This document shows positions 1 through 64,000 of a stretch of DNA of 64,000 nucleotides, in pieces (within the stretch, counting starts at the first letter, position 1; every line of letters starts with the position of its first letter). The notes below the pieces were generated by a model. That model worked only from the letters and a program-made list of their open reading frames with translations, was not told the DNA's origin and did no database searches. Both the position numbers and the translations under genes were made by a program. The stretch is from Phycisphaerales bacterium (GTDB lineage Bacteria > Planctomycetota > Phycisphaerae > Phycisphaerales > UBA1924): NCBI GenBank assembly GCA_029260435.1, contig JAJDDG010000005.1, forward strand, positions 1-64,000, written 5' to 3'.

Positions 1-144
1 AAGAAATCATCTTCCGATGCCAAGCCCGACTCGAAAGACACTAAGGCAGACAAAGCGTCTGCTCCCAGCGATAGCGCCGAGAAATCCAAACCCGCTTGCG
101 ACCCCGCCAAGCCGAGCAAGCCAGACACAAAGAAGTCCTGAGCA

Positions 145-582
145 ATGGCGCAAGACGCCGCCCATCTCATCCGCCTGCGCATCGGCGCACCCAAGCAAGA
201 GCTGCTCAAAGCAGCCCGCCCCGAGGCGCGACAGAAAGTCCTCAACTCGGGCTTCTTCCCGATCATGGCTGTCGTCGCGGCCCTCGTGCCGATGGCGCTG
301 CACTTCCTCGCGCAGTGGATGGACCACCGCCTGGAACTGCCGTACTACGCCGCGATGCCAATCCTCCTGCTGCTCTATATCCCGATCCCCATCTCGATCT
401 ACCGCAAACTCATCCACGACGCCTGCCTGAATATCCTCCTCCGCGAGGGCGTCGTCCTCTGCGCATCCTGCAAGACCGACCTCCGCCGCTTCACCTGGGA
501 CACCACCCTCGACCCCGTCTGCCCCGAGTGCAACCACCCCTTCACCCGCGACAAACTCGAAACCCTCGTCGGCGTCCGCTGA
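145..582 (+). CDS. hypothetical membrane protein with a C-terminal zinc ribbon (CASC-x19-CPEC)
   Basis: ORF track. Hydrophobic helices are followed by CxxC...CPEC. The same Cys motif recurs in the ORFs at 15910, 48480 and 50300. Confidence 0.45.
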   Translation: MAQDAAHLIRLRIGAPKQELLKAARPEARQKVLNSGFFPIMAVVAALVPMALHFLAQWMDHRLELPYYAAMPILLLLYIPIPISIYRKLIHDACLNILLREGVVLCASCKTDLRRFTWDTTLDPVCPECNHPFTRDKLETLVGVR

Positions 583-667
583 CGCGCAATTCCGTGCCAC
601 CGATTCGCCTTCAGGTGCCGTGGTACAGGCGCAGCCTGAACCACGATCAATTCATTCCACTTCTCCC

Positions 668-698
668 GTGCCACTGACCGGTCTGCCGGTCAGTGCTC
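668..698. repeat. REP-like palindrome, family 1 (GTGC-CACTGACCGG-loop-CCGGTCAGTG-CTC)
   Basis: Perfect 10-bp stem. Family members also at 1287..1319, 22501..22532, 29150..29185, 41143..41173 and 51152..51183 (rc). Confidence 0.8.
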
Positions 699-726
699 TT
701 CATCTTCTACATTGTCTTCTCTTGCC

Positions 727-749
727 CCCTCTCCCTTCTAGGGAGAGGG
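727..749. repeat. family 4 palindrome (CCCTCTCCC-loop-GGGAGAGGG)
   Basis: Relatives at 1206..1228, 37848..37866 and 51369..51392, usually within 100 nt of a family 1 hairpin. Confidence 0.7.
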
Positions 750-793
750 CCGGGGTGAGGGTTCTTTTTAGCCTGGTGCCTTATCCTCTCCCC

Positions 794-1180
794 ATGTCCA
801 TCCTCGCCCACGGCATAGACCTCGTCGAGATCCCGCGCTTCGCGGAGCTGCTCGATAAACACCCCGAGCGCTTCCTCGACAAGTGCTTCACCGCCGGCGA
901 GCGCGCCTACGCCGATGCCAATCCCAAGCGCCGCCTCGAACACCTCGCCGCCCGCTTCGCCGCAAAGGAAGCCGCGATGAAAGCGCTGGGCACAGGGTGG
1001 GCCGCAGGAGTGACATGGCAGGATGTCGAGGTCGCCCGCGAAGACTCCGGTGCGCCGATCCTCTTGCTGCACAACCTCGCCCAAACCCGCGCTCAAGAAA
1101 TGGGCGCAGCGCGCTGGCTCCTCTCCCTCACCCACACCGAGCACTACGCGCAAGCCTCCGTCATCGCCTGCACGGAGTGA
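794..1180 (+). CDS. acpS: holo-[acyl-carrier-protein] synthase (4'-phosphopantetheinyl transferase)
   Basis: Internal Met of ORF 620..1180. MSILAHGIDLVEIPRF...FAAKEAAMKALGTG aligns along the full length with AcpS. Confidence 0.85.
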   Translation: MSILAHGIDLVEIPRFAELLDKHPERFLDKCFTAGERAYADANPKRRLEHLAARFAAKEAAMKALGTGWAAGVTWQDVEVAREDSGAPILLLHNLAQTRAQEMGAARWLLSLTHTEHYAQASVIACTE

Positions 1181-1437
1181 GCTACACGCAAACGCCAGTC
1201 CCGCCCCTTCTCCCCTTGGGGGAGAAGGTGATCGAACGACCCGTATGGAGAGTGAGATCGGATGAGGGGTCTTCCTCTTTCTCTCCGTGCCACCGATCCG
1301 CCGCGGCGGATCAGTGCTCTTCCGTCCTAACCCGACGGAGTACCTACCCTCCATCCGCAGGACGAATGTCCCTTCTTCCTCACAAAAATGCCACGCGCAC
1401 GCGTGGTAGATAAACAGACTTCTTGTAAAAGCGCGGG

Positions 1438-2979
1438 ATGTTGTTGAGCATGGTGTCTATGACCGCACCCACCGACCCTCCTCCACCCACCGATCCCCCC
1501 GAAGACCAACCGCCCGAACCACGGGAGCAACCCGCGCGCCCGCCCATCAGCGCAGATGATTTCGGCCCCGACAACCCGCCCAACCGCCAGCAGTGCCGCC
1601 AACTCCTTGTAGAAGCAAGCTACGATGCCAAGAAGATCGAGGCGTGGAACGAGTTGAGAAAGCGCATGGGTTGGCAATGGGAACCCGATCTCTCTGACAA
1701 GAAAGATTGCTGGGATGCGTGCGACATAGGATTATCTGTCCTGGGTGAGGGCGCCGAGCGCATTACAGCGGATCTGCAAAAAGCCCATCTAGAAGGGGCG
1801 GATCTAATGCTTTCCAGCCTCAAAGGTGTACATCTGTCTTATGCCAACCTTGAAGGGGCGGTTCTCAGGGACACCACATTTCGCAAGCAACCGAAAACGA
1901 GGCGAATATTCATCCGCGTCTACAGGATGTGCATCAAATACATCCGCAAAGGAAGGTGGCATGCACTGCGGAGAGTACTCTCTCTGCTTTCCCCGGAGTG
2001 GGGCTTCATCGACACGTTCATCTCCGGACGCGCAGGTCTGGGTGATTCGGACACATTCACACCCTCAACCGTCCTCGATAACGTCGATCTCCATGGCAAC
2101 ACAGGCTTCACCGCGCACGGCCAATCCGCCCGCGGCACACGCTTCGACCCCGCCGCCAAAGACCCCTACAGCATCCTCCGCCGCAAATACACCGGCCCGC
2201 TCATGCTTTTCACGCTTGTCTTCCTCGCAATGTTCTTCACGCCCTACCTCATCCGCGCAGGCGCATGGACCGCCGCCTCGCGTGTGCAGACCGCGTTGGT
2301 CGTGGCGGACGACTCCGCTCCAAAGTCATGGCCCGTCCTCCTGCGCGAGTCTTCAAGCGATCTGCAACATGCATCAGCCGAACTCCGCGCCACAGCACAA
2401 AGCCAATCCGATTTGCGCGAGTTGGTATTCAAATGGACAAACCGACTCGAAGCCGCAAACGCGAACATCCAACTCGCCATCGACCGCATCCCGGGTGAGA
2501 CGAAAGTTGCAGTCAATCTGACCAACGCACTGGAAGGCATTAATGCCGAACTCATGTCAACGGTGAGCACGCTGGGTTCAACAGCAGGCGCCACCGAAGC
2601 AAGCCTCCTGCGCGCAAGCGATGCGATCGCCGAACTATCCGAGCGCTTGAATACGCACGCCCAAACAACCAAACGCCAAGTCTGGTCCATCGTCCTCGGC
2701 TTCCGCGCCGGATTCTGGGGGTGGCTCGCCGGCGTCTTATCCATCATCTTCTTGTTCTATAACGTCCTCCGCGCATGCGTCACATGGTGGATGAGCCAGG
2801 TGCGCGACGCCGAAGAGCGCTCCGGGCACCTCCCCGAGATCCAGCAGTACTGGTGGTGTTTCTCCCTCCACCGCTTCGTACTCCAACCGATCTTTATCTT
2901 TGCCGTGTTCTCCTTTGTCTGGCACACGATCCTCTGGTTGAAAGAAGAGGTGGACGTACCCATCCAGTTCCTCCAATAG
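1438..2979 (+). CDS. pentapeptide-repeat protein with a C-terminal multi-pass membrane region
   Basis: ADLQKAHLEGADLMLSSLKGVHLSYANLEGAVLRD pentapeptide repeats and a Pro-rich N-terminus. Several hydrophobic helices lie at the C-terminus. Start uncertain. Confidence 0.4.
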   Translation: MLLSMVSMTAPTDPPPPTDPPEDQPPEPREQPARPPISADDFGPDNPPNRQQCRQLLVEASYDAKKIEAWNELRKRMGWQWEPDLSDKKDCWDACDIGLSVLGEGAERITADLQKAHLEGADLMLSSLKGVHLSYANLEGAVLRDTTFRKQPKTRRIFIRVYRMCIKYIRKGRWHALRRVLSLLSPEWGFIDTFISGRAGLGDSDTFTPSTVLDNVDLHGNTGFTAHGQSARGTRFDPAAKDPYSILRRKYTGPLMLFTLVFLAMFFTPYLIRAGAWTAASRVQTALVVADDSAPKSWPVLLRESSSDLQHASAELRATAQSQSDLRELVFKWTNRLEAANANIQLAIDRIPGETKVAVNLTNALEGINAELMSTVSTLGSTAGATEASLLRASDAIAELSERLNTHAQTTKRQVWSIVLGFRAGFWGWLAGVLSIIFLFYNVLRACVTWWMSQVRDAEERSGHLPEIQQYWWCFSLHRFVLQPIFIFAVFSFVWHTILWLKEEVDVPIQFLQ

Positions 2980-3032
2980 CCCCAATCTCCTTACTTCTCG
3001 CCATCGGCGCACTTTTTACCGATAATGCTCAC

Positions 3033-3956
3033 ATGGCAAAGAAAGGCCCAGCCCTCTACGAACTGATCCAGCAGCAGGCACAGCGGAGCCGACCCACCTC
3101 CGTCGTCACCCGACCCGCTGTCCCCGTCAAACCCGAGCGGGCCGCCCCCCCCTCAGGCCCGCCCACAGGTGCGCCGCCCATCGCGCACCACCCCGCGGCT
3201 TCCAAGCCCGCCCCGTCGCCGCAAACCTATGCTGGCAAAGCAGATACCGCTCCCATGAGCAATCCGCACGACTCGTGGCTCTCCCAGGGCAAGACCTACC
3301 GCATCCCCGCCGGGTACATCGTCATGGCGGTCATCCTGTTGGTGCTCCTCCCGATCGTCAGCTATTCGATCGGGTTCCAGGTCTCCAAAAACCAGCATGC
3401 AGCCGCTCAAACCAAAGAAAGCCTTGACCAGTACTCCAAAATCAACGACCCCACCCTCGCCAATAACCAGGCCCGTTCCGCCACCCTCCCGCAGTCAAAC
3501 CCTGCCAATAACCCCACTACGACCACCAACTCACCCGCCGGTTCTTCGCCTGCAAATACCGGCGCAAACCGCCCTATAGACCTCGCAGCGGGCTCTACTC
3601 CGCAGAATACCCCCGCCGCCGGGCCCATCCAGGGCGTCAAACTGGGCTCGGGCGACCCCGATCGCCGCACCGTCGGGCTGAACTACTACATCCTCGCCTC
3701 CTTCCTCCAGACCGAGGAGGCCGACAGGGCTGTCGATTTCTTTGCCGCAAACGGGGTTGCAGTAATGCGTCAGGCACCGAATAATAGGGGGCTCTGCACC
3801 TTGGTCGCCCTGGAGGGCTTCCCGTCGGGTGATACCCAGAGCCAGCGCGCCCGCGACTACAAGGCAACGCTGCTCAAACTCGGCAGGGAGTACAAAAGGA
3901 ACCACCGGGGCGGCACAGATTTTTCAGACCTGTACCTCAAGAAACATCGCCCGTGA
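3033..3956 (+). CDS. hypothetical proline-rich single-pass membrane protein
   Basis: ATG at 3033 (MAKKGPALYE) inside ORF 2775..3956; TM helix IVMAVILLVLLPIVSY; low-complexity Pro/Thr/Asn linker then a globular C-terminal domain. Confidence 0.45.
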   Translation: MAKKGPALYELIQQQAQRSRPTSVVTRPAVPVKPERAAPPSGPPTGAPPIAHHPAASKPAPSPQTYAGKADTAPMSNPHDSWLSQGKTYRIPAGYIVMAVILLVLLPIVSYSIGFQVSKNQHAAAQTKESLDQYSKINDPTLANNQARSATLPQSNPANNPTTTTNSPAGSSPANTGANRPIDLAAGSTPQNTPAAGPIQGVKLGSGDPDRRTVGLNYYILASFLQTEEADRAVDFFAANGVAVMRQAPNNRGLCTLVALEGFPSGDTQSQRARDYKATLLKLGREYKRNHRGGTDFSDLYLKKHRP

Positions 3957-3993
3957 CCGACCCTCCCCGGCGGCGCGGCAAAGGAACCGAGAC

Positions 3994-4158
3994 ATGAGCC
4001 TCGACTCCAGCCTCAAGACCGCCGGCAATCTCAAGCAGCACCGCAACGTGCTCAAGCGCCACGAGCGCATCGAGCAGCTGAAAGAGACCAAAGACTACGA
4101 TCCGGCGAAGAAACCGGTGCTCGGGCTGCAAAAAACAAGCAGCCGCAAGACCGGCTAA
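3994..4158 (+). CDS. small basic protein (54 aa), function unknown
   Basis: ATG at 3994 preceded by AAGGAA. MSLDSSLKTAGNLKQHRNVLKRHERIEQLKE... is highly basic. It resembles the small basic proteins conserved in Planctomycetota. Confidence 0.5.
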   Translation: MSLDSSLKTAGNLKQHRNVLKRHERIEQLKETKDYDPAKKPVLGLQKTSSRKTG

Positions 4159-4331
4159 TCCCGACATCCACCGACCGCGCGCATGATGGATGCGCCTGTT
4201 GTTTCGTGTGCGCGATCATTGTGCGCACGTCGTCCACCGCCGTGCGCGCATCGCGCGATTAGGCGCGCACCCTGCTACGCTCTACACCGTCAATCGCGCA
4301 CTGCCGCGCGCACCGGAGTCGTGCATACCCC

Positions 4332-5525
4332 ATGGATATCGACGCGCTCATCTCCCAACGCTGCCGCGAGCTGGACACCTCCGGCATCCGCCGAATCTTC
4401 GAGCTCGGCGCCCAGCTCAACGACCCCATCAACCTCTCCATCGGGCAGCCCGATTTCCCCGTGCCCGACGAGATCAAAGCCGCCGCGGTAGACGCGATCA
4501 ATGCGAATCACAACGGGTACACCCTCTCCCAGGGCATCCCGCAGCTCCGCAAACGCTGCGCGAAGCAGCTCCACGACGAACTCGGGTGGCCGGATTCCAT
4601 CGCCGCACCAGGAAAAACCGAGGGCGGCGGCATCGGACTGATAATCACATCCGGCACCTCCGGCGCGCTGTATCTCATGAATATGGCGCTGCTCAGCCCC
4701 GGCGATGAGATCATCATCCCCGACCCGTATTTCGTCGCCTACCCCGCGATGGCGAAGCTCGCCCAGGGTCGGGCGGTGCGCTGCGACACCTACCCTGATT
4801 TCCGGATGACCGCCGAGCGCATCGAGCCGCTCATCACCGAGCGCACCAAGGCGGTGCTGCTCAACTCGCCCGCCAACCCGACCGGCGTGGTGCTCACCCG
4901 CGAAGAATGTGCACAGATTCTTGAGTTGTGCCGCTCGAAGGGTGTGCTGCTCGTTTCCGATGAGATTTATTCGGAGTTCACGTTCGCGGATGCAGCAGCG
5001 GAGACTCCTGTTGGCTTGCGCGCGCCCTCGCCGGCGAGCGTCAGTGGATCGCACGAGGACATCCTGCTGATCCGCGGGTTCGGCAAAAGCTTCGGGTGTA
5101 CCGGGTGGCGGATGGGGTTCGCTGCTGGTCCAGAAGCGCTCATCCGCGAGATGACGAAGCTCCAGCAGTACTCGTATGTCTGTGCGCCGGCGCCGCTCCA
5201 GTACGGGTGCATGAGCGCGTACGACGTGGACATCACAGAACTCGTGGACACCTACCGCGCGCGTCGGGATATGGTCCTCGGCGAGCTGGGCAAGGTGACG
5301 GAAGTCTTCGAGCCGGGCGGGGCGTTTTACTGCTTTGTGAAGGTGCCCGAGAAGCTCGGGATGACCTCGCAGGAGTTCTTCGAGAGGGCGCTGGAGCGGA
5401 ACGTGCTGCTCATCCCGGGCAACGCGTTTTCATCGAAGGACACGCACTTTCGCATCTCGATGGCGGTGGCGGAGGACAAGCTCAAGAGGGGTGTGGCGAT
5501 CCTTGCGGAGCTGCTCGGTGGGTAG
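4332..5525 (+). CDS. pyridoxal-phosphate-dependent aminotransferase, class I/II (aspartate aminotransferase-like)
   Basis: 397-aa ORF with a fold-type I aminotransferase layout; full-length similarity to AspAT-like enzymes ([31 protein letters not shown]). Confidence 0.85.
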
Positions 5526-5656
5526 TTTTATGCGGGGGCGTTCGGCGGATTGAGCCGGGAGCGGGGTGGTGCTACTGTGTGTGGTTCGGAGGCGGGGATT
5601 CGACTCGATTTTTGACGGTGTATCGCCTTATACATGGCGGGAAGGACGCATTAGAG

Positions 5657-6667
5657 ATGGCTATCCGTATCGGGATCAATGGGTTCGGGCGTATCGGTCG
5701 CTTGGTGTACCGCGCGGCGTTTGGTTCAGAGATCGAGGTGGTCGCGGTGAACGACCTCGTTCCCGCGGACAACCTCGCGTACCTCACGCGCTACGACTCG
5801 ACGCACGGGCGATTCGGCTCTTCTTCCAGCGCCACGGAAAACTCCTTCACCATCGACGGCAGGGTCTGCAAGACCTTCGCGGAGCGCGACCCGGCGAACC
5901 TGCCCTGGGGCGATCTGGGCGTGGACTACGTGCTCGAAGCCACCGGCTTGTTCACCAAGTTCGAAGACGCGGGCAAGCACCTCAAGGGCGGCGCGAAGCG
6001 AGTGCTCATCAGCGCTCCGACCAAGACACCCGACGAGGTGCCGACGATCGCGTACAAGGTGAACCACGAGGTGTACGACCCGGCGAAGCACCGGGTTGTT
6101 TCGAATGCGAGCTGCACGACGAACTGTCTTGCGCCGGTCGCGAAGGTGATCAACGACAACTTCGGGCTCGCCGAGGGGTTGATGACGACGATCCACGCGG
6201 CGACCGCGACCCAGCCCACGCAGGACGGGCCGAGCAAGAAGGACTGGCGTGGCGGGCGCAACGCGTACACGAACATCATCCCCGCGAGCACGGGCGCCGC
6301 GAAGGCTGTCGCGCTGTGCATCCCTGCTATGAAGGGCCGGCTGACGGGCATGGCGTTCCGCGTGCCGACCGCGGATGTATCCGCTGTTGATCTCACGTTC
6401 AAGACGGACAAGGCGACGAGCATTAAGGACATCAACGCGGCGATGCAGGCTGCGGCGAACGGCCCGATGGAGGGCGTGCTCGAGTACACCGAGGACAAGG
6501 TTGTGTCGAGTGACTTTATCTCGCATCCGGCGAGCAGCATCTACGATGCGGACGCGGGGATCGAACTGAACGATCACTTCTTCAAGATTATCTCGTGGTA
6601 CGACAACGAGTTCGGGTACGCGAGCCGGTGTATCGACATGCTGCGGTACTTCGCGTCGAAGGACTGA
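5657..6667 (+). CDS. gap: glyceraldehyde-3-phosphate dehydrogenase
   Basis: ATG at 5657. [18 protein letters not shown]-binding motif and the [12 protein letters not shown] active-site Cys motif. Confidence 0.95.
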
Positions 6668-6831
6668 GCCTTTAGAACGTATGAGTTAGGTTTGACGTGT
6701 CCCCTGGCGCGGGATCCCGGACGGCTTGGGGTGCGCGCCAGCGGGTATCATGGGTATGCCCACAGAGCGGATGCGCGGTGCGTGCATCTGCGGGAGTGGG
6801 GGGTGTGTGAGCAAACAAAAGGAGATCTCTC

Positions 6832-8403
6832 ATGGGTTGGACATCCATTATTCTCGGGTTGGTGCTGGCGGGGTTGCTGCTGAGCACGCTGCCGCGGATC
6901 AAGGGCGCATCGCTCCGGAGCGCGACGGTGTTGCTCGCGTTGTTGCTCGTCGTAGTTGGTGTGGCGTTTTCGAGCGTGCGGTATATCGCGCCGGACCGCG
7001 TCGGGATCGTGGAGAAGCATGCGCTTGGAGCGCGTATGAGCGGGGGCAGCATCATCGCGCCCAACGGCGAGATGGGCGTGCAGGCGGACGTGCTCTACCC
7101 GGGGTGGCACTTCTGGTACTGGCCCGTGGTGTACGACGTGAAGAGCGAACGGATGATGCGCATCGAGGAAGGCAAGGTCGGGCTGGTTAACGCGACGGAC
7201 GGGCGTGCGCTGAGCGAGGGGCAGGTCTTCGCGGACGAGGTTTTGGGAACGGAATTCGAGAAGATGGTCAAGGATCCGGCGTACTTCCTCACCGACGGCG
7301 GCGGGCAGAAGGGGCCGCAGACGAACGTGCTCACTCGGGGTACCTACCGCCTCAACCCGGCGCTGTTCGAGGTGAAGCAGGTCGGCAAGACGACGATCGC
7401 ACCCGGCACGGTCGGTGTGCTCAAGTCCAACATCGGTGGTGATCCATCGATCCGGGTCGAGGTCGGCGAAGGAGATTCGATCTTCCTCGCGGCTGCTGGC
7501 GAGAAGGGGATCCGTGCGGCGTGGCTCGAGCCCGGCGCGTACCCGCTCAACACGCAGGCGTACGAGGTGATTGCTATCAACACCCGTGAGAAGACGGTTG
7601 CCTACACAAAGCTCTCCTCTTCGGAGGGTGAGAGCGGGATTACGGTGCGATCGTCCGACGGGTTTACGTTCCCGGTGGATATCCGCGTGGAGTATCAGGT
7701 GAATCCGAAGCATGCGCCCGAGATCGTGGCGCGGTTCGGCGGCGACGATCTGGAACTGCGCAAGCGTCTCCGGTCTGCCGTTCGTGCGATCTTCCGGAAC
7801 AACGCGGAGCGCGTGAAGGCGCTGGACTATGTGAACAACCGAACGGAGCAGGAAAGAAAATCCACCGAGATGCTTGCCGTCGAGATGAGCAAGATCGGTC
7901 TGGCGATCAAGGCGGTCCGGATCGGCGACGTGGGCGACGAGGCAAGCCTCGGCGAACTGCTCGAGACGCAGATGCAGCGAGAGATCGCGCTGCAGAAGCA
8001 GGCGACATTCCAGGAGCAGCAGCGCGCCGCTGAGCAGGAGAAAGAACTGACCCGCACCGAGCAGGAAGCCGAGGAGGAGAAGCGTCTGGCGACCGCACGG
8101 TACGAGGTGCAGATCGCCGAGCAGGACAAGGAGCGGGTGATCATCGCGGCGCAGGCGGAGGCCGAGGCGATCGAGATCCGGGCGAAGGCGCAGGCCGAGC
8201 AGTTCCGGGTGGTTGCCGAGCAGATCGGCTCGGGCAACGCGGCTCTCATGGAACTGCTCAAGGTGATCGGCGAGCGGGGCATCCAGATCACGCCGCGGGT
8301 CATGGTGACGGGCGGCGAAAGTGGCGTGAGCGACGGGCAGACCACCGCGCTGATCGGGACGATGCTCGACAGCATGGTGTCCAGGGACACAAACCCCGGG
8401 TGA
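6832..8403 (+). CDS. SPFH/band-7 (flotillin-like) membrane protein with a C-terminal coiled coil
   Basis: AAGGAG RBS 11 nt upstream. N-terminal TM helices, an SPFH core and a long EA-rich coiled coil (EQEKELTRTEQEAEEEKRLA...). Confidence 0.8.
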   Translation: MGWTSIILGLVLAGLLLSTLPRIKGASLRSATVLLALLLVVVGVAFSSVRYIAPDRVGIVEKHALGARMSGGSIIAPNGEMGVQADVLYPGWHFWYWPVVYDVKSERMMRIEEGKVGLVNATDGRALSEGQVFADEVLGTEFEKMVKDPAYFLTDGGGQKGPQTNVLTRGTYRLNPALFEVKQVGKTTIAPGTVGVLKSNIGGDPSIRVEVGEGDSIFLAAAGEKGIRAAWLEPGAYPLNTQAYEVIAINTREKTVAYTKLSSSEGESGITVRSSDGFTFPVDIRVEYQVNPKHAPEIVARFGGDDLELRKRLRSAVRAIFRNNAERVKALDYVNNRTEQERKSTEMLAVEMSKIGLAIKAVRIGDVGDEASLGELLETQMQREIALQKQATFQEQQRAAEQEKELTRTEQEAEEEKRLATARYEVQIAEQDKERVIIAAQAEAEAIEIRAKAQAEQFRVVAEQIGSGNAALMELLKVIGERGIQITPRVMVTGGESGVSDGQTTALIGTMLDSMVSRDTNPG

Positions 8404-8465
8404 TCGAGGTCCGGATACCTGGCGTGTCCCGGATCCGTCAGGTGCATAAGTAGTCAGATTTTCAG

Positions 8466-8495
8466 CGGGCCTGCTCTCGGGAGCGGGCCCGTTTT
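8466..8495 (+). terminator. possible rho-independent terminator after the SPFH gene
   Basis: CGGGCC...GGCCCG stem followed by TTTT. Confidence 0.35.
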
Positions 8496-8684
8496 CTGAT
8501 GGGCAGGATTCGGGCGGAACCGCCGGTTGTGTGGTGCGAATAGGGGGTCAGAGCCATCGGGCCGCCCGGATTGTGTCTGGGAAGAAATGCGGCCCTGAGC
8601 AGGATCGTGGGGTTTCTCGGTCCTGAGTGAACGCGCATGGCGCGAAGGAGATCGGCACCAACCGACGAGGCGGGTAGCCGATGA

Positions 8685-10253
8685 ATGTCGATGCCGGACA
8701 GCAAGCGATTGGGTGGAGCGAACGGGGGTGTCAGCGGGGGGATCGGTGGGGGGGCTTTGACACTCTCGGAGAGCGGCTCTAGCTTGACCGGTGGTACCTC
8801 AGGACGGCCATCACAATTGTCTTCACAGCCCGATACGAATCCAGAAGATCCCAAGGAAGAGTCCAAGCTGCCCATGCCGGCGGACACACTTCCGCTGAAG
8901 GGCGTGGCTCCGGGGTCATCGTTACCGACAGACTCCGGGTCGAGCAGCGCGGACACGCTTGAGATCCTCAAGGGTGGGAGCGGCGCGGTATCTCCGGGGG
9001 ACTCCAAAGATGGATCGAAGTCCGGGGCGAGTGTTGACTCGATCCTCGGGCGGCTGGTTGTCGAGCAGGGGCTGGCGACGTCGGACGAGGTCGAGAGCGC
9101 GATGAAGCGTCAGCGCGACGACCCGAACGATTGCTCGCTCGCGATGGTGCTCGTCGATACCGAGATCGTCACCGATCGCCAGCTCACGCGGCTGCGCTCT
9201 GCGGTCGAAGCGGAACGCACGCAGCAGAAGATCCCGGGGTACACGGTCCACGGCAAGCTCGGTGCGGGCGCGATGGCGACTGTTTTCAAGGCGACGCAGC
9301 TGAGCCTCGACCGCGAGGTAGCGATCAAGGTGCTGCCGCGCAAGTTCTCGGCGAACCGTCAGTTTATCGAGCGGTTCTACGCCGAGGGTCGGGCTGCGGC
9401 GCAGCTCAACCACCCGAATATCGTGCAGGCGTTTGACGTGGGGCAGGCGGGCGAATTCCACTTCTTTGTGATGGAGTATGTGGAGGGCAAGACCATCCAC
9501 GACCTCGTGCTGGAGCAGAAGCGCTTCACCGAGGAGGCCGCCGCGGAGATTATTATCAACGTCGCCGATGCGTTGCTCCACGCGCACGAGAAGGGGCTGA
9601 TCCACCGCGACGTGAAGCCCAAGAACATCATGGTGACGAGCAACGGCGTGGTGAAGCTCGCCGACCTCGGGCTCGCCCGCGCGATCGACGACAAGGAAGC
9701 CGCGCTCGCGGAGAAGGGGCGGGCGTACGGCACGCCGTACTACATCTCTCCAGAACAGATTCGCGGTGAGATGAACATCGGGCCGCAGGCTGATATTTAT
9801 TCGCTCGGCGCGACGCTGTACCACATGGTGACGGGGAACGTGCCTTACAACGGGAAGAACCCGACGGAGGTGATGCAGAAACACCTCAAATCGGCGTTGA
9901 TCCCGCCGGACCATGTGAACCCGCGCCTGAGCGCCGGGATCTCCGAGGTCATCGAGATGATGATGGCCAAGAGCCGCAAGGAGCGCTACAAGAGTTGCGG
10001 AGATATGCTCGTGGATCTGCGTGCGGTGCTCGCGGGCGACAACCCGCCGATCGCGCACAAAGAGGCGTCGAGCGTGGCGCTGCAGGCGATCGCGAGTTCC
10101 GAGGTCGCGAAAGCCGCCCCGATCCAGCCGGACAAGGTGATCTCCGAGACGATCTGGACCGTGCCGGGCGGGCAACTGCTGGTGACGTTCAGCGTCTCGG
10201 CGGTGATCCTGGCGATCGTGCTCGGGATCGTGCTGCTCATGGTCCTCACCTGA
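8685..10253 (+). CDS. serine/threonine protein kinase with an N-terminal GspE-N (T2SSE_N)-like domain and a C-terminal TM anchor
   Basis: Kinase subdomains are present: GAGAMATVFKA, VAIKVL, HRDVKPKNIMV, DLGLAR and SPEQ. Gly/Ser-rich N-terminus. LGRLVVEQGLATSDEVESAMKRQ resembles the GspE N-domain. Hydrophobic tail. Confidence 0.85.
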   Translation: MSMPDSKRLGGANGGVSGGIGGGALTLSESGSSLTGGTSGRPSQLSSQPDTNPEDPKEESKLPMPADTLPLKGVAPGSSLPTDSGSSSADTLEILKGGSGAVSPGDSKDGSKSGASVDSILGRLVVEQGLATSDEVESAMKRQRDDPNDCSLAMVLVDTEIVTDRQLTRLRSAVEAERTQQKIPGYTVHGKLGAGAMATVFKATQLSLDREVAIKVLPRKFSANRQFIERFYAEGRAAAQLNHPNIVQAFDVGQAGEFHFFVMEYVEGKTIHDLVLEQKRFTEEAAAEIIINVADALLHAHEKGLIHRDVKPKNIMVTSNGVVKLADLGLARAIDDKEAALAEKGRAYGTPYYISPEQIRGEMNIGPQADIYSLGATLYHMVTGNVPYNGKNPTEVMQKHLKSALIPPDHVNPRLSAGISEVIEMMMAKSRKERYKSCGDMLVDLRAVLAGDNPPIAHKEASSVALQAIASSEVAKAAPIQPDKVISETIWTVPGGQLLVTFSVSAVILAIVLGIVLLMVLT

Positions 10254-10430
10254 TCCCCCCTCCTGCGTCCCGCTCCCCCCATCCCGCATGCTTCGCTCGT
10301 TCAAATCTCTATTTGGGGGTCGAGCCCGAGCCTGTCTTTACGCGTGCAGGTAGGATGGCTGCGCAGCGGGAGGGCGCAGCGTGCAGTGTTGCCGAGGTGC
10401 CCGGAAAACCCGCGCATCGGGAGCGCGCAG

Positions 10431-11081
10431 ATGGAGCTGTATATCGACACGGCGAACCTCGACGAGATCAAGCAGGCGCACGACATGGGCGTGCTCGACG
10501 GGGTGACCACGAACCCCTCGCTGATCGCGAAAGAGGGGGTGGACTACAACAAGCGGATCACGGAGATCTGCGAGGTCGTGCGCGGGCCGGTCTCTGCGGA
10601 GGTCATCGCGACGGAGTACGACGGGATGATCGCCGAGGGGCGCGTTGCGGCGAAGATCGCGGACAACATCGTCGTGAAGCTGCCCTGCACTGTGGACGGG
10701 CTCCGGGCGTGCAAGACATTCGCCGACGAGGGGGTGAAGACGAATCTCACGCTCTGCTTCCAGCCGCTCCAGGCGATGATGGTTGCCAAGGCGGGGGCGT
10801 TCTTGGTGAGTCCCTTCATCGGGCGCATCGACGATATCGCGGAAGATGGCATGGAGCTGATCCGCCAGATCCGCGCGATCTACGACAACTTCGGGTTCGA
10901 GACGAAGGTGCTCGCGGCGTCGATCCGCCACCCGAAGCACGTGGTTGAATGCGCGCTCGTCGGGTGCGATGTGGTGACGGTGCCGTTCAACGTGATCCAG
11001 CAATTCATGCAGCACCCGCTGACGGACAACGGGCTGGCGAAGTTCCTGGCCGATTACAAGAAGGCGTTTGGTGGGTCATGA
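10431..11081 (+). CDS. tal: transaldolase (short Fsa/TalC type)
   Basis: ATG at 10431. MELYIDTANLDEIK...TTNPSL...active Lys region; 216 aa. Confidence 0.9.
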   Translation: MELYIDTANLDEIKQAHDMGVLDGVTTNPSLIAKEGVDYNKRITEICEVVRGPVSAEVIATEYDGMIAEGRVAAKIADNIVVKLPCTVDGLRACKTFADEGVKTNLTLCFQPLQAMMVAKAGAFLVSPFIGRIDDIAEDGMELIRQIRAIYDNFGFETKVLAASIRHPKHVVECALVGCDVVTVPFNVIQQFMQHPLTDNGLAKFLADYKKAFGGS

Positions 11082-12034
11082 AGTTTGTAACGAGCGTTTG
11101 TGTTTGTTTGCTCACGATGGCGTTGGGTGTTTCGGTGGCGGGCGCCGGTGTGGTGCTCCAGCCCGAGTGGGAGCAGGGGCAGCGTCTGCGCTTCGCGACG
11201 CTTGCCAGGACGCAAATCACCACGGACTTTGACGGGCATGCCGAGCCCACGGTGATGAACACCGTCATGCGTTCGGAACTGCTCTGGGACATCATCGAGA
11301 CGCCCGATGGCGGCGGCGCGGTGATCGATGTCTGGTGGGACTGGGTCCGTATCGAGATGGAATCGTCCTCGCTTGTCGAGCCCGTTGTGTTTGATTCGCG
11401 CGAGTCGGATCAAGCGAAGGGGCTCGTCGCGCAGACATTCGGCCCGCTCACGAAGATGATCGGGCAGCGTGTGCGGCTTGCGATCGATGACAACGCCGGG
11501 GTTGCCCTGGTCCGGGCGGTCGAGAGCAAAGAAGCGATCGAAGGCACACTCGCGTTCGACCAGCTCGCCGGCAAGGCGTTCGGAGATGAAGCGGTCCGGT
11601 ACATGGTGCGGAGCCTGCTGATGTGGACGCACCCGGGGGAGGTTGAGCCGGGTGATTCCTGGGCGGTTGTGCTCCCCAGCAGGCAGCGTGCAACATGCAC
11701 GTTCGACGAGATCAGGGAAATCGATGGCGAGAAGATGGCGATCCTGCGCGCCGCGTGGGCGCTCGAGACGGATCACAAGCCGAGCGATGTCGGGGCCAGC
11801 GGCGAGCGGGTCGAGGTGGAGCACCAGATCGAAACGTTTGTGTACGCGGTCTCGATCGATCGCGGGATGATCATGCGCGAAGAATCTTCGCTGAAGGTGG
11901 CCACCAAGATCCGGACCTCTGAGATGGAGATCGAATCCACCCAGCAGATGACCTCCGTCACCACATTCGTTGGTCAGGGATCAATCGACGACGAACATGA
12001 ACTCGATCTCGACCGGCACGCCGAGGGGGAGTGA
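11078..12034 (+). CDS. secreted hypothetical protein
   Basis: The ATGA start overlaps the tal stop. Signal peptide MKFVTSVCVCLLTMALGVSVAGA. Confidence 0.5.
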   Translation: MKFVTSVCVCLLTMALGVSVAGAGVVLQPEWEQGQRLRFATLARTQITTDFDGHAEPTVMNTVMRSELLWDIIETPDGGGAVIDVWWDWVRIEMESSSLVEPVVFDSRESDQAKGLVAQTFGPLTKMIGQRVRLAIDDNAGVALVRAVESKEAIEGTLAFDQLAGKAFGDEAVRYMVRSLLMWTHPGEVEPGDSWAVVLPSRQRATCTFDEIREIDGEKMAILRAAWALETDHKPSDVGASGERVEVEHQIETFVYAVSIDRGMIMREESSLKVATKIRTSEMEIESTQQMTSVTTFVGQGSIDDEHELDLDRHAEGE

Positions 12035-12448
12035 GGGCACGCCGACCGCGGCCCGCGCGTGTTTGCCGTCTTCGCCCAGCAGTTCCATGAGCAGATCCGA
12101 GGCACCGTTGGCGACCTTCGGGTGTTCGGTGAACTCGGGCGAGCACGCGACAAAGCACCCGAGCCGTGCGACGCGCCGCAGACGGGAGAGATCCCCGATC
12201 TCGCTCTTGAGGGCCGCGAGGGCGTTGAGCACGCACTGTCTGGCGCATAGCTGGGCGGTCTCGATGGAGACATCTTCCGGGACGCGCCCCGTGGCGATTG
12301 GCGAGCCGTCCACGATTGGTACCTGCCCGGAAATGAGGACGATGGTTCCCGAATGGATCGCGACCGCGGGGACGTAAGACGCGATCGGTCTGGTTTGTTC
12401 GGGGAGTACTAGGTTGTTCCGGGCGAGTCTTGCAAACAGGTCTGGCAT
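11981..12448 (-). CDS. ridA: RidA/YjgF/L-PSP family reactive-intermediate deaminase
   Basis: C-terminal 155 aa of ORF 11981..13522. CAT at 12446-12448 with a GGGAGG RBS. IHSGTIVLISGQVP...GVPVEIEFMF is a YjgF signature. Confidence 0.8.
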   Translation of the reverse strand: MPDLFARLARNNLVLPEQTRPIASYVPAVAIHSGTIVLISGQVPIVDGSPIATGRVPEDVSIETAQLCARQCVLNALAALKSEIGDLSRLRRVARLGCFVACSPEFTEHPKVANGASDLLMELLGEDGKHARAAVGVPSLPLGVPVEIEFMFVVD

Positions 12449-12790
12449 CGGAGCCTCCCGGCGGGTGGAACCGCTATGATTATCCCGCGTATCGTGATGT
12501 GCCATCGTATCCGGATCATTCCCGGGTGCGGGCGACAACCTGACAATTCGAAGGCGAGCCTGTCGGCGGGACGTGCCGGCGGAGTGATCTAACCGCACTT
12601 GTTCATTCGTCATACCTGCTCTTTCAGCGGGTTCTGGTGACAAGGTGAGCCGACAACACGACAACCTGCGTCGTGCCCCCCGGGAGTGTTTCCGGCGGGG
12701 CGAGTTCATCGACGGCTCGTGTGCTCTTCGGTATCCCCTCGTGGGCGAGACACATGTGTCAGAACGCAAGGAGACGAACAAGTGATTCGG

Positions 12791-13825
12791 ATGATGAAAA
12801 AGAAAAGACAGGGCTTCACGCTCATCGAACTGCTCGTGGTGATCGCGATCATCGCGCTGCTCATCGGCATCCTGCTGCCCGCCCTCGGGCGCGCCCGCAA
12901 GAACGCCAACCAGCTCAAGGACGCCACCCAGCTCCGCGGCATCATGCAGTCTATGGAGACATGGGCCTCGGACTACCGTGGTGATTACCCGAACCCGGAC
13001 CGTGTTGATCGCGCCAACTGGACCGAGGACACCCAGTCCCCCGGCACCAGCAAGAATCGCACGGGTGCGATCCTTGGGTTGATGATCACCAGCTCGTCGA
13101 TCGTTCCCGAGCAGTGCGTCAGTGGATCGGAAGTGGCCGCGATCTCCCCTCATCTCGGGTACCAGTTCGACAAGCCCGAGGCGGCAGAGATCGATAACAA
13201 CGCCTTGTGGGATCCGATTTTCAAGGGCAGCCCGGACGACCACAAGTATGCTGATTGGGTGGATTTTTCCACACAGGGCCTCGACGAAGAAATCGGGCAC
13301 AACAGCTTCGCGCACATGATCCTCGGTGGTGCCCGCAAGTCCGAGTGGAAGAGCAACCTGAGCGCCTCGACCCCGCTCTGGGCGAACCGCGGGCCGGTCT
13401 ACGAAGCGGACCCCGGTGCCGTAGTCGGTGCCCCCAAGTGGTTCCTCAAGGGCGGCAGCGCTAACGGACAGCCGGGCGAGGGTGACCCCACGGGCACCAG
13501 CTCCGCCACGCTCTTCATCCACGGCCCGGAGAACTCATGGGCTGGCAACATCGCCTACGGCGACGGGCACGCGTCGTTCAGCCGGACCCCGGATCCCGAG
13601 GCCTCCACCTACACCGAGACGAACGCCGCCGAGGGCAAGATCACGCGCCTCGACAATATCTTCCTGGACGAAGAGGACGAGGGGAACAACGCCCCCGTCC
13701 AGAGCCGTAGGAACGCGTACCTGAGGGTCCAGTCATCGGGCTTTAATACTGGTGTGACTATTACCGAAGGCGACCTGGATCCGGTTTCTTCGAACTTCAT
13801 CTGGGTCGATGGCGAAGACATCTAA
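12791..13825 (+). CDS. DUF1559 (H-X9-DG) protein with an N-terminal prepilin-type cleavage/methylation motif
   Basis: ATG 12791 after AAGGAG. KRQGFTLIELLVVIAIIALLIGILLPAL prepilin signal. HxxxxxxxxxDG region near the C-terminus. Confidence 0.8.
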   Translation: MMKKKRQGFTLIELLVVIAIIALLIGILLPALGRARKNANQLKDATQLRGIMQSMETWASDYRGDYPNPDRVDRANWTEDTQSPGTSKNRTGAILGLMITSSSIVPEQCVSGSEVAAISPHLGYQFDKPEAAEIDNNALWDPIFKGSPDDHKYADWVDFSTQGLDEEIGHNSFAHMILGGARKSEWKSNLSASTPLWANRGPVYEADPGAVVGAPKWFLKGGSANGQPGEGDPTGTSSATLFIHGPENSWAGNIAYGDGHASFSRTPDPEASTYTETNAAEGKITRLDNIFLDEEDEGNNAPVQSRRNAYLRVQSSGFNTGVTITEGDLDPVSSNFIWVDGEDI

Positions 13826-13862
13826 TACCGCATCCCAAACCTGAGAACACTCGGAGTTTTTT

Positions 13863-14918
13863 ATGAAGCACATCAGACAAAGAAGAGCATTCACGCTTGT
13901 CGAGCTGCTCGTGGTGATCTCGATCATCGCGCTGCTGGTCGGGTTGCTGCTGCCGGCACTCGGGCGTGCCAAACGAACGGCACAGCAGGTCAAGTGCGGT
14001 GCGCAGTTGCGCGGTATCCAGCAGGGTATGCTGGCGTGGTCCGCGGACTTCGACGATCGGTACCCCGTCCCCGAGCGGTTGGATAAGAGCGACTGGACCG
14101 AGCCCGACACAGCGGACAAGGACCGCACCGGCAACATCCTCTCGGTTCTTATTTTCCAGAAGGTCATCTCACCGGAGCTGTGCATCAGCCCGGGTGAAGC
14201 ATCGACTGAAATCCGGGCGCCGATCGATGGCGTGGAATACAACTACATCTTCACCGACCAGACAGCGAACGGCGTTGTCACCAACGCAACCTACGCGCTG
14301 TACGACCCGCGGTTCAAGGGCAGCGTGCTCGATCACGATGCCGGCAATGCCCATATCGATTGGGCGGATGCCGAGCTGGATCGAGAGATCGGCAACAACA
14401 GCTACGCCCATACCCCCGTCACCCCCGGGATCAACCGAACCGAGGAGATGTGGGGCTCTGCGAATGCCAACGCACGCCAGGTGATCATGGGCAACCGTGG
14501 GCCGACCTACAAGGAGCTCAACGTCACCCAGGATCCGGACGAATGGGAACTGACCGAGGACGAGTTCGGCGAACAGTCATTGACCCTGCAGATCCACGGC
14601 AGCCGCAAGAGCTGGGCTGGCAACGTGCTGTTCAATGATTCCCACGTCGAGTTCTTCACCGAGCCGAACCCGCAATCGATCCAGATCTGGTGGGCCGGTG
14701 AGCAGACCACATTCCGCGACAACCTCTTCTTCGATGAACTCACCGAGGAAGACCCCGATACGGAAGACAATGCCTACAGCTCCGGGTGGTGGCGCCGCAA
14801 TGCCTACCTCCGCATCTGGAAGCACGGCATCCCCAACGACGCTACCGGGTACGTCTCCTTCTACATCGACGAGCCCGGACCTACCTATGTATACGTCGAT
14901 GGGCAGGTCGGCAGCTGA
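13863..14918 (+). CDS. DUF1559 (H-X9-DG) prepilin-like protein, paralog of 12791..13825
   Basis: RRAFTLVELLVVISIIALLVGLLLPAL. It shares WA/WS-DY..YP..R.D...WTE and NxxFxDGH motifs with the upstream paralog. Confidence 0.8.
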   Translation: MKHIRQRRAFTLVELLVVISIIALLVGLLLPALGRAKRTAQQVKCGAQLRGIQQGMLAWSADFDDRYPVPERLDKSDWTEPDTADKDRTGNILSVLIFQKVISPELCISPGEASTEIRAPIDGVEYNYIFTDQTANGVVTNATYALYDPRFKGSVLDHDAGNAHIDWADAELDREIGNNSYAHTPVTPGINRTEEMWGSANANARQVIMGNRGPTYKELNVTQDPDEWELTEDEFGEQSLTLQIHGSRKSWAGNVLFNDSHVEFFTEPNPQSIQIWWAGEQTTFRDNLFFDELTEEDPDTEDNAYSSGWWRRNAYLRIWKHGIPNDATGYVSFYIDEPGPTYVYVDGQVGS

Positions 14919-14960
14919 TCAGACCGGGACGACTGCTCCTAATTGCTAAATAGCATCACA

Positions 14961-14996
14961 GCGGGCGTCGCACATGCGGCGTCCGCTTTTCTTTTT
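14961..14996 (+). terminator. rho-independent terminator after the DUF1559 gene pair
   Basis: 11-bp stem GCGGGCGUCGC/GCGGCGUCCGC (two G-U pairs), ACAU loop, then TTTTCTTTTT. Confidence 0.55.
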
Positions 14997-15022
14997 GCGC
15001 ATGACGACGGTACAACGCTCCG

Positions 15023-15901
15023 ATGCACGCCGCGATCAAAGACCGCGTCTCTGTCGCGCTGGGCGCACCCGTTACATCAATCCGCCCGCTTACCGGCGGG
15101 TGCGTCGGGGACGTCCGTGAAGTGCGTACGCAGAGCGGCCATCGGGGCGTTGTGAAACTCGCTTCGCATGCCTCGGGCACGCTCGCGATCGAAGGGCGGA
15201 TGCTCGCGTATCTCGCGGAGCACACCCGTCTCCCCGCGCCGCGTGTGTTCCTCACCGAGCCCGATCTGCTGGTGATGGAGTACATCGAGAACGATGGGAG
15301 CGCCGGGGGCGATGTCCAGCGCGATGCAGGCGAACACCTCGCGGCACTGCACGCGATCCGCTCCGATCCCTCGCGCGATGGGGGCACCGCTTTCGGGTTT
15401 TGTGAAGGCACCCTCATCGGCGGGCTCCCTCAGGCGAACCCGTGGTGCGGGTCGTGGGTCGAGTTCTATTGCGAGCACCGCCTGAGGAACATGGCCCGCC
15501 AGGCGCACAACGCCCACCAGATTGACGCGGGGCTGCTCCGGCGCGTCGAACACTTCGCCGATTCCCTTGACAAGTTCATCTCCGAGCCCGGAGCGCCATC
15601 GCTGATCCACGGCGATATCTGGGGAGGCAACGTGCTCACCCGCGCAGGGCGCATCGCGGCGTTCATCGACCCCGCGATCTACTTTGCGCACGCCGAGATC
15701 GAGCTGGCGTTCATCACCCTCTTCTCCACCTTTGGCCCAGACTTCTTCGAGCGGTACAACGAGCTGCGCCCGATCGCACCCGGTTTCTTCGAGCAGCGCA
15801 AAGACATCTACAATCTTTTTCCCCTGCTGGTTCATGCCCGCCTCTTCGGCTCGTCCTACGCCGCCCAGGTCGATCGAACGCTTTCCCGGTTCGGAGCGTA
15901 A
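15023..15901 (+). CDS. fructosamine/ketosamine-3-kinase family phosphotransferase
   Basis: LIHGDIWGGN catalytic motif and DPAIYFAHAEIELAF; PF03881-like over the full length. Confidence 0.8.
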   Translation: MHAAIKDRVSVALGAPVTSIRPLTGGCVGDVREVRTQSGHRGVVKLASHASGTLAIEGRMLAYLAEHTRLPAPRVFLTEPDLLVMEYIENDGSAGGDVQRDAGEHLAALHAIRSDPSRDGGTAFGFCEGTLIGGLPQANPWCGSWVEFYCEHRLRNMARQAHNAHQIDAGLLRRVEHFADSLDKFISEPGAPSLIHGDIWGGNVLTRAGRIAAFIDPAIYFAHAEIELAFITLFSTFGPDFFERYNELRPIAPGFFEQRKDIYNLFPLLVHARLFGSSYAAQVDRTLSRFGA

Positions 15902-15909
15902 GGAACCCA

Positions 15910-16392
15910 ATGACCACCGACTCCGCAGCACTCATTGACTGGCTCGCATCGCACGACGCGAAGTGCCCCGCTTGCGATCATGCTCTCCGCGGGATCCCCG
16001 ACCCGATCTGCCCGGAGTGCGGCACGCCGCTCGAACTCGGCGTCCGAGCGCCGAATATCCGCCACTCCGGGTGGGTTGCAGCGCTCATCGCCTGCGCGAT
16101 GGGCTTCGGCTTCGACGCCGTGGTCGTCACCATCGTCTCCTGGGAGATCGTGGTCAAGACGTTCATAGCCCGGGGCTCACAGATCACGACCGACGCCTTG
16201 ATGATCCTCTACACCCTCGTGCCCCTCGCCCTGCTCTGCGTCGGCGCAATCGCGTTGCTCTGGAAACGCCGCCACGCCATCCTCGTCCTCCCGCCGCGCT
16301 GGCAGATATCGTTTGGCGCCGCGGCATTCGTGCTTATCGGAGGCGTGCACGCGGGAGTGGGGGTGTGGCTGATCGCCGTACTGATTATCTGA
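15910..16392 (+). CDS. hypothetical membrane protein with an N-terminal zinc ribbon (CPAC-x13-CPECG)
   Basis: Cys motif, then 4 hydrophobic helices. Same motif family as the ORFs at 145, 48480 and 50300. Confidence 0.5.
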   Translation: MTTDSAALIDWLASHDAKCPACDHALRGIPDPICPECGTPLELGVRAPNIRHSGWVAALIACAMGFGFDAVVVTIVSWEIVVKTFIARGSQITTDALMILYTLVPLALLCVGAIALLWKRRHAILVLPPRWQISFGAAAFVLIGGVHAGVGVWLIAVLII

Positions 16393-16416
16393 ATCGATCC
16401 CCTACAATGCCCCGTC

Positions 16417-18075
16417 ATGCCAAGCCGCCCAAGCGTCTATCTCGAAACCTTCGGGTGCCAGATGAACGAGCTCGATTCCGAGCTTGTCACCGGGCAGCTT
16501 GTTGCGCTGGGGTACGCGATGGTCGCCGAGCCGAATCTCGCGCAGGTTGTGCTCTACAACACATGCTCCGTCCGCGACCTCGCAGAGCAGAAGGTCCGCT
16601 CGCGCCTCGGCGAGATGCGGATCCGCAAGCAGAACGACCCCGCCATCGTCGTCGGCGTGCTGGGTTGTATGGCAGAGCGCGACGGCGCAGCGCTCATCAA
16701 CAAGTTCCCGGCGGTCGATGTCCTGTGCGGCCCCGCGGAACTCGACAAGCTCCCCGGGCTGCTCGACAACGCCTGGCGCACACGCCAGAGCATGGTGAAT
16801 GATTTTGAAAATGGATCGAGCCGGGGAGTGGGGGGGTCGGCTAAACAGATCGCGCTGCAGGGCGATGCTAGCCGCAGATCTTCCACACTCGCCGCAGCGC
16901 AGGACACGCTCGAACTGCTCGACCTCTCGCGCTCCGTGTCGCCGAGCGATCACTCGGGCTCTGCCTATGTCCGCATCACGCGCGGGTGCAACAAGTTCTG
17001 CACCTACTGCGTCGTGCCGAATACCCGCGGCGCGGAGATGCACCGCCCGCCCGATCACATCATCGACGAGTGCAAGCGCCTCGCCGACGCGGGTGTCATC
17101 GAGATCACACTCCTCGGGCAGACCGTCAACCACTACCGCTACGAGCACGGTGCCGCGATCACCGTCGCGGGCATCGAGCAGCCCCAGAAAGGGCGCACAT
17201 ACAAGGGCGGGCACCAGCGCGACATCCTCGCGGGCGAGCGCGTCACCACCTTCGCCGACCTGCTCAAACGCATCCACGACGAGGTCCCCGCGATCCTGCG
17301 CCTCCGCTTCGTCACCAGCTACCCCCGCGACTTCGGCGACGACGTCCTCGAAGTCATCCGCGATTCCCCGCGCATCTGCCGCTACCTGCACGTCCCCGCC
17401 CAGAGCGGCTCCGATACGCAGCTCTCGCGCATGAACCGCGGGTATACGGTGAGTGAATACATGGACTTCCTCGACCGCGCCCGCGCTATCCTGCACGAAC
17501 CCGAGAAGGGGCGCCCTCTCACCATCGCGGGAGACATGATCGTCGGCTTCTGCGGCGAGACGGACGAAGATTTCCGCGCGAGCATCGACCTGCTCGAACG
17601 CGCCCGCTACAAAAACTGCTTCATCTTCAAGTACTCCCCGCGCCCGGGCACCAGCGCCTTCGACAAGATCGCCGACGACGTGCCCGAAGATGTAAAACGC
17701 AAGCGTTGCAACGACCTGCTCGCCGTGCAGCACCGCATCTCAGACGAGGTCGCGCAGGAGCAGGTCGGGCGGACCTTTGATGTCTTCGTCGAGGGCGCGA
17801 GCCGCCACGAACAGAAAAAGCGCAAGGCGAGCGCGGACGGGAACGCCGGGATCAATCTGACAGTCGGCGGCAGGGCCGTTTCTGATCCCTCTGGCGGTAT
17901 TGCCGTGATTGATCACGACGATGCGCCCACCCAGCTCAGCGGCAGGACAGACGGCGACCTGATCGTCGTCTTCGACCGACCCGAGGGGAAACCCCTGGAA
18001 TCCCTCGTCGGCGGCATCCACAAAGTCCGTATCACGAAGGCGAACGTGCTCACACTATTTGGTGAGCTGGTCTGA
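16417..18075 (+). CDS. miaB: tRNA-2-methylthio-N6-dimethylallyladenosine synthase (radical-SAM methylthiotransferase) with insertions
   Basis: VYLETFGCQMNELDSE MTTase N-domain. CNKFCTYCVVP radical-SAM cysteines. TRAM-like C-terminus. About 100 aa longer than typical MiaB. Confidence 0.85.
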   Translation: MPSRPSVYLETFGCQMNELDSELVTGQLVALGYAMVAEPNLAQVVLYNTCSVRDLAEQKVRSRLGEMRIRKQNDPAIVVGVLGCMAERDGAALINKFPAVDVLCGPAELDKLPGLLDNAWRTRQSMVNDFENGSSRGVGGSAKQIALQGDASRRSSTLAAAQDTLELLDLSRSVSPSDHSGSAYVRITRGCNKFCTYCVVPNTRGAEMHRPPDHIIDECKRLADAGVIEITLLGQTVNHYRYEHGAAITVAGIEQPQKGRTYKGGHQRDILAGERVTTFADLLKRIHDEVPAILRLRFVTSYPRDFGDDVLEVIRDSPRICRYLHVPAQSGSDTQLSRMNRGYTVSEYMDFLDRARAILHEPEKGRPLTIAGDMIVGFCGETDEDFRASIDLLERARYKNCFIFKYSPRPGTSAFDKIADDVPEDVKRKRCNDLLAVQHRISDEVAQEQVGRTFDVFVEGASRHEQKKRKASADGNAGINLTVGGRAVSDPSGGIAVIDHDDAPTQLSGRTDGDLIVVFDRPEGKPLESLVGGIHKVRITKANVLTLFGELV

Positions 18076-18150
18076 ACCCGGCGCTTCGGTTTTTGGTGCC
18101 GATGTAGTAGGATTGGCACATCGCGGGGGCGATACACAAGGAGACATCCC

Positions 18151-19089
18151 ATGATCGATCGCGTTGCAATAACCCGACTTGCCAGTCTGGTCTTGTTGTT
18201 CATGTGCGCACTGGTGATCGCCGTTCCGTCAGTTGCCGCTGAAGATGAACAACACTGGGAACGCCTCACCGAGATCCAGCCCTACGGCGATCTCGAATGG
18301 GACATGAGCATCAGGGAAGTGCTCGACAGGGTCGAGAAGCGCTGGCCGGATGCGCACCTGTTCCCCGATGCCACTCTGTTCCCCAAAGCCGAAGACCGTC
18401 AACTCGTCACTAACGATCAATCCTTGTTCGAAGTGTTCGCAGAAGCTCAGAAACAACAGCAATTCGCCGATGTCGCCGAATACGATGTCCCGGTTTCCCT
18501 AAGCTACACCCAACTCCAGATCCAGGGGGTCACCCTGCTCGGTCAACCCGCCCAGATGATTCTTAGTTTCAGGAGTACTCCAGCACTTATAGCCGCACAC
18601 CCCGATCGAATCGTCTATATCGAGACTGACTCCGGTAAGGTTGCGCTGCCGATGGTTTTCTACCAGTTCCAAATCTCTTGCTCCGGAACCACCGCCGCGG
18701 ACGCCGAGATTCTCAAGGACTCACTCGAAGCGAGCCTCACAACGAGATTCGCGCCATACCGAGATGTCACAAAATATGTAGCTCCCGAAGCGGTCGCGAT
18801 AAAGCACGGTGGGTACATCAACGGCTCCGCCAGGAGTCAAGATCCTCATCAAGCCCGCAGGTTCAATGCTCAGACCAACTGGGAAGCCTGGAGTGTCCGG
18901 GGTCTTCATACGTTCCGTGCCGGGTACACCGTCCATCAGCACGAGGACACCACGACCGGCTTTACGGCACAACTTCTCTACACACAAAGCCCAGCGAATT
19001 ATGACTATCGCGCCGCATACGCCAGATACATCGCCGATCGCCGTGCCGAGCGCAATCAGGAACTCCTCGATATTTCAGAGGACCTGTAG
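18151..19089 (+). CDS. secreted hypothetical protein
   Basis: Signal peptide LASLVLLFMCALVIAVPSVAA. No recognisable domain. Confidence 0.5.
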   Translation: MIDRVAITRLASLVLLFMCALVIAVPSVAAEDEQHWERLTEIQPYGDLEWDMSIREVLDRVEKRWPDAHLFPDATLFPKAEDRQLVTNDQSLFEVFAEAQKQQQFADVAEYDVPVSLSYTQLQIQGVTLLGQPAQMILSFRSTPALIAAHPDRIVYIETDSGKVALPMVFYQFQISCSGTTAADAEILKDSLEASLTTRFAPYRDVTKYVAPEAVAIKHGGYINGSARSQDPHQARRFNAQTNWEAWSVRGLHTFRAGYTVHQHEDTTTGFTAQLLYTQSPANYDYRAAYARYIADRRAERNQELLDISEDL

Positions 19090-19091
19090 CT

Positions 19092-20258
19092 CTACTTCGA
19101 GGCAAGCTTCTCCACCTTCTTCGCAGACAGCTTGTCGCTCTTAAACACACTCAGCTCCGTCGCCGTGCCGTCGATCTGCGCGCCCGCAGTGTTCGAATGC
19201 ATTTCTTCCCACGCCTCGCGGACAAGCGGCGGCGGGGTGCTGCCCCGGAAATCCAGCTCGAACCCCGCGTCGCGGATCAGGTGGAGCGTCTCGATCGGTG
19301 CGGCCCCCTTCGTGAGCAGGTACCCGTCCACGAACAGCGACGAGCAGGGCTCCAGCGCCAGCGCTTGCATCGAGCGCAGGTGGTGCTCGCGCCCCGCCGC
19401 GATCCGCACCTCCGAGTCCGGATTCGCTAGGCGCATCATGCACAGCACGCGCAGGCAGAACTCGGGTGTCAGCGCCTGTCCTTCACACACCGGATCCGTG
19501 ATCTTCGCGCCGGGGATCGGGATTAGTAGATTCACCGGGATCGACTCCGCCCGCACGGCGCGCAGCTCGAACGCCACATCCAGCAGATCCTCGTGCGATT
19601 CGCCCATGCCAACGATCAAGCCCGTGCATAGCGAAAGCCCGGCGCCCCGCGCCGCGTTGAGTGTGTCCACGCGGTCCTGGTAGGTGTGCGTCGTGCAGAT
19701 CTCGGTGTAATGATCGCGCGATGTGTTGAGGTTGTGGTTCAGGCGATCGAGACCGGCCTCTTTCAGTTGCTGCGCTTTCGCTTCGTCAAGGATGCCACTC
19801 GATAGACATGTCTCCAGCCCGAACCGCTCCTTCACCTCGCGGATGCACGCGCTCATATGCTCGATATCCGCGTCGCTCGGGCCCGTCCCGCTCAGCACCA
19901 TGCAGTACCGAAACGCCCCGGCGTCCTTCGCCCGCTGCGCCTCGGAGATGATCTCGTCGCGCGGCTTGAGCGTGTACGCCTGGATCGGCGCGTCCGAGGT
20001 CTTCGCCTGCCCGCAGTACCCGCAGTCTTCGGGGCACGCACCGTTCTGCACGTTATTCAAAACATGCACCTGCACCCGGTCGCCGTAGAAGTGGCGGCGC
20101 ACGAGCCCCGCCGTGTGGATGAGCGGCAGCAACGGGATCGACGCATCACCGATGATCGTGCGCGCATCATCGCGCGAGATCACCTTGTTCCCGATCCCCG
20201 CACCCGCCCAGGAAGCGAGGCGTTCGTCCAGACCACAAACAGAACTATCTTGAATCAT
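19092..20258 (-). CDS. bioB: biotin synthase with a C-terminal ~50-aa extension
   Basis: CPEDCGYC radical-SAM motif, LNHNLNTS, HTYQDRVDTL and SAGRE motifs. Collinear with E. coli BioB. Confidence 0.85.
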   Translation of the reverse strand: MIQDSSVCGLDERLASWAGAGIGNKVISRDDARTIIGDASIPLLPLIHTAGLVRRHFYGDRVQVHVLNNVQNGACPEDCGYCGQAKTSDAPIQAYTLKPRDEIISEAQRAKDAGAFRYCMVLSGTGPSDADIEHMSACIREVKERFGLETCLSSGILDEAKAQQLKEAGLDRLNHNLNTSRDHYTEICTTHTYQDRVDTLNAARGAGLSLCTGLIVGMGESHEDLLDVAFELRAVRAESIPVNLLIPIPGAKITDPVCEGQALTPEFCLRVLCMMRLANPDSEVRIAAGREHHLRSMQALALEPCSSLFVDGYLLTKGAAPIETLHLIRDAGFELDFRGSTPPPLVREAWEEMHSNTAGAQIDGTATELSVFKSDKLSAKKVEKLASK

Positions 20259-20294
20259 CCCCCGAGGATACCCGCCCCCCGTTTCGCCCGCGCC

Positions 20295-21854
20295 TCAGTT
20301 GCCCGCGTTGACGGTCCGCCGTTTGGGAGAGCCGGGAGGAGGGGGCGGCATCAGCGAGTTGTCGATCTCGTCCACAACCTGTTCCTCGAACTGCCGGATC
20401 CATGCCAGCGGGATTTTGTTCGGCTTCTCGTTCGTGATGATCGAAAAAATCGCGGTCCGCCCGCTCTGCGGGTTCGTCACATACCCGCTCATCGCCGACA
20501 CGCCCGTCAGGTACCCGGTCTTTGCCCGCACCTTGCACCCCAGATCAATCTTCTTGAACCGCTTGCGGAGCGTTCCTTCGCTATTCCCCGCTGCCGCCAG
20601 CGATCCGAGGAACACTTCCCGCATCTGCGCATCCTGGTGCACCGCCCGCAGCCATTCGGCGATCAGCCTCGGTGTCACCCGGTTCTCGCGGCTCATCCCC
20701 GAGCCATCCGCGACGATGATCCCCTGCCCCGTCGCCGTCCCGAGGCGCTCCAGCAGGATCATCCGCATCACCGCGGCGCCGTTCGCCCACGACCCCGGCG
20801 CCCCCGTGATTTTGTTGCCGATCCCCTTGAGCAGGCACTCGGCGTAGAGGTTGTACGAATCCGCGTTGCACCGCTCGAGCACCGTCGCGATCGACGTCCG
20901 GACAACATGTACCGGCTTGCCCACCGCCACATCCTCGTCCAGCCCCGCGAGGCGGAAGCCCGAGGGCTCGATCCCCGCCTGTTTCATCCGGTCACTTAGA
21001 AGATGCGCAAAGTGAGTCGGCGAGTCGTGCAGCGTCACATCAACCGGATCGGTGGACCAGCGTACGCGCCCGTTGATCGTGATTTTATTCGTCTCGAAAT
21101 CGCGTGCCGCCCACGCCGTGTGCTTGCCGGTATCCACGGATGTCGCCCGGTTCCGCGTGTCGAGCCACGGCGCGGGGGGGGCCAGGCGCAGACGAGGTGC
21201 CTCGCCCGGCGCGTTCGGGTAGGTGTACACCGACACATAATTCGTGTGAAAATTCAGACCGGCCACCTCGCAGCAGTACCACCGGTTGAGCTGCTCGCGC
21301 GGCCACGTCGGGTGCACGCGCTGCGTGTCGAAGATCCGGTCGTCAACGATCAGCTCCGCGCCAGCAGGCACGCCCGCCTCAACCAGCGCGTCCACCCAGA
21401 TCTTGAGCACGTCGTCCGGGTCCAGCCCCATCTTGTGCAGCAGTTTCGGATCGCCGAACGCCGGATCCCCCGACCCGGTTACGACCACCGTGTTCGTCGC
21501 CTCGTCGTAGGAGAGCGTTGTCTCGTACTCATACTCCGCCCCGAACACCGCGAGCGCCGCGGCAGAGGTCAGCAGCTTCATGTTCGACGCCGGGATCATC
21601 TGCTCGTCCGCGTCAGCGCTCTGCCCGCCCTCCGCGAGCACCATCCCGCTCCCCGCATCGATCACGATGTACCCGATCTTGCAATTCGCCCCGCTCAGGC
21701 GCCCCGACGAGAGCAGCCCCTCAATCTCAATGTCCAGCTGCGCAAGCGCACCGGAGCAGACAGTGACCAACAAGGCGATGGCGACAACAAACAGGCGGGC
21801 TCGGCGCAAGGCTTGCTCCTCGGCTTCGGGTTCGGCTTCTTTCACACGGACCAT
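20295..21854 (-). CDS. dacB: D-alanyl-D-alanine carboxypeptidase/endopeptidase (PBP4, peptidase S13)
   Basis: ASNMK (SxxK) active site; the start could be 21920 or the internal Met at 21854, which precedes a signal/TM segment. Confidence 0.8.
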
Positions 21855-22002
21855 ACCCGCCAGACGCGGCGCGGTCGCGGGATCATTGTGGTATCGGGGC
21901 ACCGGCCCCGCCCGCTCCACCCATCGCCTCCCGCCCGATGCCCGCTACACTGCCCCCCGCAATAGAGCCCCCGAAACCCGGAAGATAGGCAACCCAAGAC
22001 CA

Positions 22003-22368
22003 ATGTCAGAAGCCAAGCCACAGATCACGTTCGAAGACTTCGCCAAGGTAGACCTCCGCGTCGCCCGCATCGTCGAAGCCGAGGCCCACCCCAACGCCGA
22101 CCGCCTGCTCAAGCTCCAGCTCGACGACGGCTCGGGCGAGACCCGCCAGATCTGCGCCGGCATCAAGGGGTACTACGATCCCGCCGACCTCGTCGGCAAA
22201 CAGATCGTCATCGTTGCCAATCTCGCCCTACGCAAAATCCGTGGCGAGGAATCCCGAGGCATGCTCCTCGCCGGCTCCGACGCCCCCAAGGATGGCTCCG
22301 AGGGCGAACGCAACGTCGTCCTGCTCTCCCCCATGAGCGAACTGCCCACCGGCTCCATCGTCAGCTAA
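22003..22368 (+). CDS. csaA: tRNA-binding protein (CsaA/Trbp111 family, MetRS C-terminal-like OB fold)
   Basis: ATG at 22003. [29 protein letters not shown]...KQIVIVANL is a Trbp111 signature. Confidence 0.8.
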
Positions 22369-22397
22369 CCCCCCCACACCCTCGCGTGCTAAATCAG

Positions 22398-22532
22398 GGT
22401 GCCACGCCTTGGCCCGAAAGGCAAGGCGTGCTCTTATCAATTTTGGGGTGGCATGCTCACGCTTCAGCGCGAGCATGTCTTCTCTCCGTTCATCATCCCC
22501 GTGCCACTGACCCGTCCTCGGGTCAGTGCTCT
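22398..22532. repeat. composite REP-like element (family 2 hairpin GGTGCCACGCCTTGGCCCGAAAGGCAAGGCGTGCTC plus a family 1 hairpin)
   Basis: The same two-hairpin arrangement recurs at 41094..41173. Confidence 0.75.
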
Positions 22533-23053
22533 CCCTCTTCTTCCCTCTGTTCTATCGCCTCGCGCACCGCGATCTCTTGGCGCACATGTTTCTCCGGCAG
22601 CCAGATCGAGATGCCGCCCGCCTCGATGCGCACCCGCCCCAGCGCCGCATCCTCGATCGTCATCACTTCCCCCCACGGGATCGAAATTGCTGGCGTGCCA
22701 AACGCGAATAGCGGGTGCAGCGACAGGTGCAGAAATTCATCGTCCGCCCGACACACAATCGCGTTGTTGTACTTGAGCCACCACCAGCGCATCGAGAGCG
22801 ATGTCATTTTGTCCGACGGCGCACCACCTGCCGCCTTCGCTCCCGGGTACCGCTTCGCGAGCCGCCGCCACCCGGTGATGAGCGAAACAGGGAACATCAC
22901 GACCGGCGCGATCACGAACGGCACCACCGCGACCCCTGCGGTCGCAAGCAGCCCGACCATCGGGCTGACCCGCACTGTGACGATGGTCCCGATGACAATC
23001 GATTCGATCAGGATGATCGTGAAGATCAGGATTGATAGGGTGCGCTGTGTCAT
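22523..23053 (-). CDS. hypothetical membrane protein (two TM helices plus a soluble domain, bacterial PH-like)
   Basis: Hydrophobic N-terminus. Located immediately downstream of uvrA on the same strand. Confidence 0.45.
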   Translation of the reverse strand: MTQRTLSILIFTIILIESIVIGTIVTVRVSPMVGLLATAGVAVVPFVIAPVVMFPVSLITGWRRLAKRYPGAKAAGGAPSDKMTSLSMRWWWLKYNNAIVCRADDEFLHLSLHPLFAFGTPAISIPWGEVMTIEDAALGRVRIEAGGISIWLPEKHVRQEIAVREAIEQREEEGEH

Positions 23054-23079
23054 CGCCTACTCGTTATTCGGGATCCGCC

Positions 23080-26000
23080 TCACAGGATATCGCGCAGGAA
23101 TTTCCCCGTGAACGATGTCTTGTGCTTCGCCACCTGCTCGGGTGTGCCGTTCGCGACGACCATCCCGCCCTTGTCGCCACCCTCGGGCCCGAGATCGATG
23201 ATCCAGTCCGCCCGCTTGATCACGTCCAGGTTGTGCTCGATCACCACAAGCGAGTTCCCCTGATCCGCTAATCGATCCAGAACCTCCGTCAGCTTGCGCA
23301 CGTCCTCAAAATGCAGCCCCGTTGTCGGCTCATCCAGCACGTACAGCGTGTGCCCCGTCGAGCCCTTGCCCAGTTCCGTCGCGAGCTTCACGCGTTGCGC
23401 TTCGCCGCCCGACAGAGTTGTAGAGGGCTGCCCGAGTTTGATGTACCCGAGCCCGACATCCCGCAGACATTCGGCGAACCGCGCGATCTTCGGGTGGCTC
23501 TCGAAAAACCCGCACGCCTCCTCCACCGTCAGATCCAGCACCTGCGCGATTGTTTTCCCGCGGTAATCGATCTCCAGCGTCTCGCGGTTGTACCGCGCGC
23601 CCCGGCACACCTCGCACTCCACGAACACATCGGGCAGGAAGTGCATCTCGATCTTCTTCACACCCTGCCCCGTGCAAGCCTCGCACCGACCGCCCTTCAC
23701 ATTAAACGAGAACCGCCCCACCTGGTACCCGCGGATCCGCGATTCCTTTGTCGCCGCAAATACCTTCCGCACATCGTCGAATAGCCCGGTGTACGTCGCT
23801 GCATTCGAGCGCGGTGTCCTCCCGATCGGCGACTGGTCCACCTCGATAATCCTGTCGATGTGGTGCGCACCGTTGATGCGCGAGTGCGCGCCGGGCTTCA
23901 CCCGCGTGCCCGTCACCGCTTTGCGCACCGCCGCGAGCAGGATGTCGTTCACGAGCGTGCTCTTGCCAGATCCGGACACACCCGTCACACAGACAATCCC
24001 GCCCACCGGGAACGCCGCGTCCACGTTCTTCAGGTTGTTCTCGCTCGCCCCCTTCACTGTCACAGCCTTCTTCGCGTCCAGCTTCCGGCGCGTGCCCGGG
24101 ATCTCGATCCGCCTCTCGCCCGACAGGTACGACCCCGTCAGCGACTCGGGCACCGCGCACAACTCCGCGATCGTCCCCTGCGCAACAACCTCCCCGCCGT
24201 GCACACCCGGGCCCGGCCCGATGTCCACCACATGATCCGCCGCCGCGATCATGTCCGCGTCGTGCTCCACCACGATCACCGTATTGCCGATATCCGCGAG
24301 ATGCCGCAGCGTCTCGATCAACCGGTGGTTGTCCCGCTGGTGCAGCCCGATGGTCGGCTCGTCGAGCACGTAGCACGCGCCGACCAGCCCCGAGCCCACC
24401 TGCGTCGCCAGGCGGATCCGCTGTGCCTCGCCACCCGAGAGTGTCGCCGTTTTGCGCGACAGACTCAGATACCCGAGCCCCACAGATTGCAGGAACCCCA
24501 GGCGTGCGCGCACCTCTTTGAGAATCGGTTCGGCGATCCGCCGGTGCTCCTTCGTGAGCACGACCGAATCCATCACCCGCAGCGCGTGCTCGATGTCGAG
24601 CCTCGTGAAATCCGAGATGTTGAACCGATGGGGCGACGGATCGAGCCCGTGGCGCCGCCTCGGCTCGATCGCTTCGTCCGCGAGCGCCTCGTCGGTGCGC
24701 ATCATCACCGCGAGCGATTCGATCCGCAGGCGATCCCCCTCGCACGTCGGGCAGGGCGTCTGCGACATAAACGTAGACAGCCACTCCTTCACGCTGTCGT
24801 TCTCGGTCGAGCCCCACCAGGAAATAATATTGGGCAGCACGCCCTCGAACTTGCCCTTGTATTTTTTCTGATCGTCCTTCGTCAGCCCGTAGAGCAGGAT
24901 CCGGCGCTGCTCCGCGCTCATCCGGTTCACCGGTGCGCTGTACGAAAACCCGACCATTTTGCAGTACCGCTTGAGCTTCCGGTTGAACCACGCCCGCACC
25001 GGCCCGTTCTTGTTCCACGCCGCGATCGCCCCGCTGCTCAGCGATTCCGATTCGTTCGGGATCACGAGCGACTCGTCGAACTCCATCAGGTTCCCCAGAC
25101 CGTCGCATTGCCTGCACGCGCCGAACGGCGAGTTGAACGAAAAAATCCGCGGCTCAAGCTCCTCCAGCGCGCACTCCGGGTGCGCCGCGCACGCGTACTT
25201 CTCCGAGTACGTCGTCTCGCTCCAATCCTTGTCCTTCCCCTCGACCGCGATCACCACAGTCCCCTCCGCGATCCGCAGCGCCGTCTCCACCGACTCCGCG
25301 AGGCGCTGCCTCGACTCGGGTTTCACCACAACCCGGTCCACCACCGCCTCGATCGTGTGCTTCTCGTAGCGCCCGAGCCCGAGCGGGTTCTCCCCGCCCT
25401 CCTTCAGCGCATCATGCACGTCCACCACATCCCCGTTCACCCGCGCCCGCACAAACCCCTCGCGCTGCAGCCCCTCCAGCACCTCCTTGTGATGCCCCTT
25501 CTTCGCGCGCACCAGTGGTGCAAGCACCATCAGCCGCGTCCCGTCCCCCATCGACGCGACATGATCCGTGATCTGCGTCGGATCAGAAGACGAAATCTCT
25601 TCCCCGCACCGCGCCGTGACCCGCCCGCCCTTCTTCGTCTTCGTCTGGTGCCAGCACGTCGGCGTGCCGCACCGCGCGAACAACAGCCGCAGGTAGTCGT
25701 AGATCTCCGTGCTCGTCGCAACAGTCGAACGCGGGTTGTGCCCGCTCGACCGCTGCTCGATCGCGATCGTCGGCGGGAGCCCTTCAATGGACTCCACATC
25801 CGGCTTCTTCATCTGGTCGAGGAACTGCCGCGCATACGCCGACAGGCTCTCCATGTATTTCCGCTGCCCCTCCGCGAAGATCGTGTCGAACGCCAGCGAA
25901 CTTTTGCCCGACCCGCTCAGCCCTGTGACCACCACCAGCTTGTCCCGCGGGATATCCACATCCAGCGATTTGAGGTTGTGCTCCTTCGCCCCGCGCACCC

Positions 26001-26229
26001 GAATCACACGCAACGCCCCCCCGACGGATGCCGCGATCTTCTTCGCGCTCACCTTCCGCAAAACCTTCTTTGTTGTTTTCTTGGCGACCTTCTTGCTCAC
26101 CTTCTTATTCCGTGTGCGCGAAGGGGAGGGTGGGGGGGTGACGCGCTTCTTCTTGCTCACAACTCGTTTCGTCTTCCCTGGCACAGCCTGCTCTCTCCTC
26201 GTTCGCGCACCCCCCGCCGCAATCGCCAT
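23080..26229 (-). CDS. uvrA: excinuclease ABC subunit A with a lysine-rich N-terminal extension
   Basis: Two ABC modules and zinc-finger Cys clusters, full length. The start at 26229 is preferred over 26298 because it avoids overlap with the upstream gene. Residues ~20-90 are KKKR/VSKKVAKKTTKKVLRKVSAKK. Confidence 0.95.
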   Translation of the reverse strand: MAIAAGGARTRREQAVPGKTKRVVSKKKRVTPPPSPSRTRNKKVSKKVAKKTTKKVLRKVSAKKIAASVGGALRVIRVRGAKEHNLKSLDVDIPRDKLVVVTGLSGSGKSSLAFDTIFAEGQRKYMESLSAYARQFLDQMKKPDVESIEGLPPTIAIEQRSSGHNPRSTVATSTEIYDYLRLLFARCGTPTCWHQTKTKKGGRVTARCGEEISSSDPTQITDHVASMGDGTRLMVLAPLVRAKKGHHKEVLEGLQREGFVRARVNGDVVDVHDALKEGGENPLGLGRYEKHTIEAVVDRVVVKPESRQRLAESVETALRIAEGTVVIAVEGKDKDWSETTYSEKYACAAHPECALEELEPRIFSFNSPFGACRQCDGLGNLMEFDESLVIPNESESLSSGAIAAWNKNGPVRAWFNRKLKRYCKMVGFSYSAPVNRMSAEQRRILLYGLTKDDQKKYKGKFEGVLPNIISWWGSTENDSVKEWLSTFMSQTPCPTCEGDRLRIESLAVMMRTDEALADEAIEPRRRHGLDPSPHRFNISDFTRLDIEHALRVMDSVVLTKEHRRIAEPILKEVRARLGFLQSVGLGYLSLSRKTATLSGGEAQRIRLATQVGSGLVGACYVLDEPTIGLHQRDNHRLIETLRHLADIGNTVIVVEHDADMIAAADHVVDIGPGPGVHGGEVVAQGTIAELCAVPESLTGSYLSGERRIEIPGTRRKLDAKKAVTVKGASENNLKNVDAAFPVGGIVCVTGVSGSGKSTLVNDILLAAVRKAVTGTRVKPGAHSRINGAHHIDRIIEVDQSPIGRTPRSNAATYTGLFDDVRKVFAATKESRIRGYQVGRFSFNVKGGRCEACTGQGVKKIEMHFLPDVFVECEVCRGARYNRETLEIDYRGKTIAQVLDLTVEEACGFFESHPKIARFAECLRDVGLGYIKLGQPSTTLSGGEAQRVKLATELGKGSTGHTLYVLDEPTTGLHFEDVRKLTEVLDRLADQGNSLVVIEHNLDVIKRADWIIDLGPEGGDKGGMVVANGTPEQVAKHKTSFTGKFLRDIL

Positions 26230-26276
26230 GATAGCGCACCGAGAGCCACTTGGGTAGGTGGTTGTTTGGGGTCCGC

Positions 26277-26933
26277 CTATCGTCTCCGGATCAGACACCA
26301 GGGCTGATCGTTCACCACCACCCGGTGCCGCATCCGCTGGGCGCGAAGCCCGCGCTCAGCGCACGCCCTGCGGATCCACTTCAGCGAGTGGTAGATCAAT
26401 CCCCCCTCAGCAGATTCGTGCGATTTGCCGACCCACTCGTCCCCCCAGTAATCCCGACCCGCCAAGAGCCGCGTCGGGCGCCACGACGCCAGGAACACGC
26501 AATCGTCCGTCCCGTGCGCGACCACCGAATCGAGCATCTGCCCGATCTGACGCTTGCTCGCGTGCGACCAGATAGACCGCGCAATGAAATGCGTGAACCT
26601 CGTCGGCGCAAACGCCGAACAGTCGAACCGGTCGTTGTGGTCGAACCGCGGGTGTTTCAGCGCGTTCATCTCCGGCGTGAGGAACTCCGCGATCCCCTTC
26701 TCCACCATGTGCTCCATCGGCTCGAGCCCGCAGTAGTTGCCCGCATCAATGAGCGGGATGATCCACTTCCCCCCACGCAGGCACCCGCAGCCGAAATCGC
26801 ACACCGTCGAGGTCGGGACGAGCCCGTAGTCCAACAACGCCGCGAGCTGCTCGCGACCCGCGCGATCGAAGTCCTGAGGCGGCCCGCCCAGGAATGCAGC
26901 ATTGATCGGCTTGTCGTTCGTCGGGTCCGTCAT
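26277..26933 (-). CDS. class I SAM-dependent methyltransferase
   Basis: VCDFGCGCLRGG glycine-rich SAM motif; 218 aa; sits between uvrB and uvrA. Confidence 0.7.
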   Translation of the reverse strand: MTDPTNDKPINAAFLGGPPQDFDRAGREQLAALLDYGLVPTSTVCDFGCGCLRGGKWIIPLIDAGNYCGLEPMEHMVEKGIAEFLTPEMNALKHPRFDHNDRFDCSAFAPTRFTHFIARSIWSHASKRQIGQMLDSVVAHGTDDCVFLASWRPTRLLAGRDYWGDEWVGKSHESAEGGLIYHSLKWIRRACAERGLRAQRMRHRVVVNDQPWCLIRRR

Positions 26934-26958
26934 CGGTGCACAGAGTATCGACCACCGC

Positions 26959-29121
26959 TCACACCGGCTTGCGGGATTGTTTCCCGCTCTTACCCGTGAT
27001 CCCCGCTCGGCTGCGAGGCATCCCCGGCTTCTTCTTCCGGCTCAAGCCCACCACCTCGTCCAGCTCCGAGCGTTTCACGTGCCCGCCCTCGTCAAACAAC
27101 CCCGGGTTGTCCCGCAGAGCCGCGAGCTGATCCCGGAGCGTCGCCGCCTTCTCAAACTCCAAAGACTGCGCCGCTTTCAGCATCTCCTCTTCCAGCATCT
27201 CGAGCAGCTCGTCCCGGGCAAACGACGGCTCCTGATCCGCGCAGTTCTGCGCGACCGCCTCCCGCGCGGTCTTGCGTGCCTTCAGCTCGTCTTGGATCCC
27301 CGTCCGCACCGCCTTCACGATCGATTCGGGTGTGATCCCGTTCGCGCTGTTGTACGCCTCCTGCTTCGCCCGCCTCCGCTCCGTCTCGTCGATCGCGGTC
27401 TGCATCGCGGGCGTCATCGTGTCCGCGTACAGGAACACCTTCCCGCCGACGTGCCGCGCCGCGCGCCCGATCGTCTGCACGAGCGATGTCGCCGAGCGCA
27501 GGAACCCGGTCTTGTCCGCGTCGAGGATGCACACGAGCGACACCTCGGGCAGGTCCAGCCCCTCGCGCAAGAGGTTCACGCCAACCAGCACGTCAAACTC
27601 CCCGAGCCGAAGATCCCGCAGGATCTCCACCCGCTCGAGCGTGTCGATCTCCGAGTGCAGATACCGCACCTTCACCCCGTTGTCCCCGAGGTACGTCGTC
27701 AGATCCTCGCACAACCGCTTCGTCAGCGCCGTCACCAGCACGCGCTCGCCCCGCCCCGCGCGCTCCTTGCACTGCGCTAACAAATGCGGCACCTGCTCCG
27801 CTGCCGAATGAATCTCCAACTCCGGATCGAGCAAGCCCGTCGGGCGGATAATCTGCTCGACGATCTCACCACCCGTTCGCTCCATCTCATACGCCGCGGG
27901 CGTCGCGCTCACATACACACACTGCGGCACAACCTCCTCAAACTCCTCGAACGTCAGCGGCCTGTTATCCAAGGCGCTGGGCAGGCGGAACCCGTGCTGC
28001 ACCAGGGTCGTCTTCCGCGCTTTGTCCCCGTTGAACATCGCCCGCACCTGCGGGAGCGTCACGTGCGATTCATCGATAAACAGCGTCCACCCCGTCCCGC
28101 CGTGCATCTTCGCCGCAGGCCCGTGCTCGAAATAATCCAGCAGCGTGTACGGCTTCTCCCCCGGTGCCCGCCCGTCCAGATGCCGCGAATAATTCTCGAT
28201 CCCCGAGCAATATCCCACCTCCTTGATCATCTCCATGTCGTACTTCGTGCGCGCAAGCAGCCGCTGCGCTTCGAGCAGCTTCCCCTCGCTCCGCAGGTGC
28301 ATCACCTGCTTGTCCAGTTCCTCCTTGATCGACGCCACCGCCTCATCAAGCGACCCCTCCTCGGTCACGTAGTGCACCGCCGGGAACACGAAGAACATGC
28401 TCTCCTCAGCAAGAATCTCGCCCGTCAGCGGATCGATAAGCGAGATCCGTTCGATCTCATCGCCGAACAGCTCAACACGAACCGCGAACTGCTCGTACGC
28501 CGGGTACACATCGATCGTGTCCCCGCGCACCCGGTACTGCCCGCGCGCAAACTCCACCTCGTTCCGCTGGTACTGCATCTCCGCCAGCGCGAGCAGAAAT
28601 TCGTGCCGGTCAAGCTCCCGCCCCTTGGCGAGCGTGAATACCCGATCCTGATACGCCGTGGGCGAGCCCAGCCCGAAGATCGAGGACACCGAAGCAACAA
28701 CAATCGTGTCCTTCCGCGTGAGCAGGTTGCTTGTCGCCGCGAGCCGCAGCCGGTCCAGATCGTCGTTCCGCGAGGCGTCCTTCTCGATGTAGATATCCCG
28801 CTGCGGGATATACGCCTCGGGCTGGTAATAGTCGTAGTACGAAACAAAGAAGCTCACCGCGTTGTGCGGGAACAGATCCTTCATCTCCTCGTACAGCTGC
28901 GCCGCGAGTGTTTTGTTGTGCGACAGGATCAACGCCGGGCGCTGCAACTCCGCGATCACGTGCGCCATCGTGAACGTCTTGCCTGTCCCCGTCGCGCCCA
29001 GCAGATTCACCGCCCGATCCCCCGCGCGCAGCTTCTGAGCCATCGCCCGGATCGCCGCGGGCTGGTCCCCCTTGGGCGTGAGCGGGGAAACAATCTCAAA
29101 TGCTTTGTCTGTCTTCAGCAC
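26959..29121 (-). CDS. uvrB: excinuclease ABC subunit B with a basic C-terminal tail
   Basis: GATGTGKT Walker A, helicase motifs and a UvrB/UvrC interaction region. The final ~40 aa are K/R-rich. Confidence 0.95.
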   Translation of the reverse strand: MLKTDKAFEIVSPLTPKGDQPAAIRAMAQKLRAGDRAVNLLGATGTGKTFTMAHVIAELQRPALILSHNKTLAAQLYEEMKDLFPHNAVSFFVSYYDYYQPEAYIPQRDIYIEKDASRNDDLDRLRLAATSNLLTRKDTIVVASVSSIFGLGSPTAYQDRVFTLAKGRELDRHEFLLALAEMQYQRNEVEFARGQYRVRGDTIDVYPAYEQFAVRVELFGDEIERISLIDPLTGEILAEESMFFVFPAVHYVTEEGSLDEAVASIKEELDKQVMHLRSEGKLLEAQRLLARTKYDMEMIKEVGYCSGIENYSRHLDGRAPGEKPYTLLDYFEHGPAAKMHGGTGWTLFIDESHVTLPQVRAMFNGDKARKTTLVQHGFRLPSALDNRPLTFEEFEEVVPQCVYVSATPAAYEMERTGGEIVEQIIRPTGLLDPELEIHSAAEQVPHLLAQCKERAGRGERVLVTALTKRLCEDLTTYLGDNGVKVRYLHSEIDTLERVEILRDLRLGEFDVLVGVNLLREGLDLPEVSLVCILDADKTGFLRSATSLVQTIGRAARHVGGKVFLYADTMTPAMQTAIDETERRRAKQEAYNSANGITPESIVKAVRTGIQDELKARKTAREAVAQNCADQEPSFARDELLEMLEEEMLKAAQSLEFEKAATLRDQLAALRDNPGLFDEGGHVKRSELDEVVGLSRKKKPGMPRSRAGITGKSGKQSRKPV

Positions 29122-29149
29122 GCCGCGATTCTACGTGCCACATTTCCCT

Positions 29150-29258
29150 GTGCCACTGACCTCCCCGAAGGGAAGGTCAGTGCTCTTCTCCCTACATCTT
29201 CCGTGTGGCATATCCACGCTGCAGCGCCGGGTGCCACTGGCGGCTTGTCCGCCAGTGC
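29150..29258. repeat. adjacent family 1 and family 3 (GGGTGCCACTGGCGGCTTGTCCGCCAGTGCC) palindromes in the uvrB/permease divergent intergenic region
   Basis: Two perfect hairpins 45 nt apart. Family 3 is also the head of the 230-bp element. Confidence 0.8.
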
Positions 29259-29303
29259 CAGATCCCTGCTGCCTTTGGTCCCCCCGCCTATCATCCCCTC
29301 CCC

Positions 29304-30419
29304 ATGCCATTCCTCGAAAACCTTATCGAAGTCTTCCTCGACGCCGCACCCTGGCTCGTCATCGGGCTCGCCGCCGCTGGCATCGTCCGCGCCCTCGTCC
29401 CCGACGCCCTTGTCGCCCGCCTGTTGGGTGGACGCGGCCCCAAACGCTCCCTCCTCGCCGCCCTCATCGGCACACCCCTCCCCCTCTGTTCCTGCTCCGT
29501 GCTCCCCGTCGCCGTCGGGCTCCGCAGACAGGGCGCAGGCAAGGGACCAACCGCGAGCTTCCTGATCTCCACTCCGGAAAACGGCGCCGATTCCATCGCC
29601 CTGTCCTACGCCCTGCTGGGCCCGGTCATGGCAATCGCCCGTCCCGCCGCCGCGATCATTACCGCCCTCACCGCCGGGCTGCTTGTCGATGCCGTCGAAA
29701 AAGACGATCCCCCCGCGCCCGCCCCCGAGCCGAGCGATCCCGAACCCGATCCATCCTGTTGCTCGCACACCCCCCCACACCCCGCACCATCCATCCCCCT
29801 CATCGCCCGCCTCGTCGATTCGCAGCGCTACGCCTTCACCAGCCTCCTCTCCACGATCATGGGGTGGCTCTTCCTCGGGCTCGTCGTCGCCGCCGCGATC
29901 AACACATTCGTCTCGCACGACGCCCTCGCCCAATGGGGACAGGGCGCCACCGGCATGCTCGTCATGCTCGTCGTGGGAGTCCCCGTCTACATCTGCGCCA
30001 CCGCCAGCACCCCCGTCGCCGCCGCGCTCATCACCGCGGGCGTCTCACCCGGCGCAGCGCTCGTCTTCCTCCTCGCCGGACCCGCGACAAACCTCGGCTC
30101 CCTCGCCATCGTCCGCAAGGAGATCGGCTCCAAAGGGCTCGTCGCCTACCTCGCCTCGATCGCATTCTGCTCCCTCGCCGCCGGCTTCGCGCTCGACGCA
30201 CTCGCCGGCGCAATGCAATGGGACATGGTCACCCAGGCAGCGCACGCCCACCACATCATCCCCCTCGAACTCCAGTGGGCCGCCCTCGCCATCCTCGCGA
30301 TCTGCGCCGGCGCAGCACTCGGCGAAAAACTTCGCGCACGATTCGTCAAGCCCGACGCTCAACCTGCGGGATGCGGGTGCGCACCAAAGCCAGACAAACC
30401 CTCCTGCGGCTGCCACTGA
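29304..30419 (+). CDS. permease (DUF318 / SO_0444-type putative metal transporter) with a Cys-rich C-terminus
   Basis: ATG at 29304. LPLCSCSVLPVAVGL motif repeated in both halves. C-terminal CGCAPKPDKPSCGCH. Confidence 0.75.
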   Translation: MPFLENLIEVFLDAAPWLVIGLAAAGIVRALVPDALVARLLGGRGPKRSLLAALIGTPLPLCSCSVLPVAVGLRRQGAGKGPTASFLISTPENGADSIALSYALLGPVMAIARPAAAIITALTAGLLVDAVEKDDPPAPAPEPSDPEPDPSCCSHTPPHPAPSIPLIARLVDSQRYAFTSLLSTIMGWLFLGLVVAAAINTFVSHDALAQWGQGATGMLVMLVVGVPVYICATASTPVAAALITAGVSPGAALVFLLAGPATNLGSLAIVRKEIGSKGLVAYLASIAFCSLAAGFALDALAGAMQWDMVTQAAHAHHIIPLELQWAALAILAICAGAALGEKLRARFVKPDAQPAGCGCAPKPDKPSCGCH

Positions 30420-30560
30420 CTCCGCGGGTGCCGTGGTATACGTCGCAGGCGTAAACCACGATCTCTCAACGGGTGCTCTTTCTTCTACCCCTCTCTCCTG
30501 TCGAGGACACGCCGAAGGCGTGCCGCAGATCCGCCGAAGGCGGGATGCCCGGTATCTCTC

Positions 30561-33125
30561 TTACCCCCGCGCCGTCGAGAGCAGCTCGCGCGTCCCCGTG
30601 CGCACCACCCCCCGCACCGCTGGCAGCGCAAACAGCAGGCTCATCGCCACTAGCGCAACCCACCCCAGCGCGATCGCCCCGAAATCGGGCCGCAGCTGCA
30701 ACTCCAACCCCGCGAGCAGCTTGTTCAGGCGTAACCCCGCCCACGCGCCCTGCACCCCCATCGCCGTGCCCAGTATCGATGCGCCGAGCGCAACAACGAC
30801 CACCTCACCGAGAATCAGCCGACCCACCATCCCCCGCTCCGCGCCGATCGCACGGATCACGCCAAACTCATACCTTCGCGCATCGATCCCCGCCGCGACG
30901 ATATTCGCCACACCAAGACACCCGATCCCCATCGCGAATAGCGCAACGATCGTCGCGATCCACATCGTCGAGCGCGCGATCTCCAGAATCCCGTCAAGAA
31001 TCTCTCGACCCGATCCCACCGCTGCGGGCGTGTTCCCCATCGCCGCCCGGAGCCCCGCCGTCGCGGCCTCGTCACTCACCGAATCATCGACCGACACCTG
31101 CACCATATCGATCGTCTCGACCCCGAACACCCGCTCCAGATCCGCGCGCGTCCCGAACACCGAGTGTACCGCCTGATTCGCGTACTCCTTGCCGATGTCG
31201 AAATACTTGTTCACGATGTCCAGCCCCGGCGAACTCACAACACCGACGATCTCGAATGACACCGCCTCCCCGCGTGCGCTCGTCGTATACGTATCCCCGA
31301 CGTGGTACCCCGCCGCGACCGTGAACTCCTTCGCCACAAGGATCGCCCCGCCCTGTGCGAGCTGCGCCGCCGCCGTCTCCTGATCGCCCTCAATCCAGTG
31401 CAGGTTCACCATCCGGAACAGCGCATCAGGCTCGAACGCTACAAATGTCGTCCCGATCTGGCGGTTAAACGCCTTCACCCCGAACGAATCATCCTCGATC
31501 CGGTGCAGCGTGATCGCGCATGTACCTGTCACAAAGTCCAGCCCGTCGATCCGCGCCCGCGCACCCTCGTCGATCCCCGACCACCCCCGCACAAACGCCT
31601 GCGGGAACTCGAGCGACCCGAGCCAGTCCCGCGTCACCGCGCGCCCGTTCGTCCACACCGCCGTCAGCATCGCAAGCCCGACCATCAACGCACCAGCCGT
31701 AAATCCAAACCGCATCGGCGTCGCCCGCACCGATGCTCCGAGCAGCCCCCGCGGCAACCCCAGCACCCACGACAACAACCCGCCCACCACCAGATGCACC
31801 CCCAGCACCACCGCCGCGCCGATCAGGAAATATCCGATAAACATCGCTGGCATGCCCACCGTCACATACGACCAGAACAACACCTGCCCGTCCTGCGCCG
31901 TCCCCACAACCGCGAGCTGCACAAGAAGCCCCACAAACCCGAGCGCCGTGAGCGCGAGCAACGCCGCGCGCCTCGGGTGCTGCGCCCGTGCCGCGAGCGA
32001 TTCGAGAGGTGAAGTCCGCGCCGCGCTCACCGCGGGCCAAACCGCACCGATCAACCCCGCTGCCACCGACCCCGCCGCCGCGATCATCAGCCCGCTCCCC
32101 GAGAGCACCAGTCCCGCCGGCAGCCGATCAGGGAAGACCACGCTCATTAGCCACCCCAGCAGCACACCCAAAGGCACGCCCACCACCGCACCACCAACCC
32201 CGACAGCCCCGCCCACCACCAGCTGCGCTAGTGCGATCGTCCGCCGATCCGAGCCGACACACCGCATAATCGCCAACTCCCGCCGCCGTTCGAGCATGTT
32301 CGTCGTGAGCCCCGTCAGCACGATGAACCCCGCCGCGATATAGGCAAGCACCGACACCAGCAGGAAGAAAAACCGATTCGCCCGCATCGCGCCCGCGATC
32401 CCGCTGGTGATCTTCGTCGTCTGGTCCGCGCTGAGCGATTCGGGCAAGAGCGCCCCAAGCCGCGCGGCAACCGCGTCCGCATCCCGTTCGTCTTCTAACG
32501 CCAGCAGGATCTCAGACAGCTTCCCCGTGTACCCGCTCGCCTCCGCGAGCGTATCGAGATGGAGCGTCGCCTCCGGGCGCGCGACCATCTGCATCGCGCT
32601 GCTCCCCGCGATCCCGCTCACCGTCACGCTCATCGCCTCGCCCCAGCGCACAACACCAAGCTCGTCCCCGATCGTTACCCCGAGCCGCTCCGCCGTCGCG
32701 CCGTCGAGCACGATGTCCCCCGCACCCCGCACCACATCCCCCTCACGCACCCGCCCCGCCACCAGCGCGTACTCGCTCGCCGGCAGGATGCCCAACCCCA
32801 CCACCGTCGCGCTCGCGCCGCTCTCCCGGTTCTCAAGGCTCAGCGGCGCCCGCAACCGGGGCGACGCCGCCCGCACCCCGGGATCCGCCGTCGCGATCTC
32901 CAATACGTCGATCCCGAACCGCTTCTCCCCGATATCGCTGATCCGGATGTCTGCCGCCCCGAGCGACGCCGTCACACGCTGCGCCATCCCCGCTGTGAGC
33001 GAGTGCATCGCGCAGGACACTGCCGCGACGAGCGTCGTCGCCAGCGCCACCGCGCTCACCAGCAGCACCGTCCGGGTCCTACGCCCCGACAGCGCGTTGA
33101 TACTCAGCAGCCACACCGCTCTCAT
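30561..33125 (-). CDS. ABC transporter permease with duplicated FtsX domains (MacB/LolE-like)
   Basis: Two FtsX 4-TM modules, each preceded by a periplasmic domain. Start at the internal Met (MRAVWLL). Overlaps the ATPase gene. Confidence 0.8.
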   Translation of the reverse strand: MRAVWLLSINALSGRRTRTVLLVSAVALATTLVAAVSCAMHSLTAGMAQRVTASLGAADIRISDIGEKRFGIDVLEIATADPGVRAASPRLRAPLSLENRESGASATVVGLGILPASEYALVAGRVREGDVVRGAGDIVLDGATAERLGVTIGDELGVVRWGEAMSVTVSGIAGSSAMQMVARPEATLHLDTLAEASGYTGKLSEILLALEDERDADAVAARLGALLPESLSADQTTKITSGIAGAMRANRFFFLLVSVLAYIAAGFIVLTGLTTNMLERRRELAIMRCVGSDRRTIALAQLVVGGAVGVGGAVVGVPLGVLLGWLMSVVFPDRLPAGLVLSGSGLMIAAAGSVAAGLIGAVWPAVSAARTSPLESLAARAQHPRRAALLALTALGFVGLLVQLAVVGTAQDGQVLFWSYVTVGMPAMFIGYFLIGAAVVLGVHLVVGGLLSWVLGLPRGLLGASVRATPMRFGFTAGALMVGLAMLTAVWTNGRAVTRDWLGSLEFPQAFVRGWSGIDEGARARIDGLDFVTGTCAITLHRIEDDSFGVKAFNRQIGTTFVAFEPDALFRMVNLHWIEGDQETAAAQLAQGGAILVAKEFTVAAGYHVGDTYTTSARGEAVSFEIVGVVSSPGLDIVNKYFDIGKEYANQAVHSVFGTRADLERVFGVETIDMVQVSVDDSVSDEAATAGLRAAMGNTPAAVGSGREILDGILEIARSTMWIATIVALFAMGIGCLGVANIVAAGIDARRYEFGVIRAIGAERGMVGRLILGEVVVVALGASILGTAMGVQGAWAGLRLNKLLAGLELQLRPDFGAIALGWVALVAMSLLFALPAVRGVVRTGTRELLSTARG

Positions 33126-33810
33126 CAAGCGACTCCGTTGCAAACGACCCGGTGCACACACCGTCCTGCACCGCAAAAACGCGCGAGCAGTGCGTCGCCG
33201 CAGCTGGCTCGTGCGTCACCATCACCACGCTCATCCCCCGCTCCCGCGAAAGCTCCGCAAGCAACCCCCACAGCGCCCGCGACGAATCCGAATCCAGATT
33301 CCCCGTCGGCTCGTCCGCCAATATCACCCGCGGCTCAAACAACATCGCCCGCGCGATCGCCACCCGCTGCTGCTCGCCACCGCTCATCGCGTCCGGGCGG
33401 TGGGCAGCGCGATCATCCACACCAAGCCGCTCGAGCAACCCGCTCGCACGCGACCGCAACCACGCGCCGTCCCGCTTCGCCAGCACGCCCGGTAGTTCCA
33501 CATTCTGCAGCGCCGTCATCGTCGGGATCAGATTGAACTGCTGGAACACGATCCCCACGTCCTCCCGCCGGAACATCGTCAGCTCGCGCTCGCTCAGCGT
33601 GTCGATCCGCTTGCCCGCGACATGGATCTCCCCACCGTCCGGACGATCGAGCCCCGCCAGCAGGTGCAGCAATGTCGTTTTGCCCGACCCGCTCGGGCCC
33701 ATGATCGCAAAGAAGCCCGCCTCGTCGATCTCCAGATCCAACCCGCGCAGCGCGCGCACCGCCCCATCACCCTGCCCGTATGTCTTGTGGACTCCCATGG
33801 CCCGGATCAT
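33079..33810 (-). CDS. ABC transporter ATP-binding protein (LolD/MacB ATPase type)
   Basis: GPSGSGKTT Walker A, LSGGEQQRVAIARA signature and ILADEPTGNLD Walker B. Confidence 0.85.
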   Translation of the reverse strand: MIRAMGVHKTYGQGDGAVRALRGLDLEIDEAGFFAIMGPSGSGKTTLLHLLAGLDRPDGGEIHVAGKRIDTLSERELTMFRREDVGIVFQQFNLIPTMTALQNVELPGVLAKRDGAWLRSRASGLLERLGVDDRAAHRPDAMSGGEQQRVAIARAMLFEPRVILADEPTGNLDSDSSRALWGLLAELSRERGMSVVMVTHEPAAATHCSRVFAVQDGVCTGSFATESLDESGVAAEYQRAVGA

Positions 33811-33857
33811 GTCGTCAACGCATTCATAGGTATCGTCCCCCCCGCGCCGCTCAAGCG

Positions 33858-34241
33858 CTACAGCGGGTACTTCTCGTCGTACGCCCCGCCATCCATCAGC
33901 CCGTCCAGCGCCGATGTCTCCGAGGGCTTGATCTTCACCAGCCACCCCGCCCCGTATGGATCCGAGTTCAACAGCGACGGCTGATCCGCCAGCGCATCGT
34001 TCACTTCCGCGATCTCGCCGGGCACCGCCGAATACACATCACTCGTCGCTTTCACCGACTCGACCTCGCCCAGAGAGTCTCCGGGGGTGATTTGGGTTCC
34101 CGCACCCTGCATTTCAACGAACGTGATATCCGTCAGCTCCGCGACCGCAAAGGGCGTCAGCCCGAGCACGATGAGACCGCCCTCGCTCTTGTGCCATTCA
34201 TGGGTCTCAGCGTATTTCCGATCTGTTGGTGCATTCGACAT
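33858..34241 (-). CDS. gcvH: glycine cleavage system H protein
   Basis: ESVKATSDVYSAVPGE lipoyl-lysine motif; 127 aa. Confidence 0.85.
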   Translation of the reverse strand: MSNAPTDRKYAETHEWHKSEGGLIVLGLTPFAVAELTDITFVEMQGAGTQITPGDSLGEVESVKATSDVYSAVPGEIAEVNDALADQPSLLNSDPYGAGWLVKIKPSETSALDGLMDGGAYDEKYPL

Positions 34242-34325
34242 GGGGCGGGATTGTACTCGCACCCCGGTTTCCGAGCGCTCAGGGCAGATTCACCGGGAAT
34301 CGTGCCCCCAAAATGTGAAAATAGG

Positions 34326-34354
34326 TTGCTTTGACTCCCTAACAGTCTGATAAT
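34326..34354 (+). promoter_or_regulatory. sigma70-like promoter candidate (TTGCTT-17 bp-GATAAT)
   Basis: Hexamers with 17-bp spacing in a locally AT-richer intergenic stretch, ~55 nt upstream of a strong terminator. Confidence 0.3.
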
Positions 34355-34360
34355 CCACAG

Positions 34361-34444
34361 CTTGGGAGCACCCATCGCTTCCCAATCCCAAACAAGTCTT
34401 TCTCCCCTCCAGACGGCCCGGCCTTGTGCCGGCCGTCTTTTTTT
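34361..34444 (+). ncRNA. candidate small RNA (~80 nt) bounded by the promoter candidate and an intrinsic terminator
   Basis: No ORF. Ends in the hairpin AGACGGCCCGGC/GCCGGCCGUCU plus U7. Lies between divergent gcvH and a sugar-phosphate isomerase gene. Confidence 0.25.
34411..34444 (+). terminator. rho-independent terminator
   Basis: GC-rich 11-bp stem, TTGT loop, then TTTTTTT. Confidence 0.55.
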
Positions 34445-34613
34445 CGCGCACGCCGCAAACCCGCCAGTATTCCAATTCACACGCGATCCGACCCATTAGC
34501 CGATATGGGGGGCACACGCCGATCGCAGGCGCACACAGCCGCCGCGCCGGGCATCGGACAGGTACATCGCGAGGCGGGTACAGTGATGCCCACTCATCAA
34601 GGGACAACAGTCG

Positions 34614-35405
34614 ATGCTGCAAACGCTCTCCGCCAAATCGCTCGCAGGAAAGATGGGCAAGAGCAAGACCGCTATCACTCTCTTTGATGTCCCCGCGATC
34701 GCCCAGAGCGAGGTGGGGTTCCAGGGCATCAACATCCAAACATCCTTCCTCAAGGGCTGGGACGTCAAGGATATTGACCGCCTCCGGGATGTTGCCGACA
34801 AAGCCGCCTGCCCCTGCCTCCTGCTCATCGAGGAAGGCAACCATCCCCTGGGCTCCACCAACGCAGAGAACACCGAACAATCACTTGATCGCATCGACCG
34901 CGTCCTCCGCGTCGCCTCCAGACTCGGGTGCTCCTCCGTTTCCTTCCGCGTGACCGGCACCGGCGCAGGCTGCGCCGATCGCGCCGCCGAACACCTCAAA
35001 ACAATCATCGCCCGCGCAGAGCGTATGGAGATCAACGTCCTCATCGCTCCAGATAAAAATATGTGCTCCACTCCAGAAGCGCTCACAGACCTCATCCGCA
35101 AGGTCGGCGGCTTCCGTATCGGCGCATTCCCGGACTTCCAGACCGCCTGTGATTCCGATGACCCCGCCTCATACCTCCGATCCCTCACGCCATATGCCTC
35201 CGTCGTCTGTGCCTGCTTCCAGGACTTCACCGACGCCGGCAAGCACACCGCCTACGACATCGATGCCTGCCTGGACGCAATCATGAGTGTTGGATTCGAG
35301 GGATCGCTCTCCTTCGAGTATCGTGGAAAGAAAGACCCGATCCCGAGCCTCTCCGCGATGCGCAATCTCGTCGAGGCACGGGTCGAAGCAAGCCAGAAGA
35401 AATGA
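34614..35405 (+). CDS. sugar-phosphate isomerase/epimerase (xylose-isomerase-like TIM barrel)
   Basis: 263 aa; AP-endonuclease-2/xylose-isomerase-like pattern of conserved acidic and His residues. Confidence 0.6.
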   Translation: MLQTLSAKSLAGKMGKSKTAITLFDVPAIAQSEVGFQGINIQTSFLKGWDVKDIDRLRDVADKAACPCLLLIEEGNHPLGSTNAENTEQSLDRIDRVLRVASRLGCSSVSFRVTGTGAGCADRAAEHLKTIIARAERMEINVLIAPDKNMCSTPEALTDLIRKVGGFRIGAFPDFQTACDSDDPASYLRSLTPYASVVCACFQDFTDAGKHTAYDIDACLDAIMSVGFEGSLSFEYRGKKDPIPSLSAMRNLVEARVEASQKK

Positions 35406-36208
35406 CGAGAACAACAAACCGGGAATCGGTCGTGATCGAGCTTGGGAAGTCCTCAGAAGACAGCGCCGATCACCGCTCAAGCGCCAAGCCGGCGCCCGAG
35501 CTACTCGTCACCATCGACGGCCCCGCCGGCACCGGCAAATCCACCGTCGCCCGTGAACTCGCCCACAAACTCGGTGTGGATTTCCTCGACACCGGCGCCA
35601 TGTACCGCGCCGCAACCGCCCTCGCTATAGACGCATCCATCCCGAGAGATGACGAAGCAGCAATCGTCAAACTCGTCGAGAGCGCAGACCTCCGATTCGA
35701 CTGGGGGGCCGACCCACCAGACCTCCGCGCGTTCGCCAAGTCCGTCATGCACCGCCTCCGCGACACCGATGTCACCGCGGAGGTCTCACCCGTCTCCGCG
35801 CTGCCGGGCGTCCGCGAGATCCTTGTTCATATCCAACGCCGCATCGGCTCCGAGCACTCCCGCCTCGTCTCCGAAGGGCGCGATCAGGGATCCGTCGTCT
35901 TCCCGGACGCAGATGTCAAAATCTATCTGGACGCATCACCCCGCGTCCGCGCCCAGCGCCGCGCCGCTCAACTCCTCCGCGAAGGCAAAGGGGATGCCGC
36001 CGACGTAGATATCAACCAGATCGAAGCCGAGATCACCGAACGCGACCAGCGCGACCGCTCCCGCTCCGTCGGCCCGCTCGTTTGCCCCAAAGACGCCATC
36101 CGCTTCGATACCTCCGACCTCCCGCAAAGCGAGGTCGTCGAAGGGCTGCTCGAAATCGTCGTCAGCGCCCTCCGCGCCAAAGACCCCACCGGGAAGAAGC
36201 AGGGGTGA
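35402..36208 (+). CDS. cmk: cytidylate kinase
   Basis: LLVTIDGPAGTGKSTVAREL P-loop and CMP-binding motifs. Confidence 0.9.
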   Translation: MTRTTNRESVVIELGKSSEDSADHRSSAKPAPELLVTIDGPAGTGKSTVARELAHKLGVDFLDTGAMYRAATALAIDASIPRDDEAAIVKLVESADLRFDWGADPPDLRAFAKSVMHRLRDTDVTAEVSPVSALPGVREILVHIQRRIGSEHSRLVSEGRDQGSVVFPDADVKIYLDASPRVRAQRRAAQLLREGKGDAADVDINQIEAEITERDQRDRSRSVGPLVCPKDAIRFDTSDLPQSEVVEGLLEIVVSALRAKDPTGKKQG

Positions 36209-36897
36209 GCGACGCCGCGCCCCCCCGCGCACTCGCGCACAAACGCCCGTTCTACTCGCGCGCCATGTACACCACCGGGCAATGTATCGCCCTCGTTCTC
36301 GCGACGGTCTGCTTCCGATTCCGACGCTTCGGCGCGAAAAACATCCCCGCCCGCGGCGCCTGCGTCATCGTCGCCAACCACCAGTCGCATATGGACCCCC
36401 CCGTCATCGGCGCCGGCATCTGGAACCGCCAGCTCGTCTTTGTCGCCCGCGCCGGGCTCTTCAAAAACCCGATCTTCGGCTGGGCAATCCGCTCGGTAAA
36501 CGCCATCCCAATCGAAGAAGGCGCCCGCGCAGAGATCGCCACCATCAAGAAATTCATCGGCCGCCTCCGCACGGGTGAGGTTGTCCTGGTGTTCCCAGAG
36601 GGCACACGCACAACAGATGGCTCCGTCGGCGAATTCAAAGCAGGCGCAGCGCTCCTGATCAAACGCGCCCGCTGCCCCGTCGTGCCCTGCGCCATCGAGG
36701 GCGCATATCTCGCATTCCCCAGAGGACAACACCTCCCCAATCTTTTCGGCAACCGCGTCGCCGTCGCGTACGGCCAACCCATCGACCCCGAAGAACTCCT
36801 CGCCGACGGCCCAGAAGCCGCCATGCAGCGCCTGCGAACCGAAGTCGAATCGCTGCGTCAAAGCCTCAGAGCGCGCATGTCGGGTACCACACCTTGA
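36205..36897 (+). CDS. plsC: 1-acyl-sn-glycerol-3-phosphate acyltransferase
   Basis: GTG start overlapping the cmk stop (GTGA). NHQSHMDPP acyltransferase motif I and FPEGTR motif III. Confidence 0.8.
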   Translation: MSDAAPPRALAHKRPFYSRAMYTTGQCIALVLATVCFRFRRFGAKNIPARGACVIVANHQSHMDPPVIGAGIWNRQLVFVARAGLFKNPIFGWAIRSVNAIPIEEGARAEIATIKKFIGRLRTGEVVLVFPEGTRTTDGSVGEFKAGAALLIKRARCPVVPCAIEGAYLAFPRGQHLPNLFGNRVAVAYGQPIDPEELLADGPEAAMQRLRTEVESLRQSLRARMSGTTP

Positions 36898-36904
36898 ACC
36901 GAAG

Positions 36905-37130
36905 GGGCAAGGCGCAGGGTGCCACTGGCGGCTTGCCCGCCAGTGTCCAGCCTACTCAAACAAACATGACGCTCAGTATCGCACGAATACAACGCGTTTC
37001 CACCGCCCGCCGCTTCTTCGTCAGAAAAATGCCATGCGTAGCATGGCTGGAAAATAAAATGTCTTCGGGGGGTGCGGGGGATTCTTCCCTCGCATCGCAT
37101 ACAACGAATACATTGCCGTTCTTGAAGTAT
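36905..37130 (+). repeat. ~230-bp structured repeat element, copy A
   Basis: GGGTGCCACTGGCGGCTTGCCCGCCAGTG hairpin, then a GCCATGC-gta-GCATGGC hairpin, then a GCGGGGGA-ttct-TCCCTCGC hairpin. About 80% identical to the copies at 45978, 49296(rc) and 49970(rc). Confidence 0.8.
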
Positions 37131-37144
37131 CCCGGAGCCTCGTC

Positions 37145-37822
37145 ATGCATTACCGCCGTGTAGTACCCCTTATTGCTCTCCTCCTCGCCGCCCTCATCCT
37201 CCCCGCCATGCGCCAGGATGTCACCCTCGACGAACTCGACCTCCGCACCATCAACAACAAAACCCACATCGCGCAGCTCGAACTCGAACTCGCAGCCCTC
37301 CGCGCCGAACTCAAAGACCTCCGCGAGAACTGCTGCGCCGATACTCCCCCCGTGCCGGAAGCTTCCAAAGTCCACAGCCCCGCTTCCATCCCGGCACACA
37401 ACAATGGCGTGTACTACTTCCGCCTCACGGCAATCACCGAGTTGGAAAAGATCGCTTCATTACTCGAACAGGCAGTCGCTCTGGAAGAGACCGCCCAAGA
37501 GTACCGAGAGCAGGCAACGAAGCGGCAAAGCTTAGGCGGTAAAAAACTAAGTCAAACCGAAATCCGACAACTCCATAGAGACGCGTCAGATTACGACGCA
37601 GATGCCAAAAAACTCCGCCGCGAATACAACAACCCCGGCTTCGCACTCGCCGGCTTCGATGCCGATGGCAGAGATGTCACCTGCAACGTCACCGGCCCGG
37701 ACATGCGCGCCGCCGCAAAGATCCCGCACAACAGCATCGTCATGGCACGCGGCGATGTCATCGAAAACACCGACGACAGACTCACACTAAACAGCGCCCG
37801 TGTCGGCCGAGTCCGAGAGTAG
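37145..37822 (+). CDS. secreted coiled-coil hypothetical protein
   Basis: Signal peptide VVPLIALLLAALILPA. AQLELELAALRAELKDLRE coiled coil. Confidence 0.45.
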   Translation: MHYRRVVPLIALLLAALILPAMRQDVTLDELDLRTINNKTHIAQLELELAALRAELKDLRENCCADTPPVPEASKVHSPASIPAHNNGVYYFRLTAITELEKIASLLEQAVALEETAQEYREQATKRQSLGGKKLSQTEIRQLHRDASDYDADAKKLRREYNNPGFALAGFDADGRDVTCNVTGPDMRAAAKIPHNSIVMARGDVIENTDDRLTLNSARVGRVRE

Positions 37823-38028
37823 ACCGATCCCCGATGCCTCTTCCCTCCCTCCCCCTCTGGGGGAGGTCGAAGATCCGCCGGAGGCGGGATGTCATCACTG
37901 TCTGCAGTGATGACAGGAGAGGGCTCCCCAATCTACTCCTTTTTCTTGCCCCCTCTCCCCACCGAAAGAGTATTGGGGTGGGGGGGCATCTTCCTGATGC
38001 CTATTGCCTAATGCCCGGTGCCTTCTTC

Positions 38029-40977
38029 TCACACCCCCACAGCCCCCGCGTCCCGATCGCTCAGCATCCCGCCATCGCTCCGCTCGCGCACCGTCCCGTC
38101 GCGCTTCCAACTCCGCTCGCACCGCGCCTCGCCCCGCAGATCCTGCACTTCAACATCCGCGCCGCCGAGCGTCACCCGCGAGACCCCCATCAGATCCGCG
38201 AGATCAACAGCGTCAAACACCGCGAGCACACCTTCCGGGTCAGGCATCGCAATCCCCGCATCGAGCGGGTTATCCAGTTCGCCCTTCGCGCGAACATCCT
38301 CCAGCGCCTTGAGCGCCGCGTCCCGCGCATCGATCGCTTTCGACCAGTTCTCGTTGCACGGCGCGCCGAAGCTGTCAACAAATGTCATCCGGTGGACGCA
38401 CACATCCTCGCCCTTCCGCAGCGCGCGCGCCGCCTCGTCCGCCGTATGCGGCAGCACCACCGCGAGCAACCGCGTGATCCCATCGGTCAGATCCCAAAGC
38501 GTGCTCTGTGTCAGCCGCCGCCGCGCCGAATCAATCCGGTCGCAGTACAGCCGGTCTTTCACCGCCGCGAGGTATACCGCGCTCAGCGTGTCGTTGCAGA
38601 AGTTATAGAGCAGCTCTGTCGCGCCGCGGAAGTTATACGCGCCGTACGCTTCCCGCACCGCGCTGTTCATCTTGTCAAACTCCCCAAGCACCCACGCATC
38701 AATACTCTCCGCCGGGTAATCCCGCATCGCAACGCACATCCCCTCGCCGCTCGTGCAATCTTTGCCGGGGGTTGGTGGGGGGGGTGAAGGTGTGAAATCA
38801 TCCAGATTGCTCAGCATGAACCGGATCGTGTTCCGCACCTTCCGGTACGCTTCCCCCGCCGTCCTGAAGAAATCGTGATCGCTCTTGATGTCCCCCTCAT
38901 ACGAGATCGTCGCGAGCCACCATCGGCACACATCCGCGCCAAACTCCTTCACCAGATCTTCAACATCGAGCGTGTTCCCCAGGCTTTTGCTCATCTTCTG
39001 CCCGTTCTTGTCCACCATGAATCCGTGCGTCAGCACCGTCTTAAACGGCGCGACCCCCGTCGCGCCCAACGCCGGCAGCAGCGAAAGCTGGAACCAACCC
39101 CGGTGCTGGTCAGACCCCTCTAAATACAGATCGATCGGGTAGTCCCTGCCCCCCGAGCGCTCCCGCATCACCGCGTTCCAGCTCGACCCGCTCTCGAACC
39201 AAACATCAAAGATGTCGTGCCCCGTGCGCATCGTCGCGCGATCAAACCCCTCCGGCGCATCGCCCCAGTCGTAGTGCTTGAGCAGATCCGCGGGCTCCAT
39301 CGTGAACCACGCATCCGAACCTTCTTCTCTAAATAGCTTCGCGATCGCGCGCACACTCGCCGCCGTCAGCAGCACCTTCCCCTCCCCGTCATAAAACGCC
39401 GGGATCGGTAGGCCCCAACTCCGCTGCCGCGAGATGCACCAGTCCGGGCGCGATTCCAGCATCCCCCGCATCCGGTTGCGACCCCAATCGGGTACAAACC
39501 GCACACCCTCCGCCGTTGCGCTCAGCGCCATCTCCCGCAGCGAGTCGCTCCGCCCCACCGCCTTGTCATCAACAGTGATAAACCACTGCTCCGTCGCGCG
39601 GAAGATTACCGGAGTCTTCCCGCGCCAGTCGTGCGGGTACGAGTGCATGAACTTGTGCGAATAAAACAGATGCCCGCTCGTGCGCAGATCTTCCGTCACC
39701 TTCTCGTTCGCGTCCCACACGCTCATCCCCGTATACTTCTCAGGAACAGTCCCGTCGTACGTCCCGTCCCCGTTCACCGGGCAATAGATAGGCAGCTTCT
39801 CGCGCACACCGGTGATGTAGTCATCGCTGCCGTGCCCCGGCGCGGTATGCACCAGCCCCGTCCCATCCTCAAGCGTCACATACTCCGCCGCGATCACCCG
39901 GTAGCACCGCCCTTCCTCCGCGTGCCGCACCGCGACCTTGGGCAGCTCCGCGAGCGCCGGCGCCGCGTCCCGCATCGGGTGCTTGTACCGCAGCTCAAGA
40001 AGAGCCTCGCCCTTCGCCTTCGCGATGATCTCCACCTCTTCCGCGCCCGCCTGCTTCGTCACCTTCTCCAGCAGCCCCTCCGCGAGCACCGTGTAGTTCC
40101 CGTCCACCCGCGCGAGCACATACTCAAACCGTGGGTGTACCGCGATCCCAAGGTTCGCCGCGAGCGTCCATGGCGTCGTCGTCCAGATCATGAAGCAGGG
40201 CGTCTGATCAGGACGCGCCTCGCCGGTTAACCCAAACGCGTCGTACACCGCCCCCGCGTCCGCCGCCTCGAAATCCACGTACACCGAGATATCCTCCCGG
40301 TCGTAGTACTCCAGCTCCGCGTCAGCAAGCGCCGTCTCGTTCGCGATCGACCAGTGCACACTCTTGAGCTGCCGGTACACCACCCCCCGTTCCACCAGCT
40401 CCGCGAACACCTCGACAACCGCGCCCTCGTACGAAGGCACCATCGTCAGATACGGATTGTCGTAGTCCGCGAGCGTCATCAGCCGCTCCATCTGCACCCG
40501 CTGCACCTTGATGAACTTCTCCGCGTACTTCTTGCACTCCCGCCGCACCGCCATCCGCCGCGCACCCTCCTCCAGCCCCTGCAATTTCGCGAGCTTCCCG
40601 CTCTCGCTCAATTCCTGCATCACCTTGTGCTCGATCGGCAAGCCATGACAATCCCAACCCGGCACGTACTCGCAGCTCATCCCCTCCATCACCTTGCTGC
40701 GCACAACGAAATCCTTCAGACACTTGTTCAGCATGTGCCCGAGGTGGATCGACCCGTTCGCATAAGGCGGCCCATCGTGGAACACAAACCGCCCCCCCGC
40801 GAAATCCGTACCCGCCCGCTCCTCTTTCAGCGCGTCGTACAACTTCCCCTTCGACCACCGCTTGAGCGACGCCGGCTCGTTCTGCACCAGGTTCGCCTTC
40901 ATCGGGAACGAAGTCTTGGGCAGATTGAGAGTCTTCTTGTAGGAAGGCTTCTTGTTTTCAGCAGCGCTCTGGCTCAT
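38029..40977 (-). CDS. ileS: isoleucine--tRNA ligase
   Basis: HMGH-type motif (PYANGSIHLGHMLN), KMSKS motif and editing domain; 982 aa. Confidence 0.95.
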   Translation of the reverse strand: MSQSAAENKKPSYKKTLNLPKTSFPMKANLVQNEPASLKRWSKGKLYDALKEERAGTDFAGGRFVFHDGPPYANGSIHLGHMLNKCLKDFVVRSKVMEGMSCEYVPGWDCHGLPIEHKVMQELSESGKLAKLQGLEEGARRMAVRRECKKYAEKFIKVQRVQMERLMTLADYDNPYLTMVPSYEGAVVEVFAELVERGVVYRQLKSVHWSIANETALADAELEYYDREDISVYVDFEAADAGAVYDAFGLTGEARPDQTPCFMIWTTTPWTLAANLGIAVHPRFEYVLARVDGNYTVLAEGLLEKVTKQAGAEEVEIIAKAKGEALLELRYKHPMRDAAPALAELPKVAVRHAEEGRCYRVIAAEYVTLEDGTGLVHTAPGHGSDDYITGVREKLPIYCPVNGDGTYDGTVPEKYTGMSVWDANEKVTEDLRTSGHLFYSHKFMHSYPHDWRGKTPVIFRATEQWFITVDDKAVGRSDSLREMALSATAEGVRFVPDWGRNRMRGMLESRPDWCISRQRSWGLPIPAFYDGEGKVLLTAASVRAIAKLFREEGSDAWFTMEPADLLKHYDWGDAPEGFDRATMRTGHDIFDVWFESGSSWNAVMRERSGGRDYPIDLYLEGSDQHRGWFQLSLLPALGATGVAPFKTVLTHGFMVDKNGQKMSKSLGNTLDVEDLVKEFGADVCRWWLATISYEGDIKSDHDFFRTAGEAYRKVRNTIRFMLSNLDDFTPSPPPPTPGKDCTSGEGMCVAMRDYPAESIDAWVLGEFDKMNSAVREAYGAYNFRGATELLYNFCNDTLSAVYLAAVKDRLYCDRIDSARRRLTQSTLWDLTDGITRLLAVVLPHTADEAARALRKGEDVCVHRMTFVDSFGAPCNENWSKAIDARDAALKALEDVRAKGELDNPLDAGIAMPDPEGVLAVFDAVDLADLMGVSRVTLGGADVEVQDLRGEARCERSWKRDGTVRERSDGGMLSDRDAGAVGV

Positions 40978-41093
40978 CGCTCTAGCTCACAGATCTTGTG
41001 GTGTGTTCATGTCTGGGGTCGTGAATGAAGGGAGTTGTGGGTATCAGGGGGAGGCGGAACAGCATACCTCCACCTCTCATTCCTTCCTCCTCA

Positions 41094-41173
41094 GGTGCCA
41101 CGACCTTGGCCCGGAGGGCAAGGCGTGCTTCTCATCTCTTTCGTGCCACTGACCTGTCTTCAGGTCAGTGCTT
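41094..41173. repeat. composite REP-like element (family 2 plus family 1 hairpins)
   Basis: GGTGCCACGACCTTGGCCCGGAGGGCAAGGCGTGCTT then GTGCCACTGACCTGTCTTCAGGTCAGTGCTT. Confidence 0.75.
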
Positions 41174-41236
41174 TTGGTCTCTCCTCTTCCTGATGCCTGA
41201 TCCCCGGTGCCTGGTGCCTTCTTCTTCTTCTTCCAT

Positions 41237-41266
41237 AAAAAAACGCGGCCCCGGGGGAGCCGCGTC
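41237..41266 (-). terminator. rho-independent terminator after the 41299..41844 gene
   Basis: On the minus strand: GCGGCUCCC/GGGGCCGC stem followed by UUUUUUU. Confidence 0.6.
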
Positions 41267-41298
41267 ATCAACTGTTCAGATGATCAAGCCGCCGGGGA

Positions 41299-41844
41299 TT
41301 ACTCCGCGATGTGCTCGAAAATAGACTGCGACCGCAACACCAGCCCGCCCTGGGCCAGCAGGTGGTAGCTCTGGGCATGAACTTCACGCCGAAAACGCTG
41401 GATATCAAGGATCGATGCGCACCGCCCATCCTCGTCCTCCCACTCGTGGATCAGCGCATCGTTGTCCCGCCCAAACTCCAGAAGCTCGTCGTACGTGTCC
41501 CCGTACAGGGTCTCGGGAAGCTGCTCCGTCTGAACGGTGCAGACATATTTGATCTTCTCGCCGAACGCCTGCTCGTGATCACGCTCGCCCGCGCACGGCA
41601 CCGCAGCCACGATCCCGCGATCCGGGATCCCGTCTTCCTGAGCCGAGACCAGTTCCGTGGCGCACAGCCCGTCGTACTGCAGACGCATCAGGTGCATCCC
41701 GGGCATCACCCATGCTTCAAACTCGTAATCGGCGTGCTGGATCCAACGACGATCTTTCACCTGAAACAGCTCGGGATGAAGGGCTCGTCGGTACAAGATA
41801 AGACGGTAAGCCTGGAGGCTGGTTGACTTGACTGGGGCGCTCAT
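41299..41844 (-). CDS. hypothetical protein (DUF2617-like, acidic)
   Basis: 181-aa ORF with good codon usage and a terminator immediately downstream. Confidence 0.5.
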   Translation of the reverse strand: MSAPVKSTSLQAYRLILYRRALHPELFQVKDRRWIQHADYEFEAWVMPGMHLMRLQYDGLCATELVSAQEDGIPDRGIVAAVPCAGERDHEQAFGEKIKYVCTVQTEQLPETLYGDTYDELLEFGRDNDALIHEWEDEDGRCASILDIQRFRREVHAQSYHLLAQGGLVLRSQSIFEHIAE

Positions 41845-41984
41845 GAATCGTCCTTAATACGGTTCGCAGTGGAGGAGAAACGACCTATTCCGTGTCGTCG
41901 CGGGTGGTCAGTGTAGGCAGCGAATCACCGCTTTCAAGAGAGAACCTGTGAACTCACGTACGGTTTCGTGAACTTCTTAGTTCA

Positions 41985-43994
41985 ATGAAAAAGAGGCAGA
42001 TTTTGCGCCCGGGCGAGTGGGCGACCACAACCACTAGTGTAATACACAACATCTGGAGGTCCAGCTTTTATCGGCCCGATTCGTTCTATCCAGTGTGGAC
42101 CCGTAAACCAACAAATCTCCAGAAACGTTTGGCATATGTACGGTCTTTGCCACGCACACAGCGCGATGCCGTCCTCACCGCCGCCCTCAATCATGCCCAT
42201 CCCGACGAGCGCGATGCCATCGCCCTCGAAGCCCTCGCCGCATCTGCCCACCCGCTCAGCAAGTCCCTCGTCGGCACCGTCCTCGCCCACTGGGATGTCC
42301 TCTCCCTCACCGTCCGCCGCCGAGCCCTCGAATCCGTCTCGGGCTCACTCCCCGATGTCTTTCGCCGTCTCAGGTTGTCCCAGGACCCCGCCGAACGCCG
42401 CGCCGCCGTTGTCCTCGCCGTCGCCTGTCTCGCCGATGCCCTCCAGCGCGACGCTGACCGCGAAGCACCCCTCCCGCCAGCCTTGGACGAAGCCGCACTC
42501 CGCGACCCCGAACTCGCCGCCGAGCTCGACGCCGTTCTCGCCGAAGCCGCCCGCCGTCTCGATGACCACCCCACCCGCCGCGAGCGAGACGCCGCGCCGG
42601 ACCCCGTCCTCTCGATCATCGTCCGCGTCGCGCACGCGCCGGGTCCCAACCTCCGAAAGTGGCTCAACACTCCAACCGAAGGGCACATGCCCCTCCGCGC
42701 AATCGCCAAAGCACTCCCCCGCGCTGAGCAGCTCGACCGCGCCGTCGCATGGCTCGCCGTCAAAGCGCTCCGCCCCGTCGCGATCGCAGCCCTCGAAACC
42801 GACCCCGCCGACGGCGCCCGCCGACTCGCCCGCAGCGCGCACCTGCTTACTGCCAACGCGCGCACCAAAGCGCTCCGCCGCCTCCGCGACCCCGCAATGA
42901 TGCTCCCCGCCAACGCTGCGCTGGATGCAATGCCAACCACCGAGCGCCTCGGCGCGATCCGCCTCCTCGGGCTGCTGGATATCAAACCCGAGCACCGCCT
43001 CGCGTACTGCGCCCGCCGCCTCACCGACCCCGCTCCCGAGGTCCGCCTTGCAGCGCTCGCCGCGCTCGCCGCCCAGCGCCCCTCCCCAGAGCTGGACAGC
43101 GCCCTGCTGGATTTCGCGTTCGATGAACACCCCCGCGTCGCGGCCCGCGCCGCAGGGTGCCTCGCCGGTGCAAACTCCTACAACCGCCGCGTTACGCTCA
43201 TCCCCGCGTTCGAAAACCTCGCCCGCTCGCCCCACAGCGCCGTCCGCACCATCGCCGCAGCCGCGCTCCGCGCCACCGACCCGCGGGCCGACCTCGATGC
43301 AACAGACCGCTTCGCCTGCCCCGTCGCCGCACGGCGCGCCCTCAAGCTCGACCCCGACGGGCTCACCCAGCAAATTGGCGATCGCACAACAAGCGAAGAG
43401 CCCGGACAGCGCAGCAGAGCCTTCCTGCTCGCAGACCGCCTCGCGCTGCTCGAGCACGTCGAAGCCGCACTCATCGACGCAGTGAAAAACGCCAACACCG
43501 CGCTCGCCGCGACCGCCGTCCGCCTGCTCGCCAAGCTCCCCGGCCCGGGTCCAGCGAGCGTCCTCCGTCTCGCGCTCGCGCACAAAGACGCCCGCGTCCG
43601 CGCAAACGCTGTCGAGGGGATCGCCATCAACCAACCCGCCGACCCGAAACTCGAAGTGCTCATCGCAGACCCAATCCCCCGCATCCGCGGCAACGCCCTG
43701 CGCCATGTCCTGCGCCGCGCACCGAAGAACCCACCCGCGTGCGCCGAACTCTCCCGCATGCTCGAAGACGCCCGCGCGCCGCACCGACTCACCGCACTCT
43801 GGGTCGCCGAACGCCTCGGGCACACACCCTCCGCCCGCCGAGTCGCCGAGATCGCCGCCAGCGATCCAGACGCCGCCGTCCACCGCCGTGCCGTGCGCTG
43901 CGCCCGCCGACTGCTCGCCGAGATGCGCAGCGCCAAACCAACCGCCTCGATCGTCACCCAAGCCGCCGACGCCGCTCCCTCCCGCTGCGCCTAG
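41985..43994 (+). CDS. HEAT/PBS-lyase repeat protein
   Basis: Repeated (D/E)xxVRxxAxxAL units throughout (EVRLAALAALAA, DARVRANAVEGIA, IPRIRGNALRHVL). Start uncertain. Confidence 0.65.
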   Translation: MKKRQILRPGEWATTTTSVIHNIWRSSFYRPDSFYPVWTRKPTNLQKRLAYVRSLPRTQRDAVLTAALNHAHPDERDAIALEALAASAHPLSKSLVGTVLAHWDVLSLTVRRRALESVSGSLPDVFRRLRLSQDPAERRAAVVLAVACLADALQRDADREAPLPPALDEAALRDPELAAELDAVLAEAARRLDDHPTRRERDAAPDPVLSIIVRVAHAPGPNLRKWLNTPTEGHMPLRAIAKALPRAEQLDRAVAWLAVKALRPVAIAALETDPADGARRLARSAHLLTANARTKALRRLRDPAMMLPANAALDAMPTTERLGAIRLLGLLDIKPEHRLAYCARRLTDPAPEVRLAALAALAAQRPSPELDSALLDFAFDEHPRVAARAAGCLAGANSYNRRVTLIPAFENLARSPHSAVRTIAAAALRATDPRADLDATDRFACPVAARRALKLDPDGLTQQIGDRTTSEEPGQRSRAFLLADRLALLEHVEAALIDAVKNANTALAATAVRLLAKLPGPGPASVLRLALAHKDARVRANAVEGIAINQPADPKLEVLIADPIPRIRGNALRHVLRRAPKNPPACAELSRMLEDARAPHRLTALWVAERLGHTPSARRVAEIAASDPDAAVHRRAVRCARRLLAEMRSAKPTASIVTQAADAAPSRCA

Positions 43995-44002
43995 GAATCC
44001 AC

Positions 44003-44512
44003 ATGCAGATCCTCTCGATCACAACAAACATCCTCTCGCCACTGCTCGCCGTGGACACCGTCTGGCTCGAAGCCGCGCCCATCGAAGAGACAGCATCAGC
44101 CGTTCACGGGAGCGGAGGGATGGTAGATGGAGTGGGGGGGTGGGGAGTGTTGATCGCCGCGCTCTTCGTGCTGCTCGCCTGCCTCCTCGCTACCCGCTAC
44201 CTGATCCACCGTTCGCGCACCACCGATCTCCAGGCAGCCTTCTCCCGCCTCGCCAGGCGCATGATGCTGCCCCGTCGCGCCCGAAAATCAATCCTCGCCC
44301 TGAGCGAATCCTCGGGCATCCCCGCCGCCGCCATGCTCATCTCCCGAGGCGCATTCACCGCCGCCCTCGCAACCGCCGATACAGACCAGACCAAAGAACC
44401 CCGCGCACGCGCACCGCGCATCATGCTGGGGCTCTTCGCAGAACTCACCCCGCCGCCCCGATCCGGGGGAGCGTGGGGCACCCTCATCAACCGCTTCTCA
44501 ACCCGCACCTGA
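44003..44512 (+). CDS. hypothetical membrane protein
   Basis: ATG 44003, 9 nt after the HEAT gene stop. One TM helix (GVLIAALFVLLACLLA) and a basic C-terminal region. Confidence 0.45.
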   Translation: MQILSITTNILSPLLAVDTVWLEAAPIEETASAVHGSGGMVDGVGGWGVLIAALFVLLACLLATRYLIHRSRTTDLQAAFSRLARRMMLPRRARKSILALSESSGIPAAAMLISRGAFTAALATADTDQTKEPRARAPRIMLGLFAELTPPPRSGGAWGTLINRFSTRT

Positions 44513-44520
44513 GCCAACAC

Positions 44521-44991
44521 ATGCAAGACCCATCCGAAAGACGCGAGCACCGCCGACTGCCCTACAACCGCGAGGTCAAGTTCGCCTGGCTCCACGACGG
44601 CTGCATCGCGTGGCCCGCCCGCCGCATCATCGCCGAAGACATCTCCAAGGGCGGCATCCGCCTGCGAGGCGAGATCATCCCCGAGGGCGCAACCTCCGCG
44701 GTCATCGAACTCAAACGCGCCGACGGCACCCGCGCCGTCATGGGTGTCAATGTCGTCTACACCAAGAACATGATCCACACCGCCGCGCAACTCGAACGCG
44801 AAATGGACGCCGCGAGCAGTGGGGGGGGTGGGAGCAGTGGGAGTGCCGGTGGAGGTGTTGGTGTGGGGGGTGGTCTGGGTGGGGGGGTTGCAGGCGCACG
44901 CTTCTTTGCGCTCTCGGACGAACTCATCGAACGCGAACTCACAGACGCACAAGGCAGAGTCACAGGGCTCGACGCCTACGTCGCCGCGTGA
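44521..44991 (+). CDS. PilZ-domain c-di-GMP receptor with a Gly/Ser-rich linker
   Basis: RREHRRLPY (RxxxR) and EDISKGGIRL (DxSxGG) motifs. Confidence 0.7.
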   Translation: MQDPSERREHRRLPYNREVKFAWLHDGCIAWPARRIIAEDISKGGIRLRGEIIPEGATSAVIELKRADGTRAVMGVNVVYTKNMIHTAAQLEREMDAASSGGGGSSGSAGGGVGVGGGLGGGVAGARFFALSDELIERELTDAQGRVTGLDAYVAA

Positions 44992-45095
44992 TAAGCATAT
45001 CTGAGCGCCTTTGTTTTTCCTTTATAGTCCGCCGCCCAACCGTGGTACTCTGATCGCACGAGGCGAAGCCCATGCCGGGTTGTAAGGAGATAAGC

Positions 45096-45950
45096 ATGAA
45101 GTTGAGTATGATCATCGCTACAGGCCTGATGATGTGTTCTTCGTTCGCTCATGCGCAGCCCTGCGCAAACTATGACGCCTCGCTGGGTACATTCCCCGAG
45201 GATCAGGGTTGGGCATACGAAACAACCGGCGATACAGTCGTTATCACTACCGAGATCCGCGGAGACGCCCTGTACCAGAACTCGATGCCCGGGCATACCT
45301 GCCCCCCATCCGCAACGAATGCCCGGATCGCCGCCTGGCAAATATCCGGCGATTCATTCGAGTTCATTGACGGCATTGTCTTTGCAACAGAATTGAAAAT
45401 CATTGAGTCAGAAATCAATCAAAACTGCTCGCTCGGCTACGCTCGGGCTGGTGTGGCTTTCACCGCGATCGACGTGAACGGGAATGTATTCTGGATCGGT
45501 TTCGGCGAGGAAACAGTCCTACTCTCGAACTCGACCATCGCTCCAGTTGGCCCGGCCGTGAAAGAGATCGACTTCACGACGACCGACGGTTTCCATGTGT
45601 ACCGAGTTGAAGTGTCCGGATCGAGCGCGCTGTTATTCATCGACAACGTACTCTTAGGCGCAATCAACGGATTAGGAAATACAGTGGGAAGCACGAACCG
45701 TGTCTGGATCGGTGACGGTACAGTCTTCGCCAACAGCGAGTTCGAGATCCGCTCCTTCCATGTTGTTGGTCCGAACTGCTGCACGGCCGATGTGAATGGA
45801 GATAGCGTTATAGATGTCAACGACATCACATACGTGCTGTTCCGCCTCGGAAGCACGTGCCCCCCTTGCGACGGCGACGCCAACGAAGACGGCGCGGTCG
45901 ATGTCAACGATCTGACCTTTGTGCTCTTCCGCCTCGGTGATCCGTGTTGA
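45096..45950 (+). CDS. secreted protein with C-terminal dockerin-like repeats
   Basis: AAGGAG RBS and a signal peptide. Two DVNGDSVIDVNDITYVLFRLG / DANEDGAVDVNDLTFVLFRLG repeats. Local GC is markedly lower than in the flanks. Confidence 0.6.
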   Translation: MKLSMIIATGLMMCSSFAHAQPCANYDASLGTFPEDQGWAYETTGDTVVITTEIRGDALYQNSMPGHTCPPSATNARIAAWQISGDSFEFIDGIVFATELKIIESEINQNCSLGYARAGVAFTAIDVNGNVFWIGFGEETVLLSNSTIAPVGPAVKEIDFTTTDGFHVYRVEVSGSSALLFIDNVLLGAINGLGNTVGSTNRVWIGDGTVFANSEFEIRSFHVVGPNCCTADVNGDSVIDVNDITYVLFRLGSTCPPCDGDANEDGAVDVNDLTFVLFRLGDPC

Positions 45951-45977
45951 ACATATCTGTAAACTCAAACCGTGTTC

Positions 45978-46200
45978 ACCATCGCCGGGTGCCACTGGCG
46001 GCTTGTCCGCCAGTGTCCGCCCTGCTCAAGAAAACGTAACGCGCACCGTCACTCGAACACAACGCATCCCCGCCGCACGCCCCTTCTTCCTTTGAAAAAA
46101 GCCATGCGAAGCATGGCATAAAGACAATCTCTCTTGAGGGGGTGCGGGGGATCCCTCCCCCGCATCGCGCATGTCTCGTCCGCCGCAGCACGCACGCCGT
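45978..46200 (+). repeat. ~230-bp structured repeat element, copy B
   Basis: Same three hairpins as copy A, in the same order and orientation. Confidence 0.8.
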
Positions 46201-46220
46201 GTTCTGATTAGCCTGTCTCT

Positions 46221-46784
46221 ATGCCGCCGTCTTCTCCCAAACTCATTTTCCTCATCGGGCTCCGCGGCTCGGGCAAGACCACCCTCGGGCGCATGCTCGC
46301 CGAGCACCTCGGCGCATCGTTCGACGATCTCGACGACCTCGTCCGTGCGCACTTCGGTGTCGATACGATCCGCGAGATCTGGGAGACCGCCGGCGAGCGC
46401 GCATTCCGCGAGCAGGAAGCCGTGTGCATCAAGGACACCATCGCGGCGCACACTACCGCCGGACAGGAATCGATCCCGAGGGTCATCGCGCTCGGCGGCG
46501 GTTCGCCGACCGCCCCCGGAGCAAATAACACTCTCGTAGAGGCGCAGAACGCCGCCGTTTGCGACGTCATCTACCTCGATGCGCCCCCAGCGACGCTCGC
46601 CGCGCGCATCAACGCGTGCGATCCGGACCGACCGAGCCTCACGGGTACCGATCCTGTGCGCGAAGTCACCGCGGTGCATACGCAGAGACACAGCATGTAT
46701 GCGCAGCTCGCGCGCCACTCCGTGGACGCATCGGGCACCCTTGATGCTGTCCTGGCGCGCATCATTAGTGCACTCGAATCATAA
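46221..46784 (+). CDS. aroK: shikimate kinase
   Basis: LIGLRGSGKTTLGRMLAE P-loop plus a DxD shikimate-binding region. Confidence 0.85.
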   Translation: MPPSSPKLIFLIGLRGSGKTTLGRMLAEHLGASFDDLDDLVRAHFGVDTIREIWETAGERAFREQEAVCIKDTIAAHTTAGQESIPRVIALGGGSPTAPGANNTLVEAQNAAVCDVIYLDAPPATLAARINACDPDRPSLTGTDPVREVTAVHTQRHSMYAQLARHSVDASGTLDAVLARIISALES

Positions 46785-46835
46785 TTTTTCAGAGATGAAA
46801 AACGATGGATGGGGTGGTGGTGGAGGAGCGGGGGG

Positions 46836-47228
46836 TTAGGCGGCGAGCGAGTAGCGACCGCTCTCAAGGCGTTCCATGAGCCGCTGCTGATCGCCCGGCA
46901 TCACAAACCGCTTGAACACACACGCCATCCGCACAGGCCCGTTGTCCTCGACATCGTCCTCGTTGATCCACACAACATTCGCGAACGCGTACACCGGGCG
47001 GCGCTGGGAAAACCGCAGCGACTCCTGCCCCGGTAGTGTCAATCGGATCGCGACACTCGTGCCCGGCTCGATCGGGTAATCGAGTTCGAACCGCATCCCG
47101 CCCTCGGAAACGTCGTACGCGTGACCGGACCACTGGAATGTGTCGTTGTCGAGCGGGCGGATATCCACACGCGTGTACATCGAGGGGAGCGTGTAACGCT
47201 GGTGCTGGCGGCGGTTGTTCCCGTACAT
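46836..47228 (-). CDS. PilZ-domain c-di-GMP receptor
   Basis: RRQHQRY and DVSEGGMRFE motifs. The start could also be 47249. Confidence 0.7.
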   Translation of the reverse strand: MYGNNRRQHQRYTLPSMYTRVDIRPLDNDTFQWSGHAYDVSEGGMRFELDYPIEPGTSVAIRLTLPGQESLRFSQRRPVYAFANVVWINEDDVEDNGPVRMACVFKRFVMPGDQQRLMERLESGRYSLAA

Positions 47229-47353
47229 GACTGGCCTCCCTTGGCGCAATTCGGCCCTTGGCTGATAGCGCTATCGGTCGGCGGCGGGGCGGGGTTGAGC
47301 GGGTTGTGTGGTTGCGCCCGGTCGTGGCGCGGGGGAGCCCCGTATGTGGGGGG

Positions 47354-47815
47354 CTACGTTCGGGCGGCGATCAATTCGAGACTGACGCGGTCGATCGGCA
47401 GCCCGAGTTCGGCCTCGATCTGCTGCACCAGTTCGCTCGGGAACGACGCGAGGAGTTTTTTACCCAGGTGATGCGGCACATCGATGATCGAGCCGTCGGG
47501 CGATGTGATGTGCAGATGATCCGAGGTGTCGGCGTCGTAGCGGGTGGGGCCGCTCGCGGTGGGGATGCACCGGATGATGCCGGCTTTGCAGAAGGTTTCG
47601 AGTGTGTTGTAGACGGTGGCGAGCGAGGAGCACGAGCAGTTGCACCCGAGCATGTCGCGCAGTTGCTCTGCGGTGGGGTGGGTGTCCGTTTTCGCGAGGG
47701 CGCGGTAGAGCTCGAGGCGCTGCTTGGTGCAGCGCAGCCCGGCTTCGGCGAATAAAGATCTGATCTGTTGATCGCAATCGACCATCAGTTGGGTCACCTC
47801 GTTTCGATGGAGCAT
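47354..47815 (-). CDS. fur: Fur-family transcriptional regulator
   Basis: LRCTKQRLELYRAL...HPTAEQL...SLATVYNTLETF winged-helix region. HHxxxxC-type metal-site residues. Confidence 0.8.
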   Translation of the reverse strand: MLHRNEVTQLMVDCDQQIRSLFAEAGLRCTKQRLELYRALAKTDTHPTAEQLRDMLGCNCSCSSLATVYNTLETFCKAGIIRCIPTASGPTRYDADTSDHLHITSPDGSIIDVPHHLGKKLLASFPSELVQQIEAELGLPIDRVSLELIAART

Positions 47816-47879
47816 TCTTACAGGGCAATCGGCGCAAGGCGAGCCGATTACTTCGATTCGTTGAGATTGCGAATGAGTC

Positions 47880-48389
47880 TCAAGAAGAAGACGACGCTTC
47901 GGCGGCTTCCGGGGTTCTATGGTCTGACGGCGGCTCGAAGACCATTTTGTAGTGTGGGATCCCGGCTTCCTGGTATTCGTCTTCCATTTTGGACCACCCC
48001 ATGGACTCATAAAATTCGATGGCGCCAACGCGGGCGCTGCACCAGAGGGATTTCAGGGCGAGTTCGCCGAATGCCCGGCGTTCGAGTTCGGCGACGAGTC
48101 GGCGGGCGATGCCCTCGCGCTGGCGCTGGGGATCAACGACCATCTGCATCAGCTTGGCGGTGCCCTTGGTTGGGTAGTCCGGTAACAGGCAGACGCACCC
48201 GATGACCCGCTCACCCGAGGGGTGGTTGACGACGGCGACGATGTGTTCGCAGGCGGCTTCGGAGCCTGGGAAGAGCTTGTCGAGGTCGTCCATGTCGATG
48301 CCGATGGGCTTGAGCAGCACCCGGACGCGCAGCGCAACCTCTTGTGTATAAAGAGGATGCTGCTGATCGATGCGGATGACACGGATCAT
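47880..48389 (-). CDS. GNAT-family N-acetyltransferase
   Basis: QRQREGIARRLVAELERRAFGEL acetyl-CoA-binding motif A. Confidence 0.8.
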   Translation of the reverse strand: MIRVIRIDQQHPLYTQEVALRVRVLLKPIGIDMDDLDKLFPGSEAACEHIVAVVNHPSGERVIGCVCLLPDYPTKGTAKLMQMVVDPQRQREGIARRLVAELERRAFGELALKSLWCSARVGAIEFYESMGWSKMEDEYQEAGIPHYKMVFEPPSDHRTPEAAEASSSS

Positions 48390-48479
48390 GTAGAAGCTCG
48401 CTGCGTATGGCCCGGTGGGACGGTGTATTCAAGGATAGTATCCACTTACCGGGGCGGCGTTCAATCATCGATCCCGGTG

Positions 48480-49295
48480 ATGGGTAAAACTCGTGGAGTT
48501 GGTGGGTGCGACGGGGTTTGGAGACGGCGCGTGGCGAAGCGGCGGGTAGAAGAAGATCGGCGGCTGCTGTGTGAGGGGTGCGGGTACGACCTGACGGGGC
48601 TTGCGGGTGAAGGCGATGGTGGGAGGGCTTGCCCGGAGTGCGGGAGGGGGATCAACGAGTCGAAGCCCGTGCATCGGACGGGGACGGCGTGGCAGCGAAT
48701 CGGCGGGGTGCGCGGGTGGTGGGGATCGCTGGTGGAGTTGGTGCGTGGGAATCAGCAGATGTGGGAAGAGGCGCGGGTGGGATGGCGGACCGACCGGCAT
48801 TTGGCGCTATTCAATGCCGTCGCTGCGGGTGGGCTCGTCGTAGCGGGACTTGTCACCAACGGCATCTTTGGAACCAGTTTCCGAGAGGTAGCCGAGGTAA
48901 CCGTCGTTGTGCTGATTCTCTTCTGGTGGGTGCTCGTTCATCTGATAACGACATCGCTCGTGCTGATAATGATCTGGATTGAGCATGTCGGCATTCGATT
49001 CTTCGGGAAACGACGGGGATGGCGAATTAGCGAGGGGGTTGCGTGGACGGTTGTGGGTCACGCGAGCTATGGGTGGCTGGTGAGCGGGGTTTTGTGCGGC
49101 GTGCTGATGCTCGAGCCGGTTCGGATGAATATGCCGTGGCGAGATATGGAGTTGCCGTTTTTAGCAGGGCATATCGATGGATACCTCATCACGCTGATTG
49201 GCGCGGCGCTGTGGGGGATGATTGTGTTTGAGATTTGTGTGTATCTGGGTGTGCGGAAGATGCGGTATGCGAACCCTCCAACAATCACGCAGTGA
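48480..49295 (+). CDS. zinc-ribbon (CEGC-x18-CPECG) multi-pass membrane protein
   Basis: ATG 48480. N-terminal Cys motif, then ~5 TM helices. The 3' third is duplicated at 49589..49969. Confidence 0.55.
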   Translation: MGKTRGVGGCDGVWRRRVAKRRVEEDRRLLCEGCGYDLTGLAGEGDGGRACPECGRGINESKPVHRTGTAWQRIGGVRGWWGSLVELVRGNQQMWEEARVGWRTDRHLALFNAVAAGGLVVAGLVTNGIFGTSFREVAEVTVVVLILFWWVLVHLITTSLVLIMIWIEHVGIRFFGKRRGWRISEGVAWTVVGHASYGWLVSGVLCGVLMLEPVRMNMPWRDMELPFLAGHIDGYLITLIGAALWGMIVFEICVYLGVRKMRYANPPTITQ

Positions 49296-49585
49296 CACGC
49301 TTCTCGATTCACGATGCGGGGGAAGTGTCCCCCGTTTACCCCCCCTTTATGTTTCGCAATGCGGGGGAAGAATCCCCCGCACCCCCTCAGGAAGAAGAAG
49401 GCATCGGGGATCAGGTGCCGAGCATCAGGAAGAAGCTATTTTTCAGCCACGCTTCGCGTGGCTTTTTTCTGAGGAAGAAGGAGCGGGCGGCGGGGAAGCA
49501 TTTAGTTCGTGTAATGGTGTGTGTTCCGTTTGTTTGAACAGGGCGGGCACTGGCGGACAAGCCGCAGTGGCACCCGGCGTTTCCA
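49296..49585 (-). repeat. ~230-bp structured repeat element, copy C (inverted orientation, internally expanded)
   Basis: The reverse complement aligns with copies A and B. The middle hairpin carries compensatory changes (GCCACGC/GCGTGGC), and the terminal hairpin is partly duplicated. Confidence 0.8.
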
Positions 49586-49588
49586 CGT

Positions 49589-49969
49589 TTGGATCGATGG
49601 CTGTTGCTTGGGTTATTAATCGTGCTGGCCGTTGGTGGTATTACTTTGCTACTGACTGGTGTTGAGCAGAAAGGGATTCGGTTCTTTGGGAACCGGCGCG
49701 GGTGGCGGATTTCGGAGGGTGTGGGATGGACGGTTGTTGGGCACGCGAGCTACGGGTGGCTGGTGAGTGGGGTGCTGATGCTCGAGCCGGTTCGGATGAA
49801 TATGCCGTGGCGAGATATGGAGGTGCCGTTTTTAATGTCGGATATCGATGGGTACCTCATCACGCTGATTGGCGCGGCGCTGTGGGGGATGATTGTGTTT
49901 GAGATTTGTGTGTATCTGGGAGTGCGGAAGATGCGGTATGCGAATCCGCCGGGAGTTGTTTCTTCTTGA
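49589..49969 (+). pseudogene. partial paralog (3' membrane module) of the 48480..49295 gene, with no ATG (TTG/GTG only)
   Basis: The last ~95 aa are ~90% identical to the C-terminus of 48480..49295. The nucleotides are near-identical from GCTGGTGAG onward. Confidence 0.5.
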
Positions 49970-50175
49970 AATGCGATGCGGGGGGCAAGCCCCCCGCATC
50001 CCCCGAAGAGATGCTGTTTATCTGCCACGCTCCCCCACACACAGGCGTGGGGCATTTTTCTGAGGAAGAAGGAGCGGGCACAGGGTATGTGTTGTGTTCA
50101 TGTGATGGACGCGTCACGATTGTTTGAGCAGGCCGGACACTGGCGGACAAGCCGCCAGTGGCACCCGGCGTTGAA
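49970..50175 (-). repeat. ~230-bp structured repeat element, copy D (inverted orientation)
   Basis: The reverse complement aligns with copies A-C. The GGTGCCACTGGCGGCTTGTCCGCCAGTG head is intact. Confidence 0.8.
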
Positions 50176-50299
50176 AGTGAACCAGTATCCGGAATGCCTA
50201 GTTCAATGCGATTTTAAATAAATTGATCCCTAGGACAAACAGGATGAATCCAATGCCCAGACTGATGAGCGATATGAACACCCAGCCGAGGACAATGCC

Positions 50300-50560
50300 C
50301 TATGCAATCGTGAGAACTGGTTGTTCATCAAACTTGCTGCTGGTGTACATCTGAAACGGTCTGGATTCAATCTCGGTGCGTGCCTTTATTCCTGGCACGG
50401 TGATGGGTTGTCCACATCTCAAGCACCTTATGGCTTCGCCTGCCAGATTGATCGAATCCTCATTCTCAAGCCGACAATTTGGACACGAATGCTTAATTGT
50501 AATACGACCGGTCGTGCGGCATCGCTTTAACTGATACGGAATTGGCTTCTGATCTGTCAT
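50300..50560 (-). CDS. small zinc-ribbon protein (CPNC-x15-CLRCG) in a low-GC patch
   Basis: 86 aa from CAT 50558-50560 with GGAG upstream; two CxxC pairs; GC ~47% versus ~66% in the flanks. Confidence 0.45.
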   Translation of the reverse strand: MTDQKPIPYQLKRCRTTGRITIKHSCPNCRLENEDSINLAGEAIRCLRCGQPITVPGIKARTEIESRPFQMYTSSKFDEQPVLTIA

Positions 50561-50773
50561 CACGGGCTCCGTTCGTTTGGCCTGGTCAGCGCGGCCCGAT
50601 TGTCTCCGTGATGCTACGTTCAATCAAGCAAGCCATTCATCACTTCTCTTGATACGCCGGCGCGAAAAGGGCAGGCGTGGGTTCGTGTTTGTGTGAGGGG
50701 ATAGGGTTCGGGAGGGGGATCTGAGTGGTTAGGCGCGCAAAATGACGGCTGAGCCACATATCCGACCGGGGCC

Positions 50774-51085
50774 ATGCTGAACGATTACGGGCATAATCCT
50801 CCTACGGGTGGAGGGAGGTTGAGGATGGCGGTGAGGGTGTTCTACACGGGGGTGTTGGAACGGAGCGGGGATTCGATGGTTGTCCGGACGATCGGGCCGT
50901 CGGGCGGGGATGGGGAGATCGAACTGGATGAGCCGCAGGTGGTGATCGACTCGGCGAAGCTGCGCCGGTGGGTGCATGAGCACGCGGGGGAAGCGGGGGA
51001 GGAGCCGTACGGGGTGACGCTTCGGTTTAGGCGCGTGACAGGTGAGGAGGCGGAGGAGGCGCTGGAGTCTGTTGAGGAGGGGTAG
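50774..51085 (+). CDS. hypothetical acidic protein
   Basis: ORF only; weak support. Confidence 0.3.
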   Translation: MLNDYGHNPPTGGGRLRMAVRVFYTGVLERSGDSMVVRTIGPSGGDGEIELDEPQVVIDSAKLRRWVHEHAGEAGEEPYGVTLRFRRVTGEEAEEALESVEEG

Positions 51086-51428
51086 GGAGGTTGGGGAGGG
51101 TCTGTTTTCAGTGATGCTGCGCGTCACTTTTATGTAAGGAAGTAAAGATGAAGAGCACTGACCCGAGGACGGGTCAGTGGCACGGGGAGAAGAGCGTCGA
51201 TTGGCACGGAGGGCAAGCGGTGGCACTCAGCGTGTTGGATCGTGGTTTACGCCTACGGCGTATACCACGGCACCCGGCTGGAGATGGTGGTGGATGATGA
51301 ATAGAAGTGTTCAAAGCATGTGAAGACCCCCTCACCCGGTCTCATCCCGGCGCGCCGGGATTCGACCACCCTCTCCCTGGAAAGGGAGAGGGGGCAGGAC
51401 AGGATTCGGCGGGGTAGAGTAGTCGGCG

Positions 51429-52763
51429 ATGTTTGAACGACGACCAACACGGCAGATTGTGCTCGGTGACGAGCGGGTGGGGATTGTGCGTATCGGGGGC
51501 GGTGCGCCGACGGCGCGGCACCCGGAGGCGACGCTGGATAGCGCGGCGGAGGACGGCGGGCCTGCGCCGGTGGTCGTGCAGACGATGACGGCGGGGTACA
51601 CCTACGACGTGGACGCGTGCGTCATGGAGATCAACAAGCTCGCGGCGGCGGGGGCGGATGTTGTGCGGGTGGCTGTTCCGGAGAAGAAGGACACGGCGGC
51701 GCTCAAGGAGATTATCCCGCGGGTTCGGGTGGCGATCGTTGCGGATGTGCATTTTCATTTTCAGCGTGCACTGGAGGCGGTGGAGGCGGGCGTACACAAG
51801 ATCAGGCTTAATCCTGGGAACATCTCGGATCGGGCGCAGGTGGATGAGGTGATCGACGCGTGCAAGGCGCAGGGGATACCCATCCGGGTCGGGGTGAACG
51901 AGGGGTCGATCATCGAGCGGAAGGACAAGCAGCAGCGGAAGGAAGAGCTGGGTAAGTTTTTCGAGAAGTCCAATGTCGGCGGGCACAACGCGCATCTGCT
52001 TGCGCTGATGATCGTGAAGCTCGAAGAATATATGGACATCTTTACGGCGCGCGATTTCCACGATGTGTGCATCAGCGCGAAGTCGATGGACGCGGCGTTT
52101 GTTGTTGATGTGTATCGCGAGGTTTCGAGGCGGTTTGATTACCCGCTGCACCTCGGGGTGACGCACGCTGGTCCAAAGGAAACGGGCGCGATCCGCTCGA
52201 TCGCGGCGCTGAGCGGGCTGCTGTGTCAGGGGATCGGGGACACGGTGCGGATCAGCTACGCGAACGATCCGGTGTTTGAGGTGGAGGACGGGCTCGAGCT
52301 GTGTTATTCGCTGAGCCTGCGTGAGCGGAAGGGTGTGGACCTGATCGCGTGCCCGACGTGCGGGCGGATCCAGGTGGATCTGTTCACGCTTGTGCAGGAT
52401 GTGCGCAAGAAGCTGGCGGCGGATATCAGGGTGCCGATGAAGGTTGCGGTGATGGGGTGTGTGGTGAATGGGCCGGGCGAGGCGGAGGGCGCGGATGTTG
52501 CGGTGTTTGCGGGAGATCGCAAGGGGATTATTTATGTGCAGGGTGAGCGGGTGGCGAATGTGACGGAGGAGGAGATTCTTGAGCGGCTGCACGCGGAGTG
52601 CATGGCGTTTCAGGATCGGGTAGAGCGCGGTGAGGCGAAGCTGGGTGAGAAGGTGGTGGAGATTGTGCCGCCCGATCCGATCGGGGAGCTGGGCTCGGGC
52701 GAGGCGATTATCGCGCGGGGTGATGTGAGCACGGTGACGCCGCTTACGGTGGGCGGGGAGTGA
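51429..52763 (+). CDS. ispG: 4-hydroxy-3-methylbut-2-enyl diphosphate synthase
   Basis: GcpE TIM-barrel N-domain and a 4Fe-4S C-domain (CPTCGR...C). 444 aa, with an insertion relative to the short bacterial form. Confidence 0.9.
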   Translation: MFERRPTRQIVLGDERVGIVRIGGGAPTARHPEATLDSAAEDGGPAPVVVQTMTAGYTYDVDACVMEINKLAAAGADVVRVAVPEKKDTAALKEIIPRVRVAIVADVHFHFQRALEAVEAGVHKIRLNPGNISDRAQVDEVIDACKAQGIPIRVGVNEGSIIERKDKQQRKEELGKFFEKSNVGGHNAHLLALMIVKLEEYMDIFTARDFHDVCISAKSMDAAFVVDVYREVSRRFDYPLHLGVTHAGPKETGAIRSIAALSGLLCQGIGDTVRISYANDPVFEVEDGLELCYSLSLRERKGVDLIACPTCGRIQVDLFTLVQDVRKKLAADIRVPMKVAVMGCVVNGPGEAEGADVAVFAGDRKGIIYVQGERVANVTEEEILERLHAECMAFQDRVERGEAKLGEKVVEIVPPDPIGELGSGEAIIARGDVSTVTPLTVGGE

Positions 52764-53554
52764 GCACGCTGCGCGGCGTGTGCGCGGTTGCCTTTGCGGT
52801 GATGTTATGTGGGTGCGGGTGGTCGGGTGCGGTGAATCCGTCGTTTGATGTGAGTGTGGATGACGCGCAGCGCGCGCTTTGTGAGATGGAGTTGGATAAG
52901 AGGGTGCTCGCGCGGCCGGTGGTTGTTGCGGGCGGGTATTACGATCCGGGGACGGGTGTACACGAGGTAGCGGAGCGGCTGCGCGGGGTGGTGGAAAATC
53001 CAGAGGATGTGATCGAGATCGCGTTTTTGACGACGGGGAGCTTTGAGACGGCGCGGGCGCGAGTGATCGAGCGGGTTGAGGGGGCGTTTGATTCGGGGAA
53101 AGGGGATGAGACGGTTGAGGTGGATGTGGTGGGGATCTCGATGGGGGGGTTGGTTGCGCGGTACGCGGCGATCGAGAATGGCGGGGCGCACAAGCGGCTG
53201 CGGATTCGGCGGTTGTTTACGATTTCGACGCCGCACCGGGGTGCGGATCTTGCGGCGCTACCGACCTTGGATGAGAAGCAGCTCGGGATGCGGGAGGGGT
53301 CTGTGTTTTTGTCTGCGCTGTACGCGGCATCGGTGGATTACGAGATTATTCCGTATGCGCGTCTTGGCGATGTGATCGTCGGGGTGGAGAATTGTGCGCC
53401 GGATGGGGTGACGCCGATCTGGGTTGCGAATCGATTTCTGGAGCCGGCGCATATTGCGGCGCAGGACGACCCGCGGTTTTCGGCGGATATCGCGCGGCGG
53501 CTTCGGGGTGAGGCGTCGTTTGCGACTGAGCCACGCGCGGCGCTGCCGGAGTGA
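52760..53554 (+). CDS. lipoprotein with an alpha/beta-hydrolase (GxSxG esterase/lipase) fold
   Basis: Lipobox AVMLCGCG. GISMGG nucleophile elbow. Start overlaps the ispG stop. Confidence 0.6.
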   Translation: MSTLRGVCAVAFAVMLCGCGWSGAVNPSFDVSVDDAQRALCEMELDKRVLARPVVVAGGYYDPGTGVHEVAERLRGVVENPEDVIEIAFLTTGSFETARARVIERVEGAFDSGKGDETVEVDVVGISMGGLVARYAAIENGGAHKRLRIRRLFTISTPHRGADLAALPTLDEKQLGMREGSVFLSALYAASVDYEIIPYARLGDVIVGVENCAPDGVTPIWVANRFLEPAHIAAQDDPRFSADIARRLRGEASFATEPRAALPE

Positions 53555-54466
53555 TCAGGCGTCGAGGGCTGCGCGGAGGACGCCTTGCGATTCGGTGAGG
53601 CGGGCGTCTGCCTGACCGAGAGTGAGCGAGCGGAGGTGCATGAGCACGGCATGCTTGACGGAGTTGTCTGCGCGGTCGAGGAGGGTGAGGGCGGCGGGGC
53701 GGTCGAGGTCGGTGAGGGTTGTGATGATGCGGGCGGCGCGGTCGCGGAGTTTGTCGTTGGTTGCGCGGAGGTCAACCATGAGGTTTTCGTAGGCTTTGCC
53801 GGCGCGGATCATGAGTGTGGTGGTGATGGTGTTGAGCGCGAGTTTGGTTGCGGTGCCTGCTTTCATGCGGGTGGAGCCGGTGAGCAGTTCGGGGCCGGTG
53901 TCGATGAAGATTGTGTGGTGGGCGGCGGAATTGGCGATCGGGGTGCAGGTGAGCAGGGCGGTACGTGCGCCTGCACGGTTTGCGGAATCGATTGCGCCGA
54001 GTGGGTAGGGCGTGGTGCCCCCGGCGGCGATGGCGATGAGTGTGTCGAGCTTGGTGAGTTTGAGTTTGGAGAGTTCGGGTTCTGCGCCGAGGGGGTCGTC
54101 TTCCATGCCTTCGGAGGAGGTGCGGAGGGCAGAGTCGCCTCCCGCGATGATGGCGATGATGCGCGAGGGATCGGTCTGGAATGTTGGGGGGCATTCGGAT
54201 GCGTCGAGGACGCCGAGTCTGCCGGATGTTCCTGCGCCGATGTAGATGAGGCGGCCGCCGGCGAGGAAGCGGGGCTCGATGTCTTGGATGAGGGCGGTGA
54301 GTTGTGGGAGGGCGACTTTGACGGCGGGGGCGACGAGGTGGTCTTCGGTGTTGATGAGCGCGGCGCAGTCGGCGACGGAGAGTGTGTCGAGGCGCATGGA
54401 GCGGGGGTTGCGGTGCTCGGTGCGGACGTGGGCGCGGTCGGGGGGATGGTCGGGTTGGTTGGTCAT
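53555..54466 (-). CDS. murQ: N-acetylmuramic acid 6-phosphate etherase
   Basis: SIS domain LIYIGAGTSGRLGVLDASECPPTF, collinear with E. coli MurQ. The start overlaps the anmK stop (ATGA). The upstream Arg-rich part of the long ORF is rejected. Confidence 0.85.
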   Translation of the reverse strand: MTNQPDHPPDRAHVRTEHRNPRSMRLDTLSVADCAALINTEDHLVAPAVKVALPQLTALIQDIEPRFLAGGRLIYIGAGTSGRLGVLDASECPPTFQTDPSRIIAIIAGGDSALRTSSEGMEDDPLGAEPELSKLKLTKLDTLIAIAAGGTTPYPLGAIDSANRAGARTALLTCTPIANSAAHHTIFIDTGPELLTGSTRMKAGTATKLALNTITTTLMIRAGKAYENLMVDLRATNDKLRDRAARIITTLTDLDRPAALTLLDRADNSVKHAVLMHLRSLTLGQADARLTESQGVLRAALDA

Positions 54467-55557
54467 GGTTGTGGGGGGTATGTCCATGTGCCTGCGATGG
54501 GCGCGGGGTCGGTGCAGTTGGTGACAGCTGGGAGGGTGATGGGGACGGCGTCTGCGCAGAGGATGCCGAGCACGGCGAAGGCGGCGGCTTCGCGGTATTG
54601 GGCGGGGATGGCGAGTTCGTCGGAGAGGATGACTTCGCAGGACGTCGCATCGCGGATTGCATTGATGAGCGCGGCGTTGAGGACACCGCCTCCGGCGAGG
54701 ACGAGTGTGCTGTGTGGGGCGGCGGCGCGGGCGACGGTTTGTGCGATCGCAGCGCAGGCGGTTGCGCACATGTCTTCGGGTGAGAGGGCGCTATTCGCGG
54801 AGATCCAGTCGATGAGTTCGTCGCCCGAGCCGAGCGAGCGGTTGGCGGATTGTTGGTCGGTGAGGAGGTCGGCGAGTTGTTCGCGGGGTTTATCGCGGGC
54901 CCATCCCTCGGCGGCGGCGTTGCCCGATTCGTCGAAGGGGAGGTGGAGGCGCTGGCGGGCGATGGCGTCGAGGAGCTGGTTGCAGGCGCAGATGTCGAAG
55001 CCGGAGAGTTCGTTATCTGATGTGATGCGGGTGGCATTGGCGAAGCCGCCCAGGTTGAGGATGGTGCAGGGTGGTTTGCAATCGGCGTAGAGGATGGTGT
55101 CGGCGATGGGTGTGATTGGTGCGCCTTGCCCGGAGGCGGCGAGGTCGGCGGCGCGGAGATCACAGACGACTGGGGTGTTTGTTGCGCGGGCGATGGGCGC
55201 GGGGTTGAGGAGCTGGAGGGAGAGGGGAGGGTCGTGGTAGAGGGTTTGGCCGTGAGCGCAGATAAGATCGGGCGAGACGTTTGCTTTGGTGAGGAGTTGG
55301 GTGATTGTTTCGGCGTGGAGCTCGCCTAGTCGGAGGGCGAGGCGGGCGAAGTCTTTGGCGGCAACCGGTGCGCCGAGGGCGATCGAGCGGAGGTGTCGGG
55401 CGATGGGGCCGAGCTCCTGGGAGTGGCCAGCGAGGAAAGCAGCACTCATGTTGGGGTAGGTGCCTGTGCATTCGACGAGGGCGACATCGATGGCGTCGAT
55501 GGAGGTGCCGGTCATGCAGCCGACGGCGAGGCGGGGGGATTGATCGTTGGTGGTCAT
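54463..55557 (-). CDS. anmK: anhydro-N-acetylmuramic acid kinase
   Basis: GCMTGTSIDAIDVAL N-terminal ASKHA motif. Full-length AnmK similarity. Confidence 0.85.
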   Translation of the reverse strand: MTTNDQSPRLAVGCMTGTSIDAIDVALVECTGTYPNMSAAFLAGHSQELGPIARHLRSIALGAPVAAKDFARLALRLGELHAETITQLLTKANVSPDLICAHGQTLYHDPPLSLQLLNPAPIARATNTPVVCDLRAADLAASGQGAPITPIADTILYADCKPPCTILNLGGFANATRITSDNELSGFDICACNQLLDAIARQRLHLPFDESGNAAAEGWARDKPREQLADLLTDQQSANRSLGSGDELIDWISANSALSPEDMCATACAAIAQTVARAAAPHSTLVLAGGGVLNAALINAIRDATSCEVILSDELAIPAQYREAAAFAVLGILCADAVPITLPAVTNCTDPAPIAGTWTYPPQP

Positions 55558-56882
55558 AGGGATGTGGGGAAGTATGCGCATGATTCGTCGAGCCCGCCTA
55601 GTCGGGAGCGGGTGAGCCAGAGCGCGCGGTGCTCGGCAACGAGGGCGCGGAGGCGGGCGGTGAGGAGTGCGCGGTCGGCGGGTGCGGTTGGGGAGAGGGA
55701 TTTTTCGGTGGCGAGTTGGGCGAGGGCGAGGGAGTGGGCGAGTTCGTGGTGGGTGAGGGGGTCGAGGGAGGGGGCGAGATTATGGAGTTGGGATTCGAGG
55801 GCGGCGAGGTTGGCTTGTGTGGTGTGCCATGTTTCGAGGGGGGCAGGAGGATCGGATGTGCGGTGGAGTTCGTAGAAGAAGGCGGATTGGTTGCGGAGGT
55901 TGAGCGCGGCGCGGGGGAGGGCGTCTGCATCGCCCAGGGCTTCGATCCACGGGCCGAGGGGGGCGCAGTTGAAGAGTTTTTGTGCGGCGGCGCTTGGGTT
56001 GAACGGTGCATCGGGGTTGCGGGCTGCGGCTGCGCCGTGGGCGATTGAGAGGAGTTCGATGGGGAGCTGCTGGCGGCAGCCCAGGTCGCCCCAGTTGCAG
56101 GTCATGAGGCCTTGTGCTTGGGAGGCGGCGCGGGTGGCGGCGACGATGTTTTCCCGGCGGGGGGTGGTGCGCCCGGTGAAGGAGCGCCAGGCGGAGGTGC
56201 CCGGGCAGAGGAGGAAATCGAAGCCGGCGGCGTGGGCGCGGGAAGCCATGTCGGCGAAGGGGGTGTCTGGTTCGTAGCCCCAGAGGAGGAGGGTGGTGTC
56301 TTTGGGGAGGCGGTGGGCCCAGCGTTCGGCGGGGTGGCGCATGAGCATGTCGCCCCACATCATCGGGAGTTTGTTGTGCGCGCGGCAGAGGTCGCAGACG
56401 CGGGACACGTGATCGAGGTAGAGGTCGAGGCGGGAATCGTCTGGCGCGATGTCGAATGCTTCGTCGCAGCCGATGTTGACTTTGTTTGAGGAGAAGCAGG
56501 GGAGCATCTGGTCGAGGAGGTCTTTGATGAGTTCGATGGAGCGTGGGTCTGAAGGGTTGAGCGAGAAGGGGCCCGAGCGGGGGATGGTGCGCCCGTCGTC
56601 TGTCTGGAAGGACCAGTCGCCGGTGGTTGCGGCGAGGTGGGCGTATTCGGGGAGGTTGAGCCAGCGCTCCATGTGGGCGAGGGTGTTGAGGCAGGGGACG
56701 AGTTCGATGGCGAGGGATTTGCAGAGGGCGTCGAGCTCGCGCGCTTCGGCGGGGGTGATTGGCGAGGCGTGTTGCCAGACGGTTTCGTGCCCTCGCCAGG
56801 AGAAGGTGTGCTCGGTGTAGAGGTGGAGTTGGTTGATCTTGAGGGATGCGAGGGTGCGGATGATGTGGGCGAGGGTGTCCAT
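55554..56882 (-). CDS. beta-N-acetylhexosaminidase (GH20 catalytic domain)
   Basis: LKINQLHLYTEHTFSW and NIGCDEA GH20 catalytic motifs. Start at MDTLAHI (CAT 56880-56882). The stop overlaps the anmK start (ATGA). Confidence 0.75.
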   Translation of the reverse strand: MDTLAHIIRTLASLKINQLHLYTEHTFSWRGHETVWQHASPITPAEARELDALCKSLAIELVPCLNTLAHMERWLNLPEYAHLAATTGDWSFQTDDGRTIPRSGPFSLNPSDPRSIELIKDLLDQMLPCFSSNKVNIGCDEAFDIAPDDSRLDLYLDHVSRVCDLCRAHNKLPMMWGDMLMRHPAERWAHRLPKDTTLLLWGYEPDTPFADMASRAHAAGFDFLLCPGTSAWRSFTGRTTPRRENIVAATRAASQAQGLMTCNWGDLGCRQQLPIELLSIAHGAAAARNPDAPFNPSAAAQKLFNCAPLGPWIEALGDADALPRAALNLRNQSAFFYELHRTSDPPAPLETWHTTQANLAALESQLHNLAPSLDPLTHHELAHSLALAQLATEKSLSPTAPADRALLTARLRALVAEHRALWLTRSRLGGLDESCAYFPTSL

Positions 56883-57026
56883 CGTGGGGACGCGGCAGCG
56901 GGAGATATCCCAGAGGACGGCGCGGGTTGGCGGCGCGGGGGGGGGCTCGGTGGAGGATAGGGATGGAACAGGGGGGGGCGTCACATGGTTGATCCGGTGG
57001 GCGGCATTGGAAGGTAGGTTATTGGT

Positions 57027-57593
57027 ATGGCTTATATCCGAACGATCGATGAGAGCGCGGCTGAGGGGGAGCTTGCGAAGCAGTACAAGCGCGGGGCGAA
57101 CCCGGACGGGAGTGTGGACAATGTGCTGAAAGTGCATTCGCTCAACCCGGCGTCGCTGGGAGCGCACATGGATTTGTATGTGCAGGCGGTGCACATGCCG
57201 TCGGCGGTGACGCGGGCGGAGCGGGAGATGGTGGGTGTGTTGGTGAGCTGGCTGAATGGGTGCGGGTACTGCGTTGCGCACCACGCGCGGGGGTTGAGGC
57301 GGGAGCTTGGCGGGGCGCGGGGTGAGGTAGTGGATGGGCTTGAGCGTGGGGAGATTGTTGGGGTGAACGAGCGGGAGGGGGCGATGCTTCGGTACGCGGG
57401 GAAGCTGACGGTGCGAGCGAGCGAGATTGTTGAGGGGGACGTGGTTGCGCTGCGGGAGGCGGGGTTGGACGATCGTGAGATATTGGACGTTGTGCAGGTG
57501 GTGGGGTACTTCTGCTACGCGAACAGGGTGGTGCTTGGATTGGGCGCGGCGTTGGAGACCGAGGAGAAGCTGGGGCATCATCCGTCCGTATAA
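57027..57593 (+). CDS. carboxymuconolactone-decarboxylase-family (AhpD-like, peroxidase-related) protein
   Basis: CGYCVAHH motif; TIGR01926-like length of 188 aa. Confidence 0.8.
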   Translation: MAYIRTIDESAAEGELAKQYKRGANPDGSVDNVLKVHSLNPASLGAHMDLYVQAVHMPSAVTRAEREMVGVLVSWLNGCGYCVAHHARGLRRELGGARGEVVDGLERGEIVGVNEREGAMLRYAGKLTVRASEIVEGDVVALREAGLDDREILDVVQVVGYFCYANRVVLGLGAALETEEKLGHHPSV

Positions 57594-57729
57594 GCGGGCG
57601 CGGTAGATAGGGCGAGCGATTGAGGGAGGAGGGGTCGGGTCGGGCTTATTCGGGTGGGGAGACACACCGATGAAGTTGTTATGCCGCGCTCCAGGGATGG
57701 AGCGTGTGTTGTTGCACGGAGGGTGTGTT

Positions 57730-58119
57730 ATGGCAAACAGCTTTGTGGAGTTCCTCGTGGACCGAGGCACGATTAGTGTTGAACAGGGGACGGGTGTTGT
57801 TGAGTGGGCGCGGTTGAGCCGTGATCTTCTCGGGGCGATCGCGATGGAGCACGGGCTCTTGAGCGGCGAGCAGATCTGCGCGGTGGTGCAGCATCAGCGT
57901 GAGGGGGGGGGGATGTTCGGGGATGCGTGCATCGAGCTCGGGTTTTTGAATCGGTGTGAGGTGGAGGTGCTGCTGCGCGCGCAGGAGATGCGGACGCTGC
58001 GGTGCGAGGTCGAGCGTGTGATCCTCGGTGGGCTTGTGGTGGCGGATGACATTTGGGGGTTGTTGGGCGGGTATTACGGGTGCGAGCAAGGGCTACCCGC
58101 GGCGTCGGACGCTGCGTGA
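57730..58119 (+). CDS. hypothetical protein
   Basis: ORF upstream of the GGDEF gene; start uncertain (57670 or 57730). Confidence 0.35.
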   Translation: MANSFVEFLVDRGTISVEQGTGVVEWARLSRDLLGAIAMEHGLLSGEQICAVVQHQREGGGMFGDACIELGFLNRCEVEVLLRAQEMRTLRCEVERVILGGLVVADDIWGLLGGYYGCEQGLPAASDAA

Positions 58120-58137
58120 AGAGAGGGTATGTAGCAG

Positions 58138-59592
58138 GTGGATCATTCGTTGCTTGATCAACTCGCTGAGGTATCGCGGCTGCCGGTCGCTCCGGGGACG
58201 GTGCGCGCGGTTGTTGATTTGTGCGGCGAGGAGGGGTTGTCCGAGATCGAGCTGTGCATGGTGCTCGGGCGTGATCCGGGGATGAGTTTGTGGATGATGT
58301 GTCAGGCGAATTCGGGGATGTTCTGCAAGTGCCAGTCGGTGAGCACGATCGAGGAGGCGGTTGCGTGTATTGGTGCGCGGGCGGCGAAGATCGTGAGCCT
58401 GTCGATGGTGCCGGCGTCTGGCGGGTTTGTTGCGGGCGGTGTTCGCGGGATGGTTGCGGAGGTTTGGGCGCGGGCGCTGCTGCGCGAGCGGGTTGCGCGA
58501 GAGATCGCGGAGCTGATGGGTGAGCGTGGGGTGTGGCCCGAGGCGCGGATGGCGACGTACGGGGTTGACTGCGCGTTGCTTGCGATGTCTGTCGCGGATC
58601 CGGAGCGAGCGAATGGGGTGTGGCAGGAGGAGCAGGGCGGTGGTGGGTGCGGGTCGATGGAGGGGTTGTCGGCGGGGTTGATGGATCGGTGGGGTGTTGG
58701 GGAGATGGTGTGCGAGGCGGTGCGGGCGGGCGACTCGATGGAAGAGAGTGATCAGGGGTTCGGGGTGGTCGGGCGGATTGTTCGCGGCGCGGAGGTTGTC
58801 GTTCGGCACACGATGAGGCGGGGTGCGTGGCGGTGCAGCGAACGTGCGGGGAGCAGGCTGGAACAGATCACGGGGTTGGATCGGGGGGTGCTCGGCGGAT
58901 TGATTCGTGGGAGCGGCGCTGCGTACGAGCAGGATCTGCGTGCGTGGCTCGGCAGCGAGGAGGATGCGGTTCGGGCGAGTGCGGTGGAGACGCTCGCGCG
59001 GCTGTCGATTGCGATCCATGCGGAACATCACAAGGTGGTGCACCAGCGGGACGAGCTGTTGCATCGGGTGACGCTGGATCGGTTGACGGGGGTGTTCAAC
59101 CGCGGGGCGTTTGACGATCGGCTGCTGGAGGAGATGGAGCGTGCGCGGCGAGGCGGTGAACCGCTTGCGCTGCTGATGTGCGATCTCGATGAGTTCAAGC
59201 AGGTCAATGACCGGCACGGGCACCAGGCGGGGGATCATGTGCTCAAGCGTGTGGCGGATGAGATTGTTGAGGCTGCGCGGCGGATTGATGTGGTTGCGCG
59301 GTACGGTGGAGAAGAGTTCATGGTGATCGCGCCGCGGTGTGATTACTCGGGTGCAGCGTTTCTCGCGGAACGGCTTCGCGCCGCGGTGGCGGGGATGGAA
59401 CTTGCATGGCGGGGGGCATCGCTGTGGACGACGATGAGTATTGGTGGGGCGGTATGCACGTGGCCCGGCGCGGTGCTGCAGCCGGAGCAGTTGATCGCGG
59501 CGGCGGATCGGCGGTTGTATGACGCGAAGCGGCATGGGCGGAACTGCGTTCGTATCGAGGGTCCGGATCGGGTGCGGGCGTGGGCGGGGTAG
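58138..59592 (+). CDS. HDOD-domain diguanylate cyclase (GGDEF with an intact GGEEF active site)
   Basis: N-terminal HDOD (RDPGMSLWMMCQANSGMF). C-terminal RLTGVFNRGAFDDRL...RYGGEEF...RRLYDAK. Confidence 0.85.
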   Translation: MDHSLLDQLAEVSRLPVAPGTVRAVVDLCGEEGLSEIELCMVLGRDPGMSLWMMCQANSGMFCKCQSVSTIEEAVACIGARAAKIVSLSMVPASGGFVAGGVRGMVAEVWARALLRERVAREIAELMGERGVWPEARMATYGVDCALLAMSVADPERANGVWQEEQGGGGCGSMEGLSAGLMDRWGVGEMVCEAVRAGDSMEESDQGFGVVGRIVRGAEVVVRHTMRRGAWRCSERAGSRLEQITGLDRGVLGGLIRGSGAAYEQDLRAWLGSEEDAVRASAVETLARLSIAIHAEHHKVVHQRDELLHRVTLDRLTGVFNRGAFDDRLLEEMERARRGGEPLALLMCDLDEFKQVNDRHGHQAGDHVLKRVADEIVEAARRIDVVARYGGEEFMVIAPRCDYSGAAFLAERLRAAVAGMELAWRGASLWTTMSIGGAVCTWPGAVLQPEQLIAAADRRLYDAKRHGRNCVRIEGPDRVRAWAG

Positions 59593-59673
59593 CCTGAGGG
59601 GGTGGTTGGAAGGCGGGGGTGGATCGAGCCGATATTGGGAGTGCGGCGTGGGGCGATGGAGGGAGCGAACGGC

Positions 59674-60246
59674 ATGTCTACGGTTGTTGTTGTGAAGAAG
59701 GGTGATCGGGTGTGCATCGCGGCGGATACGCTGACGACGTGGGGGCACACGCTCGAGCCGAGCGGGTTCGTGGAGAACCACGAGAAGATCGGGCTGTTCG
59801 GGGACAGCTATATCGCGAGTGTCGGGCACGCATCGACGCAGTTGGTGTTGCGGAGCTATTTCTCGCGGTTCGATGAAGAGATATGCCTTGGGTCGGTGGA
59901 TGAGATCTTTGAGACGTTTCGTGTGATGCACAGGGTGTTGAAGGAGGAGTACTTCATGAACCCTGGTGAGGAGCCGGATGACCCGTATGAGGCGACGCGG
60001 TTTAATGTTGTGATCGCGAACACGACGGGGATCTACGGTGTGTTTTCCTTGCGGACGGTGCAGTCGTTCTCGCGGTTCTTCGCGTTTGGCTCCGGCGCGG
60101 AGTACGCGCTGGGAGCGATGAGCGCCATGTATGACACGATGGATGATCCGGAGGCGATCGCGGCGCGTGCGGTCGAGGTGTCGAGTTCGCTCGATGACGG
60201 GACTGGGATGCCCTGCAGTTCGTATGTTGTGGAGCTGGAGGGGTAA
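59674..60246 (+). CDS. HslV/proteasome-beta-like Ntn-hydrolase peptidase (orphan; no hslU nearby)
   Basis: ATG 59674 after GGAGGG. MSTVVVVKKGDRVCIAADTLTTWGHT parallels HslV [25 protein letters not shown]. GSG(A/G) motif near the C-terminus. Confidence 0.65.
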   Translation: MSTVVVVKKGDRVCIAADTLTTWGHTLEPSGFVENHEKIGLFGDSYIASVGHASTQLVLRSYFSRFDEEICLGSVDEIFETFRVMHRVLKEEYFMNPGEEPDDPYEATRFNVVIANTTGIYGVFSLRTVQSFSRFFAFGSGAEYALGAMSAMYDTMDDPEAIAARAVEVSSSLDDGTGMPCSSYVVELEG

Positions 60247-60250
60247 GGGC

Positions 60251-60763
60251 TCAGTCGGCGAGGGGGTCGATCAGTGAGAGCGCGATGGGTTTGCCCTCGG
60301 TGGGCTTGAGGGTGACGGTGCGCGCTTCGGGGTCGATGTTCTGCACGGCGATGCCGGGTTCGATCAGGTCGCCGACCTGGCAGACTATGCCGTTGATAAT
60401 CGCGAAAGTGTTGTCGCCGTTGCCCGAGATGGATGAGACGCGGACATCGGAGACGTCGAACGTGGTTGGGTGATCGATATCCGGCTCGAAGGCAACGGCG
60501 GGGGGTGTGTCGGGGGCGTAATAGAAGGGGGAGTTTTCGAGATCGGTCGTGCTCAGGATGTTGATGTAGTCGATGGCTGCGAGTTGGTCTGGTGTTGCTT
60601 TGGGCGGGGTGTAGACGAGAGCGGCGGTTGGCATGGGATCCTGGAACGCGGCGAGGGGCGCGGGGGCGGCGAGCATGCGGTGGGTGCTCTGGACGATGAG
60701 CACCGGGGCGATGAATGCGGCGGCGCGGATCGCGTTTGCTTTGTTGAATGGTATGGCGTTCAT
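60251..60763 (-). CDS. pilP: PilP-like type IV pilus assembly protein
   Basis: C-terminal 170 aa of the long Ser/Pro ORF. CAT 60761-60763 overlaps the pilO stop (ATGA). N-terminal hydrophobic segment, then a beta-rich domain (VSDVRVSSISGNGDNTFAIINGIVCQVGDLI). Confidence 0.5.
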   Translation of the reverse strand: MNAIPFNKANAIRAAAFIAPVLIVQSTHRMLAAPAPLAAFQDPMPTAALVYTPPKATPDQLAAIDYINILSTTDLENSPFYYAPDTPPAVAFEPDIDHPTTFDVSDVRVSSISGNGDNTFAIINGIVCQVGDLIEPGIAVQNIDPEARTVTLKPTEGKPIALSLIDPLAD

Positions 60764-61335
60764 TGGGTTGGCTCGGCTTGGACGACCTGCTGAGAGGGGA
60801 TCTGGAGGGCGAAGTGTGAGGTCTGGATTGATGCGTGGACCAGTTGGTCGTCTTTGGATTTGATCGGGGCGAAGTTGATGAAATCGATGCGGGCGAAGCC
60901 GCATTCGGAGGTGAGGTCGGCGAGGAAGTTGGTGAGATCGTTGAAATGACCTGTTGCCTCGATGGAGAGCCCGGTGGATGTGGCGGTGTCGCTTGTTGTT
61001 GTAGGGGTTTGCGGTTCCATGCGATCGATCGCGATGGAGCGTGCCCGGGCGAGGCGGGTGACCTGCGAGTGGAGCCTGGCGGGGTCGGTGGCGAGTTCGT
61101 TCTGGAGTTCGTACCAGTCGTGGAGTGCGTTGGCGTTTGTGATCTGGGCGTCCCAGAGGGGGCCTTTGGGCTGGAGCTCGCCGAGTTGTTTGGTGACGGT
61201 CTGTGCGCTGGCGAGCCTGGCGTTTGCGGAGTGGTTGCGCTGCTGGAGAGGCGAGAGGACGAAGAGGGAGACGGCGGCGCATGATGCGGCGATGATCAGT
61301 GTGAAGGCTCCGAGTTGTTTGATGTTTTCGTTCAT
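60760..61335 (-). CDS. pilO: type IV pilus assembly protein PilO
   Basis: MNENIKQLGAFTLIIAASCAAVSLFVL TM helix, then a coiled coil and a C-terminal alpha/beta domain. The ATGA overlap with the pilMN stop places it in the same operon. Confidence 0.7.
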   Translation of the reverse strand: MNENIKQLGAFTLIIAASCAAVSLFVLSPLQQRNHSANARLASAQTVTKQLGELQPKGPLWDAQITNANALHDWYELQNELATDPARLHSQVTRLARARSIAIDRMEPQTPTTTSDTATSTGLSIEATGHFNDLTNFLADLTSECGFARIDFINFAPIKSKDDQLVHASIQTSHFALQIPSQQVVQAEPTQ

Positions 61336-62954
61336 TGGGCGTCTTCCCATGCGGCGGAGAGCGTCGGTGGGTAGGAGACGATGTGGAGTTCGAGTGAGAA
61401 GCGGAGGGCTTCGTTGCGGTCGAGCATGGTTGCCTGTGTTGCGCCGAGTGTGACATCCGAGATGAGGGGCGAGGCTTTGATCGCGTCGATGTAGTGCTCG
61501 ATCTGGGGCGGGTGCGCCGGGTCGTTCTGGAGGGCGTGTCCATCGATGCGGAGGGAGAGTCCTTCGTCGGAACGGGTCGAGGTGATATTGGAGAGTCGGA
61601 TCCACTCTGGGGTGAGTGTGTTGACTTCCTTGAGCACGGCGGGGAAGTCGGCTTGTGGTGAGAGGTGCTCGATGGCTGCTTTGCGGAGCGCGTCGATGCT
61701 GTTGCGGGATGTCTGCGCCTGCTGCTTTTTATGGAGGAGTGATTCGGCGGATGAGGCTTTGTCGGAGATGGCGTTGGCGTCGGCGCTGACATTGTTGGTG
61801 GAGGCGATGGTGAGCCCGGCGTCGATTGAAGTGATGACGGCGGCGAGGATTGAGCCTGCGAGCAGCGCGCTCTTGAAGCGGGATCGCTGGATGCGCGCGA
61901 GGGTTTGCGGTGGTGCGGTGTTGGGTGTTGCTTGCCATGCATGGAGACAGATATCGAGGTCCGCGGCCTGCTCTTTGCTTGCGCCGTGGTGTTCGTCGAG
62001 CGTGATCTCGAGATGTTCGGCGAGGATATGCGCAAGGTTGGGGATCTGTGCGCCCGCGCCGGTGACGCGGAGCACCGCGTTTGCACGCAATTCTGGATCG
62101 ACACCGAAGCGGAAGAGCTGACGGGTTTCGACGACGAACCGCTGGAGGAGCGGCTGGAGGAGTGGGAGGACATCGCGCCCCATGAGGTTTTCGGCGATGG
62201 CGTCCTTCGGCGCGGGGATCCCGTGGTTTGCGAGGATGTCCTGGGCGGCTTGATCGTCGAGGAGTGTTTGGGATGCGTCGTCGCCTGACATGATGGGGCG
62301 GCGCAGCGCGTCGAGGAGGGCGGTTTGCGTGAGCCCGACGCGGCGGGCGAGGAGGATGTGGTTGTCGCGGACGAAGCCGAGGACGGAGCATTCGTCGCCT
62401 ATGTGGATGCATGCGGTCGGGGTCAGGGAGTTGATCTTGGCGAGTTGGTCGAGCATCCATGCGAGTGCGGTGGCATCGACAGGTGTTGCGTGCGAGAGGT
62501 TGAGCCCGGCGCGATCGATCCATGAGGCGACGGTGGTGGAGGTTTGGAGCGTGTCCGCTGCGATGATGGCGTGGGAGCGTTTGTCCTGATGTGCGGGGTC
62601 TTCCCCCCATACGGCGACGCTTTGCTGGGCATTGACGACATCGAAGGGGACCCGATCGAGCATCGCAAGGCGTGCGGCGCTGGCGAATGTGGCACCTTGT
62701 GTGGAGCAGTTGAAAACTTCGGAGAAGGCGGTGGGGGAGTGGTAGGCGACGGTCGTTTGTGCGCCTGCGCAGTCGAGTTGTTTGATGATGCTCTCGAGGG
62801 GCGCATCGGCGGGGGTGAGGGCGCTGTCCCACATCGTGGGTTGGTCGTTTGTCGGGATCGGTTCGGCTGCACGGGATACGGGATGGTCGGAGTCGATGAG
62901 TGCGGCTTCTACCGATCGGGGGGAGAGCAGGATGGCGAGTTGTTTCTTTTTCAT
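61332..62954 (-). CDS. pilMN: fused PilM (actin-like ATPase) and PilN type IV pilus assembly protein
   Basis: N-terminal ~350 aa PilM-like. One TM helix (FKSALLAGSILAAVITSIDAGLTI), then a ~170-aa PilN-like periplasmic part. Confidence 0.7.
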   Translation of the reverse strand: MKKKQLAILLSPRSVEAALIDSDHPVSRAAEPIPTNDQPTMWDSALTPADAPLESIIKQLDCAGAQTTVAYHSPTAFSEVFNCSTQGATFASAARLAMLDRVPFDVVNAQQSVAVWGEDPAHQDKRSHAIIAADTLQTSTTVASWIDRAGLNLSHATPVDATALAWMLDQLAKINSLTPTACIHIGDECSVLGFVRDNHILLARRVGLTQTALLDALRRPIMSGDDASQTLLDDQAAQDILANHGIPAPKDAIAENLMGRDVLPLLQPLLQRFVVETRQLFRFGVDPELRANAVLRVTGAGAQIPNLAHILAEHLEITLDEHHGASKEQAADLDICLHAWQATPNTAPPQTLARIQRSRFKSALLAGSILAAVITSIDAGLTIASTNNVSADANAISDKASSAESLLHKKQQAQTSRNSIDALRKAAIEHLSPQADFPAVLKEVNTLTPEWIRLSNITSTRSDEGLSLRIDGHALQNDPAHPPQIEHYIDAIKASPLISDVTLGATQATMLDRNEALRFSLELHIVSYPPTLSAAWEDAQ

Positions 62955-63043
62955 GATTCACAGCGGCGCACCCCCGGTAGGGGATGATTGCTATTGGATA
63001 TCGTCGGCTTGGATTGGGGCGGGCTTTGGCGGAAGGGGGGGGA

Positions 63044-63571
63044 TCACTCGAAGGAGAGTTGGATTGATCGGACGGCCTGGTCGTATTGCCCGCGGACGTC
63101 TGCCGTGAATGGGGGGGTCGGGGTGGGTGAGCCGTCTGAAGTGGTGATGGAGAGGGTTTCGCCTCCGGGGAGGGAGACGGTGCCGACGGGGAGGTCTCGG
63201 CCCGCGGAGAGTTCGCCGATGACGGTTTCGAGTGCGCTCTCTGCGGCGAAGAAGGCGCGTGTTGTTGCGGCGCGGTGGACGGCGATGCGTGCGTCGTCTG
63301 AGGTGGCGGTGACGGCGCCGACAAAGGCGAGGTTGATCGCGGAGAGGACGAGTATCGCGGCGACGAGGACGGCGGCGCGGGAACGGCGGGGGGTTGGCTT
63401 GCGGCAGTCGGGGCAGGGCGAGCGTTTTTCCTGCCCGTCCTTGACGTGGCGTTCGCTTGCGCAGCGGGTGGTGCGGTCGCGGCGCTCGATCAGCATCCCG
63501 GGGAGTCGGATGGTGCGGGAGGTATCCATGCGGGCGCGGGTTGTATTTGGATCTTTGGTTGGCTTGTTCAT
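63044..63571 (-). CDS. hypothetical membrane protein with CPDC, first gene upstream of pilMN
   Basis: Basic N-terminus, one TM helix (AAVLVAAILVLSAINLAFVGAV). ATGA overlap with the gene above. Confidence 0.45.
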   Translation of the reverse strand: MNKPTKDPNTTRARMDTSRTIRLPGMLIERRDRTTRCASERHVKDGQEKRSPCPDCRKPTPRRSRAAVLVAAILVLSAINLAFVGAVTATSDDARIAVHRAATTRAFFAAESALETVIGELSAGRDLPVGTVSLPGGETLSITTSDGSPTPTPPFTADVRGQYDQAVRSIQLSFE

Positions 63572-63951
63572 GATGCGAGGTGCTCGCGGAGGAATGCGCT
63601 GGCGCGGAGTTCGATATCGCCGGATCGGATGCGGATATCGATTTTGTATGTGTCTGTGAGGGCGTCGCCGCCTGAGAAGTTGAGGGGCTGGGCGTCTTCA
63701 CCGATGTAATTAAGTTCGAAGGTGCTGACGTCTGAGCAGAGGACGGCGGGGGCGGTGGCGGGGAGGGTGAGGATGAGGTTGGTGCCGGTGAGTTCGATAG
63801 TTGTGCCGTCGCCGATGGCGAAGCGGGTTGCTTGCGCGGCGGTGACGTCCGGGGTGCCTTCGGCGCCGGAGACTTCCGGAGTTTCGCGGATGACGCGGAC
63901 GATGCGGTCGAGGGCGATGGAGACACTCTCGGCGGCGGTGCGGTGTTCCAT
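63568..63951 (-). CDS. hypothetical protein, second gene upstream of pilMN
   Basis: 127-aa ORF translationally coupled to the 63044 gene. Confidence 0.4.
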   Translation of the reverse strand: MEHRTAAESVSIALDRIVRVIRETPEVSGAEGTPDVTAAQATRFAIGDGTTIELTGTNLILTLPATAPAVLCSDVSTFELNYIGEDAQPLNFSGGDALTDTYKIDIRIRSGDIELRASAFLREHLAS

Positions 63952-64000
63952 GGATTGGGTGTAGGTATTGGAGACGGCGAGGAGGATGGGCGAAGCGACG

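Follow-up and report, generated by a model that had tools for sequence, protein, structure and literature searches.

A zinc-ribbon module probably shared by otherwise unrelated small membrane proteins of a Phycisphaerales bacterium

Three small inner-membrane proteins encoded within 64,000 nucleotides of DNA from a Phycisphaerales bacterium (GCA_029260435.1 JAJDDG010000005.1:1-64000; this whole stretch is hereafter the window) are probably unrelated to one another except for a promiscuous planctomycete zinc-ribbon module with a putative docking or structural role. On this same reading, the ribbon of a fourth ORF is of a different type and its gene is interrupted, and the apparent duplicate of one of the three membrane proteins is an old and partial copy.

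The four ORFs and their Cys4 motifs are present where an initial annotation of the window had placed them, as ORF calls and a motif scan confirmed. O1 (145..582, plus strand, 145 aa) has two TM segments and a C-terminal ribbon, CASC-x16-CPEC, at nt 460-531. The ribbons of O2 (15910..16392, plus strand, 160 aa, three TM segments) and O3 (48480..49295, plus strand, 271 aa, four TM segments) are N-terminal and read CPAC-x11-CPECG (nt 15964-16020) and CEGCGYDLTGL-x9-CPECG (nt 48570-48641), respectively. O4 (50300..50560, minus strand, 86 aa) contains CPNC-x16-CLRCGQPITVP at nt 50414-50485. The motifs had therefore been recognized correctly, but the spacers between knuckles had been given as 19, 13, 18, and 15 residues for O1 to O4, whereas the true lengths are 16, 11, 16, and 16. 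Fusion of the ribbon to a multi-pass membrane module at either terminus was likewise described correctly for O1, O2, and O3. GC3 is of the coding type in O1 (0.88), O2 (0.84), and O3 (0.69), and O4 carries no GC3 coding signal. Over all six frames, the window contains 11 strings of the form CxxC-x8-30-CxxC; four belong to O1-O4, and one more lies inside a 1091-aa ORF taken to be UvrA.

Ribbons of unrelated proteins, 282 in all, were used to build an HMM. It gave 35.0 bits (E 4e-10) for O2, 25.8 bits (E 3e-7) for O3, and a marginal 11.3 bits (E 0.011) for O1. The best noise score among the other 1055 six-frame ORFs of the window was no higher than 5.5 bits, and the ribbon signal of O1-O3 is above chance; O4 had no significant score with this HMM (<3.7 bits). 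The same 282 ribbons define what we call the CGYxLxGL-CPECG class, which is not a curated family. Its signature is C-x2-C-G-Y-x-L-x-G-L-x5-CPECG-x-P within a module about 30 residues long. Of 284 class ribbons, 239 have exactly 12 residues between the knuckles and another 37 have 11. Measured against [G]-[YH]-x-L-x-G-[LI] and CPECG-x-P, O3 reads CGYDLTGL...CPECGRG and O2 reads CDHALRGI...CPECGTP, and judged by sequence both are clear members of the class. O1 retains just D-L-R and CPEC and would be a divergent member whose assignment is marginal, and O4 retains none of the signature. The 12-residue spacer is absent from all of O1-O3, with O1 and O3 lengthened by four-residue insertions; the 16-residue spacer also occurs in other members of the O3 family. 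A lineage-restricted module with conserved flanks (L-x-G-[LI] and CPECG-x-P), as the initial annotation had envisaged, is thus carried by O2, O3, and probably O1. The second half-site that it had assigned to all four ORFs is shared as CPEC by O1-O3, but O4 has a ribbon of a different type.

That the four ORFs are convergent, independent CxxC pairs, brought together by chance, seems quite unlikely as an account of the whole set. CPxCG is the commonest zinc knuckle, and the Pfam and NCBIfam matches are all weak, generic, and under curated cutoffs. The class profile also cross-matches C2H2 fingers, L32, and rubredoxins through its CPECG knuckle, and an FmdB-type CPECG ribbon used as a control reached 58% in hhalign against the planctomycete ribbon family A7. 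The E values of O2 and O3, however, were obtained with an HMM of foreign ribbons alone, and in hhalign O2 matched A7 at 96.7% and O3 reached 98.6% and 98.4% against the two largest of the independent ribbon-TM families. The O3 match is confined to the ribbon, and the similarity of O2 and O3 to independent families includes the inter-knuckle residues and a P-[IV]-x-x-S stretch after the knuckle. Chance co-occurrence is already refuted for O2 and O3; it is the correct description of O4 and possibly of O1. O1 matched A7 at 91.3%, which leaves its class membership marginal and just slightly better supported than that of the FmdB control; O4 matched at 30.7% and the UvrA-like ORF, another control, at 0.3%. 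The initial annotation had named generic noise without shared flanks as the opposing outcome once more homologues were aligned, and this is what was found for O4 and possibly O1, but not for O2 and O3.

Beyond the window, the class profile matches at most 19,255 representative protein clusters (E<=1e-3), an upper bound because its CPECG half also picks up C2H2 fingers (2 of the best 150). Among the best 150 of the 19,255 clusters, the strict motif is present in 145, and one or more TM segments are predicted in 138. The module often occurs as two to four tandem copies and usually lies N-terminal of the first TM helix. Its carriers are mostly multi-pass membrane proteins, many of them otherwise unrelated to one another: BLAST divides 151 ribbon proteins into 89 clusters once their ribbons are masked. 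When a DNA pattern of the inter-knuckle motif was searched against 185,579 species genomes, Planctomycetota accounted for 119 of the 120 genome stretches among the matches listed, and in this sense the module was found almost only in that phylum, a result that also argues against noise. Elsewhere in Planctomycetota, the DNA around a ribbon gene has about 2.3-2.6 additional ribbon ORFs per 64 kb; because this density was counted beside a seed ribbon gene, it may exceed the genome-wide rate. The two to three class genes of the window would therefore be ordinary for the phylum. Of the lineage-specific expansion proposed initially, over-representation in one lineage stands, but it is phylum-wide rather than particular to this genome or window.

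The relationship among O1-O3 was compared at the level of profiles. The pairwise hhalign values among their profiles are 93% (A1/A2), 88% (A1/A3), and 85% (A2/A3), and only 28-33 columns align. With ribbons masked, O1 and O2 become BLAST singletons and O3 clusters just with another protein of its own family. Because the module is promiscuous on unrelated membrane proteins, the kinship of O1-O3 would be that of a shared mobile domain and not paralogy. The initial annotation had instead proposed one paralogous family of four, growing by lineage-specific expansion and with one member in the course of duplication. The CPEC half-site common to three of the four ORFs, the tandem repetition of part of O3, and the full-length tandem pairs of O3-family genes in another MAG (L138) are in keeping with that proposal. 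Against it, O1-O3 resemble one another over about 30 residues, with no relationship between their membrane modules, the O4 ribbon is of another type, the duplicate has no ribbon and a dS of 0.5-1.2, and ribbon genes are as dense around their counterparts in other Planctomycetota. Moreover, orthologues of O1, of O2, and of O3 are found in conserved synteny on other metagenome contigs or in Phycisphaerae MAGs. We regard a single expanding family as very improbable and largely refuted.

The neighborhoods of the three genes differ. O1 has five homologues (69-100% identity), and one orthologue (L134) adjoins acpS. Directly upstream of O1, at positions 1..141 (plus strand), the window begins within a zinc-ribbon gene of the FmdB/Zn_ribbon_8 type, of which only the 3' part is included and whose stop falls 3 nt before the O1 ATG. 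In L134, a Zn_ribbon_8 gene precedes the O1 orthologue, and its Lys/Ser-rich tail matches the frame-1 translation of this segment. O2 has three homologues, and its orthologue is placed after the same N_methyl genes as O2 itself. O3 is a full-length member of a conserved, uncharacterized Phycisphaerae membrane protein family, for which phmmer returned 38 members (E 1e-15 to 1e-43). All near-invariant motifs of the family are found in O3: LLCExCGY, CPECG, S-x4-R-x-G-x2-WQ, IExxGIRFF, R, HASxGW, FE, and RxMRYAN. Family members include the proteins annotated as "hypothetical protein KF869_12385" (P0002) and IT432_16055 (P0013), with which O3 shares every conserved motif and the gene neighborhood, but from which it differs by its four-residue inter-knuckle insertion. 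In the conserved neighborhood of the family, the O3-type gene is divergent from Fur(-GNAT)-PilZ and upstream of gcpE. The window fits this arrangement: the PilZ, Fur, and GNAT genes diverge from O3, and gcpE lies 2.1 kb downstream. In three loci (L003, L004, and L139), gcpE follows the O3 orthologue by 12-55 nt.

In contrast to the relatives examined, the O3 locus carries a ribbon-less partial tandem copy of O3 and a 2.1-kb insertion (49296..51422) between O3 and gcpE. The insertion, which is absent in L003, L004, and L139, is specific to this lineage and holds the copy (copy B), the low-GC patch with O4, and an ORF at 50774-51085; no phage or plasmid match was found for it. Repeat unit A (48964..49565, plus strand) comprises the 3' 330 nt of O3 and about 270 nt downstream, with a terminator-like hairpin at 49445-49463. 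Unit B (49647..50155, plus strand) is its tandem copy and has its own terminator-like hairpin at 50033-50052. B is 76% identical to A in its first part, rises to 93% identity over the final 187 nt of its coding portion, and has a 12-nt in-frame deletion. In the Logan assembly of this sample, the sequence is broken within the A/B repeat. The copy B ORF (49589..49969, plus strand, 126 aa, TTG start) lacks the ribbon and TM1, has one new predicted N-terminal TM helix, and retains the motifs GIRFFGxRRGWR, HASYGW, and FExxVYxGxRKMRYAN; its product is 79% identical to O3 residues 160-271. Over the whole comparison with O3, dS is 0.5 and dN/dS 0.29; for the 5' part the values are 1.2 and 0.17. They point to an old partial tandem copy of the C-terminal half of O3 that has been kept by purifying selection. 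Because the 3' end is far less diverged than the 5' end, gene conversion is suggested to have acted there. A member of the set had been described as being duplicated in this window, and a tandem repeat of part of O3 does exist, but it is partial, without a ribbon, and old.

O4 had been described as a stand-alone 86-aa ribbon in a low-GC patch. The 86-aa ORF and the low GC (48%) are as described, but an in-frame TM helix follows its stop codon and makes "stand-alone" doubtful. Past the TAG (50300-50302, minus strand), the frame continues for 33 sense codons (50201..50299, minus strand; GIVLGWVFISLISLGIGFILFVLGINLFKIALN) that encode one clean TM helix with a KD hydropathy of 2.72. This segment is probably the original C-terminus of a ribbon-linker-TM gene interrupted at the TAG; of the six relatives from metagenomes in which the ORF runs on beyond the ribbon, five have ribbon, linker, and TM without interruption. 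The TAG could be an assembly or sequencing error. The ribbon of O4 shares no flanking residues with those of O1-O3 in profile comparison and appears instead to be of the MJ0042/ZitP/GltJ type. It scores 15.3 bits with TIGR02098 (E 0.012), and its best PDB match is the GltJ/AgmX ZnR 7zok_A (E 0.033), a resemblance that stays below the curated cutoff of 20.9 bits for membership.

What the ribbons of O1-O3 do may be approached through their topology. They are predicted to lie on the cytoplasmic side, as the initial annotation had suggested, and the K+R counts of the loops obey the positive-inside rule. Structure prediction had also been proposed there, and AF2 models were made of O1 (pLDDT 80, with beta bridges at residues 105/112/125/132) and O3 (pLDDT 89, pTM 0.86). 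The two knuckles would chelate one Zn2+, the conserved G-Y-x-L-x-G-L hairpin would form a small rigid surface, and this surface may dock a partner in the cytoplasm or loops of the same protein on that side of the membrane. On balance of the analyses, the ribbons are most likely zinc-stabilized docking or structural knobs. Such contacts have been demonstrated experimentally for the N-terminal zinc ribbons of ZitP, which binds PopZ, and GltJ, which binds MglB and its own linker (PMC11135422). In the O3 model, the ribbon, the conserved SLPExRxGxPWQ segment, and the conserved cytoplasmic loops GIRFFGxRRGWR and RxMRYAN are predicted to form one confident rigid body, as judged by pTM alone. In O3, the ribbon would more probably serve as a built-in structural or regulatory element of a cytoplasmic face than as a free tether.

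Two other functions were weighed. The ribbons could be metal or redox switches that alter the membrane module, with O3 in the regulon of the divergent Fur-family (PerR/Irr-like) gene, although we consider this unlikely. A Fur-family gene is divergent from O3 in the window and from its orthologues in five of seven other loci, Irr and PerR models give the regulator its best scores, and the intergenic region that the two genes share contains a TAGT-N4-ACTA palindrome in both L003 and L138 and a degenerate version of it in the window. Conserved E168, H194, and E251 of O3 are placed near the cytoplasmic leaflet, and Ruc is reportedly a zinc-ribbon redox switch. The sole link to O3, however, is gene adjacency, the Fur homologue falls under every curated cutoff, the palindrome has eight specified bases and is imperfect in the window, and nothing in the window annotation ties O1 or O2 to metal or redox genes. 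Many zinc ribbons bind nucleic acids, and a very basic helix (VWRRRVAKRRVEEDRR) directly precedes the ribbon in O3. That the window's ribbons tether DNA or RNA to the membrane nevertheless seems extremely improbable: the ribbon surface residues, G-Y-x-L-x-G-L, are not basic, the window shows no nucleic-acid-related neighbors, and tandem membrane-protein ribbons together with two characterized membrane-anchored ZnRs speak for protein-protein contacts (PMC11135422). A docking or structural role remains our preferred reading.

Among known systems, Pfam DZR (PF12773) and DUF7129 (PF23455) describe the same Cys4 two-knuckle ribbon as the window proteins, and of 70 multi-ribbon class proteins 66 match DZR and 41 match DUF7129. 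The window proteins differ in having a single ribbon, and O1-O3 score 13-23.5 bits with DZR and DZR_2 against cutoffs of 27-27.3. Individually, O1, O2, O3, and O4 stay below the DZR threshold of 27.3 at 13.0, 15.8, 14.1, and 12.1 bits, and O2 and O1 below the DZR_2 (PF18912) threshold of 27 at 23.5 and 13.8 bits. Judged from these results, the DZR and DUF7129 models do not single out G-Y-x-L-x-G-L, the 12-residue spacer, or the restriction to Planctomycetota. FmdB/Zn_ribbon_8 proteins (PF09723, TIGR02605), one of which is encoded just before O1, likewise have CxxC...CPECG, but are soluble, have other inter-knuckle residues, and reach just 58% in hhalign against the planctomycete ribbon family. 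ZitP of Caulobacter and GltJ/AgmX of Myxococcus are membrane proteins with an N-terminal cytoplasmic Cys4 ribbon that acts as a docking or switch module (PMC11135422). The ribbons of O1-O3 belong to a different sequence class, the CPECG type. O4 has no GYF domain and is interrupted by a stop, but would have the ribbon-linker-TM layout if the TAG were read through. ZitP and GltJ have their partners in PopZ and MglB, and it is by analogy with such modules that docking is proposed for the ribbons of O1-O3.

Four ORFs with paired CxxC knuckles are indeed present where the initial annotation placed them, at 145-582(+) for O1, 15910-16392(+) for O2, 48480-49295(+) for O3, and 50300-50560(-) for O4. 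The spacers had been miscounted as 19, 13, 18, and 15 residues; they are 16 (O1), 11 (O2), 16 (O3), and 16 (O4). Just 11 CxxC-x8-30-CxxC strings occur in all six frames of the whole window, and these comprise the four ribbons, one pair in a 1091-aa ORF that we take to be UvrA, and six in ORFs not judged to be coding. The codon-position GC pattern of O1, O2, and O3 is that of real genes (third-position GC, or GC3, of 0.88, 0.84, and 0.69, respectively, in a genome of 63% GC), and O4 has 48% GC with a flat codon-position profile. Pfam and NCBIfam scans of O1–O4, together with copy B (a ribbon-less partial tandem copy of the C-terminal half of O3), returned generic zinc-ribbon matches alone, all sub-threshold.

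The proposal that these ORFs form one paralogous family of four members did not survive comparison. O1, O2, and O3 belong to three separate families that are alike in the ribbon only, and O4 is unlike them. Profile–profile comparison of the O1, O2, and O3 family alignments gave 85-93% probability over just 28-33 columns, which are the ribbon itself; O4 reached 9% in the same comparison. Once the ribbons were masked, O1 and O2 each became a singleton BLAST cluster. Counting the window's own sequence, the detectable homologues number five for O1 and three for O2, all of them close (62-100% identity). The homologue search for O3 yielded about 40 "hypothetical proteins" with no Pfam match among them, and every member with a named source comes from Phycisphaerae. 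Nor is any neighbor common to all four ORFs in the window, where AcpS, fructosamine kinase/MiaB, and GNAT/Fur/GcpE are found instead. Each position is conserved in related contigs on its own terms: O1 has an FmdB-type gene on one side and acpS on the other, O2 lies 3′ of two prepilin-type N_methyl genes, and O3 lies 5′ of gcpE and runs divergently from a GNAT-Fur-PilZ unit. The FmdB-type gene is a fifth ribbon gene (FmdB/Zn_ribbon_8-type, with a Lys/Ser-rich tail) that is cut by the window start at 1-141(+), and its stop is 3 nt 5′ of the O1 ATG. This pair followed by acpS is also conserved in the related contig L134, where the FmdB-type gene occupies 335-694.

Membership in a common ribbon class, the CGYxLxGL-CPECG subtype of Cys4 zinc ribbon, was assessed with an HMM built from 282 foreign ribbons, with the window's families left out, and run over the window's 1058 six-frame ORFs. 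O2 scored 35.0 bits (E 4e-10), O3 25.8 bits (E 3e-7), and O1 11.3 bits (E 0.011); the next-best ORF reached 5.5 bits, and O4 was not among the best matches. Alignment by hhalign against A7, the largest independent family joining this ribbon to transmembrane (TM) helices, gave 98.6% for the O3 family, 96.7% for the O2 family, and 91.3% for the O1 family, compared with 58% for a control FmdB-type CPECG ribbon, 30.7% over 13 columns for O4, and 0.3% for a control UvrA-like ORF. Together these results make O2 and O3 members of the class, O1 a divergent or marginal one, and O4 a nonmember. The AF2 model of O1 (pLDDT 80) supports a double hairpin like that of a ribbon, and the model of O3 is confident over the whole protein (pLDDT 89, pTM 0.86).

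The class itself is large. A profile of 32 positions (A5), made from the three families' ribbons, was searched against 1.84 billion representative proteins and matched up to 19,255 clusters at 50% identity with E<=1e-3, an upper bound because C2H2 fingers (2 of the best 150) are also picked up through its CPECG half, and 248 with E<=1e-10. The strict motif is present in 145 of the best 150 matches, a set biased toward multicopy ribbon proteins because scores add up, and most of the 150 carry 2-4 tandem ribbons. At least one TM helix, typically 4-7, is predicted in 138 of the 150; the ribbon precedes the first TM helix in 77, is interspersed with TM helices in 45, and is C-terminal in 13. The 284 ribbons analyzed have the consensus C-x2-C-G(71%)-Y(95%)-[DN]-L(94%)-[R]-G(86%)-L(79%)-x5-C-P-E(94%)-C; in 239 of them, exactly 12 residues separate the knuckles. 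When the ribbons of 151 proteins were masked, the remaining sequences fell into 89 BLAST clusters, and thus the module has been fused to many unrelated membrane modules. Sequence searches of the PDB with the ribbon and O3 profiles returned generic ribbons and C2H2 cross-matches and nothing else.

Among the matches listed, this subtype was found almost only in one phylum. Scanning 185,579 species, one genome each, with a degenerate DNA pattern for CGY-x-L-x-G-L...CPEC placed 119 of the 120 stretches among the matches listed in Planctomycetota, mainly in Phycisphaerae with some in Planctomycetales, Isosphaeraceae, and Tepidisphaerales. High-GC phyla that we take to be far better represented in the scanned collection are missing among the matches listed, which argues against codon bias as the explanation. 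The sole other stretch listed, on contig JANQQE010000030.1 of a MAG labeled Alphaproteobacteria, has two overlapping frames, each with TM segments and a CGYxLTxL...CPECG ribbon at the C-terminus; mis-binning of the contig, horizontal transfer, or a frameshift within a single gene could account for it. Across 826 kb of fetched sequence, each 64 kb contains, in addition to the seeded ORF, 2.3 ribbon ORFs by the strict motif and 2.6 by a loose one, an estimate that holds for the surroundings of a ribbon gene. The window holds two strict and three loose ribbon ORFs and so has a density that is ordinary for this phylum. A lineage-specific expansion, as had been proposed, applies to the phylum and the domain and not to this genome or these genes.

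O4 was described as a stand-alone ribbon, a reading contradicted by what follows its stop. Reading on in frame past the TAG at 50300-50302(-) gives 33 sense codons, GIVLGWVFISLISLGIGFILFVLGINLFKIALN, before a second stop (span 50198-50302), and these codons are predicted to form a clean TM helix (KD 2.72). The ribbon, SCPNC...G..IRCLRCGQPITVP, resembles the MJ0042/ZitP/GltJ type, scoring 15.3 bits against TIGR02098 (below the cutoff of 20.9), and its best PDB sequence match is the ZnR domain of GltJ/AgmX (7zok_A, E 0.033). Seven metagenome relatives share its CGQPITVP knuckle, and five of the six in which the ORF does not end just past the ribbon have a ribbon, a linker, and a TM helix. The best reading of O4 is therefore a ribbon-linker-TM gene that has been interrupted; the gene may be a pseudogene, or the TAG may stem from a sequencing error. 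A scan of viral contigs found no O4 relatives. The gene lies in a 2.1-kb insertion (49296-51422) that separates O3 from gcpE and is missing in the relatives L003, L004, and L139; in relatives without the segment, gcpE begins 12-55 nt 3′ of the O3 orthologue. The insertion contains copy B, the 48%-GC patch with O4, and an ORF of 103 aa (50774-51085) without a Pfam match that is followed by a terminator-like hairpin at 51110-51128. A blastn search with 50150-51420 gave no phage or plasmid match. Exact sequences of O3, copy B, O4, and the 103-aa ORF were not found in the protein collection, and for O3 this fits a Logan contig of the same sample that ends inside the O3 repeat, a break expected of a true repeat.

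That repeat had been taken as a ribbon gene in the course of duplication. It consists of the last 330 nt of O3 plus a downstream region with a terminator-like hairpin (48964-49565), repeated at 49647-50155. The ORF of copy B (49589-49969(+)) begins with TTG, is without the ribbon and TM1, and has a 12-nt in-frame deletion; it retains all conserved C-terminal motifs of O3. Comparison of O3 with copy B gave a dS of 0.52 and dN/dS of 0.29 overall, 1.2 and 0.17 in the 5′ part, and 0.21 and 0.5 in the 3′ part. The duplication is therefore old, with the copy under purifying selection, and it does not involve the ribbon. The low 3′ dS suggests a homogenized 3′ end, probably through gene conversion. 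In another Phycisphaerae MAG (locus L138), the O3 homologue is followed immediately by another full-length paralogue of the family (4712-5440; hhalign 99.6%), which has a ribbon of its own. Such tandem pairs thus recur in the family, and copy B may be a remnant of one. GC-rich hairpins (CGGGGGAAGTGTCCCCCG and variants) at 49313-49381 and 49977-50000 lie right after the stops, two after that of O3 and one after that of copy B, and a second conserved hairpin, CACTGGCGGACAAGCCGCCAGTG, occurs at 49547-49565 and 50136-50158.

The O3 family is conserved across many Phycisphaerae MAGs and has a confident predicted fold without a solved relative; no Pfam or PDB relative of its membrane module was found. 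Its database entries can be N-terminally truncated, as the closest relative (L139 2383-3192) illustrates: it is recorded as a 191-aa product from an internal codon, and the full ORF, from a TTG 234 nt further upstream, encodes 269 aa with the ribbon. A functional link to IspG was considered and dropped, as gcpE is adjacent to O3 in just three of seven other loci and 2.1 kb away in the window. The consistent partner is a Fur-family regulator (Irr/PerR-like, sub-threshold score), encoded at 47354-47785 in the window. The intergenic region that O3 shares with the divergent GNAT-Fur-PilZ unit (48390-48479 in the window) contains a recurrent imperfect palindrome, TAGT-N4-ACTA, found as GATAGTATCCACTTAC at 48433-48448 of the window, as GATAGTGTTGACTAGC at about 5832-5850 of L003, and inverted at about 3916-3940 of L138, which is a candidate operator. 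The Fur pairing and the shared palindrome are both consistent with a rival role for the O3 ribbon as a redox or metal switch. With its conservation, confident predicted fold, and Fur pairing, the O3 family would be a sensible starting point for functional work.

Several other features of the window were recorded. GC skew is very strong, running from about -0.15 to -0.30 in the 20-44 kb stretch and from +0.3 to +0.45 between 51 and 64 kb; the cumulative minimum is near 46-47 kb. The skew probably follows the coding strand, but it is unusually large. ARAGORN called a 91-nt tRNA-Arg(CCT) at 20151-20241(-), inside a 400-aa high-GC3 ORF. It is probably a false positive, given that an Rfam scan of the whole window at gathering threshold gave no matches. 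A 513-aa protein at 1438-2979(+) combines N-terminal pentapeptide repeats with several C-terminal TM helices, and its GC3 of 0.70 is below that of its neighbors.

For the window, these results remove a false lead, as it shows neither a local gene-family expansion nor a ribbon gene in the course of duplication. It is unremarkable within its phylum, and the remaining interest is in the uncharacterized ribbon class and the O3 family. As for what the ribbon does, counts of Lys and Arg place the ribbon-bearing termini and conserved basic loops of O1, O2, and O3 in the cytoplasm, a prediction that agrees with the cytoplasmic ribbons proposed initially. Cys4-Zn sites are expected in this reducing compartment. 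The only N-terminal ribbons on bacterial membrane proteins found to have experimental characterization are those of ZitP and GltJ: the former binds PopZ, and the latter binds MglB and its own linker and works as a switch (PMC11135422). By analogy with these two precedents, and given the predicted placement, a zinc-stabilized docking or structural knob is the most likely role. The high pTM of the O3 model suggests that its ribbon would be packed against the conserved cytoplasmic loops.

A bolder extension, which we consider improbable, is that the ribbon would be a Planctomycetota-specific cytoplasmic "address tag", domain-shuffled onto thousands of unrelated membrane proteins and read in all of them by one phylum-specific partner. 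The cell biology of this phylum is atypical and poorly understood, and the partner would be, for example, membrane-organization, division, or quality-control machinery. Under this reading, O1, O2, and O3 would all be clients of a single system yet to be discovered. If the ribbons had a common ligand, they would point to an extensive, unexplored network of interactions at the cytoplasmic membrane. What these analyses delineate more directly is a sharply defined zinc-ribbon subtype of up to about 19,000 clusters (50% identity), found almost exclusively in Planctomycetota and attached nearly always to membrane proteins. These searches brought up no Pfam or NCBIfam model dedicated to the class, and no description of it, of its restriction to Planctomycetota, or of its promiscuity among membrane proteins was found in the searchable literature. 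The fold is of a known kind, a zinc ribbon in the DZR/DUF7129 neighborhood of Pfam, with DZR matching 66 and DUF7129 matching 41 of 70 tandem-ribbon proteins of the class.

Follow-up and report, generated by a model that had tools for sequence, protein, structure and literature searches.

The intergenic spacers of the window—the whole 64-kb stretch of DNA analysed here—contain hairpins that are genuine repetitive extragenic palindromes (REPs), of a kind already catalogued in Planctomycetes. Families 1, 2, 3 and 5, together with a GTGG-headed hairpin, are best explained overall as REPs of the class that accompanies REP-associated tyrosine transposases (RAYTs; TnpA_REP, HUH-Y1), a reading to which we assign a probability of about 0.85. 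Taken as a whole the observation is sound and represents a largely ordinary example; what is possibly novel is the replication-related direction of the single copies.

Hairpin families in the window

Approximately 18 hairpins are present in the spacers, each with an asymmetric foot, 5'-GTGC (GTGG in one), abutting the stem. The hairpin positions given in a preliminary description were confirmed by re-locating the families, with gene context assigned by Pfam:

794-1180: acpS
ending at 22368: tRNA_bind (csaA-like) gene
26959-29121, minus strand: uvrB
ending at 30419: ArsP permease gene
36082-36897: PlsC-like acyltransferase gene

REPs had also been placed after the ileS stop; the GTGC-headed REPs at 41 kb are in fact upstream of the ileS start (40977), and the hairpins past the stop (37848-37985) are of other kinds.

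Family 1 has the consensus GTGC-CACTGACC..GGTCAGTG-CTY and is represented by five copies and one stem variant. Six copies had been reported, of which five stand and the sixth (1287-1319) has a different stem. These and related features are:

668-698, plus: family 1 REP, GTGC-CACTGACCGG tctg CCGGTCAGTG-CTC
22501-22531, plus: family 1 REP overlapping the last codons of minus-strand ORF 22523-23053
29150-29185, plus: family 1 REP, 13-bp stem, between the divergent uvrB and permease genes
41143-41173, plus: family 1 REP, 48 nt past a family 2 copy in the same orientation
51153-51183, minus: family 1 REP
1287-1319, plus: REP with family 1 head and tail and another stem (CACCGATCCGCC), GTGC-CACCGATCCGC cgcg GCGGATCAGTG-CTC, one C.A mismatch
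594-609, plus: truncated REP head GTGCCACCGATTCGCC, the left half of a 1287-type REP
29135-29141, plus: lone GTGCCAC head lacking a hairpin, 8 nt ahead of the next REP

Two family 2 copies were described as each lying about 50 nt before a family 1 REP. This spacing holds at 41 kb (48 nt), whereas at 22.4 kb the distance is 102 nt because the GTGG-headed hairpin intervenes; a degenerate third copy can be added, 43 nt before family 1 at 51 kb. Family 5 (GGTGC-CGTGGTAYA..ACCACG-ATC, with a conserved A.A mismatch) had been overlooked.

22399-22433, plus: family 2 REP, GTGC-CACGCCTTGGC ccgaaa GGCAAGGCGTG-CTC
22448-22477, plus: GTGG-headed REP, GTGG-CATGCTCACGC ttca GCGCGAGCATG
41095-41130, plus: family 2 REP with a bulged stem
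51192-51226, minus: degenerate family 2 REP, GTGCCACCGCTTGCCCTCCGTGCCAATCGACGCTC
615-648, plus: family 5 REP, GTGC-CGTGGTACAGGC gca GCCTGAACCACG-ATC, A.A stem mismatch
30428-30463, plus: family 5 REP between the convergent permease and 30561-33176 genes
51238-51273, minus: family 5 REP with a 13-bp stem and the same A.A mismatch

The five reported family 3 copies, four of them heading a longer element, were all recovered, and the element measures ~200-235 bp.

29231-29257, plus: solitary family 3 REP, GTGC-CACTGGCGG cttgt CCGCCAGTG
36912-37109, plus: ~200 bp mosaic element consisting of a family 3 REP (36919-36945), a spacer, an A-run/GCCATGC hairpin/A-run module and a GGGGGTGCGGGGG hairpin
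45981-46176, plus: ~200 bp mosaic element, family 3 REP at 45989-46015
49346-49581, minus: mosaic element, family 3 REP at 49547-49573, with an extra 39-nt CCTGATGC..TTCTTC module
49962-50172, minus: mosaic element, family 3 REP at 50138-50164
1366-1424, plus: partial middle module of the ~200 bp element (A-run, GCCACGCG hairpin, A-run; nhmmer E=2e-7)

The middle hairpin of the 49346-49581 element reads as a plus-strand terminator (49445-49463), and the element at 49962-50172 belongs to a tandem duplication in which the 3' end of gene 48222-49295 is repeated as well (49093-49279 versus 49764-49950, 93% identical). The partial module at 1366-1424 also has a sub-threshold match to Chlorobi-1.

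Family 4 was rejected as a GTGC-headed REP. Four copies sharing the GTGCCAC head had been proposed; three were located, but they have no GTGC head, and the family, which matches the TM_ECO intrastrand-triplex consensus, is excluded from the set.

727-762, plus: family 4, TM_ECO/PIT-type intrastrand triplex motif, CCCTCTCCC ttcta GGGAGAGGG ccg GGGTGAGGG
1206-1269, plus: degenerate, interrupted triplex-type motif; hairpin at 1206-1228, third arm GGATGAGGGG at 1260-1269
51327-51392, minus: triplex-type motif with a 30-nt palindrome inside its second loop

Enrichment and dispersal

The pattern GTGCCAC-N8-30-GTGCT occurs eight times in the window against 0.26 expected, and 0 of 100 shuffles reach eight; GGTGCCRYKG is likewise found eight times (2.6 expected). 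Bare GTGCCAC, with 18 matches in the window and 11.3 expected, is not significantly enriched. GTGC is the most frequent 4-mer preceding hairpin feet in the window (15/216; runner-up, 7), and in the family 1 core hairpins of relatives it is found on exactly one side in 173 of 176 and on both sides in none (0/176). This enrichment and the one-sided GTGC foot count in favour of the RAYT-type REP reading. The inner stem takes 72 different forms in 178 copies, and the ninth pair is T-A, C-G, G-C, T-G or A-T in 70 of the 72, a compensatory change that points to selection for pairing.

The preliminary description had considered that copies might be confined to the window; families 1 and 3 are widespread in relatives: family 1 turns up in at least 108 stretches, drawn from 35 assemblies, and at least 120 metagenome contigs carry family 3. 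An origin by local duplication, or as chance palindromes of GC-rich DNA, is already refuted and retains practically no probability: two of the ~200 bp elements do lie within one tandem duplication, but the other copies have unrelated flanks, shuffle controls exclude chance, and unrelated contigs from many genomes carry these sequences too. The richness in REPs, previously thought notable for the phylum, is a normal density for the order; RAYT homologues are numerous (1059 at E<=1e-10, those with a named source being mostly from Phycisphaerae or Planctomycetota), and GGTGC-foot REPs have already been tabulated for a planctomycete.

RAYT genes flanked by REPs

The earlier suggestion that RAYT transposases mobilise these REPs is supported by palindrome-flanked RAYT genes, found in relatives. 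The RAYT of locus L042 (7171-7713) is bracketed by family 1 REP pairs at 7066-7140 and 7735-7860, carries HVH and YVHENPV motifs, and has E. coli TnpArep (4ER8) as its top PDB match; it scores 96.8 bits with NCBIfam REP_Tyr_transpos (cut-off 80) and 17.1 bits with the IS200 model. Family 3 REPs bracket the RAYTs of L175, L214 and L100; that of L214 scores 81.8 bits, with no IS200 match listed, whereas those of L175 and L100 fall under the cut-off (68.9 and 75.7), a point against the RAYT reading. In L051, a RAYT lies between family 5-like REPs, GGGTG[GC]-CATGGTC..CCATG-ATC. The L042, L051 and L100 RAYTs are mutually ~40% identical, which fits one REP family per RAYT (PMC6006769). A tblastn search found no RAYT gene within the 64-kb window, which also counts against the RAYT reading; the window's own genome presumably encodes cognate RAYTs.

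It is very unlikely that the hairpins are ends, or PATE/MITE-like miniatures, of IS200/IS605 elements moved by a classical TnpA_IS200 and not by a domesticated RAYT. Such ends are indeed subterminal hairpins guided by a 5' tetranucleotide, the elements themselves are biased in orientation in a replication-linked way (PMC3333891, PMC3971601), and the two ends of the ~200 bp element carry different hairpins. However, the flanked genes fit the RAYT model far better, as the L042 and L214 scores indicate, and bear the Y-x3-N signature of TnpA_REP; the window has neither tnpA nor tnpB by tblastn, and a search of 1.45 Mb of related loci gave no copy of the ~200 bp element.

Orientation relative to genes and replication

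Family 1 singlets of relatives are mostly in convergent (32) or co-directional (25) spacers, with three in divergent ones, a distribution typical of REPs. Their direction is independent of gene direction: 12 copies are in the same and 13 in the opposite direction in relatives, and three and four, respectively, in the window.

Position mostly downstream of genes would also suit host-function elements under selection—RNA 3'-end stabilisers or terminators, or sites for nucleoid or topology proteins—whose RAYT link is secondary, as would stems maintained by compensatory change and identical 28-31 nt sequences in 35 assemblies and at least 120 metagenome contigs. We regard this as improbable: direction ignores the flanking genes, copies lie in the divergent promoter region 29150-29257, no T-run follows the family 1 stem in the window copies, the same sequences bracket five RAYT genes, and copy number and doublet/singlet make-up vary widely between genomes; the host uses of REPs known in other bacteria are compatible with mobility. 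Exact 28-31 nt REPs common to dozens of species are nonetheless unusual, because REPs are described as species-specific (PMC6006769), and could indicate a conserved host function instead of, or besides, mobility.

The single copies show a strand bias relative to GC skew, which counts in favour of the RAYT reading. Their GTGC strand is on the C-rich strand in 10/10 window clusters, across the skew switch at ~47.1 kb: eight clusters left of the skew minimum (47,105) are on the plus strand, and two independent clusters right of it are on the minus strand. The same holds for 33 of 35 family 1 singlets of relatives (|skew|>=0.1; p=4e-8) but for only 19 of 36 family 1 doublet members; for family 3, 23/30 copies in relatives have this polarity. 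We infer a link with the replication fork, either at insertion or through retention. Should the active strand be the one with GTGC, the strand polarity runs counter to simple analogy with IS608, a further point against the RAYT reading.

The RAYTs of E. coli, Stenotrophomonas maltophilia and Marinomonas sp. MWYL1 bind the folded single strand with the foot as guide, cut at a hairpin-adjacent dinucleotide and rejoin the strands, whereby REPs are spread or rearranged. RAYTs of the window type probably cleave adjacent to the hairpin; in families 1 and 2, a candidate cleavage site is the CT after the stem. On the RAYT reading, each REP is a short hairpin with a conserved 5'-side tetranucleotide foot; several families, each probably with its own RAYT paralogue, have accumulated head-to-tail in spacers, where they and other short modules make up BIME-like mosaics such as the ~200 bp element, whose head is a family 3 REP.

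Comparison with known systems

The REPs of Quentin 2018 (BMC Genomics 19:475; subclass 2.2, Planctomycetes and Acidobacteria, GGTGC/GTGG feet) have the same GGTGC foot against a CACTG-starting stem, and their loop, CTTGT/CTTGC, matches that of window family 3. Table S1 of that study includes near-identical GGTGCCACTG...CTTGT REPs from Planctomyces brasiliensis, in which GGTGCCACTGCTGGCTTGTCCAGCAGTG and GTGCCACTGGCTCCGCCAGTG adjoin subclass 2.2 tnpAREP genes. GGTGCCACTGCTGGCTTGTCCAGCAGTG differs from family 3 (GGTGCCACTGGCGGCTTGTCCGCCAGTG) by compensatory inner-stem changes only, and in both cases the flanked RAYT carries a Y-x3-N motif. In contrast, families 1, 2 and 5 differ from these REPs in their stems, family 1 adds a conserved CTC tail, and the host class is Phycisphaerae, for which a literature search found no published REP description.

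With the E. coli REP/BIME and REPtron system (TnpA_REP, PDB 4ER8; Ton-Hoang 2012, Messing 2012, Corneloup 2021) the window shares short extragenic hairpins with a 5' tetranucleotide foot, multiple subfamilies per genome, mosaic clusters with other motifs, a REP-bracketed RAYT gene (here in relatives) and a conserved stem irregularity (the family 5 A.A mismatch versus the REP_Ec bulge). The foot is GTGC rather than GTAG, and its departure from the canonical GT[AG]G counts against the RAYT reading; family 1 and 3 stems are perfect, unlike those of E. coli, and TnpA_REP is known biochemically whereas the Phycisphaerales RAYTs are known from sequence. BIMEs are inverted pairs, whereas all window units are single or head-to-tail.

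REPINs, the hairpin-forming REP doublets of Bertels and Rainey 2011, have counterparts in some relatives, in whose genomes inverted doublets abound: JBJHBZ01 and NVSP01, for example, have the majority of their family 1 copies arranged as inverted pairs with a spacing of 10-100 nt. Only family 1 singlets were seen in the scan of several other assemblies (CAYTSW, 7/7; OZ245825, 4/4; JAUIFD, 4/4), and the window differs from the REPIN pattern in having no inverted doublet among its 18 REPs. The REPIN model treats single REPs as immobile remnants, a point against the RAYT reading for a window without doublets.

IS200/IS605 elements (IS608, ISDra2) resemble the present system in their HUH-Y1 enzyme, hairpin with guide tetranucleotide, single-strand chemistry and replication-related orientation bias; here, however, the repeat unit has no internal transposase, the enzyme is RAYT-type, and the bias is reversed, provided that the active strand is the one bearing the foot.

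The family 4 motif at 727-762 is intergenic, as are TM_ECO/PIT motifs (Holder et al. 2015, NAR 43:10126), and is a predicted triplex; it fits the consensus CCCTCNCCC-N3-6-GGGNGAGGG-N3-GGGNGAGGG and by direct comparison matches E. coli K-12 copy no. 12 at all but 2 of 36 positions. By contrast with TM_ECO, the third arm is preceded by an insertion of 30-32 nt in two of the three copies here, and the motif often adjoins family 1 REPs, both in the window and in relatives (L028, L033).

REP families in the window

The window has a G+C content of 63%, looks like Phycisphaerales chromosome, and has its best nucleotide matches (~80%) in a Phycisphaerales MAG. The palindromes lie where the preliminary description had placed them, and we count 18 repetitive extragenic palindrome (REP) units in total, plus two truncated heads; family 5 had been overlooked.

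REP units in the window
Family 1: six units, five canonical and a stem variant
Family 2: three units, one of them degenerate
Family 3: five copies
Family 5: GGTGC-CGTGGTAYA..ACCACG-ATC, three copies that share an A.A stem mismatch
GTGG-headed hairpin: 22448-22477, one copy

All are short hairpins with stems of 9–13 bp and loops of 3–7 nt. In each unit the foot abuts the stem on the 5′ side, and on that side only; its sequence is GTGC (GTGG once), whereas the canonical REP foot is GT[AG]G. The stem is followed 3′ by CTC or CTT in families 1 and 2 and by ATC in family 5. The bare GTGCCAC heptamer is not significantly enriched in the window (18 observed vs. 11.3 expected). The pattern GTGCCAC-N8-30-GTGCT occurs 8 times vs. 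0.26 expected, with no shuffle giving 8, and GGTGCCRYKG occurs 8 times vs. 2.6 expected; GTGC is the top tetranucleotide before 216 hairpin feet (both strands), with 15 occurrences vs. 7 for the runner-up.

All 18 copies lie between genes, with 22501-22531 sharing 9 nt with an ORF end. Neighbouring genes identified by Pfam include acpS, uvrB, an ArsP permease, a tRNA_bind/csaA-like gene, a PlsC-like acyltransferase, a pentapeptide-repeat gene, and genes for GH20, GGDEF and HEAT-repeat proteins. The units are single or arranged head-to-tail in recurring orders, and inverted pairs of the REPIN type account for none of the 18.

REP clusters in the window
0.6 kb: family 5, then family 1
22.4 kb: family 2 and family 1 with the GTGG unit between them
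41.1 kb: family 2, then family 1
51.2 kb, − strand: family 5, then family 2, then family 1

Short modules that lack the GTGC foot also recur in these intergenic spacers, which are thus mosaics, as in enterobacterial BIMEs.

Recurring spacer modules
37990-38028, 41185-41225 and 49385-49425 (the last inside the 49.4 kb element): CCTGATGCC..GGTGCCTTCTTC module
30528-30550 and 37864-37885: GATCCGCC-GRAG-GCGGGATG hairpin

Hairpins between genes might instead be transcription terminators, a reading that we reject for the GTGC-headed REPs: a T-run is absent from both of their strands, and their direction is unrelated to that of the genes. A canonical intrinsic terminator is present at 41243-41265 (−), 3′ of gene 41299-41844 (GACGCGGCTCC ccc GGGGCCGCGT followed by TTTTTTT), so ordinary T-run terminators coexist with REPs in this genome. 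Rfam gave no matches in the window at gathering thresholds.

Two other features of the window were recorded. The adjacent genes 12686-13825 and 13863-14918 are paralogous, with a common 5′ segment of 92 nt (82% identical) encoding a prepilin-type N-terminal signal, FTLIELLVVI..IIALL. At 91 nt, the tRNA-Arg(CCT) found by ARAGORN at 20151-20241 (−) is longer than is usual for its kind, and it runs into the start of ORF 19092-20258.

A triplex motif

The fourth set of palindromes had been described as REPs, but it lacks the GTGC foot and fits TM_ECO (earlier PIT), the intrastrand triplex motif of E. coli (Holder 2015, PMC4666352). The copy at 727-762, CCCTCTCCC-TTCTA-GGGAGAGGG-CCG-GGGTGAGGG, fits the consensus CCCTCNCCC-N3-6-GGGNGAGGG-N3-GGGNGAGGG exactly and differs from TM_ECO copy no. 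12 of E. coli K-12 at 2 of 36 positions. The other two, 1206-1269 and 51327-51392, match the consensus only if an insertion of 30–32 nt ahead of the third arm is allowed. The motif is also seen in stretches from relatives, often beside family 1 REPs (L028, 1592-1615; L033, 6054-6077; L059, 1598-1624).

The ~200 bp element

Four copies of a longer element, and a fragment, are found in the window.

The ~200 bp element and associated features
36912-37109, 45981-46176, 49346-49581 and 49962-50172: the four copies
1366-1424: partial middle module
48964-49279 and 49647-49950: tandem duplication (76–93% identity) of the 3′ end of a membrane/zinc-ribbon gene plus the element

A family 3 REP is followed by a 65-nt spacer, a CTTCTTCC block, a middle module and a GGGGGTGCGGGGG hairpin. 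The middle module consists of an A-run, a GCCAYGC hairpin and a second A-run, with compensatory changes. Its hairpin, the only one of these repeats to do so, scores as an intrinsic terminator when read on the strand that does not carry the REP head, and in the two right-hand copies the terminator strand is that of the upstream genes. These two copies belong to the tandem duplication, which includes the 3′ end of gene 48222-49295 and leaves a shortened second ORF (49589-49969). Sub-threshold matches to the Rfam Chlorobi-1 RNA fall on the A-run/GCCACGCG hairpin module at 1385-1436 (+) and 50009-50058 (−), at 22.9 and 17.3 bits vs. a gathering threshold of 50, with a shared AAAAGCG stretch, a weak and tentative likeness. 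Beyond its REP head, the element was not found in 1.45 Mb of related loci (786 kb of genome and 670 kb of metagenome sequence), and we read it as a putative genome-specific mosaic built on a REP.

REPs in related genomes

A pattern scan of species-representative genomes recovered family 1 in at least 108 stretches from at least 35 assemblies; the matches listed are mostly Phycisphaerales, with a few Syntrophaceae/Thermodesulfobacteriota MAGs. The MAG JBJHBZ01, the closest relative among the matches listed, has at least 48 family 1 copies in 26 blocks. The density of REPs, by our count 18 copies in the 64 kb window, had been thought notable for the phylum; it is normal for the order. The exact family 3 28-mer occurs in at least 120 metagenome contigs.

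At the loci listed, GTGC stands on exactly one side in 173 of 176 family 1 core hairpins, and the inner stem has 72 variants with compensation, the ninth pair being standard in 70 of the 72. The scan pattern overstates the conservation of the tail: among 41 copies whose CTC end was not imposed by the pattern, CT follows the stem in only 15. Family 1 singlets at the listed loci lie, as is typical of REPs, mostly 3′ of genes: the flanking genes are convergent in 32 cases, co-directional in 25 and divergent in 3, and 11 lie inside crude ORF calls. Among the matches listed, family 1 forms mostly inverted pairs (REPIN-like) in several relatives and singlets only in others. Two loci of the closest relative (L011 and L081, ~80% nucleotide identity) share synteny with the window only over single genes.

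Exact copies of the family 1 REP (GTGCCACTGACC..GGTCAGTGCTC) are also present in six stretches from Syntrophaceae, Thermodesulfobacteriota and 'Deltaproteobacteria' MAGs (L012, L013, L022, L035, L054 and L068), which are 54–57% G+C and carry it as inverted doublets. Those of L035 and L054 sit within a longer element bounded by ATACCATTTCGC and GCGAAATGGTAT. That family 1 is common to different phyla suggests that the RAYT/REP system has been transferred.

RAYT genes bracketed by the palindromes

The palindromes had been proposed to be REPs of the class served by REP-associated tyrosine transposases (RAYTs). This main reading is upheld by relatives, in which genes for such enzymes are bracketed by the same palindromes. 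An E. coli RAYT sequence, serving as a probe only, picked out three loci.

RAYT genes in stretches from relatives or metagenome contigs
L042, 7171-7713 (−): 180 aa, motifs PEHVHLV and YVHENPV; family 1 REP pairs on both sides (7066-7140 and 7735-7860)
L175, 3813-4382: flanked by exact family 3 REPs, two per side
L214, 2053-2679: one exact family 3 REP on each side; 81.8 bits
L100, 1156-1797: between two family 3-like REPs
L051, 1520-2095: between GGGTG[GC]-CATGGTC..CCATG-ATC hairpins, family 5-like

The bracketing thus extends, in relatives throughout, to family 1, family 3 and family 5-like palindromes. L042 is from JBJHBZ01, the same MAG as L011 and L081, which are the sole strong nucleotide matches to the window among the loci listed. 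Its protein scores 96.8 bits with NCBIfam REP_Tyr_transpos (cut-off 80) and 26.6 with Pfam Y1_Tnp, and has the HUH motif and the catalytic Tyr, with N four residues on, of a REPtron enzyme. Among solved structures its best match is E. coli TnpArep (4ER8), in an alignment spanning both motifs. There are 1059 homologues at E<=1e-10, those with a named source being mostly Phycisphaerae or Planctomycetota, and one, from Mucisphaera calidilacus, is already named a REP-associated tyrosine transposase. The RAYTs of L042, L051 and L100 are mutually ~40% identical, which agrees with the published rule of one REP family per tnpAREP (PMC6006769).

An IS200/IS605 element would have tnpA and/or tnpB between LE and RE hairpins; the window has no Y1 transposase match, and the flanked genes in relatives match the RAYT model and not the IS200 model, which makes that reading very unlikely. 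No RAYT gene lies in the 64-kb window itself, and the RAYT–REP pairing is that seen in relatives; in Logan the window's genome is present as short contigs (SRR15505515; 5.9 and 3.1 kb around two genes). One candidate for its RAYT, protein P0008, was discarded because it comes from another sample.

GC skew and the orientation of single REPs

GC skew in the window is strong, up to 0.45, and independent of gene strand: the GH20 gene (−) and the GGDEF gene (+) both lie in a region of +0.4 skew and the HEAT-repeat gene (+) in one of −0.28. Gene strand can be dismissed as the cause, since Pfam-confirmed genes occupy both strands within uniformly skewed regions. Between 44000 and 51000 the skew flips from about −0.25 to +0.3–0.45, with the cumulative minimum at 47,105, and this switch suggests a replication origin. 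Around the minimum lie aroK, PilZ, Fur and GNAT genes but no dnaA. DnaA-box-like 9-mers (<=1 mismatch) number 13 in the window vs. 4.7 expected, five of them at 44.7–50.4 kb.

Left of 47,105, all eight REP clusters are on the + strand; those to the right, two of them independent, are on the − strand. Cluster direction relative to flanking genes is mixed, being the same at 0.6, 1.3 and 46 kb and opposite at 41, 49.5, 50.1 and 51.2 kb. For relatives, local skew was taken over ±3 kb around each repeat, leaving out ±300 nt. At the loci listed, the GTGC strand of family 1 singlets is the C-rich strand in 33 of 35 cases at |skew|>=0.1 (p=4e-8), as it is for family 3 singlets in 23 of 30 cases at |skew|>=0.05 in the metagenome contigs listed. 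The members of family 1 inverted doublets at the listed loci are unbiased, dividing 19 vs. 17 with respect to the C-rich strand, and the singlets in co-directional contexts divide 12 with the genes and 13 against them. As a rule, the C-rich strand corresponds to the nascent lagging strand and to the template for leading-strand synthesis. We tentatively propose, with a probability of roughly 0.3, that single REPs are inserted or retained strand-specifically relative to the replication fork, with the foot strand almost always C-rich, on both sides of the skew switch in the window as well as in dozens of Phycisphaerales genomes.

Comparison with known systems

REP/RAYT systems have been studied almost exclusively in Proteobacteria. 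Tagged REPs have been reported in Planctomycetes (Di Nocera 2013, PMC3733652), and REPs with GTGC or GGTGC feet adjoin subclass 2.2 tnpAREP genes in Planctomyces brasiliensis (Quentin 2018, Table S1, PMC6006769), so this kind of repeat is already known. The P. brasiliensis repeat GGTGCCACTGCTGGCTTGTCCAGCAGTG (PMC6006769) has the same head and loop as family 3 of the window and differs only by compensatory stem changes. Our literature search found no paper mentioning REPs together with Phycisphaera; the elements of the window are Phycisphaerales members, with a GTGC foot, of this known kind. The present set adds GTGC-foot REPs with exact 28–31-mers conserved over many species and several RAYT clades that each go with a different stem. 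For annotation, the spacers can be labelled REP/BIME-type repeats and family 4 a triplex motif.

Work on one RAYT system showed that the cleavage dinucleotide is chosen by the foot, which serves as a guide (Corneloup 2021, PMC8266576), and we infer that GC or GA would then be the choice of a GTGC foot. CT is where the RAYTs examined to date cleave, and the CT 3′ of the family 1 and 2 stems would be an alternative candidate site.

Whether REP insertion or loss occurs at the fork, and on which strand, has been left open by experimental work (PMC3333891, PMC8266576); the singlet bias is a testable statement on both. A limited literature search found no report of replication-strand bias for REPs, and the bias may be the one point that goes beyond described knowledge. 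In IS200/IS605 elements a replication-linked bias places the active strand on the template of lagging-strand synthesis (PMC3333891, PMC3971601); should the foot-bearing strand of the REPs be their active one, the REP polarity is the reverse of this. Preferential excision might remove copies with their active strand on the exposed lagging-strand template, which would leave survivors on the protected strand; alternatively, the active strand of these RAYTs could be the complement of the foot-bearing strand. If strand-specific insertion or retention is real, the bias itself would be genomic evidence that replication is linked to RAYT-driven REP dynamics, in the opposite polarity to IS200/IS605. 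Taken with the near-identical REPs of two planctomycete classes and of some Desulfobacterota, it would then also inform the question of how REPs spread.

Follow-up and report, generated by a model that had tools for sequence, protein, structure and literature searches.

UvrA of bacteria is the textbook example of an ancestor without a tail, with which eukaryotic repair enzymes and their disordered basic tails are usually contrasted. Class II UvrA proteins lack the UvrB-binding domain. The uvrBA operon of Bacillus subtilis is the textbook case of linkage between uvrB and uvrA.

Lysine-rich, low-complexity appendages are known from other bacterial proteins that act on DNA. The C-terminal lysine repeats of Streptomyces topoisomerase I (TopA) stabilise the TopA-DNA complex and raise processivity (PMC5714199). 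In Mycobacterium smegmatis Ku, removal of the lysine tail increased the affinity for DNA, and repeated independent evolution was proposed for the PAKKA tails of Ku and Hlp (PMC3553676). Deinococcus Dps1 and HU possess flexible lysine-rich N-terminal extensions for which DNA contact was proposed or shown (PMC6300522). The C-terminal domain of the eukaryotic linker histone H1, the chlamydial proteins Hc1/Hc2 and AlgP are likewise polycationic, lysine-rich and disordered. Here we analysed a uvrB-uvrA locus within a stretch of 64 kb from a Phycisphaerales bacterium (from here: the window), in which UvrA bears an N-terminal tail with predicted disorder and a strong positive charge.

The uvrB-uvrA locus

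An open reading frame (ORF) search placed uvrB (26959..29121), an ORF of 218 aa for a methyltransferase (26277..26933) and uvrA all on the minus strand. The three genes are contiguous at the positions given in the original prediction, and the tail peptides that it quoted for UvrA and UvrB are both present verbatim. The intergenic gaps measure 25 nt and 92 nt, and no terminator-like site was found between the genes.

The linkage of uvrA and uvrB had been regarded as unusual, which did not hold: uvrB was found upstream on the same strand in 18 of the 80 loci examined, 5 of them from Phycisphaerales and 13 of the Firmicutes type. The arrangement resembles the uvrBA operon of B. subtilis and other Firmicutes, where uvrB directly precedes uvrA on one strand, but the two genes are parted by a variable gene slot, 0.4-2.3 kb long, in the window as well as in other Phycisphaerales. 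Other Phycisphaerales carry in this slot a sulfotransferase, a glycosyltransferase or CorA together with an unrelated methyltransferase, or else no obvious gene. The locus is the damage-recognition pair of nucleotide excision repair (NER), uvrB...uvrA, with an unrelated small methyltransferase gene in the variable slot. Apart from the UvrA tail, everything here is ordinary, including the linkage, the methyltransferase and the UvrB tail.

UvrA core

The uvrA ORF spans 23080-26229 from an ATG, extends to 26298 from the longest GTG and covers 23080-26184 from GTG 26184. Its canonical core of ~977 aa (23080..26013, minus strand) was delimited by Pfam, NCBIfam and PDB alignments and by motifs, and contains two ABC modules, the UvrB-binding domain, the insertion domain and the putative zinc modules. 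The Pfam domains UvrA_inter, UvrA_DNA-bind and ABC_tran were recognised, and the protein scored well above the cut-offs of the NCBIfam equivalog NF001503 (1372.6 bits, cut-off 1147, residues 75-1049 aligned) and of TIGR00630 (1300.3 bits, cut-off 729.8). The UvrB-binding domain (PF17760) occupies residues 218-329 (E 4e-31) and the DNA-binding insertion domain (PF17755) residues 385-485 (E 7e-21). Walker A motifs are located at residues 103 (GLSGSGKS) and 750 (GVSGSGKS), LSGG signatures (LSGGEAQR) at 597 and 939, and the CxxC pairs of zinc modules 2 and 3 at 372, 493, 849 and 872. In zinc module 1, a 13-aa insertion spaces the first pair as C-x15-C, and this pair reads Ser/Ser in some relatives.

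UvrA of the window is a class I excinuclease ABC subunit A, fully canonical beyond its tail. It shares the full domain set and equivalog-level score with the class I enzymes of E. coli, Geobacillus, Thermotoga and M. tuberculosis, the last of which aligns end to end with residues 77 to 1048. It differs from these in the insertion, which is basic and separates the two cysteines of the first pair in zinc module 1, and in a disordered polycationic N-terminal tail of 57-72 aa that no solved or profiled UvrA protein possesses. The alignment to solved UvrA structures begins only at residue 76-77. The profile matches of UvrA and UvrB stop short of their tails, so that neither tail is covered by the family profiles.

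Composition and distribution of the UvrA tail

Counted from the GTG, the tail (26014..26184, minus strand; MPGKTKRVVSKKKRVTPPPSPSRTRNKKVSKKVAKKTTKKVLRKVSAKKIAASVGGA) has 57 aa, and its delimitation draws on in-frame conservation, an AlphaFold2 (AF2) model and alignments. Its composition is K16 V8 S6 P5 T5 R5 A5 with no D or E, giving a net charge of +21. Lysine accounts for 28% of the tail versus 5.7% of the UvrA core. Since this content is reached despite a genomic GC content of ~64%, and since no other polycationic stretch with lysine exists in any of the six frames of the window, selection for lysine is indicated. AF2 assigned residues 1-71 a pLDDT of 29-47, with about 30 for the tail, and no secondary structure, compared with 82-98 for the following core, so that the disorder prediction proposed as a check favours the tail as a disordered, strongly cationic region.

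The tail had been called histone-H1-like, which is apt for its composition and does not extend to a domain. Searched alone against Pfam, it gave no match at E up to 10, and neither a linker-histone (PF00538) or Hc1 domain nor regular repeats of the AKKA/PAKKA/KPAA type were found in it; Tandem Repeats Finder (TRF) returned a weak 12-nt repeat of 2.4 copies (score 37). The resemblance to H1 is compositional only. One SPxR-type motif is shared with the H1 family, whereas the winged-helix globular domain and the Hc1 domain are missing, and the tail is rich in V/S/T/K and not dominated by A/P/K as in H1, Hc1 and AlgP. It resembles the repeats of actinobacterial topoisomerase I in being a lysine-rich, low-complexity, lineage-specific appendage of variable length on an enzyme of DNA transactions (PMC5714199), but the enzyme is another one, the appendage is N-terminal instead of C-terminal, and the function of the UvrA tail is a proposed one. 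Like Ku of M. smegmatis, UvrA is a bacterial DNA-repair protein with such a tail in only some relatives (PMC3553676), while the PAKKA repeats of Ku and Hlp are regular and A/P-rich and the UvrA tail is irregular. The Deinococcus proteins Dps1 and HU match it in the flexible N-terminal position of the extension (PMC6300522), yet these are nucleoid-associated or protective proteins and UvrA is an ATP-driven damage sensor.

An alignment of orthologs, likewise proposed as a check, located N-terminal UvrA extensions of 13-107 aa exclusively in one Phycisphaerales clade of a neighbour-joining tree; in loci of other phyla the UvrA N-terminus is short, at about 2-11 residues. Net charges within the clade range from -2 to +24, with the window at the extreme, and reach +10 or more in the window and in P0001, P0002, P0007, P0029, P0031, P0067 and P0103. 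Among relatives' tails the lysine richness is kept, with differing sequences and lengths. Judged from these sequences, the extensions characterise a single clade within Phycisphaerales; both their sequence and their length change rapidly in evolution, and several sublineages of the clade have strongly lysine-rich versions.

Possible roles of the UvrA tail

The tail likely serves as an electrostatic DNA tether. As a flexible polycation it would make salt-dependent, sequence-independent contacts with the DNA backbone, would hold the UvrA2(B2) search complex at or close to the nucleoid, and may favour sliding, hopping or intersegment transfer in the search for damage. The lysine-rich tails of actinobacterial topoisomerase I, mycobacterial Ku/Hlp and Deinococcus HU/Dps1 are precedents for such action. 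The link to condensed nucleoids and a raised affinity for DNA that the original prediction drew is conjectural. As loss of the Ku tail raised DNA affinity (PMC3553676), the direction of a tail effect is unpredictable.

Further observations count against a tether. Charges in the clade run from -2 to +24, so that the polycation is dispensable in close relatives and the region may be weakly constrained, and non-synonymous changes separate two close relatives at 22 of the 55 tail codons. A translated tail without a role in DNA search would accommodate this divergence and the variation in length from 13 to 107 aa. It could be a drifting, weakly constrained linker or a polycation for another polyanion or process, such as polyphosphate granules, RNA, membrane phospholipid, regulated proteolysis or control by lysine acetylation; the H1-like protein AlgP associates with such granules (PMC9239181). 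We consider this rather unlikely, given that two or more separate subclades show enrichment in lysine although the mutational background is GC-rich, that the tail is fused to a DNA-scanning enzyme and that the characterised bacterial precedents found all involve DNA (PMC5714199, PMC3553676, PMC6300522).

A bolder extension of the tether, which we regard as doubtful, would make the UvrA and UvrB tails the bacterial equivalent, evolved independently, of the disordered basic tails found on repair enzymes of eukaryotes. The NER search complex would then use intersegment transfer to move, or gather on a compacted nucleoid, and the tail charge might be tuned between lineages, or via lysine modification, to the chromosome packaging of each Phycisphaerales lineage.

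Start codon and translation of the tail

UvrA probably starts at GTG 26184 (MPGKTK...) and not at ATG 26229, as suggested by comparison with the closest relative, L081, whose UvrA core is 93% identical. A Shine-Dalgarno-like element, GAGGAGAGAG (26191..26200, minus strand), can be read 10 nt upstream of this GTG and is identical in L081. The segment from ATG 26229 to the GTG (26185..26229, minus strand; MAIAAGGARTRREQA) differs from L081 at 4, 3 and 4 sites in the three codon positions; 1 codon is changed synonymously and 6 are changed non-synonymously. The segment is probably a 5′ leader, not coding. On L081 and on contig L083, which is identical to it in sequence, the called gene begins at this GTG and includes the tail, and a UvrA start of the form MP followed by a lysine-rich stretch is common to L001, L024, P0007, P0103 and P0117. 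The lysine-rich tail of the original prediction is thus upheld, while its length of ~70 aa is better given as ~57 aa than ~72 aa, the GTG start being likelier.

Relative to L081, the tail contains a frame-preserving 3-nt indel, and its 55 aligned codons comprise 19 identical, 14 synonymous and 22 non-synonymous ones. Differences by codon position amount to 17, 13 and 29 (chi-square versus a uniform split p ~0.03, in a single pairwise comparison of 55 codons), and GC3 is 0.77 in the UvrA frame versus 0.46 and 0.52 in the other frames. The original prediction would have fallen if the true start were downstream of the tail. The tail would then be an annotation artefact and the lysine-rich frame an untranslated leader: TTG 26013 and GTG 26007 lie in frame exactly at the canonical N-terminus (M-(R)-V-I-R-V-R-G), preceded by a G7 run, and GC-rich genomes commonly have open frames upstream of genes, with 720 open codons in L008. 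These two codons are, however, CTG and GAG in L081, where the tail is kept. The third-position bias, the high GC3 in this frame only, the 3-nt indel, the gene calls on L081 and L083 and the recurrence of in-frame lysine-rich extensions from ATG or GTG in independent lineages also speak against an artefact, which we deem very improbable. Because it is in frame in relatives and the canonical-position start lacks conservation, the comparison indicates that the tail is really translated and part of the protein.

The methyltransferase between uvrB and uvrA

The gene in the slot (26277..26933, minus strand) encodes a class I SAM-dependent methyltransferase, recognised by its AF2 fold, Foldseek and motif I and belonging to an uncharacterised family. 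Sequence support was weak, with a match to Pfam Methyltransf_12 below the cut-off (E 0.001, 20.2 bits, cut-off 30) and none to NCBIfam. Its fold bore out the original assignment: the AF2 model has a pLDDT of 91.2, and Foldseek gave a probability of 1.00 and a TM of about 0.6 to MfnG, ChlM, DnrK and TylM1, which are small-molecule and sugar methyltransferases. There are 135 homologs, some of them named class I SAM-dependent methyltransferase, and motif I, DFGCGCLRGG, is invariant in 42. Those with 55-59% identity occur among glycosyltransferases, sulfotransferases and a polysaccharide flippase and not beside uvr genes; no homolog was found beside uvrA in 80 other loci. A DNA- or NER-associated methyltransferase was considered and rejected, as none of the 50 best fold matches is a DNA methyltransferase and homologs occur in glycan loci. 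The gene is probably incidental cargo.

That the three genes form a functional module, in which the enzyme methylates the lysine-rich tails of UvrA or UvrB, or DNA, and so tunes repair, would fit the single strand, the tight packing without a terminator-like site, the conservation of the arrangement in L081 and the presence of a different methyltransferase between uvrB and uvrA in L024 and L082; it is highly unlikely, as the close homologs belong to glycan or polysaccharide loci, the tail-bearing UvrA of L001, L024 and L082 occurs without this methyltransferase, the enzyme of L024/L082 lies on the opposite strand and is unrelated beyond motif I (hhalign probability 20%), a sulfotransferase or glycosyltransferase fills the slot in other lineages and the nearest folds are not protein-lysine or DNA methyltransferases.

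UvrB and its C-terminal extension

UvrB (720 aa, GTG start; ORF, Pfam, NCBIfam and PDB evidence) is excinuclease ABC subunit B, with helicase core, UvrA/UvrB interaction domain and C-terminal UVR motif. Pfam identified UvrB_inter, UvrB, Helicase_C and UVR; residues 8-671 match the NCBIfam equivalog NF003673 (1001.2 bits, cut-off 743), and the match to a PDB UvrB has an E of 4.7e-244. The UVR coiled-coil motif (PF02151; residues 637-670; 27112..27213, minus strand) is where proteins of the family normally end, and the solved UvrB structures reach no further than 669-672. Beyond these alignments follows an extension of 49 residues (672-720; 26962..27108, minus strand; NPGLFDEGGHVKRSELDEVVGLSRKKKPGMPRSRAGITGKSGKQSRKPV), with a net charge of +7 overall and +10 in its last 27 residues. 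The motifs V(K/R)RSE(L)(D/E) and (K/R)PGxPGx(R/K)xG, followed by a K/R-rich end, are conserved in Phycisphaerales (uvrB of L001, L003, L004, L023, L024, L081 and L082 plus fragments P0121-P0134), and basic post-UVR extensions are present in many divergent UvrB clusters. The basic end noted originally is therefore real, but the tail is neither merely basic nor special. It more likely mediates a contact with a partner or DNA through its motifs, which would be common to many bacterial lineages. We found no description of these seemingly widespread extensions in the literature.

Conclusions

With moderate confidence, we favour a locus consisting of the NER pair and a cargo methyltransferase, in which the translated UvrA tail would act as a DNA-contacting polycation and the UvrB tail through a motif-mediated contact. 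The lysine-rich UvrA tail is new but belongs to the known theme of polycationic tails, and is of modest interest. It bears on start-codon annotation in Phycisphaerales genomes of this kind; beyond the tail, this annotation and the UvrB extensions, the locus is ordinary. The clade, with tails from neutral to +24, provides a natural series on one otherwise identical enzyme, suited to testing how a polycationic tether relates to affinity, sliding or hopping and salt dependence in the search for damage.

Layout of the locus and identity of the proteins

On the minus strand, uvrB (26959-29121, a 720-aa ORF with a GTG start) is followed by the ORF of a 218-aa methyltransferase (26277-26933) and by uvrA, which runs from the ATG at 26229 to 23080. 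The longest uvrA ORF extends to GTG 26298 and overlaps the preceding gene. The three genes are co-directional, with intergenic gaps of 25 nt and 47-92 nt, and a promoter/terminator scan found no terminator-like site between them. The same scan yielded one promoter-like site against 0.7 expected, no excess over chance. This sole sigma-70-like match (GTGGCA-17-TAGAAT, minus strand, 29128-29156) ends 7 nt ahead of the uvrB GTG and, if real, would render the uvrB mRNA nearly leaderless.

Both UvrA and UvrB contain complete Pfam domain sets. The NCBIfam equivalogs matched UvrA over residues 75-1049 with 1372.6 bits (cut-off 1147) and UvrB over residues 8-671 with 1001.2 bits (cut-off 743). Alignments to solved UvrA structures began at query residue 76-77 and those to solved UvrB structures stopped at 669-672 in every case. 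The tails that the original prediction had placed on the two proteins thus lie outside the equivalog profiles and all solved-structure alignments, and are therefore genuine additions to an otherwise canonical UvrA and UvrB. Among one-genome-per-species GTDB contigs, the nearest UvrA relatives were Phycisphaerae/Phycisphaerales MAGs with 60-75% identity, which assigns the window to this order of planctomycetes.

Translation and start codon of the UvrA tail

At 64% GC, open frames by themselves mean little as evidence of coding. The decisive comparison was with contig L081 of the closest relative, in which the UvrA core is 93% identical and the gene order is the same. The tail aligned in frame with one 3-nt indel. 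Among 55 aligned codons, 19 were identical, 14 synonymous and 22 non-synonymous, with 17, 13 and 29 differences at codon positions 1, 2 and 3. The GC3 of the tail is 0.77 in the UvrA frame versus 0.46 and 0.52 in the two other frames.

Between 26229 and the UvrA core there is no ATG, but GTG and TTG codons do occur in frame, among them TTG 26013 and GTG 26007, which coincide with the canonical N-terminus. L081 has CTG and GAG at these positions; therefore, a start without the tail is not conserved. Two isoforms, a long one from GTG 26184 and a short one from TTG 26013 or GTG 26007, were likewise rejected on the replacement of both short-form codons in the nearest relative.

The stretch from ATG 26229 to GTG 26184 had no coding signature relative to L081, although over few sites (1 synonymous versus 6 non-synonymous codons; 4, 3 and 4 differences by codon position). 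Within it, GAGGAGAGAG, located 10 nt upstream of GTG 26184, is perfectly conserved in L081. The counterpart of GTG 26184 is the start in the gene calls on L081 and on the sequence-identical Logan contig L083, and an N-terminus of MP followed by a lysine-rich segment is common to the window, two other loci (L001, L024) and the homologs P0007, P0103 and P0117. UvrA thus most likely begins MPGKTKRVVSKKKRV..., at GTG 26184. The lysine-rich part of the tail, kept with either start, is translated as had been proposed, and the length is shortened from 72 aa (ATG) to 57 aa.

The uvrA gene call on L081 (7177-8442) ends after 421 aa on a contig of 3.8x coverage, probably owing to an assembly frameshift and not to a genuine truncation.

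Composition and distribution of the UvrA tail

The 57-aa tail contains 16 lysines, 5 arginines and no acidic residues, giving a charge of +21; its lysine content is 28% versus 5.7% in the core. Across the six frames of the 64 kb, no other stretch is both polycationic and lysine-bearing. The sole other lysine-rich stretch is of mixed charge, a K/S/D/P-rich low-complexity tail (KKSSSDAKPDSKDTKADKASAPSDSAEKSKP...TKKS*) at the C-terminal end of a protein running off the window start (1-141, plus strand). In an AlphaFold2 model built with 120 homologs, UvrA residues 1-71 had pLDDT values of 29-47 and were without secondary structure, compared to 82-98 in the core after the tail. Confidence was also low at residues 800-880, which is due to N-terminally truncated homologs in the alignment and not to biology.

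Neither the UvrA tail alone nor the UvrB tail alone matched Pfam. A tandem-repeat search of the tail DNA returned a single weak 12-nt repeat of 2.4 copies; hence, the tail is not built from regular repeats. Because, in addition, its composition is V/S/T/K-rich and not A/P/K-rich, the designation H1-like holds for charge and disorder but not for homology.

When the 120 best UvrA homologs were placed in a neighbour-joining tree, all extensions (13-107 aa) fell into one clade, while 5-8 residues precede the first strand in homologs outside it. The extension was absent from the UvrA loci of other phyla (Firmicutes, Calditrichota, Spirochaetota and others). Within the clade the net charge of the extensions varies from -2 to +24, with the window protein at the extreme, and at least two of its subclades have strongly lysine-rich tails (window/P0001/P0002, possibly with P0019, and P0007/P0029/P0031/P0036).

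In zinc module 1 of UvrA, the first Cys pair, which reads CPTC in M. tuberculosis, is split in the window by a 13-aa basic insertion (CWHQTKTKKGGRVTARC; 25606-25656, residues 192-208 in ATG numbering). In one subclade of the relatives (P0005, P0007, P0008, P0010, P0015, P0022, P0025, P0029-P0031, P0036) both Cys are replaced by Ser, a pattern suggestive of zinc module 1 degeneration in these Phycisphaerales.

Gene linkage, the methyltransferase and the UvrB tail

The linkage of uvrB and uvrA, initially considered unusual, is ordinary: among 80 loci examined, uvrB and uvrA were co-directional with uvrB upstream in 5 other Phycisphaerales and 13 Firmicutes-type loci, and the genes are linked in L082, too. 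The gap between them in Phycisphaerales is a variable slot, in which sugar- or small-molecule-modifying genes differ by lineage and include two unrelated class I methyltransferases. It holds a TPR-sulfotransferase in L003 (4347-5822), a GT4 glycosyltransferase in L004 (4605-5813), a Methyltransf_11 protein unrelated to the window methyltransferase plus CorA in L024 (4014-5818), a homolog of this L024 methyltransferase in L082 (2097-2663) and 0.4-0.5 kb without a clear gene in L022 and L023. L024, whose UvrA is tail-bearing, belongs to the complete genome of 'Phycisphaerales bacterium ac7' (CP159477), which carries no MAG label and may represent a cultured organism.

The 218-aa protein in the window slot is a class I methyltransferase of an uncharacterised family. 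Its motif I does not vary among 42 homologs, its AlphaFold2 model has a pLDDT of 91 and the top fold matches were small-molecule and sugar methyltransferases. Homologs with 55-59% identity neighbour glycosyltransferases, sulfotransferases and a polysaccharide flippase. With such glycan-type neighbourhoods and the varying slot contents, a conserved uvrB-methyltransferase-uvrA triad was rejected; the methyltransferase is best read as incidental cargo rather than a repair factor.

The basic UvrB tail (26962-27108, minus strand, residues 672-720, beyond the UVR motif) is present as predicted but not distinctive; it contains the motif KPGMPxSRAG. Post-UVR extensions of 38-62 aa were found in all recovered Phycisphaerales uvrB genes (L001, L003, L004, L022-L024, L081, L082), mostly with the motif order V(K/R)RSE(L)(D/E), (K/R)PG(M/A/T)PG(S/T)(R/K)xG and a K/R-rich end, compared to 0-9 residues in Firmicute UvrB. 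Searching a word-indexed database with the C-terminal fragment returned mostly short gene fragments, and was replaced by an exhaustive profile search that covered 1.84 billion representatives. The latter revealed many divergent UvrB clusters with extensions of 30-350 aa, often terminating in a similar G(K/R)PGTR...GK(R). Among representatives P0322-P0461, many divergent clusters had basic ends of the (K/R)PG(T/M)(P)G.R..GK/R type, some on extensions of 100-350 aa. Almost no tail-bearing clusters carried names (one had Chloroflexota labels), so that the breadth of occurrence is judged here by sequence diversity and not by named taxa. On these sequence comparisons, the UvrB tail is a motif-bearing feature common to many lineages and not peculiar to this genome. 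We found no description of the post-UVR motif in the literature.

Discussion

A canonical UvrA carries a translated, disordered tail of charge +21, the lysine richness of which recurs by lineage against a GC-rich background. The original observation was confirmed with a corrected start codon and its interpretation, in which the link to a condensed nucleoid is putative, is supported in part; nothing is out of the ordinary in the linkage, the methyltransferase or the UvrB tail. Our literature search yielded nothing specific on lysine-rich or disordered tails of UvrA or UvrB. Lysine-rich appendages are known from bacterial DNA-transaction proteins; the tail described here is a variant of this theme, for which we found no UvrA report.

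The proposal that the tail raises nonspecific DNA affinity has to be weighed against three points. The tail charge varies among members of the clade instead of being conserved. An H1-like polycation can serve polyphosphate instead of DNA, as in AlgP (PMC9239181). Moreover, one of the analogues, the M. smegmatis Ku protein, runs the opposite way, as its affinity rose once the tail was removed (PMC3553676). The lysine repeats of Streptomyces TopA stabilised the enzyme-DNA complex and conferred higher processivity (PMC5714199), and Deinococcus Dps1 and HU provide a third analogue (PMC6300522). By analogy with these proteins, the UvrA tail may act as an electrostatic, sequence-independent DNA tether, which would alter the search behaviour of UvrA2(B2).
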